DNA of 64,000 nt from an uncultured Chloroflexia bacterium (GCA_963774265.1 CAVZDU010000006.1:288001-352000); one strand, 5' to 3'. Positions 1-64,000 are shown, counted from the stretch's first letter. The notes: a model not told the origin generated them from the letters alone. Numbers and translations are program-made.

Positions 1-1635
1 CTGACCCGAGAACATGAAGACGACCTCTCGCTCACGGGGCGCTTGAGTTGAAGTGATCACCTGCTTAGGATCGAGAGGGTCCAACGCAGATAGGGCATCC
101 TCGACGCTCTGGCATACCAGCATCCTCCGTCTCTCGAAGGCTCGTCGCCCGGTCTGAAGCGTGAATGCAACATCGGCAAGATTGACATCAGGGTGCTGCC
201 GGAGATGCCCAACCAGATTTTCGGTCGCCTGGGCCAGCGCAGCGTCAGACCTGGCAGAAAGCAGAAGGAGCTGGTGAGCTCTGCTGGACCCAGTGGGCTT
301 AGCACGTGGGGCTTCTTCCAGGATGATGTGAGCATTCGTCCCGCCAAGCCCAAAGGAGCTGACCGCCGCCCGACGGGGTGTGGCGCCCGCGGGCCAGGGG
401 GACAACTGGCTATTCACATAAAACGGGCTATTGACAAAGTCAATCTCCGGGTTGGGGCGCTCAAAGTTCAGGCTAGGCGGGATTTGGCCATGGTCAAGGG
501 CAAGGACCGCCTTAATGACCCCGGCCACGCCGGCACCAGCATCGAGATGTCCGATATTAGTCTTAAGCGAACCGATGGGACAGTAGGCTTTCTTGTCCGT
601 CCATCGCCGATAGGCCTCAGTCAGAGCGGCAATCTCAATCGGATCGCCCAGGGATGTCCCAGTTCCGTGGGCCTCAACGTACCCTATCGATTCGGGGGTG
701 ACGTCGGCAACGGCGAGAGCCTCACTGATGACCCTGGCCTGGCCCTGGATGCTTGGGGCGGTAAATCCGACCTTCTGAGCTCCATCATTGTTAACGGCAG
801 AGCCCTTGATCACGGCATATACGCGGTCACCATCCCGGATGGCCTCAGGCAGGCGCTTGAGTACGACCAGGGCGACGCCGCTGCCGCTGACTGTGCCACG
901 GGCTTTAGCGTCAAAGGCCCGGCACTGACCATCAGGTGAATGAATGCCCCCTTCTTCATACTGATAGCCCGCCTTCAAGGGTACACCGATCCTGCCTCCG
1001 CCGGCCAGGGCCATATCACACTCATTGTTCAGTAGACTCTGACAGGCCATGTGGATGGCAACACCTGATGTCGAGCAAGCGGTGCCCACACTCACACTCG
1101 GTCCCGTCAGGTTTAATTTGAACGAAACCCGGGTGATCGCATACTCCTTTTCACTCGCGAGAAGCACCGCGTAGCGGCCGAGCAACTCAAGCATATCGGG
1201 TCTTGTTGCCAGGTTCCTCCGAAAATAGGTGTTCGGCCCCACGCCTGCGAAAACTCCAATCGGACCCGGGTAGCCTTCCGGATCGTAGCCCGCATCCTCG
1301 AGTGCTTCCCAAGCTGTCTCCAGAAGGACCCGGTGCTGGGGATCCATGATCTCGGCTTCTCGGGAGTTGATGCCAAAAAACGAGGCGTCAAAGGCGTCCG
1401 CGTCCGGCATGACCGCGCCGGCATTGACAAAAGACGGCTTTGCGAGCGTCATTTCGTCAACGCCGGATGCGGCTAATTCCTCTGCAGTGAACGGTCTGAT
1501 CGATCCAAGACCATCTCGCAGGTTGTGCCAGAACTCATCGACATTTCTGGCGTCAGGAAAACGACCAGCCATACCAATGATGGCTACGCCAAAGAGATCC
1601 TTGTCGCTGGCTGGTTCAAAGTCTTTCATTTGCAT
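1..1635 (-). CDS. Type I polyketide synthase, KS domain and start of AT domain (partial, runs off window edge)
   Basis: Manual minus-strand translation from ATG 1635/1629 gives MQMKDFEPASDKDLFGVAIIGMAGRFPDARNVDEFWHNLRDG, then the KS active-site GPSVSVGTACSTSGVAIHMA, VEAHGTGTSLGDPIE and SLKTNIGHLDAGAGVAG. AT-start motif REVVFMFSGQ lies at the edge. Absent from the ORF track because no stop lies in the window. Confidence 0.95.
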   Translation of the reverse strand, partial: MQMKDFEPASDKDLFGVAIIGMAGRFPDARNVDEFWHNLRDGLGSIRPFTAEELAASGVDEMTLAKPSFVNAGAVMPDADAFDASFFGINSREAEIMDPQHRVLLETAWEALEDAGYDPEGYPGPIGVFAGVGPNTYFRRNLATRPDMLELLGRYAVLLASEKEYAITRVSFKLNLTGPSVSVGTACSTSGVAIHMACQSLLNNECDMALAGGGRIGVPLKAGYQYEEGGIHSPDGQCRAFDAKARGTVSGSGVALVVLKRLPEAIRDGDRVYAVIKGSAVNNDGAQKVGFTAPSIQGQARVISEALAVADVTPESIGYVEAHGTGTSLGDPIEIAALTEAYRRWTDKKAYCPIGSLKTNIGHLDAGAGVAGVIKAVLALDHGQIPPSLNFERPNPEIDFVNSPFYVNSQLSPWPAGATPRRAAVSSFGLGGTNAHIILEEAPRAKPTGSSRAHQLLLLSARSDAALAQATENLVGHLRQHPDVNLADVAFTLQTGRRAFERRRMLVCQSVEDALSALDPLDPKQVITSTQAPREREVVFMFSGQ

Positions 1636-1772
1636 TCTCTATTTACGTTGTATCTGCATTGTCGCCACCGCAACATCGTCTCTCGACGCGCCTCTCCCCG
1701 ATCAACGCCTTTCTGTAAATTCACTACGATCAAAAGAATGCTCTCCTCTCCTGCCGCAAACCCTTGCGCTGC

Positions 1773-3707
1773 TTAGGGCGCCGGGGCCGTGGCTTGCGCC
1801 TGGAGGATGAGCGGCAGGAGGATACGATGCGGCTCGACCGTCAGCACAAAGGATGCGCTGGCCTCCAAATCTCCATCGCTCACAGTGATGGTGACTACTG
1901 CAGTGCCCACGATTCCCGGCTTGGGAGTGATAACCAGGGTGCGAGCCTTCCCAGTGCCGCCAAAAGTGACGCCGTTCAGCGGATCGACCAACGCCGGATT
2001 CGATGTGGTGAAGGTCAGGCTCAAGCTGGCGGCTGGCGTGTCGCTATCGTCGACGGTAAAGGGCACCGGTCCCACTGCAACGCCGGCCAGGGTGACCTGG
2101 TCAGGGATTGCGGAGATGGTTGGCCCGGCGTCGTTGGCCCCCGTGACGGTGATGATCACCTGAGCGCTATCCGTCAGGCCAACGGCGTCGGCAACCGTAT
2201 AGGTGAAGATATCCTCGGCCTGTTCGCCCGCGCCGAGAGAGTCGAACTCGCCGGCCGGGTCATAGTCGAAGGTGCCGTCGCCATTGTAAGTGAGTGTGCC
2301 GATCAGCGTGCTGTCGTCGTAGTTGATTAGGTTGATGGGGCCGCCGCCAGGGTCGCTGTCGTTGTTCAGCACATTCCCGGTCGTGAAAGCGGTTTCCTCG
2401 TCGGTGGTGTAGGTCGTGCCGCTGTCGTTGGCCGCAGCTGGGGGTGTCGTATCGACGGTCCAGGTGTAGGCAGCGGGGCTGGGGTCTGGGTTGCCGGCGC
2501 CATCGACCGCCCGCACCCTGAAGGTGCGGTTGCCATCGGTCAGGGCCGGGGTGGTGTAGGGGCTGGCGCAGGTGAACCAGCCACTGTTATCCAGTTGGCA
2601 CTCGAAGCCGGCCAGGCCGCTGCCGCCGGGATCGCTACCGGTGAAAGCAAAAGTGGGCGTGTTGTCCCGGTCCGGGTTGGGTGGGATGGCGGTGAGCGTG
2701 GTGTCGGGTGGGGTGGTGTCCGGGGGTGAGGGGAGGGTCATTTCGAATACCCTGCCATCGTTCTCCTCCGGATTCACGTCATTGTCGACGCCCCTGTCGC
2801 TGATGTAGATGTGCGTTACAGCAGGGTTCTGACTGCTGGGGCCAATGGTCAGGTCTGATGGGAGGATCGGATTTGCCGCCGAGATGTCGATCATCCAGAC
2901 CAAATTGCCACTCGTAGTCACCACCGCCACCATGTTGCTGAGTTGCTGGCCGCAGAGATACAGAAGGCCATTGGCGGGGTTGAAGGCGATACCCTCGAGT
3001 GCAGTAACCGCGAAGCCTGCCGTGTCGAAGCTTGTTACTTGATCATCTCCTTCAGGTGCGATGCCGTCAAACACACCGTTGGCGCCTGGCGTGACTTTGT
3101 AGACTTCGGCATTTGTATAGTCAGCGATGAAAAGCATGTCCAGGTCGGCCGAGTATGCAACGCCCAACGGTTTGAGACTGCCAAATGCTGCCGTGCCGAA
3201 AGACGTGATGGCGTCATCCAGCGTGCCATAGACCCCGTCAGCACCTGGGGCCATCTCAAAAACGCTGTCGGCATCGTCATCCACAAAGAAGAGATGCCCG
3301 TTATCGGGATTGAAGCTGACCCCCTCAGGCTCAGCTGAGAATGGTATCGTGCTTGAGGTGCGGATCACGTTGCCAGAAAGGCCGATTTCCCACAGATTGA
3401 CATCCGCATACAACAGCGGCATCTCTTCGATTTCAGAGTCGGAGATCAGCAGTCTGTTCGATGAGCTGAGGTATGCTATGCCTGTCGGGTCAGGACTGGG
3501 CGGGGAGAACTGCGAGGTATTGATGGTTCGCACCAGCGAAGCCACGTACGTGTCGGCTTCAGGAGCCGTAGGCTGGGCAGCCGGTTCCTCTTGTGCAAAG
3601 GCGGCTGAACTCATCGCAAATGAGAGGATCAAGACCAGCCCTACAAATGCCGCCAGCCGACCTGACGATGGAAATCTCACTGGATGGTGCGCATTCTTGT
3701 CCACCAT
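1773..3707 (-). CDS. Secreted/surface protein: signal peptide, beta-propeller-like repeat region, Ig-like and VCBS/cadherin-like domains, C-terminal RILLPLIL motif (copy 2)
   Basis: 644-aa ORF with hydrophobic signal ending AFA-Q, repeated propeller-like motifs (EPEGVSF, GIAFNP), DTTPPDT..YTWTVDTTPP, VLNNDSDP and ITVTGAND. Near-identical to 3910..5865. Confidence 0.85.
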   Translation of the reverse strand: MVDKNAHHPVRFPSSGRLAAFVGLVLILSFAMSSAAFAQEEPAAQPTAPEADTYVASLVRTINTSQFSPPSPDPTGIAYLSSSNRLLISDSEIEEMPLLYADVNLWEIGLSGNVIRTSSTIPFSAEPEGVSFNPDNGHLFFVDDDADSVFEMAPGADGVYGTLDDAITSFGTAAFGSLKPLGVAYSADLDMLFIADYTNAEVYKVTPGANGVFDGIAPEGDDQVTSFDTAGFAVTALEGIAFNPANGLLYLCGQQLSNMVAVVTTSGNLVWMIDISAANPILPSDLTIGPSSQNPAVTHIYISDRGVDNDVNPEENDGRVFEMTLPSPPDTTPPDTTLTAIPPNPDRDNTPTFAFTGSDPGGSGLAGFECQLDNSGWFTCASPYTTPALTDGNRTFRVRAVDGAGNPDPSPAAYTWTVDTTPPAAANDSGTTYTTDEETAFTTGNVLNNDSDPGGGPINLINYDDSTLIGTLTYNGDGTFDYDPAGEFDSLGAGEQAEDIFTYTVADAVGLTDSAQVIITVTGANDAGPTISAIPDQVTLAGVAVGPVPFTVDDSDTPAASLSLTFTTSNPALVDPLNGVTFGGTGKARTLVITPKPGIVGTAVVTITVSDGDLEASASFVLTVEPHRILLPLILQAQATAPAP

Positions 3708-3827
3708 TCAAAGCAACCCCTTTCAGGTTTGTGAATATCAAGAGGCGTGATAGTTACTTCACACAATTCGCAGTGGGCCCGGAAAATAAGCGAGAAGTGC
3801 TCACTGAGATAAAAGAATGCTCCCCTC

Positions 3828-3887
3828 TCCTGCTGCACGGCACCGGCTGCGTCGACTGTAGATCGCAGCCGGTGCCGTGCAGCAGGA
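3828..3887. repeat. Perfect 24-bp inverted repeat (stem-loop) between the two duplicated genes
   Basis: TCCTGCTGCACGGCACCGGCTGCG (3828-3851), 12-nt loop, CGCAGCCGGTGCCGTGCAGCAGGA (3864-3887). Confidence 0.95.
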
Positions 3888-3909
3888 CCGCCGCAAGCCC
3901 TTGCGCTGC

Positions 3910-5865
3910 TTAGGGCGCCGGGGCTGCGGCTTGCGCCTGGAGGATGAGCGGCAGGAGGATACGATGCGGCTCGACCGTCAGCACAAAGGATGCGCTGGCC
4001 TCCAAATCCCCATCGCTCACAGTGATGGTGACTACTGCAGTGCCCACGATTCCCGGCTTGGGAGTGATAACCAGGGTGCGAGCCTTCCCAGTGCCGCCAA
4101 AAGTGACACCGTTCAGCGGATCGACCAACGCCGGATTCGATGTGGTGAAGGTCAGGCTCAAGCTGGCGGCTGGCGTGTCGCTATCGTCGACGGTAAAGGG
4201 CACCGGTCCCACTGCGACGCCGGCCAGGGTGACCTGGTCAGGGATTGCGGAGATGGTTGGCCCGGCGTCGTTGGCCCCCGTGACGGTGATGATCACCTGA
4301 GCGCTATCCGTCAGGCCAACGGCGTCGGCAACCGTATAGGTGAAGATATCCTCGGCCTGTTCGCCCGCGCCGAGAGAGTCGAACTCGCCGGCCGGGTCAT
4401 AGTCGAAGGTGCCGTCGCCATTATAAGTGAGTGTGCCGATCAGCGTGCTGTCGTCGTAGTTGATTAGGTTGATGGGGCCGCCGCCAGGGTCGCTGTCGTT
4501 GTTCAGCACATTCCCGGTCGTGAACGCGGTTTTCTCGTCGGTGGTGTAGGTTGTGCCGCTGTCGTTGGCCGCAGCTGGGGGTGTCGTATCGACGGTCCAG
4601 GTGTAGGCAGCGGGGCTGGGGTCTGGGTTGCCGGCGCCATCGACCGCCCGCGCCCTGAAGGTGCGGTTGCCGTCGGTCAGGGCCGGGGTGGTGTAAGGGC
4701 TGGCGCAGGTGAACCAGCCACTGTTATCCAGTTGGCACTCGAAGCCGGCCACGCCGCTGCCGCCGGGATCGCTACCGGTGAAAGCAAAAGTGGGCGTGTT
4801 GTCCCGGTCCGGGTTGGGTGGGATGGCGGTGAGCGTGGTGTCGGGTGGAGTGGTGTCCGAGGATGAGGGGAGGGTCATTTCGAATACCCTGCCGTCGTTC
4901 TCCTCCGGATTCACGTCATTGTCGACGCCCCTATCGCTGATGTAGATGTGCGTTACAGCGGGGTTCTGACTGCTGGGGCCAATGGTCAGGTCTGATGGAT
5001 TGATCGGATTTGCCGCCGAGATGTCGATCATCCAGGCCAAATTGCCACTCGTAGTCACCACCGCCACCATGTTGCTGGGTTGTTGGCCGCAGAGATACAG
5101 AAGGCCATTGGCGGGGTTGAAGGCGATGCCCTCAATTGCAGCGACTCCGAAACCTGCCGTGTCAAAACTTGTTACTTGATCATCTCCTTCAGGTGCGACG
5201 CCGTCAAACACACCGTTGGCGCCTGGCGTGACTTTGTAGACTTCGGCGTTTGTATAGTCAGCGATGAAAAGCATGTCCAGGTCGGCCGAGTATGCAACGC
5301 CCAACGGTTTGAGACTGCCAAATGCTGCCGTGCCGAAAGACGTGATGGCGTCATCCAGCGTGCCATAGACCCCGTCAGCACCTGGGGCCATCTCAAAGAC
5401 CGTAACTTGATCGTCATCCACAAAGAAGAGATGCCCGTTATCGGGATTGTAGCTGACCCCCTCTGGTTCGTAATATGCATAATACGGGAAAACGACCGTG
5501 CTTGAAGTGCGGAGCACGTTGCCAGAAAGGCCGATTTCCCACAGATTGACATCCGCATACAACAGCGGCATCTCTTCGATTTCAGAGTCGGAGATCAGCA
5601 GTCTGTTCGATGAGCTGAGGTATGCTATGCCTGTCGGGTCAGGACTGGGCGGGGAGAACTGCGAGGTATTGATGGTTCGCACCAGCGAAGCCACGTACGT
5701 GTCGGCTTCAGGGGCCGTGGGCTGGGCAGCCGGATCGTCCTGTGCAAAGGCGGCTGAACTCATCACTAACGAGAGGATCAAGATCAGCCCTACAAATACT
5801 GCCAACCGACCTGACGATGGAAATCTCACTGGATGACTCTCATACGTTTTCATCATTAGAAGCAA
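3910..5865 (-). CDS. Secreted/surface protein, paralog of 1773..3707 (copy 1)
   Basis: 651-aa ORF with the same architecture and near-identical sequence. Confidence 0.85.
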   Translation of the reverse strand: MLLMMKTYESHPVRFPSSGRLAVFVGLILILSLVMSSAAFAQDDPAAQPTAPEADTYVASLVRTINTSQFSPPSPDPTGIAYLSSSNRLLISDSEIEEMPLLYADVNLWEIGLSGNVLRTSSTVVFPYYAYYEPEGVSYNPDNGHLFFVDDDQVTVFEMAPGADGVYGTLDDAITSFGTAAFGSLKPLGVAYSADLDMLFIADYTNAEVYKVTPGANGVFDGVAPEGDDQVTSFDTAGFGVAAIEGIAFNPANGLLYLCGQQPSNMVAVVTTSGNLAWMIDISAANPINPSDLTIGPSSQNPAVTHIYISDRGVDNDVNPEENDGRVFEMTLPSSSDTTPPDTTLTAIPPNPDRDNTPTFAFTGSDPGGSGVAGFECQLDNSGWFTCASPYTTPALTDGNRTFRARAVDGAGNPDPSPAAYTWTVDTTPPAAANDSGTTYTTDEKTAFTTGNVLNNDSDPGGGPINLINYDDSTLIGTLTYNGDGTFDYDPAGEFDSLGAGEQAEDIFTYTVADAVGLTDSAQVIITVTGANDAGPTISAIPDQVTLAGVAVGPVPFTVDDSDTPAASLSLTFTTSNPALVDPLNGVTFGGTGKARTLVITPKPGIVGTAVVTITVSDGDLEASASFVLTVEPHRILLPLILQAQAAAPAP

Positions 5866-6024
5866 CCCCTTTCAAATTCATGGATTTCTGGGCCTTTGTG
5901 GCCGCTTGCCGAGCGTATCCGTTTCCCCTATCAGGATGACAGGGATCAATTGAAGGCGATACACAAAAGATCCGTCTCGTCGGCTGATTATACGTTGCTC
6001 GTCGATATTCTGCGTACCTGCCTT

Positions 6025-9000
6025 TCATCTCGGTTGTCGGCGCCTCATCATGGCTTCTCGGCGCGCCATTCCTCGATCAACACCTTGCTGTGACGTGGTT
6101 TGATCGCCACCGCCCCGATCCTGGCTCAGATACCGGGCCAAAGCACGGATGGTAGGGAATCTGAACATGTCGGTAATATTGAGTTCCCTATCAGTTACTT
6201 CGGACAGCCGGCGGTGGGCCTGGATGATAAGCAAGGAATGTCCACCTAGATCAAAGAAACTGTCGTCGACGCCCACCCTTTCCACTTGCAGCAGCTCCTG
6301 CCAAATACCGGCAATGGCTCTCTCCAATCCATCTTTTGGCGCCGAATAAGCCTCCTCTGGTTGGCCTTCCCATCTCGGGGCCGGTAGACTCTGTCTGCTC
6401 ACTTTGCCATTGGGCGTCAGTGGTAGGGCCTCCAACCGCACGAAGGCGGCAGGCACCATATATTCCGGCAGCCTCTCTTTGAGATAATCACGCAACTCAT
6501 TGATGCGAAGCGGCGACTCAGGTCTTGGCACGACATAGGCCACCAATCGTTTGTCGCCAGGAACATCCTCGCGCGCCAGGGTAACCGCTTCACGGACCGC
6601 TGGGTGCTGGCTCAAGACCGCCTCAATTTCTCCTAGTTCGATTCGGAAACCCCGCACCTTTACCTGGAAATCGAGCCGGCCCAGGAACTCGATGTTGCCA
6701 TCCGATCGGTAACGGACACGATCCCCGGTTCTGAAGAGGCGGGCCTCCGGATCCTTGCTGAACGGGTCAGGCACGAACTTCTCGGCTGTCAGCTCGGGAC
6801 GGTTCAGATACCCCCGCGCGACCTGGACACCCCCAATGTATAACTCCCCTGCTACTCCGATGGGCGACGGCAGCCCGTTTCGATCAAGGATATACAACTG
6901 GGTATTGGCCACCGGTCGGCCAATGGGCACTACCCTACTCGGATCGCCCTCAGGCCGGCATTGCCAATAGCTGACATCCACGGCTGCTTCTGTCGGACCG
7001 TAAAGATTGTGCAGTTCTGCGTCCAGCCGCTCAAAGAACCGCTGCTGAAGGTCGTAGGGCAGAGCCTCACCGCTGCAGATGATGTGCTTGAGGGATCGAC
7101 ACGCTTCGACATCCTTGTCCTCAAGAAACAACTGAAGCATGGAGGGCACAAAATGGATCGTGGTGATCTTCTGGTCGATGATCGTGCTAACAAGATAGGC
7201 ACTGTCCTTGTGCCCCCCCGGCCGGGCCACGACCAAACGCGCTCCTATCAACAGCGGCCAGAAGAACTCCCAGACCGATACATCAAAACTGAAGGGGGTC
7301 TTCTGGAGAACCCGATCTGCCTCGGTCAATCGGTAAGCATCCTGCATCCAGAGTAAACGGTTGCAGATCCCACGGTGGGTGTTCATCACCCCTTTGGGCC
7401 TCCCTGTTGATCCCGAGGTATAGATCACGTAGGCCAGATTCTCAGCCGTTGCCCTACTGGCCGGGTTATCTGCACTCTCCTGAGCGACCGTCGCCCAATC
7501 GAAATCAAGACAAATTACCTGCGCACCATGCTCTGGCAGGCTTGCCGCCCACTTCTTCTGGGTGAGCAGCACTTGCACCTGAGCATCTTGGAGCATGAAG
7601 GCCACCCGGTCGGCAGGATACTCCGGGTCCAGCGGCACGTACGCCCCTCCTGCTTTGAGGATGCCGTAGAGTGCAATGACCATTTCCACGGTGCGCTCCA
7701 TGTGCACCCCCACCAGCACCTCCGGCCCCACCCCGTGCCGCTGCAGGTAATGCGCCAACTGGTTCGCTCGGCGGTTCAGTTCTCCATAAGTCAGTTGCCC
7801 GCCTTCAAAAACCACTGCCACAGCCTCCGGTGCCCGCTTCACCTGGGCCTCAAACAGGTCGTGAAGGCATATGCCCGGCGGATAGTCAGCCCGGGTGTGA
7901 TTCCACTCCACCAACAATTGATGTCGCTCGGCTGCGGTCAAGATGGGTAGATCTGACATCGGCCTGTCGAGGTTGTCGGCCATACCCTCCAGCAGCGTTT
8001 TCAGATGTGCAAGCATTCGTTCGATCGTCGCATCGTCAAATCGCCGTCTGTCAAAGAGCATCCGGAGTAGTAGTTCTGGCTCACCGTATGCGTGCAGCAC
8101 GAGAGCAAAAGCGGGGTCTTCAATGACGGAAAACTCTCTGTTGAGCCAACGTCCCCCTCGTTCTCGCAGCCTGGTATTCAGCCGGGCATGATCGAACACA
8201 ACGATGGTTTCGAACAACGGCGTCCCTCGCGGTACGTCACTCCACCCCATCACATGACTGATTGGCGTCTGCTCGTGATCCCTGACCGCGACGTGTTGCT
8301 CTCTAAGCTCTTCCAGCCATGGAACCAGATTCTTACCAGAAGAGATGCGCACTCGCACCGGCAGAGTGTTCAAGAAGAGCCCCACGATCGAACCGGCTCC
8401 CTTGATCGTCGATTGACGGCATGCTCTCACAGCCCCAAAGACCACATCCTCCGCATCGGCATAACGGCTCAATAACAGAGCCCAGGCTCCCTGAACGAGC
8501 GCGTTGAGAGTAAGATCATGTTGTCGTACAACAGTCTCCAAACGTGAAGTTGTGGACTCCGCGAGTCGAATTTCCCGTTCTCCGCGCTTCTCTCGACCGT
8601 CATTTGGGCTTCCAGTGCGGGAAATCGTATCCAGCGCGATGGGTGCTGTAAAGCCCTTCAACAACTGCCGCCAGTACGGTTCCGATCCTGATGCACCTTT
8701 CTGTCGCAGCCAATCGATATGATCGCGATAGGGCCGCGGGCATTCTAACTCGAGATCACGACCCTCACAATACGCATCGTAGAAGGCGAACACTTCCCTT
8801 ACCAGGATGTGACGGGCCCATCCATCGGCGATGATGTGGTGGTAGGTGCAAACGAGTTCATAGTCTGCGTCGCCAATTCGGAAAAGGGCCAGGCGCATAA
8901 GAGGTGCTTGGGTGAGATCAAATCCTCTCTTCCGATCCAGCTTCAGGAATTGCTCAAATCGACTTAGTTGGCTTGCCGATGTCAGATCTCGCCAATCCTG

Positions 9001-9339
9001 GTCTTCAATCGTGAGACCGATATGGTTATGCACATCTTGCAAGGGCTCGCGAGTCCCCTCCCATCGGAAACTGGTTCGCAAGACAGGGTGTCTCATCAAG
9101 ACCTGTTCCCAGGCCCTCTGGAAGAGAGGAATGTTCAGTCCCTCATGCAACGAACAAAGCACCTGCTGCATGTACAACCCGGACTTGGGGTCGAGTTGAT
9201 ATTGAAACAGCATCGCCTGCTGCATAGGAGACAGCGGGTATGTATCTTCGACGTTCCCGGTTCTCATCTCCTCATTCTCCTGGGCAGGGCGAAACACTCC
9301 ACCACCGGCTGCTCTGGCGTAAGTCGCAATCCGCTCCAC
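6025..9339 (-). CDS. Single-module NRPS (C-A-PCP), A domain predicted to activate serine
   Basis: C domain: YPLSPMQQ, HHIIADGW. A domain: YVIYTSGSTGRPKG, FDVSVWE, HFVPSML, CSGEAL, NLYGPTEAAVDVS, giving a pocket code of about DVWHISLVDK (Ser-type). PCP: FFDLGGHSLL. No TE domain. Alternative start ATG 9267. Confidence 0.95.
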   Translation of the reverse strand: MERIATYARAAGGGVFRPAQENEEMRTGNVEDTYPLSPMQQAMLFQYQLDPKSGLYMQQVLCSLHEGLNIPLFQRAWEQVLMRHPVLRTSFRWEGTREPLQDVHNHIGLTIEDQDWRDLTSASQLSRFEQFLKLDRKRGFDLTQAPLMRLALFRIGDADYELVCTYHHIIADGWARHILVREVFAFYDAYCEGRDLELECPRPYRDHIDWLRQKGASGSEPYWRQLLKGFTAPIALDTISRTGSPNDGREKRGEREIRLAESTTSRLETVVRQHDLTLNALVQGAWALLLSRYADAEDVVFGAVRACRQSTIKGAGSIVGLFLNTLPVRVRISSGKNLVPWLEELREQHVAVRDHEQTPISHVMGWSDVPRGTPLFETIVVFDHARLNTRLRERGGRWLNREFSVIEDPAFALVLHAYGEPELLLRMLFDRRRFDDATIERMLAHLKTLLEGMADNLDRPMSDLPILTAAERHQLLVEWNHTRADYPPGICLHDLFEAQVKRAPEAVAVVFEGGQLTYGELNRRANQLAHYLQRHGVGPEVLVGVHMERTVEMVIALYGILKAGGAYVPLDPEYPADRVAFMLQDAQVQVLLTQKKWAASLPEHGAQVICLDFDWATVAQESADNPASRATAENLAYVIYTSGSTGRPKGVMNTHRGICNRLLWMQDAYRLTEADRVLQKTPFSFDVSVWEFFWPLLIGARLVVARPGGHKDSAYLVSTIIDQKITTIHFVPSMLQLFLEDKDVEACRSLKHIICSGEALPYDLQQRFFERLDAELHNLYGPTEAAVDVSYWQCRPEGDPSRVVPIGRPVANTQLYILDRNGLPSPIGVAGELYIGGVQVARGYLNRPELTAEKFVPDPFSKDPEARLFRTGDRVRYRSDGNIEFLGRLDFQVKVRGFRIELGEIEAVLSQHPAVREAVTLAREDVPGDKRLVAYVVPRPESPLRINELRDYLKERLPEYMVPAAFVRLEALPLTPNGKVSRQSLPAPRWEGQPEEAYSAPKDGLERAIAGIWQELLQVERVGVDDSFFDLGGHSLLIIQAHRRLSEVTDRELNITDMFRFPTIRALARYLSQDRGGGDQTTSQQGVDRGMARREAMMRRRQPR

Positions 9340-9351
9340 ATTCGGATAGAC

Positions 9352-10218
9352 TTACGTTCGAACACCATATCTCCCATTTCCTCCCTCCAGGTCAAACAGG
9401 TTTCTGAATTGCGTCGAAGACATCAGGGGCCGTTCATGCGCTTCAGCCAGGAAATGGATACGCTTGAGCAAGTCCGCGTTCCGAGCTAGGCTGGTTCGCG
9501 CCTGATCGTACCAAATATTGTCCTCCAGGCCGACGCGCACCCCACCGCCCGCAACGATGGCAACCGAATTCATTGTCAATTGATAGTCACCTATACCGGC
9601 CAAGCTCCAATAAGCCCCTGGTGGCAGGTCTCGAATCATCAAGCCAGCATGTAGGAGATCTGCCTGAGCGCAAGCGATGTTTCCCAACAGCAGATTGAAG
9701 TAATGGGGAGCAGTGAGCAACTGTTTGCGCTCAAGATAGTGAGCGTAGTTGATCATCCCCAAATCAAACGCTTCCAGCTCGGGCTTGATGCCACGTTCTT
9801 TCATCGCGCTGGCTAACGCCTGGATCATGTCCGGGGCGTTCATGCTGGCCTGCTTATTGAAGTTGAGTGAGCTCAGTGTCAAGCTCCCCATATCAGGTTT
9901 AAGTGCGCCATCTAGCTGCAGAGGCTCTGCTCGCTTCTCGAATTCCTGAAAGTCTCGTCCGCTCAACGAGACACAGATCACCAACTCCGGTGCAAACTTG
10001 CGTATTCCTGCAATGATGTCTCCGTACAACTCGGCTTTGTATGTGGGCTTGCCTGTGGATTGATCCCTGGCGTGAAGATGTACCATTGTGATCCCAATCT
10101 CCCAGGCTTCTTGCACATCTTCCACGATCTCTGCCACGGTCACTGGGACGAATGGTGTCATCTCTTTGGTGGGTATCATCCCCGTCGGTGTAAAGTTGAT
10201 GATGAGGTTCTCGGCCAT
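9352..10218 (-). CDS. Beta-keto acid cleavage enzyme (BKACE/Kce, DUF849 family)
   Basis: IINFTPTG, MVHLHAR (HxH metal site), KPELEAFD and RVGLEDN motifs. Confidence 0.9.
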   Translation of the reverse strand: MAENLIINFTPTGMIPTKEMTPFVPVTVAEIVEDVQEAWEIGITMVHLHARDQSTGKPTYKAELYGDIIAGIRKFAPELVICVSLSGRDFQEFEKRAEPLQLDGALKPDMGSLTLSSLNFNKQASMNAPDMIQALASAMKERGIKPELEAFDLGMINYAHYLERKQLLTAPHYFNLLLGNIACAQADLLHAGLMIRDLPPGAYWSLAGIGDYQLTMNSVAIVAGGGVRVGLEDNIWYDQARTSLARNADLLKRIHFLAEAHERPLMSSTQFRNLFDLEGGNGRYGVRT

Positions 10219-10293
10219 GATTACTTCCTTTTTTCGACGATTCAACATCTGCCGTCGAGGTTTTCAGCCAGAAAAAGACGCAGCGTGACTTTG

Positions 10294-11295
10294 CTACCAG
10301 TTCTTGACACTGTCCTGCCTGACCCAACTTTCGAGGTCCAAGTTCTGCTCCTGGATCCAGGCGATGTATCGGTCCAGTCCGGTGTCGATATCCGTCTCGG
10401 CCACGAAGCCAAGCTCCTGCTTTGCCTTCGTGACGTCGGCCAGGATCTTCTCGATGTCAGCGGGCCGGTCCTCGTGGAGGTACAATGGCTCGATATCCGT
10501 GCGGCCGAGCTTCTTGAGAATGAGCTGGCAGAGGGTGGTGATATCCACGTCCTGCCCGCGGGCCAGGTTCACGGCTTGCCCCACCAGCGCATCGCTCTCG
10601 GCAGCCAGGAGGATGCCCCGGACGATATCGTCGACATAGGTGAAGTCCCGCGACTGCTTGCCGTTGCCAAAGATCACCGGCCTAAGCCCCGCCATCGTTC
10701 GGAACATGAATCTGGGGATGACTTCGGCCCTGGTTCCCTCCGACTGCTCGCGTGGGCCGTAGGTATTAAAGAGTCGCACGATTGAAATGGGCAGGCCGTA
10801 TGTCTTGTAGTAACTCAGGGCGTATAGCTCGCCCGCTGCCTTGGCCGCCCCGTAAACGTTGGTCGGCCGCATGGGGTGATTCTCATCGAGCGGATAATAG
10901 AGGGCGCTGCCGTAAACTTCTCCTGTGGAGACATATAGGAACCGCTCGACCTTGTTCTGCAATGCCGCCTGGCACATATATAGGGAACCGGTGGCGACGA
11001 CCTCGTGCGCCCGGATGGGATCGTGCAGGCCGGTGCGCAAACAAATGACGGCCAGGTGCAAGATGACGTCCACACCCTGTGCCAGACGCACCATCTCGTC
11101 CCGATCGCAGATGTCGGCCCGCTCAATCTGAACCTGCGGCTTGCCCCGGTGATGGGCAATGTACTCCTCTTTGCCGAAGGAGAAATCATCCACGATCACC
11201 ACCTGGTTGTCGTTGGCCACGAGACGGTCCACCAGGTGACTCCCGATGAACCCGGCACCGCCCGTCACCATCACTCGTTTACCCGTCAATTTCAT
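10294..11295 (-). CDS. NAD-dependent nucleotide-sugar epimerase/dehydratase
   Basis: TGGAGFIGSH, YGAAK and RDFTYVDD motifs (extended SDR). Confidence 0.92.
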   Translation of the reverse strand: MKLTGKRVMVTGGAGFIGSHLVDRLVANDNQVVIVDDFSFGKEEYIAHHRGKPQVQIERADICDRDEMVRLAQGVDVILHLAVICLRTGLHDPIRAHEVVATGSLYMCQAALQNKVERFLYVSTGEVYGSALYYPLDENHPMRPTNVYGAAKAAGELYALSYYKTYGLPISIVRLFNTYGPREQSEGTRAEVIPRFMFRTMAGLRPVIFGNGKQSRDFTYVDDIVRGILLAAESDALVGQAVNLARGQDVDITTLCQLILKKLGRTDIEPLYLHEDRPADIEKILADVTKAKQELGFVAETDIDTGLDRYIAWIQEQNLDLESWVRQDSVKNW

Positions 11296-11346
11296 GAGTT
11301 GTTACCTTTCTGCGCATGAGATTCTGTTGGTGTGAAATGCCATCCA

Positions 11347-12090
11347 TTAGCCGGCGCTCTTGCGACGCAGGACCATGAGGGGTGTTTGTACCATGATCTT
11401 GAGGTCAAGCCAGAGGGACCGATGCTCGACATAGTAAAGGTCCAACTCGATCATTTCCTGATAGTCCATCTTGCAGTGGCCAGCGACCTGCCACAGCCCC
11501 GTGAGCCCGGGTGTTGCGGCCAGCCGTTGGCGCTGCCGAGGACTGTACATCTCCCATTCATAGAGGGTCGGCGGCCGCGGGCCAACCAGGCTCATATCTC
11601 CGATGAGCACATTCCAGAGCTGCGGCAGCTCGTCAAGGCTGGTCTTGCGCAGAAGCCGACCCATGCGGGTGATCCGGGCGTCACCGGCCAAGGCGGAGGC
11701 TGCCGTCTGAGGGACATTGGAAGCGGCCGTGTCGTTTTGCCTCTCCTCAAGGAGCTTGCGGACCAGATCGCGGTGGGCCTGGGGATCGGTGTCCTTATGC
11801 ATGGTGCGAAACTTATAGAACGTGAACGGCTCGACCTGCACCTCTGCGTCGAACCCCTCTGCCTTGCGCCGCCGGGTTACTCGCGGTTGTTTGAATATAG
11901 CCGGTCCTGGGCTGTCGAACACCACCAGCAAGGCAATAAGGAGCATGACCGGCGCCAGCACGAGTAAGGCAACCGACACAACCGATACGTCAAGGAGTCT
12001 TTTGCACGCCAGGTAGATCCACTGGCGTTCGCCCTGCTCTGCAATCGGAATTGGATCGTCGGAGGCTTGTTGACTGTAGGTTTGTGTCAT
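11347..12090 (-). CDS. Small monotopic phosphoglycosyl transferase (Bac_transf sugar transferase)
   Basis: [38 protein letters not shown] and PGLTGLWQV motifs. Confidence 0.92.
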
Positions 12091-13364
12091 GCCTTTGCGG
12101 TCCTTTCCTCGTGGTGGATGTCCGGCTCTTTCCAGGGCTCAGCAGGAAGGGAACGGGATGGTCGCTCCGGGTCATGTGCTAACACCAACCGATGACTGTT
12201 CTCGTCGAGCGTAAGAGTGCCCCACACCAGGCGAGGGTCCTGGGCTCCGGCGACGTCCCCCGAGCGAACGCGCCACCAGCGAGCTGCCTCACTCGGCAAA
12301 GCATGCCAGTACCCATTTTGTTCCTTCATCTCCCGGAGCAGGCTGGCATAAACCTGCCAGGTGATCGGGTCGCGCAGATAGTCAGGATGCGTGTTCATCA
12401 GCGCCAGGCCCGAGTACTGCTTGATGAACTCGATTTTTTGCAGCCACACCCGCGGCGTTTTCTCACCCAGGGTCCGCACCAGGGTGTAATCCTGCACCAT
12501 GGTAAGCGGCAGCTCGAGGAGCTTGCCCACCCTAAACGGCCAGATGCACATCGTGCCCCCGGGAACGGGCTCGTACGGATCGGTATCGAAGAATGACAGA
12601 TCGTATTCGACGTCCAGGACCTGCATCCACTCCGGCTGGCGATGAAAGAGAGGCGTGCGAAAGCCCACCGCGCCCAAGGCACGCAGGTGATCGTTGATCC
12701 GCCGCGCTCGTCGCTCAAACTCGGCGCGCGAGCGAAACAAATGTCCATCGTGTTTGAGCCCGTGAACCCCAATCTCGAACCCGCGCGTGCGCAACTCATC
12801 CATGAGGGCAAGATCCAGGGGATAACGCTCCGCGACGAAGTTAAAACTGGATCGAAACCCCAGGCTTTCCTCCAAATCCGCTACCGCCCGCACAAAGGCC
12901 TGGCCCTGGGCTGTCTCGATGTCGTGAGTCAGCACGAACGCGAACTGGCAGCCATCGGGCCAGAAATGGCGGTACCTGATGGATGGGTGGCTGCTGCCGA
13001 GCAACACGTCCAACATCACCTGCCACAAGAAGCGGACATATCGATCCTCGATGGGCCAGCCGAGAACAAACTCCCGGGAGGCGGAGCGGCTGTGGATTCG
13101 CCGCAGGAGGGCGATGAGCGGTCGTGGCATGAACGGCTTGACCCGGTAGTACATCCGCCGCGGATAACTCAGCCGCCAGTGGTCCGGGCCAAACTGGCCT
13201 TCGCCCAGGACAAGTGCCAGTAGCTCGTCCACGTCGTGTGGCTGAAGGGACAGACCCAAGACAGGGAGCGCCCGCTGGATTGCCGCTTTCCACTGATCCT
13301 CCGGAACACCAGGCTGGGGGAGCCAAAAATGTGCCGGGGTATTGGAACTCCAAAGGTTCGTCAT
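12087..13364 (-). CDS. Polysaccharide deacetylase-family (CE4-like) protein
   Basis: LTHDIE, EIGVHGLKHDG, GFRTP and HPDY motifs. Confidence 0.75.
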   Translation of the reverse strand: MTNLWSSNTPAHFWLPQPGVPEDQWKAAIQRALPVLGLSLQPHDVDELLALVLGEGQFGPDHWRLSYPRRMYYRVKPFMPRPLIALLRRIHSRSASREFVLGWPIEDRYVRFLWQVMLDVLLGSSHPSIRYRHFWPDGCQFAFVLTHDIETAQGQAFVRAVADLEESLGFRSSFNFVAERYPLDLALMDELRTRGFEIGVHGLKHDGHLFRSRAEFERRARRINDHLRALGAVGFRTPLFHRQPEWMQVLDVEYDLSFFDTDPYEPVPGGTMCIWPFRVGKLLELPLTMVQDYTLVRTLGEKTPRVWLQKIEFIKQYSGLALMNTHPDYLRDPITWQVYASLLREMKEQNGYWHALPSEAARWWRVRSGDVAGAQDPRLVWGTLTLDENSHRLVLAHDPERPSRSLPAEPWKEPDIHHEERTAKA

Positions 13365-14185
13365 TATCCGTCCTCAACATTATAACGAGCCAGGATTGAG
13401 CTTCCAGCCTTGACGTAGTCGCCTGGCGTCACCTCAATCTTTACATCCTCTCGGTCCGGAATAATGATGGCAACCAGCGAACCGAACCGGATCATGCCCA
13501 ACCGTTGTCCTGCACCTACGGTGTCTCCCACTTTCAGATAGGTCTGAACGCATCGCACAAGGCGCGAGGCGATCTGAACAACGCCGACGTTCAGGGAATC
13601 ACCCTCGATGACGGTCGTGGCGCGCTCGTTAACAAATGGCGCCTCGTCTCTCCGCAAGGATATGAACTTGCCGGCGATATGCTTTGTCAACTTGACTTGG
13701 CCAGGAATCGGGCACCGGTTTACATGCACATCCAGCAAGCTCATGCCCACTCCAACCACGTGGACCGCACTCGTCGCCAGGGCAGTGCCTGTGAGCTCGT
13801 CAAGACGGTAGTCCCTTCCACCCTTGCTCACCACCGTCGTCGCGTCCTCAGCAATATGCCAGACATACGCTACCTCTCCATCCGCAGCAGACAGAACAAC
13901 CCCGTTCATCTCGGGTGGGACGCGCTCCGGATCTCTCCAGAAACGTCGCAGGACCAGGAACAATGCGAAGACAAGAGCAGCTGATATCTGACCGACGGCA
14001 ATGATACCAAGACCAAACACCGACCTGGCCAGGGGATAGATCCAGATAAACGGCAAAGCTGTCAGAACCACGGTAACTGCTATTCCGACCAAGGCCTGTC
14101 GCTTCGGCAAATCCCACTTCATCGCCAATGCTGACATAAGTAGCCCGGAAAGTGCAGCGCCGAGGGCCGTTAGTTCTAAGCTCAT
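13364..14185 (-). CDS. Phosphatidylserine decarboxylase-like pyruvoyl enzyme with N-terminal TM helices
   Basis: FWRDPER, LSAADG, DVHVNRCP, NER and the GMIRFGS autocleavage motif. No pssA nearby. Confidence 0.8.
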   Translation of the reverse strand: MSLELTALGAALSGLLMSALAMKWDLPKRQALVGIAVTVVLTALPFIWIYPLARSVFGLGIIAVGQISAALVFALFLVLRRFWRDPERVPPEMNGVVLSAADGEVAYVWHIAEDATTVVSKGGRDYRLDELTGTALATSAVHVVGVGMSLLDVHVNRCPIPGQVKLTKHIAGKFISLRRDEAPFVNERATTVIEGDSLNVGVVQIASRLVRCVQTYLKVGDTVGAGQRLGMIRFGSLVAIIIPDREDVKIEVTPGDYVKAGSSILARYNVEDG

Positions 14186-14211
14186 ATTAGCCTCACAACC
14201 TCGGAGACCAT

Positions 14212-15393
14212 CTAGAACCCCCTGTTCGACAAGTAGTTATAGGGACCGAGAAACAGGTCAGCTATGAATGGCAGGGGATCGCGAAAGGAGAGCACTGCGT
14301 CCTCTATATCACCAGACATAGATGTCAAGTACTGGCGTAGGGTCAGTCGACCGGACAGAATCTCAGAGGCAACTGTGGGAATGTCCGTCACGAGCCGGAC
14401 CCACTTTACGTTCTCACGGGCTGAACCGACTGGCGCTTCCTTTCCGGCAGCGTGGGCGTAGGCCAGGTAGGGTAGATCAAGCCCGGCGCGAATCGCAATA
14501 GTGTGCCAGCCCCAAATTCTGGGATTGACCTCCAGGAACTCAAATCGCCCATCTTTGCTATCGTACATGAATTCGACCTCGGCCAGGCCAGTGAAGGCGA
14601 TGCCCGTCAGCAATTGGGTCGCCAGCTTCTCCAATTCGGGAACGTTGACGGTCTCAACGTAGGTGCTGGCCCGGCCAAATTCCATCGGGTGTTGGCGCCG
14701 CCGTCTCGCTGACAGACCGGCAATCGGTGTGCCATCCCTAAAGAACCCGACGTATGAATACAGACTCTCAGCCCCGCCGGGGATAAGCTCCTGGATCAGG
14801 ATCTCAGATGGTTTCATGATTTCGGTGGTTTGCCTATAGAGACTGATGAGTTCTTCCTGATTGTTCGCCCGATATGCTTTTTTCTTGGTGGCAGCCATGA
14901 AATGCTTGCTTACAGTGGGTTTGATAACCAATGGAAAATCCAGGTTTAGCGACATGAGTTCATTCACGTCCCGCGGATTGCAGGTCTTGGGAATAGGTAC
15001 TGCCTGCTCTTCGGCTAACCGCTGGGTGAGCCGTTTATCGTATAGGAACTGGACAGTCTCCCATGGCGGAACCGTGACGAGGTAGCGCTCGCTTATGCGC
15101 CTCCAATGCTGCGCCAGTATTCTTACCGAGTCGTCGGTGCTGGGGAAAAGGACCCAACCATCCATGTTCTTCTCCGCAGCAATTCGCAGAAGGAACTCGA
15201 CGAAACCAGCTTCATCGTCAAACGATGGGCACCTCAGGAAACTCCTCACGTATCTTGAGAACTGGCTGACACAGACCCCGTTGTCTAGAACGCACACGGG
15301 CACGCCGTGTTTGGCCAAATTTCGAGCCGCTCCCAGGCTGTGAAAGCCGCCGCCGATAATCACGGCCCCGGGTTCTCTGCTGCTTCGACTCAT
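14212..15393 (-). CDS. ATP-grasp carboxylate-amine ligase (D-aspartate ligase-like family)
   Basis: PLVIKP, IQELIPG, AEVEF and FLEVNPR motifs. Confidence 0.82.
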   Translation of the reverse strand: MSRSSREPGAVIIGGGFHSLGAARNLAKHGVPVCVLDNGVCVSQFSRYVRSFLRCPSFDDEAGFVEFLLRIAAEKNMDGWVLFPSTDDSVRILAQHWRRISERYLVTVPPWETVQFLYDKRLTQRLAEEQAVPIPKTCNPRDVNELMSLNLDFPLVIKPTVSKHFMAATKKKAYRANNQEELISLYRQTTEIMKPSEILIQELIPGGAESLYSYVGFFRDGTPIAGLSARRRRQHPMEFGRASTYVETVNVPELEKLATQLLTGIAFTGLAEVEFMYDSKDGRFEFLEVNPRIWGWHTIAIRAGLDLPYLAYAHAAGKEAPVGSARENVKWVRLVTDIPTVASEILSGRLTLRQYLTSMSGDIEDAVLSFRDPLPFIADLFLGPYNYLSNRGF

Positions 15394-15431
15394 AGTACAA
15401 ACACCCCCCGAACGAATAGGTCAGCCAACAT

Positions 15432-16664
15432 CTACGAATTTTTCCCCGCCAGGGCAGTGTCGTAGGCCCGGAGTAGCTCGTCTTTTTGACCTTCCCAGCT
15501 CAGATAGTTCACAAATCTCTGGCGACCCAGCGCACCCATGCGTTGCCGACGCTCAGAATCGTCCAGCAGAGCCACAATCGCCCTGCCATAGCCCTGTATG
15601 TCCCCCGACTGCACGTAGGTGGCCGATTCCTGAGCAGTGTATCGAGATTCAGGGAGGTCATAGGCCACGATCGGCTTGCCCATCGCCATGTACTCACCGA
15701 TCTTGATGAAGGTCGAACGCGCATTGAAGGGCGTTAGCGGCTCGGGGGACAGGCAGACGTCGGCGGTGCACAGATACTGACGCATGAGCAAGTTATCGAG
15801 CATACCCGGCATAACCACGACGTCCTGCAACCCCCAGGCGACCACCTGTTTCAGCGCTTGGGAGCGAACAGCCCCGTCGCCCAGGAGATTAAAGAGGATA
15901 TCGCGTCGGCCCAGATCGTGGACCAGGTAGCGGATGGACGAAAGCAGCTCCAGCACTCCATCGTCTTCGCCCATCACCCCTGCATAGCAGGCTGAGTAGG
16001 GGAACCCGCGTTTCAGGGCGGGTACGGGCTCAACCGGCACGAATCGGTCCTGTTTCGGGCCATTGCGCACAACCCTGACCCGGTTCGCCGGCACCCCTCC
16101 CCGTTCCATCGCGATCCGTCGGTAGGACTCATTGGTCGATATGACGGCATTAGCGCTGCGGAACGTCAGATATTCCGTCACTCGAGCCAGGGCATGAAGA
16201 AGTCTGCCAGGCAGGCCACGGAAGCGCCAGGCTACGACCTCGGGGAAAAGATCATGATGATCGAAAACGACCCGGGCGCCTAGCAACCGGTAGAAGAAGC
16301 CGATCGGGAAGAAGATATCAGGTGGATTGCAGAAGTGGATGACGTCAAAGTGCTTAGCGCGCCATACACGCCATGACAGTCTGGCAATGGAAATCCAGGC
16401 AGTGATGTATTCATTCACGTAGCCCAACGCGCCGTCCTGTGCATGGTCCAGCGGGAAACGGAAGATCATCACACCCTCAAGGCTGTCCGCTAGGCCAAAC
16501 ACCACGGGAGCCGGTTTGCGCGCGCCGATTTTTTCTTCAGTTGGACAGATTACGGTTGTCTGCCAACCAGCATCTCGCAGCGTTGTAGCTTCATACCAGA
16601 CACGAACGTCTTCCGGTACGGACGCATTCTCTACAACAATCAGGGCCTTCCTGGTGTTCGACAC
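15432..16664 (-). CDS. Glycosyltransferase, GT4 family
   Basis: CNPPD, FDHHDLFPE and KIGEYMAMGKPIVA motifs. Confidence 0.9.
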   Translation of the reverse strand: MSNTRKALIVVENASVPEDVRVWYEATTLRDAGWQTTVICPTEEKIGARKPAPVVFGLADSLEGVMIFRFPLDHAQDGALGYVNEYITAWISIARLSWRVWRAKHFDVIHFCNPPDIFFPIGFFYRLLGARVVFDHHDLFPEVVAWRFRGLPGRLLHALARVTEYLTFRSANAVISTNESYRRIAMERGGVPANRVRVVRNGPKQDRFVPVEPVPALKRGFPYSACYAGVMGEDDGVLELLSSIRYLVHDLGRRDILFNLLGDGAVRSQALKQVVAWGLQDVVVMPGMLDNLLMRQYLCTADVCLSPEPLTPFNARSTFIKIGEYMAMGKPIVAYDLPESRYTAQESATYVQSGDIQGYGRAIVALLDDSERRQRMGALGRQRFVNYLSWEGQKDELLRAYDTALAGKNS

Positions 16665-16729
16665 GCCTTAGTCTCCTTCTTGCCCCAGGTTCAACTACGA
16701 ATTGCACGACGATGCATCTTCGATATCCA

Positions 16730-17704
16730 CTATACCGGTTGTCCATGTAATAACCGCTGGAGTTCGGCGAACTTCTGTTCCCACTCGGCTTGAAGCCGCT
16801 CCTGCAAGACAAGAATCTCTTGCTGCAACCTGGTCTGTTCCCGCCGGGCCAGGCACACTCCTTCACAGATACCCTCTGCAGTGTTGGAGACGTGAACTGT
16901 CCCTGCTGAGAAGTAGTCCCGCAGAACCGGCCAGTCGGATACAATCAGAGGAGTCCCAACGGATACGGCCTCAAACGCGCCCATGAGCAGAGTATGATCG
17001 CCAGTCGTCAAGACCATGATGGCATCCACTCCTCGTAACAACCCCACGTAGTGTTCATAGGAGAGATAGCCTGTCAAGAGGCAATTGCCAGGTATCTTGG
17101 ACAACAAAGGCTGCGCGATGCGCCTAGAGTCCCCCGTGACATAGAAACGCACCTCTGGAAGGAGCGCCGCCGCCTGGAACACAAGGTCGACGGGCTCATC
17201 CGACAGAAAGCTGCTGACCACCGCCACATTGAACTGCCCATCGAGGGCAAAGTCGTCACCTGGGGGATAGCTGCCAGGCGTGAAACCAATCACCAGGTAG
17301 CGACATCCCCACTCCTTCACGATCTGCTCTTGCGAGGAATTGTGCACGATAGTGGCTAGCGCGCCCTTCGAGAGTCGACGATGAAGCCCCACGGACCAGC
17401 GCCATTTTGGCGAAAGGAAAGCCCCCGTGTGGGAATCAATGACATATTTGGCGCCGTATCGTCGTGCATAGAAAAAAGCAACCAAGACACAGAATATCGG
17501 TGGGTTCTGCACAAAGACGATATCAGGCCGATCTTTACACAGCGCGCGCCAAGTCCGCCAAGCTTGCACCGCATATTTGATCGGGAGACGGAGCACCCTG
17601 CATGGTGGCTCATAGTGAATGAAATATGCCGTAGCGCCTAAGTGCTGTGCAAGAAGGTCACTACGACGGTGGTAACCCATCCAGGCAACGAACGCAATCT
17701 TCAA
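16730..17704 (-). CDS. Glycosyltransferase (GT-B fold, GT4-like)
   Basis: VQNPP, IDSHTGAF and FEAVSVGTPLIVSD motifs. Confidence 0.8.
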   Translation of the reverse strand: MKIAFVAWMGYHRRSDLLAQHLGATAYFIHYEPPCRVLRLPIKYAVQAWRTWRALCKDRPDIVFVQNPPIFCVLVAFFYARRYGAKYVIDSHTGAFLSPKWRWSVGLHRRLSKGALATIVHNSSQEQIVKEWGCRYLVIGFTPGSYPPGDDFALDGQFNVAVVSSFLSDEPVDLVFQAAALLPEVRFYVTGDSRRIAQPLLSKIPGNCLLTGYLSYEHYVGLLRGVDAIMVLTTGDHTLLMGAFEAVSVGTPLIVSDWPVLRDYFSAGTVHVSNTAEGICEGVCLARREQTRLQQEILVLQERLQAEWEQKFAELQRLLHGQPV

Positions 17705-19017
17705 CTTGCGTCCATCTCTGAGCGGGCGCCAGCGTACTTACTCTTGGCTCCACCAGGTAGATGCTGGTGCAGTACGCGATGAATTTCTTCAACCCGATGA
17801 TCCCAGGTGTTCTCCCGGGCTACCGCAACCCTAGCCGCAATCGCCTCCGGAGTGTGGTCCTGGAGTGCCAATCGAGTCTGGTGGACAAACTCGTCATGAG
17901 TTACAGCCGTGCGCACCACATGACTGTAGGGTTGCAGCTCCGGCAGGTTAATCGATACAACCGCCCGACCTGCCGCCAGGTACTCGTGCAGCTTCATAGG
18001 ATAAATGGAAAGCACGTGTCCTTCCAGCACATAGGGTATGAGTGCCACGTCAAAGGCCTGGAGGTAGTCCGGAAGTTGCTCAAGCTCTTTGCGACCCAGG
18101 AAGAACACATTAGGCCGAGCCTTTAGCTGTGCCCGCGCCGCTGCATCAGGCAGTTCGTCCGGTCCGACCAGCACGAGCGAGCATTCTGGAAAAGCTTCAC
18201 TCAACCGCAACAGCAGCCCAGTATCAATCTGATATCCCAGCCAACCGGCGAAGCCAATAATCGGCCGCCGCAAGGCGCCGATGTCGCTTGGCAGCGGCCG
18301 GCTAGACGTCAGCGCACGATTGAAAAGATCGAAATCAACGCCGTTTGGTGAAAAATAGGTGTTCGGGTTGACGTCATGGCGCCGTTTCCATTGGGAGCGC
18401 GAGGTGGCAAAGACAACGTCAGCGCGACTTGACAGCTGATTGTCGAACTCACGCAGCATAGTTTTGACGCGCTTGTTTTGCACGAATTCGGGGAACTCGT
18501 CGTAGTTGTAATAGCAAACGATCTTCTCGTTGAACTTGCCGGCCAGGCTGACTTGATATGGCGAGTACAGCCACAGGATTGGCGCCCGAACATCGTAAGC
18601 CTTCATCACGCGGCGCACATGCCGGGTCAGAATGGAGGCATTGATCCTGACCACCCACGGCGTCGTGACCTGCAGCACTGAGCGCGGCAGATGGTGGCGC
18701 ATGATCGGCAGGGTCGAAGGTGACCCAATTGTAATCAGATTCTGGTTGACGGACTCGGTGCGCAGGCGGACGAAATTGGGCAAGTTGCGCCACATCTCGG
18801 CCGAATGCCGCCTATCCGGATTGCGCCCGGGCTCGAAATACAAAACCCGATTCTGCTTGGCGATACGCGACATGACGTGTTGGGAGTCCCGCCATAGAGA
18901 ATGCCAGACTCGGGGCGCAATACATAGGAACGTCTCGCCACGCACTGTCCCTTCCTGCATTTCATTCACTTGCGCAGTTGCCTCTTGAGTTGGCTGCATC
19001 GATATCATTCCTCTCAA
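17701..19017 (-). CDS. Glycosyltransferase (GT-B, TuaH-like)
   Basis: PNGVDF, FDVALIPY and PMKLHEYLAAGRAVVS motifs. Confidence 0.85.
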   Translation of the reverse strand: MRGMISMQPTQEATAQVNEMQEGTVRGETFLCIAPRVWHSLWRDSQHVMSRIAKQNRVLYFEPGRNPDRRHSAEMWRNLPNFVRLRTESVNQNLITIGSPSTLPIMRHHLPRSVLQVTTPWVVRINASILTRHVRRVMKAYDVRAPILWLYSPYQVSLAGKFNEKIVCYYNYDEFPEFVQNKRVKTMLREFDNQLSSRADVVFATSRSQWKRRHDVNPNTYFSPNGVDFDLFNRALTSSRPLPSDIGALRRPIIGFAGWLGYQIDTGLLLRLSEAFPECSLVLVGPDELPDAAARAQLKARPNVFFLGRKELEQLPDYLQAFDVALIPYVLEGHVLSIYPMKLHEYLAAGRAVVSINLPELQPYSHVVRTAVTHDEFVHQTRLALQDHTPEAIAARVAVARENTWDHRVEEIHRVLHQHLPGGAKSKYAGARSEMDAS

Positions 19018-19033
19018 CGGTCCCTCTATGTTG

Positions 19034-20551
19034 TTACCGACCGTGAGCTAGAGTTTCCTTTAGAAAGTCCAGGCGCCTGGTCACGCCCTCGGGCAGAACG
19101 AACTTTAGATCCTCGATCGAGATGGTCGCCAGCGCAACATTGAGCACGGCAAAGAGAACGACGATCGCCAGCTTGTAGACCAACCCATCAGGTTTGGTCA
19201 ACCAGAATAACGCTGCGCACAGCCAGAGCAGCAATGTCTGCTTTGCGTAATGAGTCACCGTCAGGCGGATGCCGCTTCGCCGCAGCAACCAAACCGCAAC
19301 AGGATTTGCCACGTATGAAGATGTCAGATGCGCCACAGCCGGCCCAACGAAACCTAAGCGGGGAATCAGCAAAAGATTTAGCACAACAGCTGTTACCACC
19401 CGGACGGTGTTCTGGCCCAGCGAGCGCCCAGGAGCGCCGGCTGCAGTCAAAGCATAGCCAGTCAGCATCACCACAAACGTCATGTGGAAACCCAACATGA
19501 GTAGTGCAAAGGCCACGCTGCTGGATGCGTATTTCTCCGAAAATACCAGCGTTACGATCTCCTTGCTTAACACCACTGCGCCGATGGCGACGAAAGCCCC
19601 AGCAAATGAGCACAAGCGTACCGAGTGGTCAAGCATCCAGGTAGCCTGTCTGCGCTTTCCCTCACCCAGCAAAGAAACCATCGTTGGATAGAACACCGCC
19701 GCGTACGATTGTGTCAGACGGCTGAGGGCGCTAGGGATCGTTGTTGCAACGTTGTAGAGGGCCACTCCGGTGGGTCCAATAAACGCGCCCAACAACAATA
19801 CGTCAACCCGGCTGGATACGAACCAGAGAATACGGTCTAGTTGAAGCGGAAATCCGAAACGCAGTATCTCCCTCAGTAACGAACGCTGCCACAGCAAGCG
19901 CTTTGGAATCGGTAGAACAAGGTACTGGTACGCACTGGATATGGCGAAGGAGATTACCCATGAATAGACCAGACCCATTATCCCCAGCTTGAACACAGCC
20001 AAAAAGATGATCGATAGGAGCAATCGGAATATGCTGCGAACGATCTGGGCGATGGCCATTTGCTGAAAGGTCCGGAAGCCTTGAAGAAGCGCCTGGAACA
20101 GCTCATCCAGGCTGGCGAAAGCCAGCATCACCCCAATGTAGGCAGCGTAGCGCACAAGCTCTGCCGATGGATCCACCAATCGCAGAATGTCACGTGCCAA
20201 CCAGATAATCACAGAGACAACAGCAAGGACCAAGAGGCGGAAAATCAGAGTGCTGTATGCTACTAGCGCCTGCCGGCTATGATCGCCGCCGGAGATATAC
20301 TGGGTCACCGATGTTTTGAATCCAAAATCAACGACCGTCACGAGGAAGTTCACAACTGCGGTCATGAGAACATAGATGCCATAGCTTTCCGTGGAAACTA
20401 ACCGTACAACGATCATCGTCTCCAGGAAGATAGAAATGATATTAACAACGGTGCCGAGACTCGTGAAAAAAACCCCCTGGCGAAAGCCCGATCGATGAGT
20501 CGGCGGCGGCGGCGGTTCTTCCCCGATGGCATCAGTGCTGTGGGGCATCAA
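19034..20551 (-). CDS. wzx: Wzx-type oligosaccharide flippase
   Basis: About 12-14 hydrophobic segments, YGIY and VDVLLLG..ALYNVA pattern, polysaccharide-locus context. Confidence 0.85.
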   Translation of the reverse strand: MMPHSTDAIGEEPPPPPTHRSGFRQGVFFTSLGTVVNIISIFLETMIVVRLVSTESYGIYVLMTAVVNFLVTVVDFGFKTSVTQYISGGDHSRQALVAYSTLIFRLLVLAVVSVIIWLARDILRLVDPSAELVRYAAYIGVMLAFASLDELFQALLQGFRTFQQMAIAQIVRSIFRLLLSIIFLAVFKLGIMGLVYSWVISFAISSAYQYLVLPIPKRLLWQRSLLREILRFGFPLQLDRILWFVSSRVDVLLLGAFIGPTGVALYNVATTIPSALSRLTQSYAAVFYPTMVSLLGEGKRRQATWMLDHSVRLCSFAGAFVAIGAVVLSKEIVTLVFSEKYASSSVAFALLMLGFHMTFVVMLTGYALTAAGAPGRSLGQNTVRVVTAVVLNLLLIPRLGFVGPAVAHLTSSYVANPVAVWLLRRSGIRLTVTHYAKQTLLLWLCAALFWLTKPDGLVYKLAIVVLFAVLNVALATISIEDLKFVLPEGVTRRLDFLKETLAHGR

Positions 20552-22185
20552 GAGCTCAGTCTCGCGGATGCTTTATGCGACGGCTGGAGCAGACCATTCC
20601 GGCTCTCGGCGCCATGATGGAGGCTTGCGGCTAATCCGGCCATGAGGCCGACGATCGCTGTGCTCTCTTCCTGTACGAAATGCTGGTGAAAAAAGGACCA
20701 TTGCATCAGGCCCACAGAGCCAGCCAATAGCGCCAAGGCGATCGCTCTGAGCTGCCCCTCGGATAGAGTTCTGTAGAGCCGCCCGCTGTTGATCACAAGT
20801 GCCACGCAGAACCAAATGAAACAAGCCAAGCCCGGAAGACCCATCTTGACGGCAATAAACAGGTAGCTATTGTGGAGAAACCGCGTGAAGCGTGAGATCA
20901 CCCCTGCCACCAGACTGCCTTTTGTCATCCACCCGATGGCCTCTCCTTGAAGAGTGGTGATCGCACGATAGGAATTGCCCAGACCAACGCCCATCAACGG
21001 GTGCTCAGACACAGACTGCAACCCCAGCGAAGTCTCGAAAGCACGCCACTCCAAGGAATTACTCGCCAATGCCTCCTTGGGTGCAAGGATGGAAAGGCCT
21101 CGCTGAATAAATGAGGTGGCCAATGCCGAATTGCCTATGCTTCGTCTTAGCTCGGCGCCCAATAGACCGAATAACAAACCGAAGAGCAGCAAAAGCAGCG
21201 GGATGCCTATCGCGAAGTAGCGGATCAGACGAGCTTTGTAACTCAAGAAGATGGCGATCAGGACCAGCCCCACCGCGATGGCAGCCGCAAGCCACAGAGC
21301 CCGGGTATAAGTGAGCAGGAGGCCAACGTTGAGATACACTAGCTGTAGGCCAAGGATGGCGCGCATATGCCGGCCGTGTGGAGCAAGTACCATCAGGCAG
21401 AAAGCCAAGAGCATCACGAAATAGACCAGCACGACCCCTGGCGGCATGATCCGCACCATCCCGAAGCTCCCTGCGCCACCGGTCTGCTCCACCGCGTACA
21501 ACTGCCAATTGCTGGCCGACATTGCGGCCAACAAAGGATGGTTTACCCCAAGGAACTGCTGGAGGATAATGACTCCGGCTATAAGGTCCGCAATGATGAA
21601 CATGCCGATGAGCACGGTTGTTAGTTGGCGTCTGGTTGTGACGGCCCAACCAGTCACAAAAAAAACGCAGTAGTAAGCCAGGGCGCGGAGTTCGTTGAAT
21701 GCCCAGTTCAATTCCACATGCTGATAGGTCAGTGCGTATAAAGTCGAGAAGACGGCAAGACCCAGGAAAACAAGCAGCGGGGTACTAACAGGCAACCATG
21801 GTACTGACAGAGTCTTGCGGATCAGCCCTCGCAGGATCAAGAGTCCTAGCATCCCGATAAAAACCAGATCGCGGAACTCCAACCCACCACCGATCGAAAG
21901 ACGTAAGTCAATGATGTCGGTTGGAACAAGGCTGGACGTCAGGAAGATAATCGCCAGCAGCCCAAACTCAGGCCGGCGCCAGAGCAGCAAAAAAAGGGGT
22001 ATCCCCAAGCTGAGAAAGGCCAGGCCATAAGCAGTCAGTGAGGGGGCGAAATATGCTCCGGCTGCCAAGACCGCCAAGACAAGGACGCAAATCAAGGTCC
22101 TCACGGTGTTGGGTGCGCGGTAAAACGTGGCCGGAAACGGTGTCCCGGCCCCGCTTGATTTGCTTGAGAATTCGGCCTGTTGCAC
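20548..22185 (-). CDS. wzy: Wzy polymerase / O-antigen ligase-family protein
   Basis: Polytopic membrane protein with TYTRALW, HPLMGVGLG and HNSYL..KMGLPG (Wzy_C-like) motifs. Confidence 0.8.
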   Translation of the reverse strand: MQQAEFSSKSSGAGTPFPATFYRAPNTVRTLICVLVLAVLAAGAYFAPSLTAYGLAFLSLGIPLFLLLWRRPEFGLLAIIFLTSSLVPTDIIDLRLSIGGGLEFRDLVFIGMLGLLILRGLIRKTLSVPWLPVSTPLLVFLGLAVFSTLYALTYQHVELNWAFNELRALAYYCVFFVTGWAVTTRRQLTTVLIGMFIIADLIAGVIILQQFLGVNHPLLAAMSASNWQLYAVEQTGGAGSFGMVRIMPPGVVLVYFVMLLAFCLMVLAPHGRHMRAILGLQLVYLNVGLLLTYTRALWLAAAIAVGLVLIAIFLSYKARLIRYFAIGIPLLLLLFGLLFGLLGAELRRSIGNSALATSFIQRGLSILAPKEALASNSLEWRAFETSLGLQSVSEHPLMGVGLGNSYRAITTLQGEAIGWMTKGSLVAGVISRFTRFLHNSYLFIAVKMGLPGLACFIWFCVALVINSGRLYRTLSEGQLRAIALALLAGSVGLMQWSFFHQHFVQEESTAIVGLMAGLAASLHHGAESRNGLLQPSHKASARLSS

Positions 22186-22242
22186 GTCAGTTGCCCTACT
22201 TCACGCTGTCTCTTACTGATCTTCCATCAAGGATGTCATAGG

Positions 22243-23412
22243 CTACCGATTTTGACGGAGTCTCCAGGATGGCATGGAAGGGAGCTCCGCTTGCCCTTCG
22301 GGCGTCAACGCTTCACGCTTTCGAGCCGGCGTAGCAACGCCCGCTGTTTTGAAACCGGAAAGGTACTCCAGCAAAAAAGCCAGCGCCACACCCAGGCCCA
22401 AACTGCCGACCAAAGCGAGCACCGCCAGCATGGGCCAGTTAGCATCAGGCTCAGATGGCGGGTACGCAGGCTTGATGACCTGGATGAAGTTGGCAGCCTG
22501 AATCGCAGTGACCTTTACCTCCGCCTCGCCATATTTGCTGAGGAGATGTTGATAAGTGGCGCGTGCCTGCTCCGCCTTCTGTACCAGGACGTTGTACTGA
22601 GGGGCCAGAGCCGAGAATTGATCCAGCTCTTTCTGGCGCTGGGCAATCAGTTTGTCAACCTCGCCTACAGGATCGATGATCGCAGTGGTGATAGCCGAAG
22701 TAGTGGTGATAGCCGAAGTAGTAGTGATAGCCGAAGTAGTAGTGATAGCCGAAGTAGTAGTGTCTTGGGTCGCCGCTTCCAACAAGCGCTCATCGCGTCT
22801 CAACTGCAGTTGTTGGAGGAGCACTTGCTGCGTGGATAACTGACTTTCGAGTGAGTAGATGCCGTTCTGGTTCCGGAAATCACCCAGGGCCATCTCAGCA
22901 GTGTGGAACTCTTCCTCGGCAACCCGCAGCTGTCCGGCCAAGAGCGCCATCTCCGCCTTAGTCGCCTGAGCACGCAACTCGCCGTAGTAGGCGATAGCGA
23001 CGGGGATGTGAGCGTTGGCAATCTCCGCTGCCAGACTGGGCGTCCGTGCTTTGACAGTAACATCGACGAAATCCGCGTCGGTGACGGACTCGCCCTTCAG
23101 ATCATAGTCAGCATCTTTGCCCTTCAAACCGAGCTGGCTAACGGTACGTGCGAATACCTCCTCACTCTGCAACAACTCAACGAAGTTGTTGATGGCAACG
23201 GTGATCTCGTCGCGCAGGCCGATGGAGCGGTACTCGTCGTATAACGCCACTTCCTCGCGCTGTGGCGTTGATATCTGCAGCCTGAGGGTAGCGGTGTAAA
23301 CTGGTTCAGCGGCGCGCGTGCCCAACCACAGTCCTAGCTCAGTCACCACCACCACGGCCACGATCAGCCAAAACCAGCGCCGCATGGCTCGCAGTATATC
23401 GATCAGTTCCAT
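22243..23412 (-). CDS. Wzz/GumC-like polysaccharide copolymerase (chain-length determinant)
   Basis: MELIDILRAMRRWFWLI N-terminal TM, PVYTAT, coiled coil, C-terminal VIKPAYPP..TM..FLLEYL. No tyrosine kinase domain. Confidence 0.85.
   Translation of the reverse strand: MELIDILRAMRRWFWLIVAVVVVTELGLWLGTRAAEPVYTATLRLQISTPQREEVALYDEYRSIGLRDEITVAINNFVELLQSEEVFARTVSQLGLKGKDADYDLKGESVTDADFVDVTVKARTPSLAAEIANAHIPVAIAYYGELRAQATKAEMALLAGQLRVAEEEFHTAEMALGDFRNQNGIYSLESQLSTQQVLLQQLQLRRDERLLEAATQDTTTSAITTTSAITTTSAITTTSAITTAIIDPVGEVDKLIAQRQKELDQFSALAPQYNVLVQKAEQARATYQHLLSKYGEAEVKVTAIQAANFIQVIKPAYPPSEPDANWPMLAVLALVGSLGLGVALAFLLEYLSGFKTAGVATPARKREALTPEGQAELPSMPSWRLRQNR
22684..22762. repeat. In-frame 18-bp tandem repeat (~4.4 copies; encodes TTTSAI)
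   Basis: AGT(G/A)GTGATAGCCGAAGT repeated inside the Wzz coiled coil. Confidence 0.95.
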
Positions 23413-23449
23413 ATTCTGTCTCTCCTTCGGCAGACCACTTCGGTTCAAA

Positions 23450-24549
23450 CTAGCCGAGAAGGCTCATTCGTCCATGGATGAAGCTGATTTGCTCATCGTT
23501 CAATTCCGGATACATAGGCAGCGAAAGGATTTCCTCGACAATACGCTCGGTTACGGGCAGATCGCCGGCCTGGTAGCCGAGGTACGCCATCGCTTTCTGC
23601 AGGTGCACGGGCACGGGGTAGTGGATGCCGCTTCCAATCCCATGTTCTTTCAGATACGCCTGAATCCGGTCGCGGTCAGACACCCGGATCACATACAGAT
23701 GATACACATGCCGGTTGCCGGAGCGCTCCACCGGGGTGGTCACCGGGAGGCCGTTCAGTAGCTCATTGTAGCGCGCCGCGTGCGAACGCCGCGCCTCGTT
23801 CCACGCCTCCAGGTGCGGCAGCTTGGCGCGCAGCACCACCGCCTGCAGCTCGTCGAGGCGCGCGTTCCAGCCGATCAGGTCGTGGTAGTAACGGCGCTCG
23901 GAACCGTGGTCCCGGATCATGCGGACCTTGTGCGCCAGATCGTCGTCGTTCGTCGTGATGAAACCGCCCTCACCGTAAGCTCCCAGGTTCTTGGAGAAGT
24001 AGAAGCTGAAGGCCGCGGCATCGCCCAGGCCGCCCGCGCGCCGGCCCTTGTACTCGGCGCCGTGCGCCTGACAGGCGTCCTCGATCACTTTCAGGCCGTG
24101 ACGGCCCGCCAATTCCATCAGGGGATCCATGTCAACGGTCTGACCGTAGAGGTGCACCGGCATGATGGCCTTCGTATGAGGGGTGATTCTCGCCTCGATC
24201 TGCTGGACGTCCATCAGATAGGTGTCGGGATCGATATCCACGAAGACCGGGCGCGCGCCGGCCAGGATGATGGCCTCGGCCGTGGCGATGAAAGTGTGCG
24301 AGACGGTGATCACCTCGTCACCTGCCCCAATGCCCATCGCGCGAAGAATGACTGTGTAGCGCTGTGGTGCCGTCACTCACGCCGATTCCGTGCTTCACGC
24401 CGCAGAACTGCGCGAACTCTTTCTCGAAAGCCTGGACGTTGTCGACCCAGAAAGAGGTGCATGCCCTCCAGCGCCTGCTCCATGCCGGCAATGATCTCAT
24501 CTTTGAGTGGTTGGTATTGGGCGCCCAGGTCGACCAATGGGATGTTCAT
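23450..24549 (-). CDS. DegT/DnrJ/EryC1/StrS sugar aminotransferase (frameshifted near 24350-24460, probably sequencing error)
   Basis: Start MNIPLVDLGAQY at 24549. PVHLYGQ, IEDACQAHG, FSFYFSKNLGAYGEGG and NARLDELQA are spread across frames. Confidence 0.88.
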
Positions 24550-25049
24550 CCTGCCTCTCCTTTGGGTTCGTCAATCCAGCGAATGATGCGTGCGGGATTT
24601 CCCGCGACAATCGTGCGCGCTGGCACGTCGTGCGTGACAACAGCGCCGGCGCCGACAATCGCCCCTTCACCAATGGTCACGCCGCACAGGATCGTGGCAT
24701 TGCTGCCGATCGACGCGCCATGCTTGACCAGGGTCGGCACCACCTGCCAATCTGCCTCGGTTTGCAGCACACCGCTGTCAGTCGCTGCGCGTGGGTATCG
24801 ATCGTTGATGAACATCACGCCGTGGCCGATAAATACCTCGTCCTCGATGGTGACCCCTTCGCAGATGAAGGTGTGGCTCGATATTTTGACTCGCCGACCG
24901 ATCCTGGCTCCCTTCTGGATCTCCACGAACGTGCCGATCTTGCTCTCGTCGCCCACTTCGCAGCCATAGAGGTTGACGAAGGCATACACCTTAACGTCGC
25001 GCCCAAGCTTGACGTCGGACGCTATGCGGATGGTTGGGTTCTCGCTCAC
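24546..25049 (-). CDS. Hexapeptide-repeat N-acetyltransferase (WbpD/WxcM-like)
   Basis: KISSHTFICEGVTIEDEVFIGHGVMFINDRYPRA and IGSNATIL..VGAGAVVT..VAGNPAR motifs. Confidence 0.9.
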   Translation of the reverse strand: MSENPTIRIASDVKLGRDVKVYAFVNLYGCEVGDESKIGTFVEIQKGARIGRRVKISSHTFICEGVTIEDEVFIGHGVMFINDRYPRAATDSGVLQTEADWQVVPTLVKHGASIGSNATILCGVTIGEGAIVGAGAVVTHDVPARTIVAGNPARIIRWIDEPKGEAG

Positions 25050-26060
25050 AGGTCGATGTTCTCCCGGCCGCCGTTATTCAACAGCGACTTTTGGGCCGCT
25101 TCGAGAATGCGCACCACCTTCGTGCCCATCCAGGCATCGCTGCAGGCCGGACGGCCGGTCTCGATATAATCTACGAATGCCTGGCATTCGAGTCGAAGCG
25201 GCTCTTGCCAGGGCACCGGCACGGAGGTCTCGGCCCCATGGCGATACGACATGTGGAATTGCTCCGGCGTATCCGAGTAGGGCGGGACTTCCACCCCGTT
25301 GTCGAAGAGCCGCACCTTATCGTTCGCGATGTCATCATAGACCAGCATCTTGCGACTGCCGACGACCGTGATGCTGCGCTGCTTCACGGGGTCGAGCCAC
25401 GACACCCGTACGTTGGCGAGGATATGGGAAGGGAAATAGAAGGTTAGATAGGCCACCTCGTGAAGAACCTTGCGGCGTTGAATGTACGCCTGCCCGCTCG
25501 CACTGACCTGGAAGGGATCGGTCCCCAGGATGTGCAAGCAGGATCGACACATCGTGCGGGGCCAGGTCCCACATGACGTTGACGTCGGGTTGCAGCAGGC
25601 CCAGGTTGGCGCGGGTGGCGTTGATGTTGTAGATTTGGCCGAGTTCTCCATCGCGGATCAGGTCACGCACGACATTGACGGCCGGGTTATACTGGAAGGT
25701 ATGACCGACCATTGCAGCCAGGTGCAGACGGTCGGCCGTCTCGGCGATGTCCATCGCCTCGGACATGGACGCCGCCAGCGGTTTCTCGACCATCACGTGC
25801 TTGCCTGCGCGCAGAGCGGCCATAGCGAGTGGGTGATGAGTGGATACGGGAGTGGCTATGACAACTGCATCCACACCCGACGCCAGCAACTCCCGGTAGT
25901 CCCGCGTTGCCTGGGTCCCGGCGTAGAGGCTTGTCACGTGATCTAGCCGCGACTGGTCCAGGTCGCAGACCCAGGAGAGATGCGTGCTCGGCAATTCATA
26001 GAAGTTGCGGGCCAACTTGGGGCCCCAATAGCCGAGGCCCACCACACCCACTGTTATCAT
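25046..26060 (-). CDS. Gfo/Idh/MocA oxidoreductase (frameshift near 25540)
   Basis: VGVVGLGYWG, IATPVSTHH, HVMVEKP and WDLAPHDVSI. C-terminal half (SWLDPVKQR, EPLRLEC) continues in ORF 25046..25651. Confidence 0.88.
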
Positions 26061-26115
26061 GTTCCGAATCTCCTTTCCAAGGGGCTGCGCCGGGTCCCGC
26101 AGCCAGGATCCCCTG

Positions 26116-26871
26116 TCACCCGGCTCCGTCGCCCACGGCATCCTTGGCGACCGCCAGGGGAGTCAGTAGCAGAATCTGCAGGTCCAACCCGAATGACATG
26201 TGTTCGATATAGTATAAATCTATCCGCACCATTTCATCGAATGGGACCCGGTTTCTTGCTTTGACCTGCCAGAGACCGGTGATTCCCGGGATGGCTGACA
26301 GCCGGCCTTTGTGCCAGTCCTCGTAGAGCTCGACCTCGTACGAGAGAGCAGGCCGGGGCCCGACCAGGCTCATGTCTCCCTTGAGAACGTTGATCAACTG
26401 CGGTAGTTCGTCCAAGCTCGTCTTACGCAGGATGCGCCCTACTTCAGTGATGCGGCGGTCGCCCTGCATCTTCAAGCTGTCATAGGATGCGCTCGGTACG
26501 GTCTTGTTCCGGATGACTTCAGCCATATACTCGCGATGGCGATCGGGGTCAGCGTCGGAGTGCATCGAACGAAACTTGTACATCTTGAACAGCCGCGGGG
26601 TTCCCGTTCGGGCATCATAACCAACCCGCTCCTGTGCGAACAGCGCCGACCCTGGTGAATAGGCTCTGATAAGCACCGCGATCAACGCGAGTAACGGTGC
26701 GAGCACCACCAGTGATGTAAGGGCTACGATCATGTCGATACCCCGCTTCACGACCGGGTAAAGCCGGCGGCCGCGGGTCAGGGTTCCAGATGGTGCATAA
26801 CTTTGGGAAGTCGAGATAAAGCCCTTCGGATCAACACCCATCGACAATTGGATCGCCTCCTTCATCGTCAC
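26116..26871 (-). CDS. Second small phosphoglycosyl transferase (Bac_transf)
   Basis: KRGID, MYKFRSM and [27 protein letters not shown] motifs. Confidence 0.92.
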
Positions 26872-27082
26872 ACATCGTCACAACCTTTTTCAGGGACACA
26901 GCAGGCCTACCCGTCCGCTCTGAGCCCGATCTCTAGCCGGGCTTCCAAGCATGCTCCGAGGTCGGTCGCCGCGCTCCGCCCGGCGGCCGATCTACCCCGG
27001 CGCATGTTATACACTGGCGATGCGCTGGAGCCAAAGCTACAACAAACGCACCGATTTGCCACGATCCGACGGCGAGACGTAA

Positions 27083-27445
27083 CTATCGCCCCTCTACGCC
27101 GGCGTGTTTGTGCTGTCCGTCCTCTGCCAAAAGGACCTGCAAAAGATCGTCCACGGTCGCAAGGCGAGCGGCCTCGCCAGAGAGCAGGTACATTTGTTGG
27201 GTTGCCAGATCGAAGCCAACCAGCTTCAGATCAAGGTGGGTCAGCAACTCGAGGACGGGCCGATCCGGCAGGTCCATCGCCATGTCAAAAATCACTGCAT
27301 CCGGCGCCAAGACAGGCACATTGTTGAGGTAATCGACCGGGGGACACTCGAAACGCAATAGTTCTAATCCCGGGACGGCTGCAAGTGCAGCAGCGACGCT
27401 GTCGATCGCGATCGACGTTCCCAACAGAGCGATCCTTCGATTCAT
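27083..27445 (-). CDS. Small hypothetical protein, degenerate receiver-like fold
   Basis: 120-aa ORF with RBS GGGGG and a PDAVIFD motif resembling receiver strand beta3. Confidence 0.55.
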   Translation of the reverse strand: MNRRIALLGTSIAIDSVAAALAAVPGLELLRFECPPVDYLNNVPVLAPDAVIFDMAMDLPDRPVLELLTHLDLKLVGFDLATQQMYLLSGEAARLATVDDLLQVLLAEDGQHKHAGVEGR

Positions 27446-27553
27446 CGTGACCCCCTTCGGAGAACAAGCGCATTTTCACTCATCTAAGCATACCCTATTC
27501 AGCGCGGGTGTCACTGTCCGCAGGCGCGGCACAAGGACAGTGGCCGGGGGCGA

Positions 27554-27596
27554 AAAAGTGCAGTCAGCAGGGGACAAAAGTACAGTCTGAGGAGAC
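27554..27596. promoter_or_regulatory. Imperfect ~22-bp direct repeat, candidate response-regulator binding site
   Basis: AAAAGTGCAGTCAGCAGGGGAC followed directly by AAAAGTACAGTCTGAGGAGAC, upstream (minus strand) of the 27445 gene and the polysaccharide genes. Confidence 0.45.
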
Positions 27597-27615
27597 ACCG
27601 AGCCACCCACCGCGC

Positions 27616-28263
27616 TCAGCTCCGGCGGTCGAGTCCACGAGCGCGGGCATACGCCACAGCCTCGCTGCGATTCTTGAGATGCAAGTCGGCAAGGATTTCG
27701 CCCATATGGTATTTCACGGTCCGCTCGGCCAGGCCCAATTGGATGCCGACCTCTTTGTAGGTAAGACCGTGACAGATCAGCGTCAAAATCTGTATCTGCC
27801 TGGGAGAGAGGTGGCCGTCTCCTTCGCCTTCGGGATTGGACCACTCGACGAGGCGCGAAAACTCGCCCATCACCCGCCTGACCAAACCAGGCGCCAAGGC
27901 CACCTCGCCACGGCCAAGCTCTGCCAGCGAAGAAAAGAAAGTTTCAGTATTTTGCGTTTTGACCAGGTAGCCGGAAGCCCCAACGCGGATCGCCTCGAAC
28001 AGATCCTCGTCGTCGGCCGATGCGGTGAGTATCACAACTCGAACCTCGGGAAATTCGGCCTTCACGAGGCGCGTTCCGTCCAGGCCGTTGCAGTTAGGCA
28101 TCTGGATGTCCATCAGCACCAAGTCCGGGTGCAATGCACGGACCTGCGCCAATGCCTCGAATCCATCACGCGCCGTGCCTACAACCTCAAGCCCGCGGCC
28201 GGTCAAGAGGTTGCGAAGACCCTCCAAAAACAGGGGATGGTCATCCACGAGAAGCAGTCGCAT
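27616..28263 (-). CDS. NarL/LuxR-family response regulator
   Basis: LLVDDH, PDLVLMDIQMP, GASGYLVK and LSPRQ..AERTVKYH HTH. Confidence 0.95.
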   Translation of the reverse strand: MRLLLVDDHPLFLEGLRNLLTGRGLEVVGTARDGFEALAQVRALHPDLVLMDIQMPNCNGLDGTRLVKAEFPEVRVVILTASADDEDLFEAIRVGASGYLVKTQNTETFFSSLAELGRGEVALAPGLVRRVMGEFSRLVEWSNPEGEGDGHLSPRQIQILTLICHGLTYKEVGIQLGLAERTVKYHMGEILADLHLKNRSEAVAYARARGLDRRS

Positions 28264-29978
28264 ACGCTCCGTTCCTCTTGACCACCGGCGCCTGCACGAA
28301 GATCGCCGTTCCTTGCCCCGGTGCGCTGGTCACATCCAGGCGACCGCCAATCTCCTCGAGCGCGCTGTCGCATGAAGCCCAGGCCGTAATGATCGTCCTC
28401 AGCGCCCAGGACCGCGTGCGGATCGAATCCTTTCCCGTCGTCACGTACGGTCAAGTGCAGACAATTGCCCTCGCAGGTGATCGTGAGGCTTGCCGAAGAG
28501 ACGCCGGCATGCCTTCGCACGTTGGCAAGAGATTCCTGGATGATGCGCAGAAGCTGGGCTTGTGTAGCCAGGTCAAGGTTGAGGTCGTTGGCCTGTGGCG
28601 GCATAGACACCTGAACGCCCAGGCCATGCAGCGAAGTGTACCGCTCCACATAATCGGCAACCGCGCTCCAAAAGCAGCTCCCCAGGCGCGTCGCCGTCCT
28701 GGATCCCAGCAAGAAGTCCCGAATTTCCTCGTGGGCATCCTGTGAGATTGCGAGGATGCTTCCCAGGTCTTCGTTGGCCTCATCAGGGCGATCCCGATCG
28801 AGCGCATCACGGGCAGCCTGGGCCTGCAGTTTAACGTACCCAAACGCTTGTGCCAGGCCATCATGCAACTCGCGTCCCACCCGTTCCCGCTCCTCCAGGC
28901 ACGCTAACGCAGCCCGCTGTCGCTCAACTTCGGCTTGCGCGGCCTTCATCTCAGTCACGTCATTCCAGATCACCACTTTTCCCAGACGGCCAGCAGTGGG
29001 ATCGACAAGCGGAGAGACACTGACGTCGAAGATATTTTTCGTCTGCCCTTCACCGATTGTGACTTCGGTGCGGCCCGTTCCGCCGTTGCAGGCAATCTGC
29101 TGAAGCTCAGGCCATGCGCTCAAAGCTAGCATCGCGTCCTGGCCGACTGTACTCCAACCCTCAACATGGAGCAAGCCCCTCGCCGCCGGATTCAAGTCCA
29201 CTACCCGATTCATCTCGTCAAGCACCATCACTCCGTTGCTCATTTGCTCGAAAAGAGCCTGGCGGTTGACCGGTGCCAGATCAAACGCTCGGAATCTGAA
29301 GATCGCGATGGCGACAATCAGCAGCCCGACTGAGCATAAGATGGACGAGATCGCAGAATCGGCAGTGACAAGAAGACGACTTTTTTCCGGTATGAAGCCG
29401 AGGGAGATAATTAGCCCGCCCACAGCGAGCATGGTGACCTGCCAGCGCAAGGCGCCATGCGCCCCCCTCCACAGCGAGAGAAGGATGGCCATGCACATCG
29501 ACGCGAGGACGCAGGCGTAAGACACGCCCAGGACGCCCGCGATACCCAACGTGCTCCGCAGCCCACCATCATCCCATAATCGCAACCAGACCAATCCGGT
29601 TGCTGCGTTCGTCGCGATTAAAGCGGTGAAGATCAAGAGCGGCAGTGAAAGCAGCACCCACATTCGGCGAGAGACCCGCGTTATCAGTCCTACGTAGTCT
29701 GCCGCGAGCCACAGCCCCACCAGACTGCTCCACGCAGCCAAAGCCATCCACGCCTGGTAAAAAAGAACCTTGAGAGGGAGGGTGTTAGCAGTAATTATCA
29801 GAATCTGCATGAGGAAAAGAAGGCAGAGCACAAGTAGGCAGGCGACGAACGGCGCACCTCCGCGTACGGACCGTCGCGGCCAAGTATAAGCGGCCAACAG
29901 CATGGCCACCCCAGTGACCACCAAATAGTGCCAAACCTGTGGTGACCAGGAAAAAGCTGGCATCACCGTCTCACCCAA
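28241..29978 (-). CDS. Sensor histidine kinase (HisKA_7TM-like N-terminus, PAS, HisKA_3); frameshift near 28365
   Basis: 7 TM segments, VVDLNPAA, ERERVGRELHDGLAQ, RIIQESLANVRRHA and DDGKGF. C-terminus GGRLDVTSAPGQGT is in a shifted frame. Confidence 0.9.
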
Positions 29979-30381
29979 ACCCTCAGAAGGACCAGACCTG
30001 CCACACCCACTACGGACGAGGTAGCATCCTCACACCATTAGTAAATTCTGACACACTTTAGCATAGACGATTGCCTGAGTCAAATCTTCGCAGGGGAAAA
30101 TCCTTAAAGATTGCCAAACATGAGAAGTTGTGCAACGTAATTATTTGTTCGGATATGTTGAGGCGACAAAGATCGTTTATCGACAACCTAAACAGGAATA
30201 TTCACTTGCACCTTTGTCCCCCTGCCCGTCTGGCTCTCGACAATCACGGTCCCCCTACCAGGCTGTGTAGTCGCTGCGAGGACCACAAATGCCTGTATGT
30301 AGGGTCGGACACCCCGTTCTAGACACCTCGTCTCAATCTCTGAGTCTTCGACATGACCGCTGATCCGGTATAATAGCGGCC

Positions 30382-31213
30382 ATGATCGAATTGGCGCCCA
30401 ACAGCAAAACCGGCCTCAGCCTCCGCTCCCCCTTCCTGCTTGGCAGCGCCGCGGTGGGCTGGGGGGACGCGTGGCCGCCCGGTGTGGAGCCGGGATGGTT
30501 CGGAGCGCTCGTGACGCCTCCCCTCACGCTGCAGGGGCGGCGCGGGATGGCCGGACCGCGGCTGGCCGAGATCCCTGGCGGTTTCATCCTCAATACTGGC
30601 GATCATAACCCCGGATTGCGCCGCGTGCTGCGCGACGACGTGGTCACCTGGGACAGCCTGGGACTGCCGGTGATCGTGGCGCTTGCGGGCAGTGCACCGG
30701 ACGATTGGTTGCGGCTGGGCGAGCGGCTAGAGGAGATCGGGATCGCCGCGCTCGAGGCGCAACTGCCCGCGGGCGTGACCCCGCGCGAGGCCGGCGGGTG
30801 GATTGCCAACCTGAAACGGGGATGCCAGTTGCCGGTGCTGGCGAAGGTGCGCGCGACGAACGCCGTCCTCCTGGCCGAGGTCTGCCGCGGGTGCTGGCGC
30901 AGGTGCGCTGGTCGTGGCGACGCCGCCGCAGGCCGCTGCGCGGGCGCCCGGAGGAGCAATTGTCGAGGGCCCAGTCGGTGGACCGGCCGCGTTTCCGTTC
31001 ACATTGCGGGCGCTGCGGGTCGTGGCCGAGCTGAACCTTGGCCTGCCGCTGATCGCTGCCGGCGGGATTACGACGGAAGACGATGTGCAGATCTGCTGGG
31101 AAGTAGGCGCGGACGCGCTTCAGTTGCGAAGCGTGTTGTGGACCGCGCCGGCCATCGTGGGAACACTGACCGCCCTAAAGCACGATCCCGATCGCGATCG
31201 CGAGCGCATATAG
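30382..31213 (+). CDS. Dihydroorotate dehydrogenase-like FMN TIM-barrel protein (frameshift near 30890)
   Basis: GLSLRSPFLLGS, PRLAEIPGG..NPG, PVLAK and PLIAAGGITT..GADALQL motifs. TATAAT at 30369-30374. Confidence 0.65.
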
Positions 31214-32155
31214 CACCGCCAACTGTGCAGTCCCGCCAAGGGTCTTGTTCAGCGCCGGTCCCAGCACGGTGAACAGCGTCCACGCGTGGCGGATAGCCAG
31301 CGGCAGGGTGACAAAGGGCAGCAGCACGGTGATGCGCATCCCGTACCCCGACCACAACAGCAGAGGCACCGCGTAAGCCAGGCCAAGCATGATCAGGTAC
31401 TCGATGCGCGCGCCGCGGCGGCCCAGCACCACGGCTAGCGTCCGCTTTCCCGCGCGGCGGTCCGTGTCCGCGTCCCGCACGTTGTTGACTACCAGGATCG
31501 CGGTGACAAGTGCGCCCATGGGAATGGCGGCAAGCCACACGAGCGGCGGCGCGGCGTGGGCCTGAGTGTAGTATGTCCCGACAACCGCGATCAGGCCGAA
31601 GAAGATGAACGTGGCGACATCGCCCAATCCGTAGTAGCCGAACGGCAGAGGGCCGTAGGTGTAGGCGACCGCCGCGACCATCGAGAGGAGGCCGACCGCG
31701 AGGATCGGCCAGCCCCCGACGACGATCAGGTAAATCCCACAGATCGCGGCCAGCCCCAGGACGACGAGAATGCCGCGTTTGATGTCACCCTCACTGATCA
31801 GCCCCACGGTGGTCACCCGCAAGGGTCCCACACGCTCGGGCGTATCCGTCCCCTTCTTGAAGTCGCCCAGGTCATTGGCGAGGTTGGAGGCGATCTGAAG
31901 GAGCAGCGCGGCCAGGAGCGCGGCCAAGCTGGCAAAGGGGTCGAACGCACCGTCGCGGATGGCCAGCGCCGTCCCGACGACGACGGGCGCGACCGAAGCG
32001 GGCAGCGTGCGCGGGCGGATGGCCAACATCCACGCCTGTCGCCGGGTGATCTTCCGCGGCGCGGCGGGTTCCGCACCCTGAGCGGAGCTGGGCCGCGGTT
32101 GGCCCGGCGGAGTTGAAGGAAGCTCTCGCGATGGTGACGGCGTTTCAGGATCCAT
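31175..32155 (-). CDS. menA: 1,4-dihydroxy-2-naphthoate prenyltransferase
   Basis: AIRPRTLPAS, NLANDLGDFKKGTD and LVVNNVRDADTDRRAGKRTLAV motifs. Confidence 0.93.
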   Translation of the reverse strand: MDPETPSPSRELPSTPPGQPRPSSAQGAEPAAPRKITRRQAWMLAIRPRTLPASVAPVVVGTALAIRDGAFDPFASLAALLAALLLQIASNLANDLGDFKKGTDTPERVGPLRVTTVGLISEGDIKRGILVVLGLAAICGIYLIVVGGWPILAVGLLSMVAAVAYTYGPLPFGYYGLGDVATFIFFGLIAVVGTYYTQAHAAPPLVWLAAIPMGALVTAILVVNNVRDADTDRRAGKRTLAVVLGRRGARIEYLIMLGLAYAVPLLLWSGYGMRITVLLPFVTLPLAIRHAWTLFTVLGPALNKTLGGTAQLAVLYALAIAIGIVL

Positions 32156-32744
32156 CAACGGGGCCATCCTCGGAACGTCCAAGACCTGTCAGCTCTCTCT
32201 TGAAAAAATGGAGCGCCGTGCTGCCGTATTGGCGGCGGTCGGTCTGCACCAGGTGCGCCAGGGTGACGTCGTGCCACTCCTTGGGAAAGATTTGGACGAT
32301 GACCAGGCCATCCGGCGCAAGGAGCTCAGGCCGCACGTCGACCAGCTCCAGCGCCTTCAGCCATAGTCCCTTGTACTGGGGTGGCGCGACGTAGATTACA
32401 TCGAACGGCGCCAGGTCGGTCCGCACCAGGTAGGCGAACGCATCGCCCGGGATGACGCGGCCGCGATCCGCCACCCCCGTGCTTTCGAGGTTCCGCTGCA
32501 GGGTGCGCAGCGCGTTGCGATCGCGCTCGCAGAAGACCACTTCGGCCGCGTCGCGGCTCAATGCCTCGATGCCCACCGCGCCGGTGCCCCCGAACAAATC
32601 CAGGTAGCGCCGGTCCTCGATCATCTCCTGCGATGTGAGGATGCTGAACAGTGCGGCCTTGGTCCGGTCAGTGATAGGCCGGGTGCTGTCGCCGGGCACT
32701 GAGGCGAGGGGCCGGCCCCTGGCCGAGCCTGCAATGACTCGCAT
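32145..32744 (-). CDS. rsmD: 16S rRNA m2G966 methyltransferase
   Basis: MRVIAGSARGR, TRPITDR, LDLFGGTGAVGIEALSR and YGSTAL motifs. Confidence 0.92.
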   Translation of the reverse strand: MRVIAGSARGRPLASVPGDSTRPITDRTKAALFSILTSQEMIEDRRYLDLFGGTGAVGIEALSRDAAEVVFCERDRNALRTLQRNLESTGVADRGRVIPGDAFAYLVRTDLAPFDVIYVAPPQYKGLWLKALELVDVRPELLAPDGLVIVQIFPKEWHDVTLAHLVQTDRRQYGSTALHFFKRELTGLGRSEDGPVDGS

Positions 32745-32747
32745 ACC

Positions 32748-33800
32748 CTACTTCCGCCTGATGATCGTACGGAAGACGAGCGTATCCACGCCACCGAAGC
32801 GGTGCTTGTAGTCCTCGTTCCCCTGCAGGAAGTCGAAATGCTGCCGGCCCAGGCGGATGGCATGCTGAATCAGCCGCGCCAGCAGGACCCAGCCGGGGCT
32901 CAACTGGGGCACGCCGGCAGGATCGTAACCGGAGTTGTACACCAGGATATCCCCCCCGTAGTCGAAGCAGAAGTACGTTGCGACCGGCTGACCTCCAACC
33001 TCCAAGAACGAGAGTTGCAGCCAGCCGCGCGCGGCCAGGACCTCAGCGATGGCGCGGAAATACGCCTGCATCTCCTCCGTCATGAACGCATGCTTGTCGG
33101 ATCGGCTGTTGCGGTGGAGCTTGATGAACGCGTCGACGGCTGCCCCCAGGTCCGCGCCGCCGTCGACGAAGCGGATTGCGGCATCCGGCGCGTCGCGCTC
33201 CACGCGGCGGAGCTTGCGGCGGATTTCATGCCGCTCTTTCTTGTCCAGAGCCTCCAGGTACGCGTTCCAGGCGTTCTCCTCCCTCGGCTCGTCGTAGTCA
33301 CCCGGCCGCGGCAAGGTGAGGATCGGGCTGACGTCCTCCTGGAACACCTCGACCGAGTAACCGGCCGCCTCAGCCAGTTTGGGCAAAACGGAGTGGCTAA
33401 GGGATGACGCGGGCTGATTGCACAGGTCGACGCGATTCCACGCGGGCGCATCCGGTCCCTCCAGCCACGCAAGAAAACCCCGGAATACTTCCTCCTCGCA
33501 GCCTTTCTCGATGATCAGGTCGAGATAGTCCGACACCTCGATGCAGCCTACGACGGCCAGCATCGGGCCCTCATCGTCCTGCATGTACAACGGCAAGATC
33601 GCGACCGTCCGGCCGGCGTCACGCGCGGCCAGGATGTAAAGCGGGCCGCGGCGCTGCCCCAGGTGGCGCCACCACGTGGTCTGCCATTCGTAAGTCAGAA
33701 ATATCGTGTCGAAGCGGCTGCGTCTCAGCAGATCGTTCCACTCGTTCCGAAGCGCGTCAAAACCGCTATCGTCGCGATAGAGAGTCCATTCCACAAACAA
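32748..33800 (-). CDS. GNAT acetyltransferase, CelD/BcsL-like
   Basis: FLTYEWQTTWW, SDYLD, YNSGYDP and FDFLQGNEDYKHRFG motifs. Confidence 0.85.
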   Translation of the reverse strand: MFVEWTLYRDDSGFDALRNEWNDLLRRSRFDTIFLTYEWQTTWWRHLGQRRGPLYILAARDAGRTVAILPLYMQDDEGPMLAVVGCIEVSDYLDLIIEKGCEEEVFRGFLAWLEGPDAPAWNRVDLCNQPASSLSHSVLPKLAEAAGYSVEVFQEDVSPILTLPRPGDYDEPREENAWNAYLEALDKKERHEIRRKLRRVERDAPDAAIRFVDGGADLGAAVDAFIKLHRNSRSDKHAFMTEEMQAYFRAIAEVLAARGWLQLSFLEVGGQPVATYFCFDYGGDILVYNSGYDPAGVPQLSPGWVLLARLIQHAIRLGRQHFDFLQGNEDYKHRFGGVDTLVFRTIIRRK

Positions 33801-33807
33801 ATTCCTT

Positions 33808-35565
33808 TCAATAGGCCCGAGCGGTTCTCCTGGCGACCCACATCAGGATCAGGAAGAGTACCGCGACCCCGCCAACCACCCAAGGCCACTGCTTCGGCCA
33901 TTTGGCCGTCGCTCGTTGCAGGAAGCCAGGCGCCCACGTCGGTGTCGCGGTCGGGGCGGCCGCCCCCTGCGGGGCAAGGGCTGAACCCGAGGTCGCACCT
34001 GCCGGCAGCGGCGCGGCAGGCGTGGTCCCAGCGTCCCCCAGTTCCGCCGCGGTGGGTGCACCTGCACCGTAGATAGCCACCTCAGTCCACCTGGCGTCTG
34101 GCGGGAGCGGCGTCTCGTTGATGGCGCGTGCCCCAGCAGCCGAAAGCGTCTCAACCGGGGTGATTTCCGCGGCCGAGAGCGTCTCAACCGGGGTGATCTC
34201 TGCGGCCGAAAGCGTCTCGACCGGGGTGATCTCTGCGGCCGAAAGCGTCTCCACTGGCTGCACGTCGGGGACACCCACCCCTTGCGATGAAGCCGTGGTC
34301 TCCAGGACGAGGGGTGCAGCCCCCGTCTCGAAAGAAGATGAAACGACTGACGGGTACGCATCGCCCGCGCAGCCCCACAGGCGCACCTCGTCCAGGAAGA
34401 ACGCGGTCCGGCCGCCCTTACCATCGTTCACCGCAGCGAAATAAAGATCGAACGTCTGCCCAACCATATCCGTAAGGTCAAATGTATGCTGCTTCCAGAC
34501 TCGATCGTTCTCCAAAACCTTCCATGGCACGGCCCACACGACATTGCCGGGACCCAGCACAACGAACTGCTGCCGGTCGGAGCCGCCAGAGGATTCGGCC
34601 CACGTGTAGGCCCAAAAGCTCACAATAGCCCGCGCGTAACCGCCCGGCACAGTCACGGTCTGGCGGATCGATGAATACGCGTCCCGGTTCTCCAACTGGG
34701 AGCCGAGTTGCAGGCTGAACGAGCCCCCGATGGCTGGATTGTTGACCAGGCGAGGCGCTAAGGGATGGCTCCCCGGGACCCACCCCAAGGTGCCAGACTC
34801 GAAGCCGCCGTTCTGCGTCAGCTCCTGGCAGCCGGCCGACACCGTGGGCGTCGCCGTCGGAGTGCAGGTGCGTGTCGCGGTGGGGGCCCCAGGTGTGCGG
34901 GTCGGTGTGGCCGTCGGGCCCCCGGGCGTGCAGGTTGGCGTGGCCGTCCTCGGAGCGATCGTCACTGGCGCCGGACAGGTCGACAGCGATACATCATCCA
35001 GGAACATGGCCACGCGACCGCCCATTCCGTCGTTGTATACGTTGAAGTAAAGCTGCACTGTCTGGCCGCGCCACACGCTCAGATCAAACGCGGACCGGTT
35101 CCATAGCCGGCTGTCGTTGTGCGACCGCCACGGTTTTCCCAAGATAGCCGACCCATCCGCGTTGAAGAGCACCAGTTCCATGTAGTCGGTCGTCGCGGGC
35201 GCCTCAGCCATGGCGTAGAACCAAAAGGAGAGGGTGGCTTGGACCGCACTCGAAGGGATGACCACCGTCTGGCGCGCGGAAGAGAAGCTTTCGACATTCG
35301 CGCCGCTGGTGATTCCCATTTGGAGCGAGTGCGTTCCGGAATGGGCCGAATAGGTGACCACCTGGGCCGGCACGGGGCTGACGCCTAACTGCCAAGCCCC
35401 GCCGGCCTCAAACCCTCCGTCCACGACGCGCTCGATGCACGCCCCAGGGACATAAGGGGTGACGGTGGCCGCGCTCCCGGGCGTGCCGAACGGTGCAAGT
35501 GCCGCGACCAGCGCGAGCACTGCGATGACCAGCAGGGCCACGATCAAGCGCGTTAGGTCATCCAT
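33808..35565 (-). CDS. Membrane-anchored secreted protein with two Cys-bracketed carbohydrate-binding-like domains and PT-rich linkers
   Basis: N-terminal signal/TM, two repeats GGFE..RQTV..LSFW..LYF..ND..LDDV, and a C-terminal TM plus basic tail. Confidence 0.7.
   Translation of the reverse strand: MDDLTRLIVALLVIAVLALVAALAPFGTPGSAATVTPYVPGACIERVVDGGFEAGGAWQLGVSPVPAQVVTYSAHSGTHSLQMGITSGANVESFSSARQTVVIPSSAVQATLSFWFYAMAEAPATTDYMELVLFNADGSAILGKPWRSHNDSRLWNRSAFDLSVWRGQTVQLYFNVYNDGMGGRVAMFLDDVSLSTCPAPVTIAPRTATPTCTPGGPTATPTRTPGAPTATRTCTPTATPTVSAGCQELTQNGGFESGTLGWVPGSHPLAPRLVNNPAIGGSFSLQLGSQLENRDAYSSIRQTVTVPGGYARAIVSFWAYTWAESSGGSDRQQFVVLGPGNVVWAVPWKVLENDRVWKQHTFDLTDMVGQTFDLYFAAVNDGKGGRTAFFLDEVRLWGCAGDAYPSVVSSSFETGAAPLVLETTASSQGVGVPDVQPVETLSAAEITPVETLSAAEITPVETLSAAEITPVETLSAAGARAINETPLPPDARWTEVAIYGAGAPTAAELGDAGTTPAAPLPAGATSGSALAPQGAAAPTATPTWAPGFLQRATAKWPKQWPWVVGGVAVLFLILMWVARRTARAY
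34138..34257. repeat. In-frame 33-bp tandem repeat (~3.5 copies; VETLSAAEITP)
   Basis: GCCGAAAGCGTCTC(A/G)ACCGGGGTGATCTCTGCG units. Confidence 0.9.
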
Positions 35566-35643
35566 TGTGGGGCCACCTCGAAGGCCTTTACAATGCGGGC
35601 TTTATTGTGAAGTCATTCTATCATGAAGCTTCGCTGAGAGCAA

Positions 35644-35672
35644 TTGACCCTTAACGACGGGCCGTGTATAAT
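35644..35672 (+). promoter_or_regulatory. Sigma70-type promoter for the GT2-WcaJ operon
   Basis: TTGACC-17 nt-TATAAT, with ATG at 35682 only 9 nt downstream. Confidence 0.75.
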
Positions 35673-35681
35673 GCCCCGGCA

Positions 35682-36670
35682 ATGAACGCAACGGCCTCCA
35701 ACAGCCCCGATCTTGTGATAGTTATTGTCAATTACAACACCTGTGCCCTCCTGCGCGATTGCCTCCGGTCAGTCTACGCCAGCGAGCTCGATATGGCGCA
35801 ACTGCCGGACGAGGAACGCGGACTTTCGCCGCGGCGTCTGACATTTGCCGCGTGTGTGGTGGACAACGCGTCGCCGGACGACAGCGTCGCGATGGTGCGC
35901 CACGAATTCCCGCAGGTACAGGTGATCGCGAATGACCACAATGTCGGTTACCCGGCGGCGAACAATCAAGGGCTGCGCCTGTACGGGTTCAATGACCGGC
36001 CGAACCCGGGCGCAGGCACCGGAGGGATACCAACCTTTGCGCTGCTGCTGAACCCGGACACCGTGCTGCCGCCCGATGCGCTGGCGCGGATGATCGCGTT
36101 TGTCGAGCGTGGGGAGCGGATCGGCGTTGCGGGACCCAAACTGGTGCGGCTGGACGGTTCGCTCGACAAGGCGTGTCGGCGCTCCTTCCCGACGCCCGAT
36201 ACTTCGCTCTGGCACATGCTATACCTGGACCGGCTCTTCCCGAAGAGTCCCCGGTTCGGCCGCTATAATCTTTCGTATCTCGATCCGGACGAGGTCACCC
36301 GCGTCGATGCGATCGTGGGCGCGTTCATGCTGGTCCGCGGCGAGGCCATCCTCCGGGCGGGCCTGCTCGACGAGACTTTCTTCATGTACGGCGAGGACCT
36401 GGACTGGGCCAAACGCATCACCGATGCAGGCTGGGAAGTGTGGTACAATCCGAAGGTCACCGTGCTGCACATCAAGGAGGCTGCAGCCGCAACTCCTATC
36501 GGGCACGCGTTGAGTTCTACCGTGCGCTGAACATCTTCTACGACAAGCATTACAAGGCCAGAAACGCCGTTCTGGCTGGACTGGCTGATCCGGGGCGGCG
36601 TGGCCATCGTCGGCTGGGCCGACCTGACGGCGCGGCGCCTGCCGCGGCCAGTATGGGAGGACGACCCCAT
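35682..36670 (+). CDS. GT2 glycosyltransferase (WbbL-like); C-terminal frameshifts, end approximate
   Basis: IVIVNYNT, VVDNASPD, LLLNPD and FFMYGEDLDW motifs. Confidence 0.85.
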
Positions 36671-38054
36671 GAGACGGGCCGCGCATCCTGTTCGGCCTCA
36701 GCCTGGTGCTGGTCGACCTCCTCATGAGCGTCCTGGCGTTCTTCATCGCGTATCTGATTCGCCTCTGGACGCGCGGGGCTGAGATCGGTCCGTTTCCAAC
36801 TACCTGACGCCCGCCGCGATCCAGGCCGTCAGCACACTGGTCGTCTTCTTCTTCTACAAGTTCTACCACCGCCGGCATGCCGCGCTGCTGCTCGACGAGG
36901 TTTACCGCCTCTTCGGCGCGGTGTCCGTCGCGACGCTGATCACGGTCGCCTTCATCTCCTTTGCGCTGCGCGACACCCTGGATTACCAGCGGTCCATGAT
37001 GCTCCTGGCCTGGGCCGCGTCGCTGATCACCATCACCCTCGGCCGCGCGCTCCACAGCCGAGTTCAGCGTTCGCTGCAGCGCCGCGGCGTCGGCCAGGAG
37101 CGCGTGCTCATCGTCGGCACCGGCGAGGTGGGCCGGATGATCCTGCAGAAGATCCAGCACACCCCAGGCCTCGGCTACCAGGTGGTGGGCTTCGCCGACG
37201 CCAATGGAGCTGGGCCCGAGCGTGTCATGGGGCTGCCGGTGCTCGGCACATCGAGGATCTGCCGGATATCATCGAAAACCAAGACATCGAGGAAGTGATC
37301 ATCGGCCTGCCTGAGGCCACCCACCAGGAATTGGTCGGCATCATCTCCCAGTGCGAGCGCGAAAAGGTCAGCATCCGCGTCTTCCCGGATGTGTTCCAGA
37401 TCATGGCCTCGGAGGTCACGATCAGCGACCTGGCCGGGCTGCCGCTGCTCACCATCCGCGACGTGGCCCTGCGCGGCTGGAAGCTGACCCTCAAGCGCGG
37501 CGTCGACATTCTGGCCAGCAGCGGTTTCCTGCTCTTTGCCTCGCCGCTCATGATGCTGACCGCGGTGCTGATCAAGCTCGACTCGCCGGCCCGGTCTTCT
37601 TCGTGCAGGAGCGCATGGGGCTGGACGCCAAGCCGTTCAAGATGCTCAAGTTCCGCTCGATGCGCGCGGATGCCGAGCGGCTGGGCCAGGCTGGACCACC
37701 AAGAACGACCCTCGGCGCACGCGCGTCGGCAGCCTCATCCGCAAGACCTCTGTCGACGAGCTGCCCCAGTTCATCAACGTGCTGATGGGCGACATGAGCC
37801 TGGTTGGCCCGCGGCCCGAGCAGCCCGCCTACGTCGAGCAGTTCCGGCAGAGCATCCCCCGCTACATGGAGCGCCACCGCGAAAAGGCCGGCATCACCGG
37901 CTGGGCGCAGATCAACGGACTGCGCGGCGACACCTCGATCGCCGAGCGCACCAAGTACGACCTGTGGTATATCGAGAACTGGTCGCTCTGGCTCGACTTC
38001 AAGATCATCCTGCGCACCGCGTTCAAGGCCTTCTTCGACAGATCAGCGTACTAA
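36669..38054 (+). CDS. Full-length undecaprenyl-phosphate glucose phosphotransferase (WcaJ-like), several frameshifts
   Basis: TM region, [49 protein letters not shown] and DLWYIENWS across frames. Confidence 0.85.
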
Positions 38055-38063
38055 GCCCCCTTT

Positions 38064-38092
38064 TTGACACGGCTGGCCCTTCGTGCTATCAT
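38064..38092 (+). promoter_or_regulatory. Sigma70/SigA promoter of hrcA operon
   Basis: TTGACA-17 nt-TATCAT with extended TG. Confidence 0.85.
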
Positions 38093-38104
38093 TTGCCCAC
38101 ATCA

Positions 38105-38131
38105 TTAGCACTCTCCCACTAAGAGTGCTAA
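38105..38131 (+). promoter_or_regulatory. CIRCE operator (HrcA binding site)
   Basis: Perfect TTAGCACTC-N9-GAGTGCTAA. Confidence 0.97.
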
Positions 38132-38160
38132 TGAGTGCTAAAGGGGCATGCTAGTACACG

Positions 38161-39271
38161 ATGAGTGCTAAGATAAATTCGGACATGACGCCGCGACGCC
38201 AGGCAGTGCTGGGGTTGGTGATCCGCTCCTATGTCGAGCGGGGGTCCCCTGTCGGCTCGAAGGTCGTTCGTCCAGTCATACGGGCTGGACATCAGCCCGG
38301 CGACCATCCGCAACGAGATGGCCGCGCTGGAGGACCTGGGCTACCTGACGCATCCCGCACACCTCCGCCGGGCGCATCCCGACCGAGCAGGGCTATCGCT
38401 ACTTCGTCGAGTACCTGCTGGGCGAGACCGAGCTGCCCCTGCCCGAACAGCACATGATCCGCCATCAGTTCCACCAGGCGCGGCTGGAGTTGGACCAGTG
38501 GGTGCAACTGGCCGTGGCGGTGCTGGCGCACACCACGCGCAAGGCCGCGCTGGCCACCCCGCCGCGCGCTCGATGAGAGCCAGTTCAAGCATCTGGAGCT
38601 GATCAGCCTGCGCGACACGCTGGTCCTGATGGTGCTGGTCCTGATGGGCGGCACGGTCAAGCAGCAGATGCTGACCCTGGACGAGCCCATCGAGCAGGAA
38701 TCGCTGAGCCGGCTCTCCAACCAGCTCAACGACCAGCTTCGCGGGGCAACGCACGGCCCAGATCGAGGCCGCAGGTGCGTGCTCTGCCTGGCTCGGCCGG
38801 CCAGATCGGCCGCTTCGTCGCGGAGATCATGGCCGCCGTGGATCAGCCAGGGCGAGGATGCCGCTCTACCGCGACGGCCTGATCCACATCCTGGACGAGC
38901 CGGAGTTCGCCGCAGGGCGGCCAGGTGCGCGACATGGTCCAGGTCATCGAAGGCCCATCGCTGTCGAACATCATCGCCACCGCTGCGCCCCTCGGAGATC
39001 GGCGGCGTGCAGGTGCTGATCGGCGGCGAAGGGCGCTGGCACGAATTTGCGGAGCTGGCCTGGTGCTCTCTCGCTACGGCGTGGAGGGCGGCGCCAGCGG
39101 CTTGCTGGGCGTCGTCGGCCCGCTGCGCATGACGTACGATCGCACCATCGGCGCGGTGCGCTACGTGTCGCGAGTCTGATGAGCGACCTGGTCGAGCGAT
39201 TGGTACGATGCGGATCGGCGACCGGCGCACGAGACGTGCGAGATTTAGAGCGGAGAACTGATACTGGCTGA
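38161..39271 (+). CDS. hrcA: Heat-inducible repressor HrcA (multiple frameshifts, end approximate)
   Basis: [37 protein letters not shown] and [11 protein letters not shown] motifs, downstream of CIRCE. Confidence 0.9.
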
Positions 39272-39824
39272 ATCGAACAACGAGCGAGTGAACCGTTGAG
39301 GAGCCGATCGACAGGAGTCAGAACGACCAGCAGGCGACGACAACGGCAGCTGGCTGAGCGAGATCCTGGAGCAGAAGTTGGCCCAGGCGCAGGCCCAGGC
39401 CGCCGAGTACCTGGATAACTGGCGCCGGTCAATCGCCGAGCTGAGCAACGCGCGCAAGCGGATGCAGCGCGAGCAGGCGGAGTATCATCCGCAATGCGGC
39501 CGCAGCGCGTGCTGGAGAAGCTGCTGCCGGTGGTGGACGACATGGACCGCGCCTTCGCCGTCGTGCCCGCCGGATCAGGCGGACAGCGATTGGGTCAACG
39601 GCTTCCGCCTGATCCAGCGCAAGCTGCAGGGCCTCCTGGACAGCGAAGGGGTGACGACCATCGCCGCTGAGGGCCAGACGTTCGATCCGACGCTGCACTA
39701 CGCCGTCACCCACGAGGAAGCGGAAGGCGTGGAGAGCGGGTCAGATCATCGCGGAGGTCGCGCAAGGGCTACAGGCTTGGGCGACAAGGTCCTGCGGCCC
39801 AGCATGGTCCGCGTCGCCCAGTAA
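39260..39824 (+). CDS. grpE: Nucleotide exchange factor GrpE (frameshifted, start approximate)
   Basis: AELSNARKR, FDPTLHYAV and KVLRPSMVRVA motifs. Confidence 0.88.
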
Positions 39825-39883
39825 TGGCCACCTGGGCCCTATACCGATAGCATGTTACGCATCCGTAGAAGGAGTCATTCACT

Positions 39884-41806
<1,923 letters not shown>

Positions 41807-41811
41807 ACATG

Positions 41812-41852
41812 AAAGAGACCTCGCAGATCTTCGAGACCTGCGAGGTCTCTTT
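41812..41852 (+). terminator. Intrinsic terminator after dnaK
   Basis: AAAGAGACCTCGCAG / CTGCGAGGTCTCTTT 15-bp stem followed by a T-rich tail. Confidence 0.85.
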
Positions 41853-41896
41853 GTCTTCAATCTTCAATCTTCAATCTTGAATAATCTTCAACCTAC

Positions 41897-41925
41897 TTGA
41901 CAAGAAATGAAACTCGTCGTACACT
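41897..41925 (+). promoter_or_regulatory. Sigma70-type promoter for DUF2089 operon
   Basis: TTGACA-17 nt-TACACT. Confidence 0.75.
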
Positions 41926-41952
41926 CTCCTCATATCGAAGGGAGCGACGACC

Positions 41953-42339
41953 ATGTACAGTACACCCAGCCTCTGCCCCGTGTGCGGCGACAAGCTCGCC
42001 GTGACGCGGCTCACCTGCCCAAACTGCGATACCAGCGTCGAGGGCCGCTTTCAATTCAGCCGGCTCGAACAGCTCGGCCCGGAGCACCGCGCGTTCGTAG
42101 AGCTTTTCGTGCGCTGCGAGGGCAAGCTCAACTGGGTGGCCCAGGAGCTGAAGCTGTCGTACCCGACCGTGCGCAGCCGGCTGGACGATGTGATCCGCGC
42201 GATGGGGTACGAGGTCAAAGAACTGCCGCCCGCGGAGGAGAAACAGCGCCTGGTCGAACAGCGCCAGACTATCCTGGACGCCCTGGCCGCGGGCAAGATC
42301 TCATCCGCGGACGCGGTGCGCCAGTTGCAGGCGTTATAG
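41953..42339 (+). CDS. DUF2089-family protein (Zn ribbon + HTH + SHOCT-like tail)
   Basis: CPVCG..CPNC, LSYPTVRSRLD and ILDALAAGKIS motifs. Confidence 0.88.
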   Translation: MYSTPSLCPVCGDKLAVTRLTCPNCDTSVEGRFQFSRLEQLGPEHRAFVELFVRCEGKLNWVAQELKLSYPTVRSRLDDVIRAMGYEVKELPPAEEKQRLVEQRQTILDALAAGKISSADAVRQLQAL

Positions 42340-42358
42340 GGCGACGAGGAGGCCAACC

Positions 42359-43615
42359 ATGAGCGACAAACTCACCCTTCCCCCGGCAGGCGTCACGGAG
42401 CTGATTCTCGAAGCACTCGCGGCCGATGCAGTCCTGGCAGTCTTGCCAGAAGCAGAGCTGATCGAGGTGACGGTGCGCCCCGATAGCTCAGACCCCGCCC
42501 GATTGATCGTCGAGGGCGACAAGGCGCGGCTCGCCGGCGGGACCGCAACCCGCGTCACCCTGCCCCCAGGCATCTCGCTGACCGTCGGGGAGACCCTCGG
42601 CGATCTGCGCGTCAAGGGATTCGACGTCGATCTCCGCGTGCGAACGGTCAACGGCGATCTGCGCCTCGGCCGCACGGCCGCGCGGGTCGCGATCGAGAAC
42701 GCACACGCGGATGTGCGCGCCGAAGACGTCGCGTCCCTGCATATAAATGAGTGCGAAGGCGATATGCGCTTCAACGGGGGAGGCGACCTCGAGGTGGAGC
42801 GTGTCGGAGGCGATTTGCGCGTGGCTGACGCGGGTGGCGTGCGTGCGGGCCGCGTGAACGGCGATCTGTGGGCTGAAAAGCTGACCGGAAGCCTGCATGT
42901 CGAGAGGACCAGCGGCGACATGCGGCTGGCCGATGTGGCAGGCCAGGTCGTGCTCGGCCAGGTTGCGGGCGATCTGCGCGCGGCCGGCCTGGCTGGCGGC
43001 CTGAGCGCCGGCCACGTCCATGGCGACGCGATCCTCGAAGGTCCGTTCCCCGGAGGCGAGGGCTACGCGGTTCGCACCGACGGCGACACCCACATCCGGC
43101 TCACCGGCGAAGATGACGTGCGGCTGGTCGTACGCGCGGCGGGCCGCATCCGGGCCTCGCTCCCGCTCACGCCCACCGCAGATGGCACCCCCACCTACTC
43201 GGCGACTGTCCGGGAGGGCAAGATCCGTATGGTGGTAACCAGTGGGGGCGATTTGCGCATTGAAGTCGCGGGCGGAGAAGAAGCGCGGGGCGGATGGGAT
43301 CGCCACCGCAGCCCGGGATCGGACTTCTTTGGAGACCTCAGCACCCTGGGCGATCGCATCCGCCAGCAGGTCACGGCGTCGCTGACCGCAGCGGGCATCA
43401 ACCCGGATACGGGAGAGATCAACATCGGACGCGGCCGCACCGCACGAGGCGCCTTCAAGGGGTTCCAACCGCCAACGCCGCCCGAACGGCCCAAGGCGCC
43501 AGGCCCCGCGGGCAGCGCCACGAGTGACGAAAAAATGGCCATTCTGAAAATGCTCGAAGAGGGCCGGATCACGCCGGAAGAGGCCGATACGCTGTTGCGC
43601 GCCCTGGGCGCTTGA
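42359..43615 (+). CDS. DUF4097/Toastrack beta-strand repeat protein with C-terminal SHOCT-like helix pair
   Basis: Repeated V(N/G)GDL motifs and C-terminal AILKMLEEGRITPEEADTLL. Confidence 0.8.
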   Translation: MSDKLTLPPAGVTELILEALAADAVLAVLPEAELIEVTVRPDSSDPARLIVEGDKARLAGGTATRVTLPPGISLTVGETLGDLRVKGFDVDLRVRTVNGDLRLGRTAARVAIENAHADVRAEDVASLHINECEGDMRFNGGGDLEVERVGGDLRVADAGGVRAGRVNGDLWAEKLTGSLHVERTSGDMRLADVAGQVVLGQVAGDLRAAGLAGGLSAGHVHGDAILEGPFPGGEGYAVRTDGDTHIRLTGEDDVRLVVRAAGRIRASLPLTPTADGTPTYSATVREGKIRMVVTSGGDLRIEVAGGEEARGGWDRHRSPGSDFFGDLSTLGDRIRQQVTASLTAAGINPDTGEINIGRGRTARGAFKGFQPPTPPERPKAPGPAGSATSDEKMAILKMLEEGRITPEEADTLLRALGA

Positions 43616-43675
43616 CATATGCCGCGTGCCATTCTACACTAAGCGGCATACTGATTTGCCTGGACAGGTATAGGC

Positions 43676-44695
43676 GTGGCCTCTTATATCGTTGCTCACT
43701 CCGATGCTGTGGGGGATGGTCCGCAGCCGTTCGATCCCAGCCGCCACATGCGCCAGGTTGCCGACCTGGTCGCGACGGTGTTTGCGGATGAACTGGACGC
43801 GCGCGGCCGGAGCGCGCTGCGCGAGATGCAACTCGTCGGCCGGCTCAGCCCGATGCTGGGTGACACGCTCAGCATGGCCTTCTTTAATGAGTACATCTCC
43901 GGCCAGGTGTGGATTGAGGGCGGACGGGTCGTCGGCAACGTGACGTTGCAGAGCATCGACCAGGCCGGCTCCAGGTGGCGGGTCAGCAACGTGGCGGTGC
44001 TGCCGTCCTACCGACGGCGCGGCATCGCGCGCACGCTCATGCTGGCCGCATTGCGCGAAATCGCCCAGCGCGAGGGCAATTGGGCGGTGTTGCAGGTTCG
44101 GGCCGACAATCCGGCCGCTCACGACCTCTACCTGGATCTCGACTTCGACGACGTGGCGCGCGATGCCATCTACCGCCTGGCCGCGCCGCCCCTGGAGCCG
44201 GACGCGGTCGAAGCGTCAACGCAGCTCGAACCGCTGCGGTCCTGGTCCGGCGGAGTGCTGCAGGAGTTGGCCCAGGCCGCTCGCTCGCCACTCGCGCAAT
44301 GGGCTGAACCGATCCGTTCGGCGGACTACCGGATCGGTTTCACCCAAATGGTCGGCGAGTGGCTGGGCAAGTTGACGGGCTTTCATCGCGCCGAGCGTTG
44401 GGGCGTCTGGCAGGAACATCAGTTGATGGGCGCGGTTGAGACGATCAGGAACGCGGCGAGTGAAAACGCCACCATGCACTTTCTGGTCCGGCCCACGGTA
44501 CGTGGAAAGCTGGAACAGACGCTGGTTGCCCGTGGCCTACGGTCGCTTGCCAGGTCCGGTTCAAATCCGGTAATCGTAGAACATGATGGTGAGCACGAGG
44601 AAGGGATCGCCGCGCTACGAAACGCAGGCTTTCGCGTGCAGCGTGACCTGATCACCATGCGCCGGGCGGTCCGACCACAAGACGCAAGGTTGTAG
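43676..44695 (+). CDS. Tandem GNAT acetyltransferase
   Basis: NVAVLPSYRRRGIAR, N..A..LY and a second degenerate GNAT ending GFR. Confidence 0.85.
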   Translation: MASYIVAHSDAVGDGPQPFDPSRHMRQVADLVATVFADELDARGRSALREMQLVGRLSPMLGDTLSMAFFNEYISGQVWIEGGRVVGNVTLQSIDQAGSRWRVSNVAVLPSYRRRGIARTLMLAALREIAQREGNWAVLQVRADNPAAHDLYLDLDFDDVARDAIYRLAAPPLEPDAVEASTQLEPLRSWSGGVLQELAQAARSPLAQWAEPIRSADYRIGFTQMVGEWLGKLTGFHRAERWGVWQEHQLMGAVETIRNAASENATMHFLVRPTVRGKLEQTLVARGLRSLARSGSNPVIVEHDGEHEEGIAALRNAGFRVQRDLITMRRAVRPQDARL

Positions 44696-44704
44696 GAGCG
44701 ACTC

Positions 44705-45076
44705 ATGGTAAGCGCCGAAGAGCGGATGCGGATCCTCAAAATGATCTCAGATAAGCAGATCACGGCCGCCGAAGGCGCGCGGTTGCTCGAAGCATTGGCC
44801 GCAGGGGGCTCCGACTCGCCGCGCGGGGAAGTGAATCGCTCCCGCTGGCTACGCGTCAAGGTCACCGACCGGCATAGCGGCCGTGTCAAACTGAACGTCA
44901 CGATCCCGGTGGGTCTGATCGACGTGGGATTGAAGATGGGCGCGCGCTTCGCACCGGAGATAGCAGGAATGGACGGCAATGTGATCCAGGCTGCGATCCG
45001 AGACGGCGTGCAGGGTCGCGTCTTGAGCGTTGACGACGCGGACGACAACGAACGCGTTGAGATATTCGTGGAGTAG
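44705..45076 (+). CDS. Small protein with N-terminal SHOCT-like domain (YvlB/LiaX N-terminal-like)
   Basis: EERMRILKMISDKQITAAEGARLLEAL, WLRVKVTD..NVTIP and VEIFVE motifs. Confidence 0.8.
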   Translation: MVSAEERMRILKMISDKQITAAEGARLLEALAAGGSDSPRGEVNRSRWLRVKVTDRHSGRVKLNVTIPVGLIDVGLKMGARFAPEIAGMDGNVIQAAIRDGVQGRVLSVDDADDNERVEIFVE

Positions 45077-45082
45077 TCCGAT

Positions 45083-46078
45083 CTACTCCGCCAACCGTTG
45101 TCGGGCGTAGACCGCAGCGCCCAGCAGCACGGCGTTATCCCCCAGCTCGGCCAACACAATCGGCACGGTGCGGGCGTCGCGGCGGTTCATCGCATATTGG
45201 TACGCCACCGCGCGTATAGGCTCCACGTATGCCTCACCCAGCGCCTCAGCCACCCCTCCACCGATCACAATCATGTCGGGGTCGATGAAGTTAATGATCG
45301 AGCCGATGAATATACCGAGATAGTGTTGCGAACGGCGGATTACCTCATAGACGAGTGGATCGCGTTTCTCGTACGCTTCGGCCAGCACACCTGACGTAAT
45401 GCGGTCGCGGCCCTCGCGCTGGATCCACTCTGCCATCATGCTCTCGCGGCCCGCGCGCAGCCCCAACCGGATGTCCCGCTCGATCGCAGTCCGGCTGGAC
45501 ACGGACTCCAGGCAGCCGCGCTTGCCGCAGCCGCACACCGGTCCATCCGCGAGCACGACCATATGGCCGATCTCGCCGGCGGTCATGTGGGAGCCGCGCC
45601 AGACCTTTCCGTCGAGCACAATGCCGCCGCCGATGCCCGTGCCCACGAAGATGCCCACCATGTTCCTCACGCCCCGCGCGACGCCCAGCGTGAGCTCGCC
45701 GAGTGCGCCCAGGTTCCCGTCGTTTTCGATGAACACGGGGACGCCGCTGAGCTGCTCGCTCAGCAGATGAGCGAAGGGGATGTTCTCCCACCCCTCCATA
45801 TTGGGTGCGAACCGCACGACGCCATCGTCGGGGTTCAGCGCACCCGGCGCGGCCGAGCACACGCCCGCGATCTCGTCCAGCGTGAGGCCCGCTGCTTTCA
45901 CCGCGTCCTTGACCGTCTTCGCCAGGCGCTCAATCACGGCTTCCACGCCCAAGCCGCCCTTTGTCGCGCGCTTGGCCGTCGCAAGGATCGCGTGGTTGGC
46001 GTCCACAACGCCGGCGAGCACCTTGGTTGCGCCCAGGTCAACACCGACCACCGGTTTCTCGGTCGCCACTTTGCTCAT
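45083..46078 (-). CDS. ROK-family sugar kinase (glucokinase-like)
   Basis: GVDLGATK, ENDGN, GTGIGGG and AGEIGH..CGCGKRGCLE motifs. Confidence 0.92.
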   Translation of the reverse strand: MSKVATEKPVVGVDLGATKVLAGVVDANHAILATAKRATKGGLGVEAVIERLAKTVKDAVKAAGLTLDEIAGVCSAAPGALNPDDGVVRFAPNMEGWENIPFAHLLSEQLSGVPVFIENDGNLGALGELTLGVARGVRNMVGIFVGTGIGGGIVLDGKVWRGSHMTAGEIGHMVVLADGPVCGCGKRGCLESVSSRTAIERDIRLGLRAGRESMMAEWIQREGRDRITSGVLAEAYEKRDPLVYEVIRRSQHYLGIFIGSIINFIDPDMIVIGGGVAEALGEAYVEPIRAVAYQYAMNRRDARTVPIVLAELGDNAVLLGAAVYARQRLAE

Positions 46079-46247
46079 GGGGTTCCTCCGCAGGGGTGGA
46101 TGAGATGGATGGATTATAACGCGAAGCGCAACAAATCCCCGAATACCACGCCCTCGACATGACATTCCCCTCCGCTACCTGCACGTGGCGTTGATCGTAT
46201 ATATGTATGTAAAGCGGCCGCCAGACCTCCGAGAGGAGTCGCAGGCC

Positions 46248-46739
46248 ATGAGGAATGATCCAATGAACCGCGATCTTAGATATGCAGGGCTTGGGAAGCG
46301 CTTTCTGGCGCTCCTGGTTGACTTCCTGCTGTTATGCGCCTTCTTTTTCCCGATCACGCGGCTGGTCAAGGGCGTGTGGCTGATGTCGCCCAAGGACCAC
46401 AACTGGGTCAACGGGTGGTTCATCTTCGATCCGCTGTGCTTGGTCTTTCTGGCCATCATGGCGCTCTACATCGTCTCCCTGGAGGGCCTGCTGGGTGCGA
46501 CCCTGGGTAAGTGGGTTTGCGGCCTGCGCGTGATCGGGATAGATGGCCGCCGGCCCGGCATGTGGAAAAGTGCGGTGCGAAACATCTTGCGTGCAGTAGA
46601 TAGCCTGCCCACGCTCAACATCCTGGGCGTGATCCTCATTTTGCGTTCGGCAGAGCGGGCGCGTTTTGGCGACCGCGTAGCGGGGACCAGGGTGATTCAG
46701 GTCAGGCCGGGCCAACCGGTCCAGGAGATTACCTCATGA
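46248..46739 (+). CDS. RDD-family membrane protein
   Basis: YAGLGKRFLALLVD, GATLGK..GLRV and GDRVAGTRVI motifs. Confidence 0.85.
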   Translation: MRNDPMNRDLRYAGLGKRFLALLVDFLLLCAFFFPITRLVKGVWLMSPKDHNWVNGWFIFDPLCLVFLAIMALYIVSLEGLLGATLGKWVCGLRVIGIDGRRPGMWKSAVRNILRAVDSLPTLNILGVILILRSAERARFGDRVAGTRVIQVRPGQPVQEITS

Positions 46740-47662
46740 ATGATACGGCCATCGAAATCTGCAATTTGCGGAAAATGTACGGTGGGACGGCCGCGGTGGA
46801 CGACATCAGCTTCGACGTGGCCAGGGGGGAGATCTTCGGCCTGCTGGGGCCGAACGGCGCGGGCAAAACCACGACACTGGAATCCCTCGAAGGGATCCGC
46901 AAGCCGGACGGTGGAACGCTCAGCATCCTGGGGGTTGACCCGACACGCGAGCCCGGCCGGCTTCGCGACCTGATCGGCGTGCAGCTCCAGACCTCTGCGC
47001 TGCCGGCCGATATGACGCCTGCTGAAGCGATGCGGTTCTTCTGCGCCTACCACAGCGTCGCGGAGAACGGTGTGCTGCTCGAACGCCTTGGCCTGGCTGA
47101 GAAGCGGAACAGCCGCTATCAGTCGCTTTCGGTGGGGCAACAGCGGCGACTGGCGCTGGCGCTGGCCGTCAGCCACAAGCCACCGGTGGTCATCCTCGAT
47201 GAGCCGACCGCCGGGCTGGACGTTGGCTCACGGACCGAGCTGCACGCGCTGATGCACGAGCTGCGCGGGGAGGGCACATCCATCCTGCTGGCGACCCATG
47301 ACATGGCGGAGGCGGAGAAGATGGCCGACCGGGTGGCCATCCTGCTGGCCGGCAAGGTGGCCGCGACGGGCACACCGCGCGAGCTGACCGCGACCGGCGC
47401 TGGCTACACCAAAATCTCCGTGCGCACCGAGGAGAACCTGCTCCGGGCTCCGCCTACCGCAAACGCCTTGCCTGCCGTGGCGAAACAACTGGTCCAGGAG
47501 GAGGACTACACCATCTTCTTCAGCACTGACCCCGGCCTCACCGTGTCGGCCATCCTGGCGCGCATCGCGGAGTGCGGCGACAAGCTGATTGACCTGCGCG
47601 TCGAACGGCCGTCGCTGGAGGAAAGGTTCCTCGAGCTCACCAACACAGGAGGCGCCCGATGA
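46736..47662 (+). CDS. ABC-2 exporter ATP-binding protein
   Basis: GPNGAGKTT, LSVGQQRR and LDEPTAGLD motifs. Confidence 0.93.
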   Translation: MNDTAIEICNLRKMYGGTAAVDDISFDVARGEIFGLLGPNGAGKTTTLESLEGIRKPDGGTLSILGVDPTREPGRLRDLIGVQLQTSALPADMTPAEAMRFFCAYHSVAENGVLLERLGLAEKRNSRYQSLSVGQQRRLALALAVSHKPPVVILDEPTAGLDVGSRTELHALMHELRGEGTSILLATHDMAEAEKMADRVAILLAGKVAATGTPRELTATGAGYTKISVRTEENLLRAPPTANALPAVAKQLVQEEDYTIFFSTDPGLTVSAILARIAECGDKLIDLRVERPSLEERFLELTNTGGAR

Positions 47663-48465
47663 ACGCGTTCGCCATCCACTTTGGGTTCGAGTTCAAGGCC
47701 GGGCTGCGTAACGCCACAGCCATGCTGATGAACTACCTTTTCCCGCTCGGCTTCTACGTCCTGATGGGAATCGTGTTCACCCAGATCAATCCGGTGTTCC
47801 GGGACACCATGATCCCGGCCATGTTGATCATCGCGGCCATGAGCAGCAACCTCCTGGGGCTTCCCGATCCCCTGGTGACTTCACGCGAGGCCGGCATCTA
47901 CCGCAGCTTCAAGATCAACGGGGTGCCGGCGGTCTCGATCCTGGCGATCCCGGTGCTCAGCGCGATGATCCACGCGTTGATCGTAGCCGCCATCATTGCC
48001 CTCACGGCACCCCCGTTCTTCGGGGCCGCAGCGCCAACCAACTGGGGGATGCTGGCGCTCCTGGCGCTCCTGACGATCTTCACGTTCGGCGCCATCGGCG
48101 CGTTGATCGGCGTCGCCTCGCCGAGCTCGCGCGCCACCGTACTGTGGTCCCAGCTCATTTTCCTGCCCTCCATGCTGCTGGGCGGGCTGATGCTGCCCAT
48201 CTCCGTCCTGCCCGAGTCTGTTCGCCCCTTTGCGGGCCTCCTGCCTTCCGCACACGCGATGCAAGCGTTCGCCGGGTTGGCGTTCGGCCAGGAGACGGTT
48301 TTCGATCCCGTCCGCTCGGTCATTATCTTGGGAAGCAGCGGCATGCTGGCCTTCGGGCTGGCGATCTATCTGTTCAACTGGGACAGCCACAACGCCGCGC
48401 GCCGCGGCCACCCGCTGCTGGCGCTGCTGGCCGCGGTCCCTTACATCGCGGGGTTGTTCATGTAG
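47659..48465 (+). CDS. ABC-2 exporter permease
   Basis: Polytopic protein with a REAGI motif, translationally coupled to the ATPase. Confidence 0.88.
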   Translation: MNAFAIHFGFEFKAGLRNATAMLMNYLFPLGFYVLMGIVFTQINPVFRDTMIPAMLIIAAMSSNLLGLPDPLVTSREAGIYRSFKINGVPAVSILAIPVLSAMIHALIVAAIIALTAPPFFGAAAPTNWGMLALLALLTIFTFGAIGALIGVASPSSRATVLWSQLIFLPSMLLGGLMLPISVLPESVRPFAGLLPSAHAMQAFAGLAFGQETVFDPVRSVIILGSSGMLAFGLAIYLFNWDSHNAARRGHPLLALLAAVPYIAGLFM

Positions 48466-48699
48466 CACGCCTGAGTGCGATGCCATCACAAGGGAGGTGG
48501 CGACATGAGCGCAAGACTGCAATTCCCTATCATTCATCGGCAACGCGTTCATGTTCGACTTGATCAAGATGATGATCGGCCACAGGAAGATTAAGTATGG
48601 CACGAGTTCACCCCTTCTCAGAATTCGTCTGACCGCGCTATACTTAGGCGCAGTCAGCAGTCCGCGGGGACCAACCCGCGGCCCGAAAGGAGTGCCCCC

Positions 48700-49630
48700 G
48701 TGAACAAACGTGAAGTGATGCTGCGCTTGATCGACGGCAAAGCGCCGGCCGGCTACACCCCGGCTGCGTTTTTCCTGCACTTTGGATCTGCAGTACCACG
48801 TGGGCCAGGCCGCGATCGACCGGCACCTCCAGTTCTTCCGGTACACCGGCATGGACTTCGTCAAAATCCAGTACGAGCAGGGCATGTCCCAGGCGCCCAT
48901 CACGTCGCCGGCGGACTGGGGCCGCGCACCGCGACTGACCGAGGAGGATTTCGAGCCGACCGTGCGCGTGGTGCGTGGGCTGGTCGAGGCCGCAGGCCGT
49001 GAGGCACTTGTCATCCTCACCCTGTATTCGCCCTTCATGTGGGCGCGGCACCTCGCGGGGGATGACGTGCTGCACGAGCACTTGCGCGAGCACCCGACCC
49101 AGGCTATCAAGGGGCTGGAGATCAGTACGGAGAACGTACTGACGCTGGTGCGGGCATGCAAGGCCGCAGGGGTGGACGGGTTCTATGCGTCGACCCAGGG
49201 TGGCGAGGCCTTCCGCTTCGGGGGTACGGATATTTTCGAACAGCTCGTGAAGCCAACGGACCTGACGGTGTGGGACGAGATCGCCTCGTGCCGCTTCAAC
49301 ATCCTGCATGTCTGCGATTACGAGGGCGCGTACGACGATCTGGCGTCTTTCATCGACTATCCCGGTCATGTCGTGAACTGCTCACTTGAAATCGGCGGAA
49401 CGAGAATGTCGCCCAGGGAGGCGTCCGCCTTGTTCGGGCGGCCCTTCATGGGCGGATTGGAGCGTAAAGGGGTCTTGGCGACCGGTGAGCCAGCAGAGGT
49501 TCGCCGCGCCGCAGCGGCGGTGCTGGCCGAAGCGCCGAAACGCTTCATCCTGGCCGCGGACTGCACTGTGCCCGGCGACGCCTCGTGGGACAACCTACAC
49601 GCAGCGATTGACGTCGCCCACGGAGGATAA
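48700..49630 (+). CDS. Uroporphyrinogen decarboxylase/MtaA-family protein (frameshift near 48785)
   Basis: FFLHF, MDFVKI, TLYSPF, NILHVC and FILAADCTVP motifs. Confidence 0.8.
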
Positions 49631-50260
49631 CCTGCAGAATCCATGACTATCATATGCAAAGCCGGAGAACACGGTCAGAAGCAGCGTGCCGAGAGCAAGG
49701 AAGCTGATCACCAAGATGACCATCGGATCGTCCACACCGAAAAGGGTCTCCATCAAAGGTACGCCCGGAAGCATAGAGAGCCAGGCGATGATGCAGGCGG
49801 TATAAAACCAGGGCCACAGTTTTGCCAGGAAACGCTGGAAACCATCATCCGATCGAGAGGCTTTGGACGACGATACCGGCGCGTGGATCCGGGTTGCAAC
49901 CACGCCGGTCAGGATTCCAAAGATCGGAGGAAAAATGCCTCCGCCCACCAACAGCATGGCGATGGACAGAAGAACCATGACCCACCCCCCGTGCTTCCTG
50001 TGAACGAACAGGACGGACCACACAAGCAAAGCCAGGGAAACGAGCACGGCCAGGACCCCGGTGACCAGCAGGTTGGGGATGACCGTCATCGCCGGCTCGC
50101 CGGATAGGCTGCGGAAGAAAGCTGAATCAGGCCAGGACGGGAACATGACCCCGCTCGGAGCTACGCTGCCCTGCAGCACTTCGCCGATGCCGTGCTCGAT
50201 GCCGGCCAGCGCCATGATGGCGCCGAAGGTCGAAGCAAACGTTCTTGTTGCGTTTTTCAT
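49595..50260 (-). CDS. Hypothetical polytopic membrane protein
   Basis: About 6 TM segments with AGIEHGIGEVLQG and EPAMTVIPN motifs. Confidence 0.7.
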   Translation of the reverse strand: MKNATRTFASTFGAIMALAGIEHGIGEVLQGSVAPSGVMFPSWPDSAFFRSLSGEPAMTVIPNLLVTGVLAVLVSLALLVWSVLFVHRKHGGWVMVLLSIAMLLVGGGIFPPIFGILTGVVATRIHAPVSSSKASRSDDGFQRFLAKLWPWFYTACIIAWLSMLPGVPLMETLFGVDDPMVILVISFLALGTLLLTVFSGFAYDSHGFCRLSSVGDVNRCV

Positions 50261-50274
50261 CTCCGTTCTTTCCT

Positions 50275-50829
50275 TCAATGTGACTTAGCGGGCTGATACT
50301 GCCCTGCCCGCGTGCTGGCCGCCAGCGTGCTGGCCGCCAGCGTGCTCGCCCAGCGGCGGATGGCCTCCCAATCGCGCAGGTCGCTGGGCGGCATCTGTCG
50401 GAGCGCGGGAATAAGGTTCCAGGGCAGACGCAGCCCGGACGGGTCGAACTTACCCCCGATCACCTCAACCGAGACCGGCCTGAGCCACGGAAACCTGGCC
50501 AGTTCCCGATCAAGCTGCTTGCGTACTTCCTGCCACTCGTTTCCATCTCCGGAGCCGAAGGGGCCGCCCGCAAAAATGGCGATTGGAAGACCGCCGGTGA
50601 GCGCTTTTTGATGCCGGGATAGAAAGTGCAGCGCATCCTTGTGCAGGTGAAACATGTAGAGCGCAGCTCCCAACACGACCGCGCCGTATCCATCCAGTGT
50701 CCGCACATCCCGCGCGGGCTGAAGGTCGACCGTAAGTTCATGGCCACGCAAAGTCGCCACGACGGCCTCGGCCACCTCCTGGGTTGAGCCGTGTGTAGAA
50801 GCATAAGCCACCAGAACCTTGATTTCCAT
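50275..50829 (-). CDS. Flavodoxin-domain protein (HemG/Flavodoxin_5-like)
   Basis: LVAYASTHGSTQEVAE and DLRDWEAIRRWA motifs. Confidence 0.85.
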   Translation of the reverse strand: MEIKVLVAYASTHGSTQEVAEAVVATLRGHELTVDLQPARDVRTLDGYGAVVLGAALYMFHLHKDALHFLSRHQKALTGGLPIAIFAGGPFGSGDGNEWQEVRKQLDRELARFPWLRPVSVEVIGGKFDPSGLRLPWNLIPALRQMPPSDLRDWEAIRRWASTLAASTLAASTRAGQYQPAKSH

Positions 50830-50946
50830 CTGTTTCAGTCTCCTTTTCCAATTGAATCATAGCGATAACCCTCTCCCTTCGTCATCTATCAAAGGTTAGA
50901 TCGCGAGTTATAACTGTCGAGCCGGTTGGGAGTAGAATAGATAGAA

Positions 50947-53739
50947 ATGAATCTCACCGGCTCACCCCTTGTCCTCACCAAGATGCGCGTGCCGGCGGCG
51001 CGGGCGCGCTTGATCTCCCGCGCGCATCTGGTTGATCTTCTCACTCCAAAGGATGGCGCCAGCTTCGTCCTGGTTTGCGCGCCTGCCGGCTATGGGAAGA
51101 CCACCCTCCTGGCAGAGTGGGCCCAGTCTCTCGTGAAAAACGGGACTGCTGTCGCCTGGGTCGCTCTGGACCCAAGCGATGATGATCCGATTCCCTTTAG
51201 CTCCTATCTCATCGCCAGCTTGATCCATGCTCTCGGTCCCATCCCCGAGCTGACCAGAATCGCCCAGCTCCTGCGCGCCACGCCAGAGATAGACCTGCAG
51301 CGAACCATGCCCGTCGTCATCAACGCCATCGTTTCGAGCGGCCGGGAGTGCGTCCTGATCCTCGACGACTATCACCTGATCGGCTCTCCGGCCATTCACA
51401 CTGCCGTGGGATATCTCCTCGAGCACCTTCCTGGGAACCTGCGCATTGCCATCGGCAGCCGCTCGGACCCGCCGCTGCCCCTTGCTCGCCTGCGTGCGCG
51501 CGGGCAACTGCTCGAGATCCGCACTGCAGGTCTGCGCTTCAAAGCAGATGAAGCAGCCCGGTTTCTGAACGAAGTCATGCAGCTCGGATTATCGCCGGAG
51601 GGGGTCACTGCGTTGGAAGAACGCACCGAAGGCTGGGTTGTCGGGCTGCAACTGGTGGCCCTCTCCCTATCGAGCCGTGCGGATAAAGAGCAGGTGATCG
51701 CTTCCTTCGCCGGCAGCCATCGTTATCTGGTTGAATACCTGATGGAAGAGGTGGTTAATCGCCAGGGGGAAGAGGTACAGTCATTTCTCCTGTCAACATC
51801 CGTCCTCGAGCGCATGTGCGCTCCCCTATGCGATCAAATCCTGGAGAACCGGGGACAAGGGGTCAGGGACTCAACTGACCCCTGCGATTCACAGTCAGTT
51901 TTGGAGCATCTGGAAAAATCCAACCTGTTCCTTGTGCCACTCGACGACGAAGGGATCTGGTATCGCTATCATCATCTGTTTCGCGATTTTTTGCGGGCCA
52001 GGCTGAGCCGGACCCAGGGGGAACGCATCCCCGTGCTGCACCGGGCAGCCTGCGAGTGGCTGGCGGCACACGCATTCTTGCGTGAAGCAGCCTACCATGC
52101 CTTTCAAACCCAAGACTGGGAATATGCGGCGGCCTTCGTCGAACAGCATAGCTTCACCCTGATCGTTCACAGTGATATCTCGACGCTTTATGAATGGTGC
52201 TCGGCTTTTCCTGAGGAGGTGATGCAGAGGCATCCGATGCTCTGCCTTCAGCACGGTTTGGCGTTGGCGTATAGTTTTCGACGGCAGAACCGGGCCAGGG
52301 CTGAAGCGCGGCTGCAGCAGGCCGATCGATTGATTGCTGATCTGGAAGACAGGCAGAGCGTGCGTGAGCTCAACGAGTTTGCCGGGGTTGTCCACACGTT
52401 CATGGCCTTTGCTCCAGATCCCTCTGCTGATCCGAGGGAGCTTCTCGCCCTGGGTCAGCGCATGCTGGGCAACTATGCCGAGGGAGACCCCGCTCAGTTT
52501 ACCGGCCGACTTCTGACCGGCTATGCTTATCTTGCGCTTCACGACGCGCAGGCCGCCGGCAAAACCCTTGAAACAGCCAGGCAGATCGCCCAGCGCGAGC
52601 ACCTGTATTTTGGGATCGTGGAGTCCTCGTTCAACCTGGCCCGCCTCATGCACAACCAGGGGCAGCTCCGCCGCGCGGCGGAGATCTGCCGCCAGGGGCA
52701 GGCAGACATCGCGGCTCTACTGGCCCAACCCGGGCAAGAACTGCCCGCTCTGGGCAGCCTCGACATCGAGCTGGGCTGCGTCTGCCTGGAACAGAATCAA
52801 CTGGATAAGGCCGAACAACGCCTCCACCATGGCCTGAATCTGATGGGCGGGGGGATGAACCCTCATTACCTGATGACGGCGCACATTGCGTTGTTTCGCC
52901 TGTGCGAGATCCAGGGTCGTTCGGCAGAGACACTCAAATACCTCGATCGTCTGGAAGCTGCATGGCCAGATATCGCCTTCTGCACGAACGGGCTGCGAGT
53001 CATGCATTCCTTGAGAAATGCACCGGAGGATCCGGGCACGCTGGCGGAGGCGGCCAATTGGTGCCAAGACTTCTTCTCTTCACGGGGTGAACATACATCC
53101 CCGCCGGGGCTGGGTCCTTTTGGGGCTGCCGAGGCCTATTATCTGGCCGATTTCGCCTGGGCACGCGCCCAAATTGCCCTCGGCGAAGCGAAAGCGGCGA
53201 TGTCTTACCTCGCCCCCCAACTTGATCTGGCAAATGACCACGGACTGACGAACCGGGTGATCGAACTCTCTCTGCTGGAAGCTCAAGCCTGGCTAGCAGA
53301 AGGCGACCATCCACGCGCCTGTGCCGCCCTGGAGCGTGCGCTCATGCTGGCTCAGCCGGAAGGTTATATTCGCATCTTTGACCAGGGGCCAGCCCTGACT
53401 CAACTGCTTGTCGAGGCAGCCCAGCAAGGGAACTTCAGGGAGTATATCGAGCGTATTTTGTCCGCCATTGGCATGCCAGAAGCCCTTCCTCGGGGACAGG
53501 AGGGCACCGGGGCCCGCTCCGCTCAGACATCCTTCGGCGAAAGCCTCAGCGAACGCGAGCTGGAGGTGCTTCGTCTCATCTCCCAGGGGGCTACAAATCG
53601 TGATATTGCCGAGCAGCTTGTAATCACGGAGGGGACGGTTAAAAGTCATACTAACCATATTCTAGGCAAGCTGGATGCCCATAACCGAACTGAGGCCGTC
53701 GCCCGAGCTCGAAAACGGGGCTTGCTGGATACACAATAA
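50947..53739 (+). CDS. MalT-like LuxR-family ATP-dependent transcriptional regulator
   Basis: APAGYGKTT, LILDDYH, RTEGW, YRYHHLF and a C-terminal LSERELEVL HTH. Confidence 0.95.
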   Translation: MNLTGSPLVLTKMRVPAARARLISRAHLVDLLTPKDGASFVLVCAPAGYGKTTLLAEWAQSLVKNGTAVAWVALDPSDDDPIPFSSYLIASLIHALGPIPELTRIAQLLRATPEIDLQRTMPVVINAIVSSGRECVLILDDYHLIGSPAIHTAVGYLLEHLPGNLRIAIGSRSDPPLPLARLRARGQLLEIRTAGLRFKADEAARFLNEVMQLGLSPEGVTALEERTEGWVVGLQLVALSLSSRADKEQVIASFAGSHRYLVEYLMEEVVNRQGEEVQSFLLSTSVLERMCAPLCDQILENRGQGVRDSTDPCDSQSVLEHLEKSNLFLVPLDDEGIWYRYHHLFRDFLRARLSRTQGERIPVLHRAACEWLAAHAFLREAAYHAFQTQDWEYAAAFVEQHSFTLIVHSDISTLYEWCSAFPEEVMQRHPMLCLQHGLALAYSFRRQNRARAEARLQQADRLIADLEDRQSVRELNEFAGVVHTFMAFAPDPSADPRELLALGQRMLGNYAEGDPAQFTGRLLTGYAYLALHDAQAAGKTLETARQIAQREHLYFGIVESSFNLARLMHNQGQLRRAAEICRQGQADIAALLAQPGQELPALGSLDIELGCVCLEQNQLDKAEQRLHHGLNLMGGGMNPHYLMTAHIALFRLCEIQGRSAETLKYLDRLEAAWPDIAFCTNGLRVMHSLRNAPEDPGTLAEAANWCQDFFSSRGEHTSPPGLGPFGAAEAYYLADFAWARAQIALGEAKAAMSYLAPQLDLANDHGLTNRVIELSLLEAQAWLAEGDHPRACAALERALMLAQPEGYIRIFDQGPALTQLLVEAAQQGNFREYIERILSAIGMPEALPRGQEGTGARSAQTSFGESLSERELEVLRLISQGATNRDIAEQLVITEGTVKSHTNHILGKLDAHNRTEAVARARKRGLLDTQ

Positions 53740-53749
53740 CGCAATAACC

Positions 53750-54637
53750 TCAATCATCATATCCTTCAGGGTTTTCTCCATCTGCAAGTATAGCCCTGAA
53801 ATCCGTTAACGACTGAGCAAAGGAGGTGGGGTCAAACGCGTCAAAACTCCGCTCACGAGGGAGCGTAATACTGAGACAGTGCATTGCCATCCGCACGCGC
53901 ATGCGAGATTGAAACGGCTCATCATCTGCGTAACCGACAATTTCTAGAAACCCCCGCCGCAATGGAGGGGGGTAATACCACCAAAGCGTTGCACCGATAT
54001 CAACGGCTGGGTCGTCCAGTGACATAGACTCCAGGTCGATCAGATAGAGTCGCCCGTCAGCCGAGACAAGCCAGTTGGCGTTACAGATATCATTATGCGA
54101 TGCTACCAAACCTGTTCCCAGAGAGCATTGGACTTGTTGGGCCAAATAAGCAAGGCTTTCATCGACGAATTCAGCGACTTCTGGAACGTGTGATTTATAG
54201 TGTTTCCATCTGCGCTGAATGCGGGTTAGCAACTCCAGTCCAACTACGCTGTAGAGGTCGGAGGAGGCTTCGGGGAGAACTCGCTTCACTTCGGGGCTAT
54301 GATGTGTTTTGTGGATCGTGGTAGCGATCTTCTCAAGATTGGTGTGATAATCTTTTCGAGAGGGTTTTCTGCCCGCGATGTAGGGTTGAACGACTACGGA
54401 CGTACCATCTGCCAGATACCCAGCCACCAATACCTGGGGCGTCAAACCGAGCGAGGCCATCGCCTCATATCTTGCTGTTTGCGCTCCCAATTTCACGAAG
54501 TAAGTATGCTCGTTGCCGTGTGCGAAGTAGGTTTCGTTTCCGCTCCCCTTGGGAAACGAAAAATCCCAGTGAGTGCTCCCCAAATGCTTCTGAAGGAAAG
54601 CCTCAACTTCTTGCTGATGGCGTTGTCTATCCTGCAT
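53750..54637 (-). CDS. APH/choline-ethanolamine kinase-family phosphotransferase
   Basis: SHNDICNANW and LIDLE motifs. Confidence 0.8.
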   Translation of the reverse strand: MQDRQRHQQEVEAFLQKHLGSTHWDFSFPKGSGNETYFAHGNEHTYFVKLGAQTARYEAMASLGLTPQVLVAGYLADGTSVVVQPYIAGRKPSRKDYHTNLEKIATTIHKTHHSPEVKRVLPEASSDLYSVVGLELLTRIQRRWKHYKSHVPEVAEFVDESLAYLAQQVQCSLGTGLVASHNDICNANWLVSADGRLYLIDLESMSLDDPAVDIGATLWWYYPPPLRRGFLEIVGYADDEPFQSRMRVRMAMHCLSITLPRERSFDAFDPTSFAQSLTDFRAILADGENPEGYDD

Positions 54638-54643
54638 GGTGAC

Positions 54644-55726
54644 CTAAGTGTCATTCACCGCGTCAAAGCCCGTGGCGATGATGGTGATCCGAATGCTGTC
54701 CTCCATGTTGGGATCAATAACTGCGCCGAACATGATATTGGCGTCTGGGTCCACGACGCGGCTGATGATCTCGGCCGCTTTGTTGACTTCATGGAGAGTC
54801 AGGCCCGGGCCGCCGGTGATGTTGAACAGGAGGCCATGGGCGCCTTCGATGCTCGCGTCCAGCAGCGCGCTATGTATGGCCTGCTCGGCTGCTGCCTCGG
54901 CACGGTTCTCGCCCTCGCCCTGGCCGATGGCCATCAGGCCCGAGCCTCCGTCGACCATCACGGCACGCACATCGGCGAAGTCCAGGTTGACCAGTCCTGG
55001 GATGATGATCAATTCAGAGATACCTTGGATGCCCTGGCGCAGCATGTCGTCGGCCAGTGCGAAGGCCTGCTGGACGCTGGTCTTCTTGTCTATCACGTGA
55101 AGGAGTCGATCGTTGGGGATAACGATCAGGGTGTCCACACACTCTTTGAGGCGTTGGATGCCATCCTCAGCCACACGGCGTCGCCGCGTACCCTCGAAGG
55201 TGAACGGTCTGGTGACTACGCCGACAGTCAATATGCCCCATGCCTTGGCCAGCTCGGCGATCACCGGCGCGGCGCCAGTGCCTGTGCCCCCACCCATGCC
55301 GGCAGTTACGAACACCAGGTCGGTGTCCTTGAGCAGCGCCTTGATGTTTTCGCTCGATTCCTGGGCCGCTTTCTCACCAATCTTCGGGTCGCCGCCCGAG
55401 CTGAGTCCCTTGGTAAGCTTGTCGCCGATGTGCAGTCGCTCGGGTGCATTGGACTGTAGCAGCGCCTGGGCATCGGTGTTGATGGCAATGAGCTTGACCC
55501 CCCGGATACCCTTCTCGATCATCCGATTGACGACGTTTGATCCTGCGCCGCCAACCCCGACCACGGCAATACTTGCGACCTCATCCGCATAATCATGGGT
55601 GATTCTGCGTTGTGAGCCTCGAAATGGACTGGTCGATTCATCCAGCGAGGCCGATGCCTTGATCGATCCCTGCACGCCGCGCTTTGCCGGGGGTCTCTCA
55701 CTTTTTGGTCCACCAGACAGTCCCAT
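54644..55726 (-). CDS. ftsZ: FtsZ-family GTPase (stand-alone paralog lacking the C-terminal tail)
   Basis: [28 protein letters not shown]7 loop NLDFADV; ends [21 protein letters not shown] 7 nt before ATG 55726. Confidence 0.93.
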
Positions 55727-55950
55727 TGCATATCCTCCTTCACGAGCGGACCGTGTGATACGTCGCCTCTGAATGATGCTGTGAACGCCCAACAAGGGTA
55801 TTATCGCGCAGAGAAGTGCAACTGTGAAGGGGTGCGCTAAATTCGATCGTTCCCGTCCGGCGGCCGATCCCCTGAAGGAGAGGCTGCACAGCGGGGGTGT
55901 GTCTCGGAATGTTGAGCAGAAGTGGTGTCAGCGGCAGTGCTGCCTCCTGA

Positions 55951-56502
55951 TCAATGGTTCAGCGCCTCCATCATATTCACCAGCCTGGTGGTCGTGTTCC
56001 AGTTGCGGATGGTCATGTTCTGATAGATTGGCATGGTGATGATCCGGCTCAGATGGCTTTGGGTTGCTCTACTGATGAGCCTGGATGAGTAAAGCACGCG
56101 GTTCCCGGCAAAGACCTGGTCAACCCCCTCTTTCATGGATACACTTTTCATAGCCTCGGACGAGGTAAGTGGCTCTTTTAGAAAAATGACATCGTAGCGG
56201 TAGGTAGACGGGTCGCTGCCGAAACCCTCTGGCGCTTGCGTGACGATAGCTCTCACTTCCTCATACGACCGCACCACCACTCTTGAATCATAGTTGAAGT
56301 TTTTCGTCAGAGCATCTTCAAGCGAGCTTGTCAACCTGGGCTGGTCTGGCCCGCTCGCTCGAAATATAACATTGCCGCTTTGTATGTAGGTGCGAACTTC
56401 CGTAAAGCCCAACGCTTCGAAAAAAGCCGCCAATTCAGGCATCTTGATCAGATTCTTACCGCCAACATTGATGCCGCGAAGCAGGGCCACATACAGGTTC
56501 AT
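55951..56502 (-). CDS. DUF1697-family protein
   Basis: YVALLRGINVGGKN, TYIQSGN and TIRNWNT motifs. Confidence 0.92.
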   Translation of the reverse strand: MNLYVALLRGINVGGKNLIKMPELAAFFEALGFTEVRTYIQSGNVIFRASGPDQPRLTSSLEDALTKNFNYDSRVVVRSYEEVRAIVTQAPEGFGSDPSTYRYDVIFLKEPLTSSEAMKSVSMKEGVDQVFAGNRVLYSSRLISRATQSHLSRIITMPIYQNMTIRNWNTTTRLVNMMEALNH

Positions 56503-56713
56503 ACGCCCCTCTCCTTCAGAACCTCACAAACCATGATCCATTCTTTAATGCACCAGTCTACAAATAAGCTACAAGCAGTATACACCATTAGAGTCGTAAA
56601 CGTAAGATTCATCCCCGCGACGAGACACGAATGAGGGTATCCTATTGCTCGAACTTGCCAGCGTACGCTGGCAAATGACAAAGAAGGAGAACCGTCAGAA
56701 GGAAGGTTGTTCC

Positions 56714-57055
56714 ATGTACAGCGTCATTCGAGCGGGGGAACTGCCGCCTAATGCTGGAGGCACGGTGAAATTCGAGGGCGAACCCCACGGGTCGGGGGTC
56801 TCGCTCTTCCTTGTCAACAACGAGCCCGGTTCAGGGCCTGATCTGCACAAGCACCCCTACTCCGAGACCTGGGTGGTCCGGGCCGGAAAGGCGCGGATCA
56901 CCGCGGACGGTGCGGGCATCGAGGCCGGTCCCGGCGACATCGTGGTGGTGACCGCGGAGACTCCCCACAAGTTCAAGAACATCGGCGCCGGCCGGCTGGA
57001 GATCATCTGCATCCACTCGGCGTCCCGGATCGTGCAGAAATGGGTCGACGAATGA
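56714..57055 (+). CDS. Cupin-domain protein
   Basis: LHKHPYSETW and PHKF motifs. Confidence 0.88.
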   Translation: MYSVIRAGELPPNAGGTVKFEGEPHGSGVSLFLVNNEPGSGPDLHKHPYSETWVVRAGKARITADGAGIEAGPGDIVVVTAETPHKFKNIGAGRLEIICIHSASRIVQKWVDE

Positions 57056-57151
57056 TATTCAGAGGAGAAACGGGGTGCGAACGTTTCAGGTGAAGGCTGG
57101 AGGTGGCCGCACCTCCAGCCGAGGCCACCTCCAGTTCTATGTGGTAGAAGT

Positions 57152-58112
57152 TCAGCTCTTCACCGCAACCGTCATCTCGTAATAGACCGTCGTAGGTGCG
57201 GCATCAGGAATGCCGACACAGACCGTGTAATCCTGCGTCAACGGCAGAGGCATCATGGCAAAAGAACCCCCCACTTCCATCCGTTTCAAGGGGCTGCCAT
57301 CCGCGCCAACCGCGGAGAAACTGGCGATGTCACCCTGCGACCCCACCGTCACCGTCATGACCTGACCTGCCAGCGCGCGCAAGACGTAGCACTGCCGCTC
57401 CACGCCCGTGACGTTGCCGGTCACGGTCGCCGAGGTGCCGCCGGCCGGGAATCGGATGCGGATGGGCGTCGAACCGCTGCTCACAGGCGGAATTGAAACC
57501 GACAGGTCGTAGGAGTGCGTTCCGGCAGGGGTCGCAACGCAGATCAGATAATCTCCTGTGGCAGGCAGCGTCGCGGTCCAGGTCCGGTCCTCATTCTCCA
57601 GGCGTTTGAGCGGCGTGTTGTCATGAAGCGACGTGATCAGGAAATTGGCTACCTGAGCCGCCGAAGTCACCGCAACGGTCATGTACTGACCGGCCTGCGC
57701 CCTCACGACGTAACAAGACTGGTTGGGCCAAGTCACAGTTCCCCTGACCGTCGTGGCAACCCCTCCGCGGTGGGAAGCTGATACGAACGGGGTTGGTCTG
57801 CGTACCGCCGGCCGGAGCCGGCACACGCAACCGCTGGCCAACGTAGATCCGGTTCGGATTCTGGATGCGATTGAGTTGCATCAACGTGTAGACCGTGGTG
57901 TTGTACCGCCTCGCGATTGACGACAGGGTGTCGCCGGCCCGGACCGTGTAGATAATCGTGTCGCTCTGCTGGTTGGCCGTGACGACCGTGGGCATGGGCG
58001 CAGCTTCAACCCGCTGTGTAGAACCGCCCAGCGCGGGCAGGGCGGTAAGCGCGACGGCGAGCAACAGGCCGAAATAGAACACACGCTTGCTGAACAAAGA
58101 TAATCTCACCAT
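57152..58112 (-). CDS. Secreted LysM protein with two beta-sandwich (PPC/PliG-like) repeats; frameshift near 57770
   Basis: Signal peptide, [23 protein letters not shown], and two repeats RI.FP.GG..TV.G.V..CYV.RA.AGQ.M. Confidence 0.8.
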
Positions 58113-58263
58113 TCCCAGACTCCTGATCTGCCTTTCTTGGCGTTCGGTGCGGCAGTTGCCGGAGAGACCCATCGAGGTCGTTTACTCCAGCCACCTTGTA
58201 TGATGACGTCACAGCGGCTCGATTTGTTTCAGATAGAAATCCGTGTTCAGCAGGAACGACGCC

Positions 58264-58304
58264 CATGGGCACTGCGACGAGCATGGCCCGGTGCAGTGCC
58301 CATG
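58264..58304. terminator. 12-bp stem-loop downstream of the VOC gene
   Basis: CATGGGCACTGC / GCAGTGCCCATG. Confidence 0.5.
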
Positions 58305-58338
58305 CAAAGTCCTTCAGCTATGAGGGACTTGATGCGGA

Positions 58339-59114
58339 TTAGCCCGTCGGGGGCTGGACGATTTTGAACGTTGCGCCGCCTGGATCCATCAGGGCGGCAA
58401 TTCGACCAAATGGCGAATCATCGATGGTGCCCATCACCTTGCCACCGTGCTTGATGACGGTCGCCACTGTTTCGTCAGCGTTGGCTACCGCGAAGTAGGT
58501 GATCCACTGCGGGTGAAACTCGCCCCACGAAGGATCAATCTGCATGATGCCGCCGAGCATCTCTTCTCCATGCTTGAGCACGTAATACTCCATATCCTCC
58601 CGGCATCGGATCGGCGGTGGCGCCAAGCAGTGCCGTGTAGAAATCACGCGCCTGTTTTGCATTCGATGCATACAGCTCGTACCAGGTCGTCGAACCCGGC
58701 TCATCGGTAACCTGTGAGCCCACATGTTGTCCGGCCTGCCAGAAGCCGAACGCTGCGCCGGTGGGGTCTTCACATATCGCCATGCTGCCGAATTCGCCCA
58801 CAACCATGGCCGGAGTACAACACCTTGGCCCCCAGTTTCACGGCATGTGCCACATCGGCCTCTATGTTGTCGGTGGCGAAATACAGATTCCATGCAGCTG
58901 GCATGGGCGGGGCGCCGGGCTGATTGCCCATCATGCCGACCGTCGTTCGCTGTCCCAAGCGAGCGGTTGTATAGCCGCCAAATTCGGGGCCGCCGATATC
59001 GTACTCCCAACCGAACACGGCATGGTAGAACTTGCGCGCCGCGTCGATGTCTGGCGTCATCAGGTCGCTCCAGGTGGGCGTACCGGCTGGTTTTGCGTGT
59101 GAATAGGTGGTCAT
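58339..59114 (-). CDS. Two-domain VOC/glyoxalase protein (frameshifted)
   Basis: GTPTWSDLMTPD..FYHAVFGW, DPTGAAFGFWQ, WITYFAV and DPGGATF motifs. Confidence 0.85.
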
Positions 59115-59267
59115 CACAACTCCTCGGTCCATTCATTCCCAGTCTGACAATCTGGCAGAGAAACAAATATTACACAAGTATAGGCCAGTTGCCTGTAGTG
59201 GCAATTCCGTTGATTCATCGTGCAGCGCTCCCCTCGTGGTATAATCCTCCCGCTCAAGGAGACTCAC

Positions 59268-60725
59268 ATGTTTGACATACCGCCCCTTCCCCGCACCTCC
59301 CCCGAAGCACAGGGCATATCCTCGCCCGCGCTGCTCGACTTCATCGACACGCTGGACAAGACCATCACCGAGATGCACGGCCTCGTGCTCCTACGGCACA
59401 GCCTGGTCGTCGCCGAAGGCTGGTGGGCTCCCTATGGTTCCCAGATTCCGCACATGCTCTTCTCGCTCACCAAGAGCTTCACCTCCACCGCCATTGGCCT
59501 CGCGGTCGCCGAGGGACGCCTGACGGTCGATGACCGGGTCCTCTCGTTCTTCCCAGAGAAAACGCCTAAACGCGTCAGCGAAAATTTGGCGGCGATGCGC
59601 GTGCGCCATCTGTTGAGCATGTCCACCGGCCACAAAAAGGACTCCACCGAGCGCGCGACCTCTCAGAAGGAGGGCGATTGGGTCAAAGGCTTCCTCGCCG
59701 CGCCGGTCGAGCACGCCCCCGGTGCGCCCTTCGTCTACAACAGCGTCGCCAGCCACGTGCTTTCGGCAATCATCGAGAAGGTCACGGGGCAGTCCATCCT
59801 GGACTACCTCACCCCGCGCCTGTTCGAACCGCTCGGCATCCAGCCCGCCTATTGGGATCGCGACCCGCGCGGCATCTGCACGGGCGGCTGGGGGCTGATG
59901 CTCCGCACCGAAGAGATCGCCCGCTTCGGCCAGATGTACCTGCAGAAGGGCGTCTGGAACGGCAAGCGCATCCTGCCCGAGGACTGGGTCAGCGAAGCCA
60001 CCTCCAAACAGGTCGAGAACGGCGCCGACCCCAAGAGTGACTGGAACCAGGGTTACGGCTACCAGTTCTGGCGCTGCCAGCACAACAGCTACCGCGGCGA
60101 CGGCGCCTTCGGGCAGTTCTGCCTCGTCCTCCCCGAGATGGACGCCGTGCTGGCGATCAACAGCGGCGTGCCCGACATGCAGGCGCCGCTGAACATCGTC
60201 TGGGACAAGCTCCTCCCCGCCATGCACCCCGCCGCGCTGCCCGCCGATCCCGCAGCGGAGGCCGCCCTGCACGAACGCCTGTACGGGTTGGACCTCCCCG
60301 CCCCCGCCCCCAAACCGGTTTCGCCGCTGGCCGCCCAGGTGAGTAGCAAGACCTACGATATGGAAGCGAACGAATCTAAGGTCAAAACCGTTCGCTTCGA
60401 CTTCACCCCGCAGGGCGGAAAATTCACCCTGCGGGACCAGGGCAATGACCGCTCCACCGAATTCAACTATACCGGCTACCGCTTCGGCGAGTCGAGCCTT
60501 TTCGCCGAACCTCACCCCGGCGTCAACCCGGAGCGTCCCGTCGCGGCGCACGCCGCCTGGGTCAAACCGGACACCCTGCGTCTGACCCTGCGCCAGTGCA
60601 CCACCCCATTCGTCTTCACCTACGACTTCACCTTTGAGGGCAATACCATTTCCACGGAAGGCCGGGTCAACGTCTACTTTGGCCCCACGCAGTTCCCGGT
60701 GATCAAAGGCAAAGCCAGGGCATGA
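59268..60725 (+). CDS. Serine hydrolase, beta-lactamase class C-like family
   Basis: FSLTKS (SxxK), FVYNS, YGYQFW and RGDGAFGQ motifs. TATAAT at 59240 and an AGGAG RBS. Confidence 0.9.
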   Translation: MFDIPPLPRTSPEAQGISSPALLDFIDTLDKTITEMHGLVLLRHSLVVAEGWWAPYGSQIPHMLFSLTKSFTSTAIGLAVAEGRLTVDDRVLSFFPEKTPKRVSENLAAMRVRHLLSMSTGHKKDSTERATSQKEGDWVKGFLAAPVEHAPGAPFVYNSVASHVLSAIIEKVTGQSILDYLTPRLFEPLGIQPAYWDRDPRGICTGGWGLMLRTEEIARFGQMYLQKGVWNGKRILPEDWVSEATSKQVENGADPKSDWNQGYGYQFWRCQHNSYRGDGAFGQFCLVLPEMDAVLAINSGVPDMQAPLNIVWDKLLPAMHPAALPADPAAEAALHERLYGLDLPAPAPKPVSPLAAQVSSKTYDMEANESKVKTVRFDFTPQGGKFTLRDQGNDRSTEFNYTGYRFGESSLFAEPHPGVNPERPVAAHAAWVKPDTLRLTLRQCTTPFVFTYDFTFEGNTISTEGRVNVYFGPTQFPVIKGKARA

Positions 60726-60940
60726 GCGAACAGCCGGCGGCGCCCGCCTCCCCTGCCCGGATCAGTCCGCTCGGTGCCGACCCGCACCTGCGGGTTCCAG
60801 TGGAGACGCTGGAGTGGATCTGAGAGAAGAGATGACCTTGAGAAGCGTCTGCTGCGGTACTGGCGCACACTGTAACTCGCACGGGCGCCGGGAATGATAG
60901 AGGCCAGGTTCATAATCTTCAGGACATACAAGGAGGTCCC

Positions 60941-61450
60941 ATGAACGCTACTCAGTTTGTTCACCAACAAGTTGCAGAGGCCCGCGGCCTGATCGATGCC
61001 GCCACAGCTGGCCTCACGGATGAGCACTTCAACTGGTTGCCGCCGGGCACGATCAATCCCATCAAAAGCGCCTTGCTGCACGCTGTTGGGGGCGAAGACA
61101 TCTTCGTCCAGTCAATCATACAGGGTCGGCCACCCTTGTGGGACAGCGGCGGGTGGGCCGGCAGGATCGGTCTTGCCCAGGTGCCCGGCGGTGGCCAGGG
61201 CTGGGAAGAAGCCAAGAAGACGGTGCTGGTGCTGGCTCTTGTGTTGGCGTATGCCGAAGCGGTGTGCATCGCCACTAATGAGTACCTGGCACGCCTGACA
61301 GACGACGAGCTTGAAAGGCAGGTGAGTTTCTTCGGCAGAGAAAGCTCCGTCGCTGACGTGCTTGCCCGATTTGTCGCCCATACTGCCGGGCACGCGGGAG
61401 AGATCGCGGCCGTCAAGGGGATGCAGGGGCTGCAGGGTCTACCTTTCTGA
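60941..61450 (+). CDS. DinB-family protein
   Basis: H..G.ED and HTAGHAGEI motifs. RBS AGGAGG. Confidence 0.85.
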   Translation: MNATQFVHQQVAEARGLIDAATAGLTDEHFNWLPPGTINPIKSALLHAVGGEDIFVQSIIQGRPPLWDSGGWAGRIGLAQVPGGGQGWEEAKKTVLVLALVLAYAEAVCIATNEYLARLTDDELERQVSFFGRESSVADVLARFVAHTAGHAGEIAAVKGMQGLQGLPF

Positions 61451-61510
61451 GATCGCCGGCTGGCAGCCTGACAAGATTAGGCTCCAATCTGCAAAATTCC
61501 AACTTTCGTT

Positions 61511-61906
61511 TTAGGTGTCGTGGCTCCTCTTGCAGATATGGCATGGCCGTCCCAACAGAACACCGTGCTTGCACCTGTCCATCCCTGCCGTGGATTTGCG
61601 GGAATCGTGGCGTCGAGTGGGAGAAGTGAGAGGCTGGGCGCCATCACCAAAGTCGGCGATGTGGTCGTCCCGGCTCGGCGTCGATGGACTGGTCGAACTC
61701 GCGGCGCGCTCTGTCTTCTCCTTGGCGATGATCGCGGCCACTTGTTTCGTCGTCAGATCGCTACCCGGGCGTTTTCGGAGAAGCCGGACAATCGCCCCCT
61801 CCGGGACAGGTTCCGGGAAGTATGACTGAACTTCGCGAAAGAACCGCTCGGCTTCCTGTTCGTCCGTGCCCCGCAGATCGGCAATCACCTGCATAGTCGA
61901 AGCCAC
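61511..61906 (-). CDS. Small hypothetical protein with C-terminal CxH..CxxC motif
   Basis: GTG start with GGGAGG RBS; CKHG....PCHIC. Confidence 0.5.
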   Translation of the reverse strand: MASTMQVIADLRGTDEQEAERFFREVQSYFPEPVPEGAIVRLLRKRPGSDLTTKQVAAIIAKEKTERAASSTSPSTPSRDDHIADFGDGAQPLTSPTRRHDSRKSTAGMDRCKHGVLLGRPCHICKRSHDT

Positions 61907-62088
61907 GTCTCACCTCCCGCGGCGCTTCGGCCGCGCCCTGAATGTTCCGTCGGGAGCATTATCACACAGAGACCAGCGAATGTGAAGGGATGTGCTGAAT
62001 CCGGTCGTTCTCTCCCGGGGGCAGCTTTGCGGTGACGGCTTCCAGACGGGCGCGCATGGCGGACTGAGGTTGCACAGTCACGCGCTTT

Positions 62089-63529
62089 GTTAGTGTATCG
62101 CTTTCGGTTGGAAGTGTGTGTTGAACTTGCGCATGGCAGGTAGGATGAACTTGCGATCCACCTCCTGTGCGATCATGGCCAAGACGCCAGCATCGGAATG
62201 GTAGGCGTTGGCGCTCCGAATGCGGCGGCGCAGGCAGCGATTGAAGCGTTCGAGCCGGCTGGTTGTGCGGAGAAAGCTGCGGCGCCAGGTGGGATGGCGT
62301 TCTTGCAGGAGGAAGTAAGCCACGGTGGCGCGGAAGTTGCGCCGGAGCGTGGCCACAGCATCGGGTTGGGTGTTGCGATATTTCTGCAGCACCTTGAGGG
62401 CGCGGCGCAAGACGGTGGCACGCTGTTTGGCCTGAAAGATGGCGACGAAATCGCGGTAGATCGCCCGGCGCTGGCGGCGCCGTTCAGCTGCGGGCAAATC
62501 GTCGGCGATGCGAATGGCTTGCCAGATGTTGCGGAGCTTATGGAAGAGGCAGCGTTGCTCGATGGCGTCAAAGTGGATGGTGGTGAGTGCGGCGCATAGA
62601 CCACTGCCGCCATCATGAATGATCAATTCCAGGCCCAGTTCGCCGCGGAAGCCTTGGGCTTCCAGTTCACTGAGAAAGGCGAGCCAGCTTTCGGCATCCT
62701 CGCTGTCGGCCAGCCGCCAGGCCAAGATCTCCTGGCGGCCGGTTTCCGGCCAGACGCCTAACGCAATCAGGAGGCAGCGCTTCCGGCGGCCCTTGACGGC
62801 GCGCTTGCGGCCCTTGCGGTCGGTGCGCCACTGCCCGGTCGCACACAGTTGCGTGAACCAGATGGCATCGAACTGCACGATCGGCGGCGTGGGCCGCTCA
62901 TCGGCGCCCGGGGTGAGCTGCTGGAGTTGGTGTAAGCGCTGGAGCAGGGTGCGTTGGCCCAACACGCCCATATAGCTATGCGCCAGTTCGCCCTGCATCT
63001 CGCGCAGGCTGATACTCAGGGCGCCCCAGCGTTGAATTTGAGCGTCGACATCGCTGCCAATGCGCTGGTAGGGCGCCAGCCAATCATCCAGATCGAGGGT
63101 GATGCTGCCGCCGCACTCACAGACGAAGCGGGGCCAGCGCAGCGGCACTTCGCCCCAGCGGGTCAGCAAATGGCGCGGCCGGCTGCCGTTGCGACTGAAC
63201 TGCTGGCTCTGCACGGTGTGGCACTTGGGGCACGCACGGGTCTGTTCCAGACTGCTGGCCACGTGGCCCCGCCGCACGTAGGGCGCCCGGCCCAAGACGT
63301 ATTCGGCCGCGGCGTACAAACGCTCGCCGATTCCGTGCCCGATTTGGTTGAGCAGGTGGTGATGAGCCTCTGCAATGGCCCCTTCGATCAAAGCATGGCC
63401 GTTGACTTGCCGGCATTCCGGGAGTACGCTGCGCATCGGGGTGGTCTCCTGGCGTGGTATTGATGTTGTAACCTGACCTTACCAGGTTTCCACCCTCAGA
63501 CGAATTTCAACCGATCGGGATACACTACC
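62089..63529 (-). mobile_element. Complete IS256-family insertion sequence (1441 bp) with 8-bp target-site duplication
   Basis: Imperfect terminal IRs GTTAGTGTATCGCTTTCGGTTGGAA (62089) and, reverse-complemented, GGTAGTGTATCCCGATCGGTTGAAA (63529). Flanking direct repeat CGCGCTTT at 62081-62088 and 63530-63537. Confidence 0.9.
62090..63436 (-). CDS. IS256/Mutator-family transposase
   Basis: RNGSRPR.L.T..G, FDAIW, IIHDGGSGL, QRCLFHKLRN and RTTSRLERFNR motifs. Confidence 0.9.
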   Translation of the reverse strand: MRSVLPECRQVNGHALIEGAIAEAHHHLLNQIGHGIGERLYAAAEYVLGRAPYVRRGHVASSLEQTRACPKCHTVQSQQFSRNGSRPRHLLTRWGEVPLRWPRFVCECGGSITLDLDDWLAPYQRIGSDVDAQIQRWGALSISLREMQGELAHSYMGVLGQRTLLQRLHQLQQLTPGADERPTPPIVQFDAIWFTQLCATGQWRTDRKGRKRAVKGRRKRCLLIALGVWPETGRQEILAWRLADSEDAESWLAFLSELEAQGFRGELGLELIIHDGGSGLCAALTTIHFDAIEQRCLFHKLRNIWQAIRIADDLPAAERRRQRRAIYRDFVAIFQAKQRATVLRRALKVLQKYRNTQPDAVATLRRNFRATVAYFLLQERHPTWRRSFLRTTSRLERFNRCLRRRIRSANAYHSDAGVLAMIAQEVDRKFILPAMRKFNTHFQPKAIH

Positions 63530-63544
63530 CGCGCTTTCTGCGCT

Positions 63545-63573
63545 TTGACAGCGCACCCCTCGTTTGCTATACT
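63545..63573 (+). promoter_or_regulatory. Sigma70-type promoter upstream of BMP lipoprotein
   Basis: TTGACA-17 nt-TATACT with extended TG. Confidence 0.8.
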
Positions 63574-63692
63574 GTTCACGAGCACGATCTTCCGACTGCT
63601 TGATGTCTGCTGCGTCTCCCTTCGCCACCACCAGGCTGAATCCACGGTGGAATTCACACTGCTACGAAGTCGGTTTTATCAGGAGGTCAAAA

Positions 63693-64000
63693 GTGTTCAA
63701 ACGCAATTTCCAAAGTCTGCTCTTCATTGTAGTGCTGATCGTCAGCGTCGCTGGGTGCGCTGCGGTGCCCACAGCCGCGCCGGCCGCCCCAACCGCGGCC
63801 GCCCCGATCGCGGCCCCTGCGACCGCGGCCCCCGCAGCCGCGAAGCCTTTCCGCGTCGCGATGGTCCTGCACGGCGCCGTCAACGACAAGAGTTGGAACG
63901 AGGCCGGGTACAACGGCCTGACTCAAATCAAAGAGCAGTTGGGCGCCGAGATTGCTTTCCAGGAGAGGGTGCCGTTGGATAACGCCGAAGAGGCGATGCG
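63693..64000 (+). CDS. BMP-family ABC substrate-binding lipoprotein (partial)
   Basis: AGGAGG RBS, GTG start, lipobox VAGC, AP-rich linker and FRVAMVL.G.VNDKSWNEAGYNGL. Confidence 0.85.
   Translation, partial: MFKRNFQSLLFIVVLIVSVAGCAAVPTAAPAAPTAAAPIAAPATAAPAAAKPFRVAMVLHGAVNDKSWNEAGYNGLTQIKEQLGAEIAFQERVPLDNAEEAM

Follow-up and report, generated by a model that had tools for sequence, protein, structure and literature searches.

A predicted serine-loading NRPS and a single-module PKS with a putative cysteine thioesterase lie within a co-oriented Wzx/Wzy polysaccharide locus of an uncultured Chloroflexia bacterium

Introduction

Two-protein lines that join one amino acid to one malonyl unit have been described for MucD (C-A-PCP, with a starter C domain) and MucE (KS-ACP-TE), in which an N-acyl-aminoacyl unit is combined with malonyl and the lactam is closed by the thioesterase (TE) (PMC10161427). 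Type I polyketide synthase (PKS) genes are also found within clusters for the synthesis and export of surface polysaccharides, as reported for WcbR and RkpA (PMC3908369). Carenaemin of Collimonas arenae is described as an antifungal with a peptide core, for which a Wzy-pathway locus is proposed to provide glycosylation and secretion (PMC8313283). Among TEs, AB3403 is the only other solved example with a Cys nucleophile besides the lactam- and lactone-forming enzymes (PMC11298585).

Results

A single array of 20 genes. Gene identities were assigned from an ORF listing with Pfam and NCBIfam profile scans of the window, the whole 64,000-nucleotide stretch analysed (GCA_963774265.1 CAVZDU010000006.1:288001-352000). 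Positions 1 to 26871, together with 2.2 kb further left, form a single array of 20 minus-strand genes, bounded by a phosphoglycosyl transferase (PGT) at 26871 and with the PKS starting at 1635 (Table 1). The original prediction of about 20 co-oriented genes, with a nonribosomal peptide synthetase (NRPS) and a PKS physically inside a Wzx/Wzy locus, is borne out by this count. Its PGT, Wzz, Wzy, Wzx, glycosyltransferases, ATP-grasp, PSD-like protein, second PGT, SDR, BKACE and C-A-PCP NRPS are confirmed by profiles; it omitted the dehydrogenase/acetyltransferase/aminotransferase trio (23450-26141) and an NHL/Ig-like pair, and its deacetylase is a sub-threshold match. Intergenic gaps in the glycan part range from -4 to 65 nt. 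The G+C content is 0.567 for the NRPS, 0.573 for the PKS and 0.522-0.616 for the glycan genes (genome, 0.626), and the low-GC island comprises the whole 48-kb region. Terminator-like sites across the locus (L003) are not above chance (8 found, 9.3 expected). The array plausibly divides into two functional parts, a heteropolysaccharide locus (26871 to 9352) and a complete minimal hybrid assembly line (9339 to -2174).

Table 1. Features of the array, in window positions
Feature	Position	Strand	Evidence
PGT1, initiating phosphoglycosyl transferase, Bac_transf	26116..26871	-	PF02397 201.5 bits; TIGR03025 254 bits, below cut-off
GFO/IDH/MocA oxidoreductase, UDP-GlcNAc 3-dehydrogenase-like, two frames	25046..26141	-	PF01408 + PF22725; NF040723 130 bits, below cut-off
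Hexapeptide-repeat acyltransferase	24546..25049	-	PF00132 84.8 bits
DegT/DnrJ/EryC1 sugar aminotransferase	23450..24546	-	PF01041 368 bits, from profile position 54
Wzz-type chain-length determinant	22243..23448	-	PF02706 33 bits
Wzy-type polymerase / O-antigen ligase family membrane protein	20548..22185	-	PF04932 53 bits
Wzx-type flippase, MOP family	19034..20551	-	PF01943 100 bits, PF13440 98 bits
Three glycosyltransferases	15432..19017	-	Pfam GT1/GT4 families; NF047676 100 bits, below cut-off
 TuaH-like	17701-19017	-	
 Weak GT4	16730-17704	-	
 GT4	15432-16664	-	
ATP-grasp ligase	14212..15393	-	PF15632 32 bits, PF02786 28 bits
Phosphatidylserine-decarboxylase-like (pyruvoyl) protein	13364..14185	-	PF02666 137 bits
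425-aa protein (unk425), possibly divergent CE4 polysaccharide deacetylase	12087..13364	-	PF01522 sub-threshold
PGT2, second phosphoglycosyl transferase	11347..12090	-	PF02397 201.6 bits
Extended SDR, sugar-nucleotide dehydratase/epimerase type	10294..11295	-	PF16363 196 bits, PF01370 186 bits
BKACE, beta-keto acid cleavage enzyme family	9352..10248	-	PF05853 260 bits
NRPS C-A(Ser)-PCP	6025..9339	-	PF00668, PF00501, PF13193, PF00550
Secreted NHL-repeat + Big_9/cadherin-like protein, paralog a	3910..5865	-	Pfam; hydrophobic signal-like N terminus
GC-rich hairpin, ~24 pairs	3828..3887	-	Folding; 23 nt past paralog a stop
Secreted NHL-repeat + Big_9/cadherin-like protein, paralog b	1773..3707	-	Pfam
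PKS, first 545 residues, KS + KS-AT linker	1..1635	-	Pfam on whole protein

The glycan part. One 1-nt insertion splits the GFO/IDH/MocA gene (PF01408 in ORF 25335-26141, PF22725 in ORF 25046-25651), which is a single unbroken frame in G002, a genome of the same genus; the N-terminal ~55 residues of DegT are scattered across three frames, with two 1-nt insertions relative to G002. As rpoB is likewise split in this assembly, these frameshifts are probably assembly errors. The dehydrogenase, acyltransferase and aminotransferase may well be amino-sugar genes. The 425-aa protein has no Pfam match at E<=0.001; it scores E 0.004 and 17.5 bits against PF01522 (cut-off, 23.1) and is 23% identical (E 2e-5) to a PF01522-positive gene in the locus of G091, a genome of another family, and 63% to its G002 homologue. 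The best NCBIfam matches of the SDR are LegB-like and dTDP-glucose dehydratase, both below their cut-offs. The nearest homologues of BKACE in the class (57, 57 and 44%) adjoin PGT, hexapeptide acyltransferase, DegT or SDR genes, without NRPS or PKS; because these closest homologues sit in glycan loci, the glycan part is read as directly abutting the NRPS.

The NRPS. The protein is 1,104 aa long from a GTG at 9339 and 1,080 aa from an ATG at 9267; start-codon context makes the latter the probable start, which widens the gap to BKACE from 12 to 84 nt. An intact HHxxxDG motif (HHIIADG) is present in the C domain, and GGHS is also found. The C domain matches McyB (379 bits), PvdL (287), BacC (266), SrfA-C (240), and the SrfAA starter C (240), against only 86 bits for TycC; by these best-match scores, and with the clade labels that we assume for the matched domains, it is assigned to the DCL/starter type. 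The pocket segment of the A domain (aa 680-800) matches best to Txo1 (159.8 bits), Txo2, FscH and EntF, which we take to be serine activators, in agreement with the predicted serine specificity. Aligned to EntF, in what is presumably GrsA numbering, the pocket residues are D-V-W-H-I-S-L-V-D (D-V-W-H-F-S-L-V-D in EntF). The 5.5-Mb assembly has no other NRPS or type I PKS, and nowhere in it is there an upstream module for the NRPS; an Sfp-size PPTase frame is present elsewhere in the genome.

The PKS. The entire protein is 1,269 aa (C6:285826-289635), and 2,174 nt of its gene lie left of the window. Of the KS-AT PKS proposed at the window edge, the KS is inside; positions 1-1635 stop at the KS-AT linker. 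Recovery of the contig left of position 1 supplied the AT, an ACP and a TE, making a single non-reducing KS-AT-ACP-TE module; no KR, DH, ER or R domain was found by Pfam in the complete protein. Beyond the PKS come convergent plus-strand genes, so the line has no further modules. The proposed absence of a TE holds for the NRPS protein, but the assembly line does end in its own TE, on the PKS. The KS contains the proposed TACSTS motif, and the string ASEKEYAITRVSFKLNLTGP also occurs, its first A having been misread as S.

Residues C187, H323, H363, S635, H731-AFH-734, S967, G1091-x-C1093-x-G1095 and H1234 are invariant in all 12 family members, as is E1120, an acidic residue just after beta-6 in the TE. 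The AT motif, HAFH, is presumably a malonyl signature. The best solved match to the TE is AB3403 (56 bits), whose Cys aligns with C1093, as does the Ser/Ala of 7crn/7dxo; the predicted TE nucleophile is thus a cysteine, a rare type. Among 23 KS homologues, from a set of NRPS-selected and hence biased loci, 13 begin 46-314 nt after an NRPS PCP. About 30 metagenomic KS-AT-ACP-TE homologues match at 48-72% over the ACP-TE part, save one at 39%. The TE family also occurs in two genomes (G174, G291) as A-T-TE and C-A-T-TE members near transporters, aminotransferases and Mur-ligase-like genes, and so is not glycan-specific.

Genes between the NRPS and the PKS. The two assembly-line genes are separated by tandem NHL + Big_9 paralogs (644/651 aa, 94% identical), which are read as an insertion interrupting the assembly line. 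The hairpin after paralog a is followed within a few bases by a U-rich stretch and matches itself on the opposite strand; its 145-nt fold has a dG of -81.1 kcal/mol (z -7.1), a stability reached by none of 200 shuffled sequences. It is a candidate terminator or repeat element; no such hairpin follows paralog b.

Occurrence in other genomes. In the samples searched, the sole orthologous pair is in G091, where it occupies the corresponding end of a second PGT-Wzz-Wzx-Wzy locus. That array, on one strand, holds PGT, Wzz-GGDEF, Wzx, Wzy, GT4, CE4, hexapeptide acyltransferase and more, and later UGDH, GT4, FemAB-like, PPTase, A-PCP-ST and KS-AT-ACP-TE, the NRPS and PKS genes being adjacent. Its A-PCP shares the pocket residues and is 65% identical (KS, 77%; AT, 68%; ACP-TE, 55%), and its TE motif is GICSG. 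The G091 NRPS has a sulfotransferase and no C domain, so the products of the two loci differ. G002 (89% complete) has a syntenic glycan locus (PGT1, 68%; DegT, 87%; Wzy, 46%; unk425, 63%); an NRPS (best E 1e-30), a PKS TE and BKACE are all missing from this genome, and its glycan contig ends ~200 nt after unk425, short of the junction. The pair occurs in none of 36 further genomes from its own order, 1 of 22 of G091's order, 1 other among 400 of the class sample and 0 of 400 of the phylum sample. The synteny of wzx-wzy with NRPS-PKS recurs in G091; in no other genome of the samples was the pair found.

Discussion

By analogy with the domain logic of MucD/MucE, we infer that the best chemical reading is a TE-released (N-acyl)-seryl-malonyl C5 unit. 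The PCP would be loaded with L-Ser, the Ser would be N-acylated by the DCL/starter-type C domain, and one KS extension with malonyl-ACP would yield a 4-(acyl)amino-5-hydroxy-3-oxopentanoyl thioester; as far as this ACP-bound intermediate the chemistry is likely. Release by the Cys-TE would by default, following the same analogy, be lactam closure to an N-acyl-5-hydroxymethyl-tetramic acid; hydrolysis or transfer onto another nucleophile are the alternatives. No gene is assignable to an acyl donor, KR, glycan-acyl transferase or exporter.

Because the pair of Ser-type A-PCP and KS-AT-ACP-TE(Cys) recurs at the same end of the G091 locus, the product is read, at about even chances, as being produced alongside the polysaccharide, whether as substituent, cap or co-secreted matrix molecule. 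This link is judged on two loci, the ~30 metagenomic homologues being outside that count. The NRPS lies on the same strand 12-84 nt after BKACE, and low G+C is common to NRPS, PKS and glycan genes; against the link, the pair is sporadic, G002 has a glycan locus without NRPS or PKS, and a strong hairpin and two unrelated genes separate NRPS from PKS. As the pairing recurs in a distant relative, the polymer and this small product may go together.

The sporadic distribution and the G002 locus would also suit a separate small-molecule cluster that happens to lie next to the glycan genes and whose product is a free N-acyl tetramic acid (or beta-keto acid/lactone) of the reutericyclin/mutanocyclin kind, as antibiotic or signal. 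The line is self-contained, with its own TE, other members of the TE family sit in non-glycan contexts, and the domain logic is that of MucD/MucE, whose product is a free tetramate (PMC10161427). The 48-kb low-GC island would fit as well, polysaccharide islands then tentatively being common landing sites for horizontally acquired genes. This explanation is the less probable one: the sole orthologous pair found occupies the same place in a Wzx/Wzy locus that differs in other respects, only a short gap separates the line from the last glycan gene, convergent genes follow the PKS, no MucA-C-like acetylation genes occur among the 20 genes, and no exporter, regulator or resistance gene stands beside the line. 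Of the TE and exporter named in the original prediction as marks of a conventional released antibiotic, the former is present, on the PKS, and the latter is not beside the line.

That prediction offered two readings, of which a peptide-polyketide substituent of the polymer may hold. The other is a lipid anchor, in which N-acyl-Ser, once extended and reduced, becomes a ceramide-like 2-acylamino-1,3-diol on which PGT2 or a glycosyltransferase builds. A fatty acyl group could be added by the DCL/starter-type C domain, the locus has two PGTs, and capsule loci with PKS genes (wcbR/rkpA) are known (PMC3908369). The diol head requires ketoreduction, however, and is not supported: the complete PKS lacks KR and R domains and adds a single C2 unit before the TE, and the only nearby SDR scores as a sugar-nucleotide enzyme. 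The G091 orthologue, without a C domain, would have no N-acyl chain, and the usual carrier in Wzx/Wzy-type loci such as this one is undecaprenyl phosphate. A lipid anchor is accordingly improbable, and a decaying relic, its line split by the NHL gene pair and its function lost, is at least as improbable. Decay would account for the two unrelated genes and strong hairpin between NRPS and PKS genes that are adjacent in G091, for frameshifted neighbours and for the MbtH gene not being found; yet the two large ORFs (3.3 and 3.8 kb) are unbroken and retain all their catalytic residues, the frameshifts are probably assembly errors, rpoB being split too, and split NRPS and PKS genes can work in trans.

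Compared with described systems, the locus shares with WcbR and RkpA a type I PKS gene inside a surface-polysaccharide cluster. Their loci are presumably capsule loci of the ABC-transporter type, in which the PKS stands alone without an NRPS partner, whereas this locus is Wzx/Wzy-type and its non-reducing KS-AT-ACP-TE would receive its substrate from a Ser NRPS; neither ABC/Kps genes nor an alpha-oxoamine synthase occur among the 20 genes. For carenaemin, two separate chromosomal loci are linked genetically; here both gene sets share one array. AB3403, an Acinetobacter baumannii C-A-PCP-TE (PDB 4zxh), likewise has a Cys nucleophile (GWCFG; GSCLG here) and an acidic residue right after beta-6, Glu (E1120) here; identity is low, and AB3403 is an NRPS terminal module whose product is not known. 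The beta-lactam- and beta-lactone-forming TEs SulM and ObiF also use a Cys acyl-enzyme nucleophile, but the Gln-Cys-Asn motif and relocated Asp of SulM (PMC11298585) are absent here, where the motif is Ser-Cys-Leu. As the TE-bound unit would end in a malonate-derived 3-keto acyl group, it would offer no beta-hydroxyl or beta-amine for a four-membered ring. Relative to MucD/MucE, the amino acid is Ser instead of Leu, the PKS carries a cis-AT where MucE is KS-ACP-TE, the MucA-C acetylation genes and MucF deacylase of the mutanocyclin cluster are absent from the 20 genes, and the context is a Wzx/Wzy locus. In domain logic, the line resembles MucD/MucE and the reutericyclin pair: two proteins, an acyl-accepting C-A-PCP NRPS and then a single non-reducing PKS module with a TE, for one malonyl extension of an N-acyl-aminoacyl thioester.

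A Wzx/Wzy-Type Gene Array Runs into an NRPS and a PKS

The window corresponds to G000:C6:288001-352000. ORF listing together with Pfam and NCBIfam scans resolved 20 genes, all on the minus strand, that span the distance from a first phosphoglycosyl transferase (PGT1) to a PKS (see the table below). An initiating PGT, Wzx, Wzy, Wzz and GTs lie in this one array (Pfam), the composition of a Wzx/Wzy-dependent locus, and intergenic distances in the glycan part are −4 to 65 nt. The gene order of the original prediction was correct by ORF and domain scans; its gene list had left out the dehydrogenase/acyltransferase/aminotransferase trio and the two NHL genes. The latter encode proteins with 94% mutual identity and signal-like N termini. 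Within the glycan part, an ATP-grasp ligase and a PSD-like pyruvoyl decarboxylase adjoin (window 13364-15393); as a speculation, such a pair could place an amino acid onto a sugar acid and then decarboxylate it, for example turning a seryl into an ethanolamine amide.

Genes of the array (window positions unless a contig or locus is named) and of the second locus on contig C9 of G091, a genome of another family
Locus	Feature	Position	Strand	Family or remark
Window	PGT1	26116-26871	-	PF02397
Window	GFO/IDH/MocA dehydrogenase, two frames	25046-26141	-	
Window	Hexapeptide acyltransferase	24546-25049	-	
Window	DegT aminotransferase	23450 to ~24546	-	
Window	Wzz	22243-23448	-	PF02706
Window	Wzy	20548-22185	-	PF04932
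Window	Wzx	19034-20551	-	PF01943/PF13440
Window	Three GTs	15432-19017	-	GT families (Pfam)
Window	ATP-grasp	14212-15393	-	
Window	PSD-like	13364-14185	-	
Window	425-aa protein	12087-13364	-	
Window	PGT2	11347-12090	-	
Window	SDR	10294-11295	-	Scores as sugar-nucleotide enzyme
Window	BKACE	9352-10248	-	PF05853
Window	NRPS, C-A-PCP	6025-9339	-	
Window	NHL + Big_9 proteins, two	3910-5865 and 1773-3707	-	
Window	PKS	Start at 1635; C6:285826-289635	-	
G091:C9	Part 1: PGT, Wzz-GGDEF, Wzx, Wzy, GT4		One strand	
G091:C9	Part 2: PF01522 deacetylase, hexapeptide acyltransferase, GATase-like gene, GT4 fragment		One strand	
G091:C9	Part 3: FG-GAP/DUF11 proteins, then UGDH, GT4		One strand	
G091:C9	Part 4: FemAB/Acetyltransf_6 protein, PPTase		One strand	PPTase overlaps the next gene
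G091:C9	A-PCP-sulfotransferase	L147:9287-12339	One strand	PF13469; A-PCP 65% identical, same pocket residues, no C domain
G091:C9	KS-AT-ACP-TE, directly next		One strand	KS 77%, AT 68%, ACP-TE 55% identical; nucleophile GICSG

Relative to G002, a genome of the same genus, the GFO gene carries one 1-nt insertion and the DegT gene two. As the essential rpoB gene of the source assembly (G000) likewise falls into two overlapping frames (G000:C7:915-4168, L154), these frameshifts are likelier to be uncorrected indel errors than marks of pseudogenes, which suggests residual indel errors in the 10-contig assembly. Unlike GFO, DegT and rpoB, the NRPS and PKS have uninterrupted reading frames. An RpoB search returned matches at 60 to 62% identity that bear no label beyond 'Chloroflexi bacterium'; the class name Anaerolineae derives from the labels of NRPS homologs.

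In a consensus scan for promoters and terminators, matches did not exceed chance (8 terminator-like sites versus 9.3 expected). A terminator between the glycan genes and the NRPS-PKS had been named as evidence against the original prediction; a hairpin was found, but it lies between NRPS and PKS. This GC-rich hairpin of ∼24 pairs (window 3828-3887, minus strand) lies 23 nt past the first NHL gene; its 145-nt fold has a ΔG of −81 kcal/mol (z = −7.1), and a U-rich stretch follows within a few bases. The otherwise similar region behind the second NHL copy lacks precisely this hairpin, and folds after the NRPS and after NHL paralog b are not significant (z = −1.8 and −1.2). The hairpin could act as a terminator or represent a small palindromic element that was inserted. 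As the NRPS and PKS are adjacent in G091, the NHL pair itself seems to have been inserted into a pre-existing NRPS-PKS unit.

The G+C contents of the NRPS (0.567) and PKS (0.573) lie within the range of the glycan genes (0.522-0.616; genome mean 0.626), in a low-GC island at C6:268-316 kb that also extends over a further EPS locus to the left. The right island edge falls near window position 30000, where G+C rises from 0.55-0.61 (1-28000) to 0.64-0.67 (32000-46000); a 7TM-HisKA_3 histidine kinase (28203-29978) is encoded immediately upstream of the locus, in the same orientation. The left EPS-type locus (L001, C6:268001-288000) is on the minus strand and encodes a double GT4, a RimK-type ATP-grasp, a histidine phosphatase, an enolase-like protein, a Wzx-like flippase and a DUF218 protein; three plus-strand genes, including one for a 1,257-aa PA14/NHL protein, separate it from the PKS.

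The NRPS Has a Serine-Type Pocket and a C Domain of Probable DCL/Starter Type

The NRPS scores 302 bits against PF00668, 337 bits against PF00501 and 53 bits against PF00550, and the motifs of the C domain (HHIIADG; HHxxxDG) and carrier (GGHS; GGxS) are intact. Its start is likely the ATG at 9267, which has AGGAG 9 nt upstream, matches a 1,080-aa database call and leaves an 84-nt gap to the BKACE gene. The A-domain pocket segment has its best matches in Txo1/Txo2, FscH and EntF, all of which we take to be serine activators; with position numbering after GrsA, alignment to EntF gives D-V-W-H-I-S-L-V-D here versus D-V-W-H-F-S-L-V-D in EntF. The serine code is DVWHxSLxDK. The pocket is thus of the Ser type, and the serine assignment made in the original prediction stands. 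When searched in isolation against the PDB, the C domain scores 240 to 379 bits with McyB, PvdL, BacC, SrfA-C and the SrfAA starter C domain and 86 bits with TycC; by similarity score, this places it on the DCL/starter side.

The NRPS and PKS are the sole NRPS and the sole type I PKS of the assembly. With no other NRPS present, the assembly offers no donor module, so that the simplest interpretation is an acyl donor. An Sfp-size PPTase frame lies on contig C10; no MbtH gene was found in the G000 assembly. In the protein P0131, an NRPS of A-T-C-A-T layout with an Anaerolineae label, the A-PCP part is 76% identical to ours, but the C domain, by eye, only about one-third; this comparison suggests that the C domain of our NRPS was swapped in. 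Five further homologs (P0133, P0142, P0155, P0176 and P0178), whose A domains share 51 to 65% identity with that of the NRPS, are NRPSs of ∼1,800 aa with a PilZ (c-di-GMP-binding) domain; an NRPS that senses c-di-GMP would be unusual, and in keeping with a matrix or biofilm theme.

The PKS Is Complete, Non-Reducing and Ends in a Cysteine Thioesterase

Only the KS and the KS-AT linker of the PKS fall within the window; the complete protein has 1,269 aa and is followed to the left on the contig by convergent plus-strand genes. A Pfam scan of the whole protein returned KS, KS-AT linker, AT, PP-binding and Thioesterase domains and nothing more. The original prediction had proposed annotating the contig left of position 1 for the remaining domains; this yielded an ACP and a TE, and no KR/DH/ER, further C, R or GT domain or extra module was found in the PKS or its continuation. 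Its statement that a TE is missing holds for the NRPS protein but not for the line, as the PKS carries its own.

The catalytic motifs are TACSTS, HGTGT, GHSIG, HAFH, GGSS and, in the TE, GSCLG; HAFH follows the rule for malonyl-specific ATs. When 12 members of the family, 59 to 78% identical to the G000 PKS, were aligned, the KS Cys-His-His residues (C187, H323, H363), the AT residue S635 with the H731-A-F-H734 motif, the carrier S967 and, in the TE, the G-x-C-x-G motif, E1120 and H1234 proved invariant (12/12). Among the matches listed, ∼30 of 120 homologs have the KS-AT-ACP-TE architecture at 1,245 to 1,300 aa. The closest match of the TE is AB3403, which has a Cys nucleophile of its own. 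The TE Cys also aligns with the position that in 7crn/7dxo holds the catalytic Ser (or the Ala that replaces it), and the acid residue E1120 follows β-6, as does that of AB3403.

Among the solved TEs covered by one source, Cys is restricted to lactam- and lactone-forming enzymes and the uncharacterized AB3403 (PMC11298585). SulM/ObiF-type TEs are described there with a Gln-Cys-Asn motif and a catalytic Asp at position II (PMC11298585). Our TE has the Cys nucleophile in common with SulM and ObiF but differs in its motif, Ser-Cys-Leu; the SulM-type Gln-Cys-Asn with Asp at position II was not found. The KS-AT-ACP-TE(Cys) proteins are an uncharacterized group, with solved structures of this TE type limited, in that source, to SulM, ObiF and AB3403 (PMC11298585). 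Apart from any link to the glycan, interest lies in this family, whose Cys nucleophile every aligned member retains, and in the small size of the line.

The NRPS-PKS Pair Recurs in One Other Genome

A search with the NRPS over 185,579 species representatives gave at least 600 matching stretches, at least 596 of them relatives, the best 80 of which were kept; the best match in this set is 54 to 55% identical, and these are generic Ser modules from other phyla. In the 89 loci compared there was no adjoining BKACE or glycan-gene homolog; PKS matches occurred in 20, with one 30% ATP-grasp match. Across 61 related genomes, the best NRPS match was 49%. A JGI metagenome scan with the PKS returned 24 stretches and one relative (L132, 53%), a multi-module PKS that was rejected as an ortholog.

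We searched for the pair with the ACP-TE part as query, excluding G000 itself. The original prediction had called for a check on conserved wzx-wzy plus NRPS-PKS synteny; G091 is the one case seen, being the hit in the class sample (1/400) and in its own order (1/22), while the pair was absent from our own order (0/36 genomes) and the phylum sample (0/400). Across the order, class, phylum and G091 family/order searches, G091 is the sole other genome with the pair. Its NRPS-PKS region has many frame breaks; as these affect many genes and P0010, a near-identical 1,259-aa protein, is uninterrupted, we read them as assembly errors. The same locus encodes a Wzz-like chain-length determinant with a GGDEF diguanylate cyclase domain as fusion partner (L148:12476-13600).

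In a same-genus DNA search, G002 was syntenic over the glycan part, as far as the gene for the 425-aa protein, at which its contig stops, and partly so over the left EPS locus (G002:C38); its assembly (89% complete) lacks the NRPS, the PKS TE and the BKACE. Glycan genes without the NRPS-PKS, named beforehand as counterevidence, are thus seen as far as that contig end. A glycan link common to the entire Cys-TE family was rejected, as members in G174 and G291 have non-glycan contexts. Both appear in small orphan systems: in L150 (G174:C614), an A-PCP-TE member of this TE family has a class I/II aminotransferase and a PPTase as neighbors, and in L151 (G291:C6) a C-A-PCP-TE and an A-PCP-TE adjoin two Mur-ligase-like genes.

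The BKACE protein matches PF05853 over its full length (260 bits, profile positions 2-274 of 274), and every NCBIfam equivalog score is under its cut-off. Its nearest homologs in a 401-genome class sample (G281, 57%; G257, 57%; G213, 44%) lie beside a PGT, hexapeptide acyltransferase, DegT or SDR (L114, G281:C38; L115, G257:C86; L117, G213:C155), on contigs with no NRPS or PKS, and BKACE is absent from G091, which carries the pair (E ≤ 1e-40). BKACE therefore belongs to the glycan part, which abuts the NRPS. A role as partner of the PKS, which would yield a β-keto acid, was rejected given the glycan contexts of these closest homologs. The subfamily, at 44 to 57% identity, recurs within glycan loci, where one possible role is to provide an unusual acyl-CoA for amino-sugar N-acylation.

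Candidate Products and Their Possible Link to the Glycan

The domain set with its intact catalytic residues, the Ser-type pocket, the HAFH AT, the lack of reducing domains and the Cys-TE, all established at sequence level, outline a short route. Ser-PCP would be N-acylated by the C domain, and one decarboxylative Claisen extension would give 4-(acyl)amino-5-hydroxy-3-oxopentanoyl-ACP; this intermediate would then pass to Cys1093 and be released. Besides lactam formation, the chemistry would equally allow a six-membered lactone via the Ser hydroxyl, hydrolysis or transfer to a glycan nucleophile. The ceramide-like anchor of the original prediction is not supported, as it needs reduction and the complete PKS has no KR or R domain; the nearby SDR scores as a sugar-nucleotide enzyme, leaving a trans-acting reductase as a possible source of the amino-diol. 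The G091 version, which lacks a C domain and would thus add no N-acyl chain, also argues against a lipid anchor.

Whether the NRPS-PKS serves the glycan at all is, in our estimate, close to an even bet. The claim that it is built into the locus gains from the second locus in G091; if the link is not real, we are looking at an ordinary small orphan NRPS-PKS cluster beside a variable polysaccharide island. A specific form of the link strikes us as rather improbable: transfer by the TE of the Ser-malonate unit (4-amino-5-hydroxy-3-oxopentanoyl), N-acylated here and probably O-sulfated in G091, to an amine or hydroxyl group on either the finished polymer or the repeat unit while still undecaprenyl-linked. 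Should the link be real, assembly-line enzymes can feed building blocks to Wzx/Wzy polysaccharides, broadening surface-glycan chemistry in the Chloroflexota, a phylum for which there is hardly any work on envelope and matrix polymers. With two proteins, one amino acid and one malonate, the line is small enough for in vitro reconstitution and so directly testable.

Comparison with Known Systems

WcbR/RkpA systems combine ABC-transporter-type capsule export with a reducing, stand-alone PKS; here, in contrast, ABC/Kps genes were not found in the array or left flank, and the PKS is non-reducing. The presence of PKS genes within capsule loci is described for wcbR/rkpA (PMC3908369). For carenaemin, an antifungal with a peptide core, glycosylation and secretion are proposed to need a Wzy-pathway locus elsewhere in the genome (PMC8313283). 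Our literature search found no class of glycan decoration built by an NRPS-PKS inside a Wzx/Wzy locus, and no description, including in Anaerolineae, of a Ser NRPS with a non-reducing Cys-TE PKS in such loci.

Judged by domain order, MucD/MucE is the closest characterized design to our line, sharing C-A-PCP and KS-(AT)-ACP-TE with one malonyl extension. MucA-C-like domains, which we take to be of the thiolase, HMG-CoA-synthase-like and DUF35 families, occur in none of the 20 genes (Pfam). As described for that system, MucA-C are three proteins responsible for acetylation, and the TE of MucE (KS-ACP-TE), acting after MucD (C-A-PCP, starter C), forms a lactam and so closes an N-acyl tetramate (PMC10161427). 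We regard the system described here as a small hybrid line that follows the Muc/Rtc design, placed in a genomic setting that is new and possibly functional.
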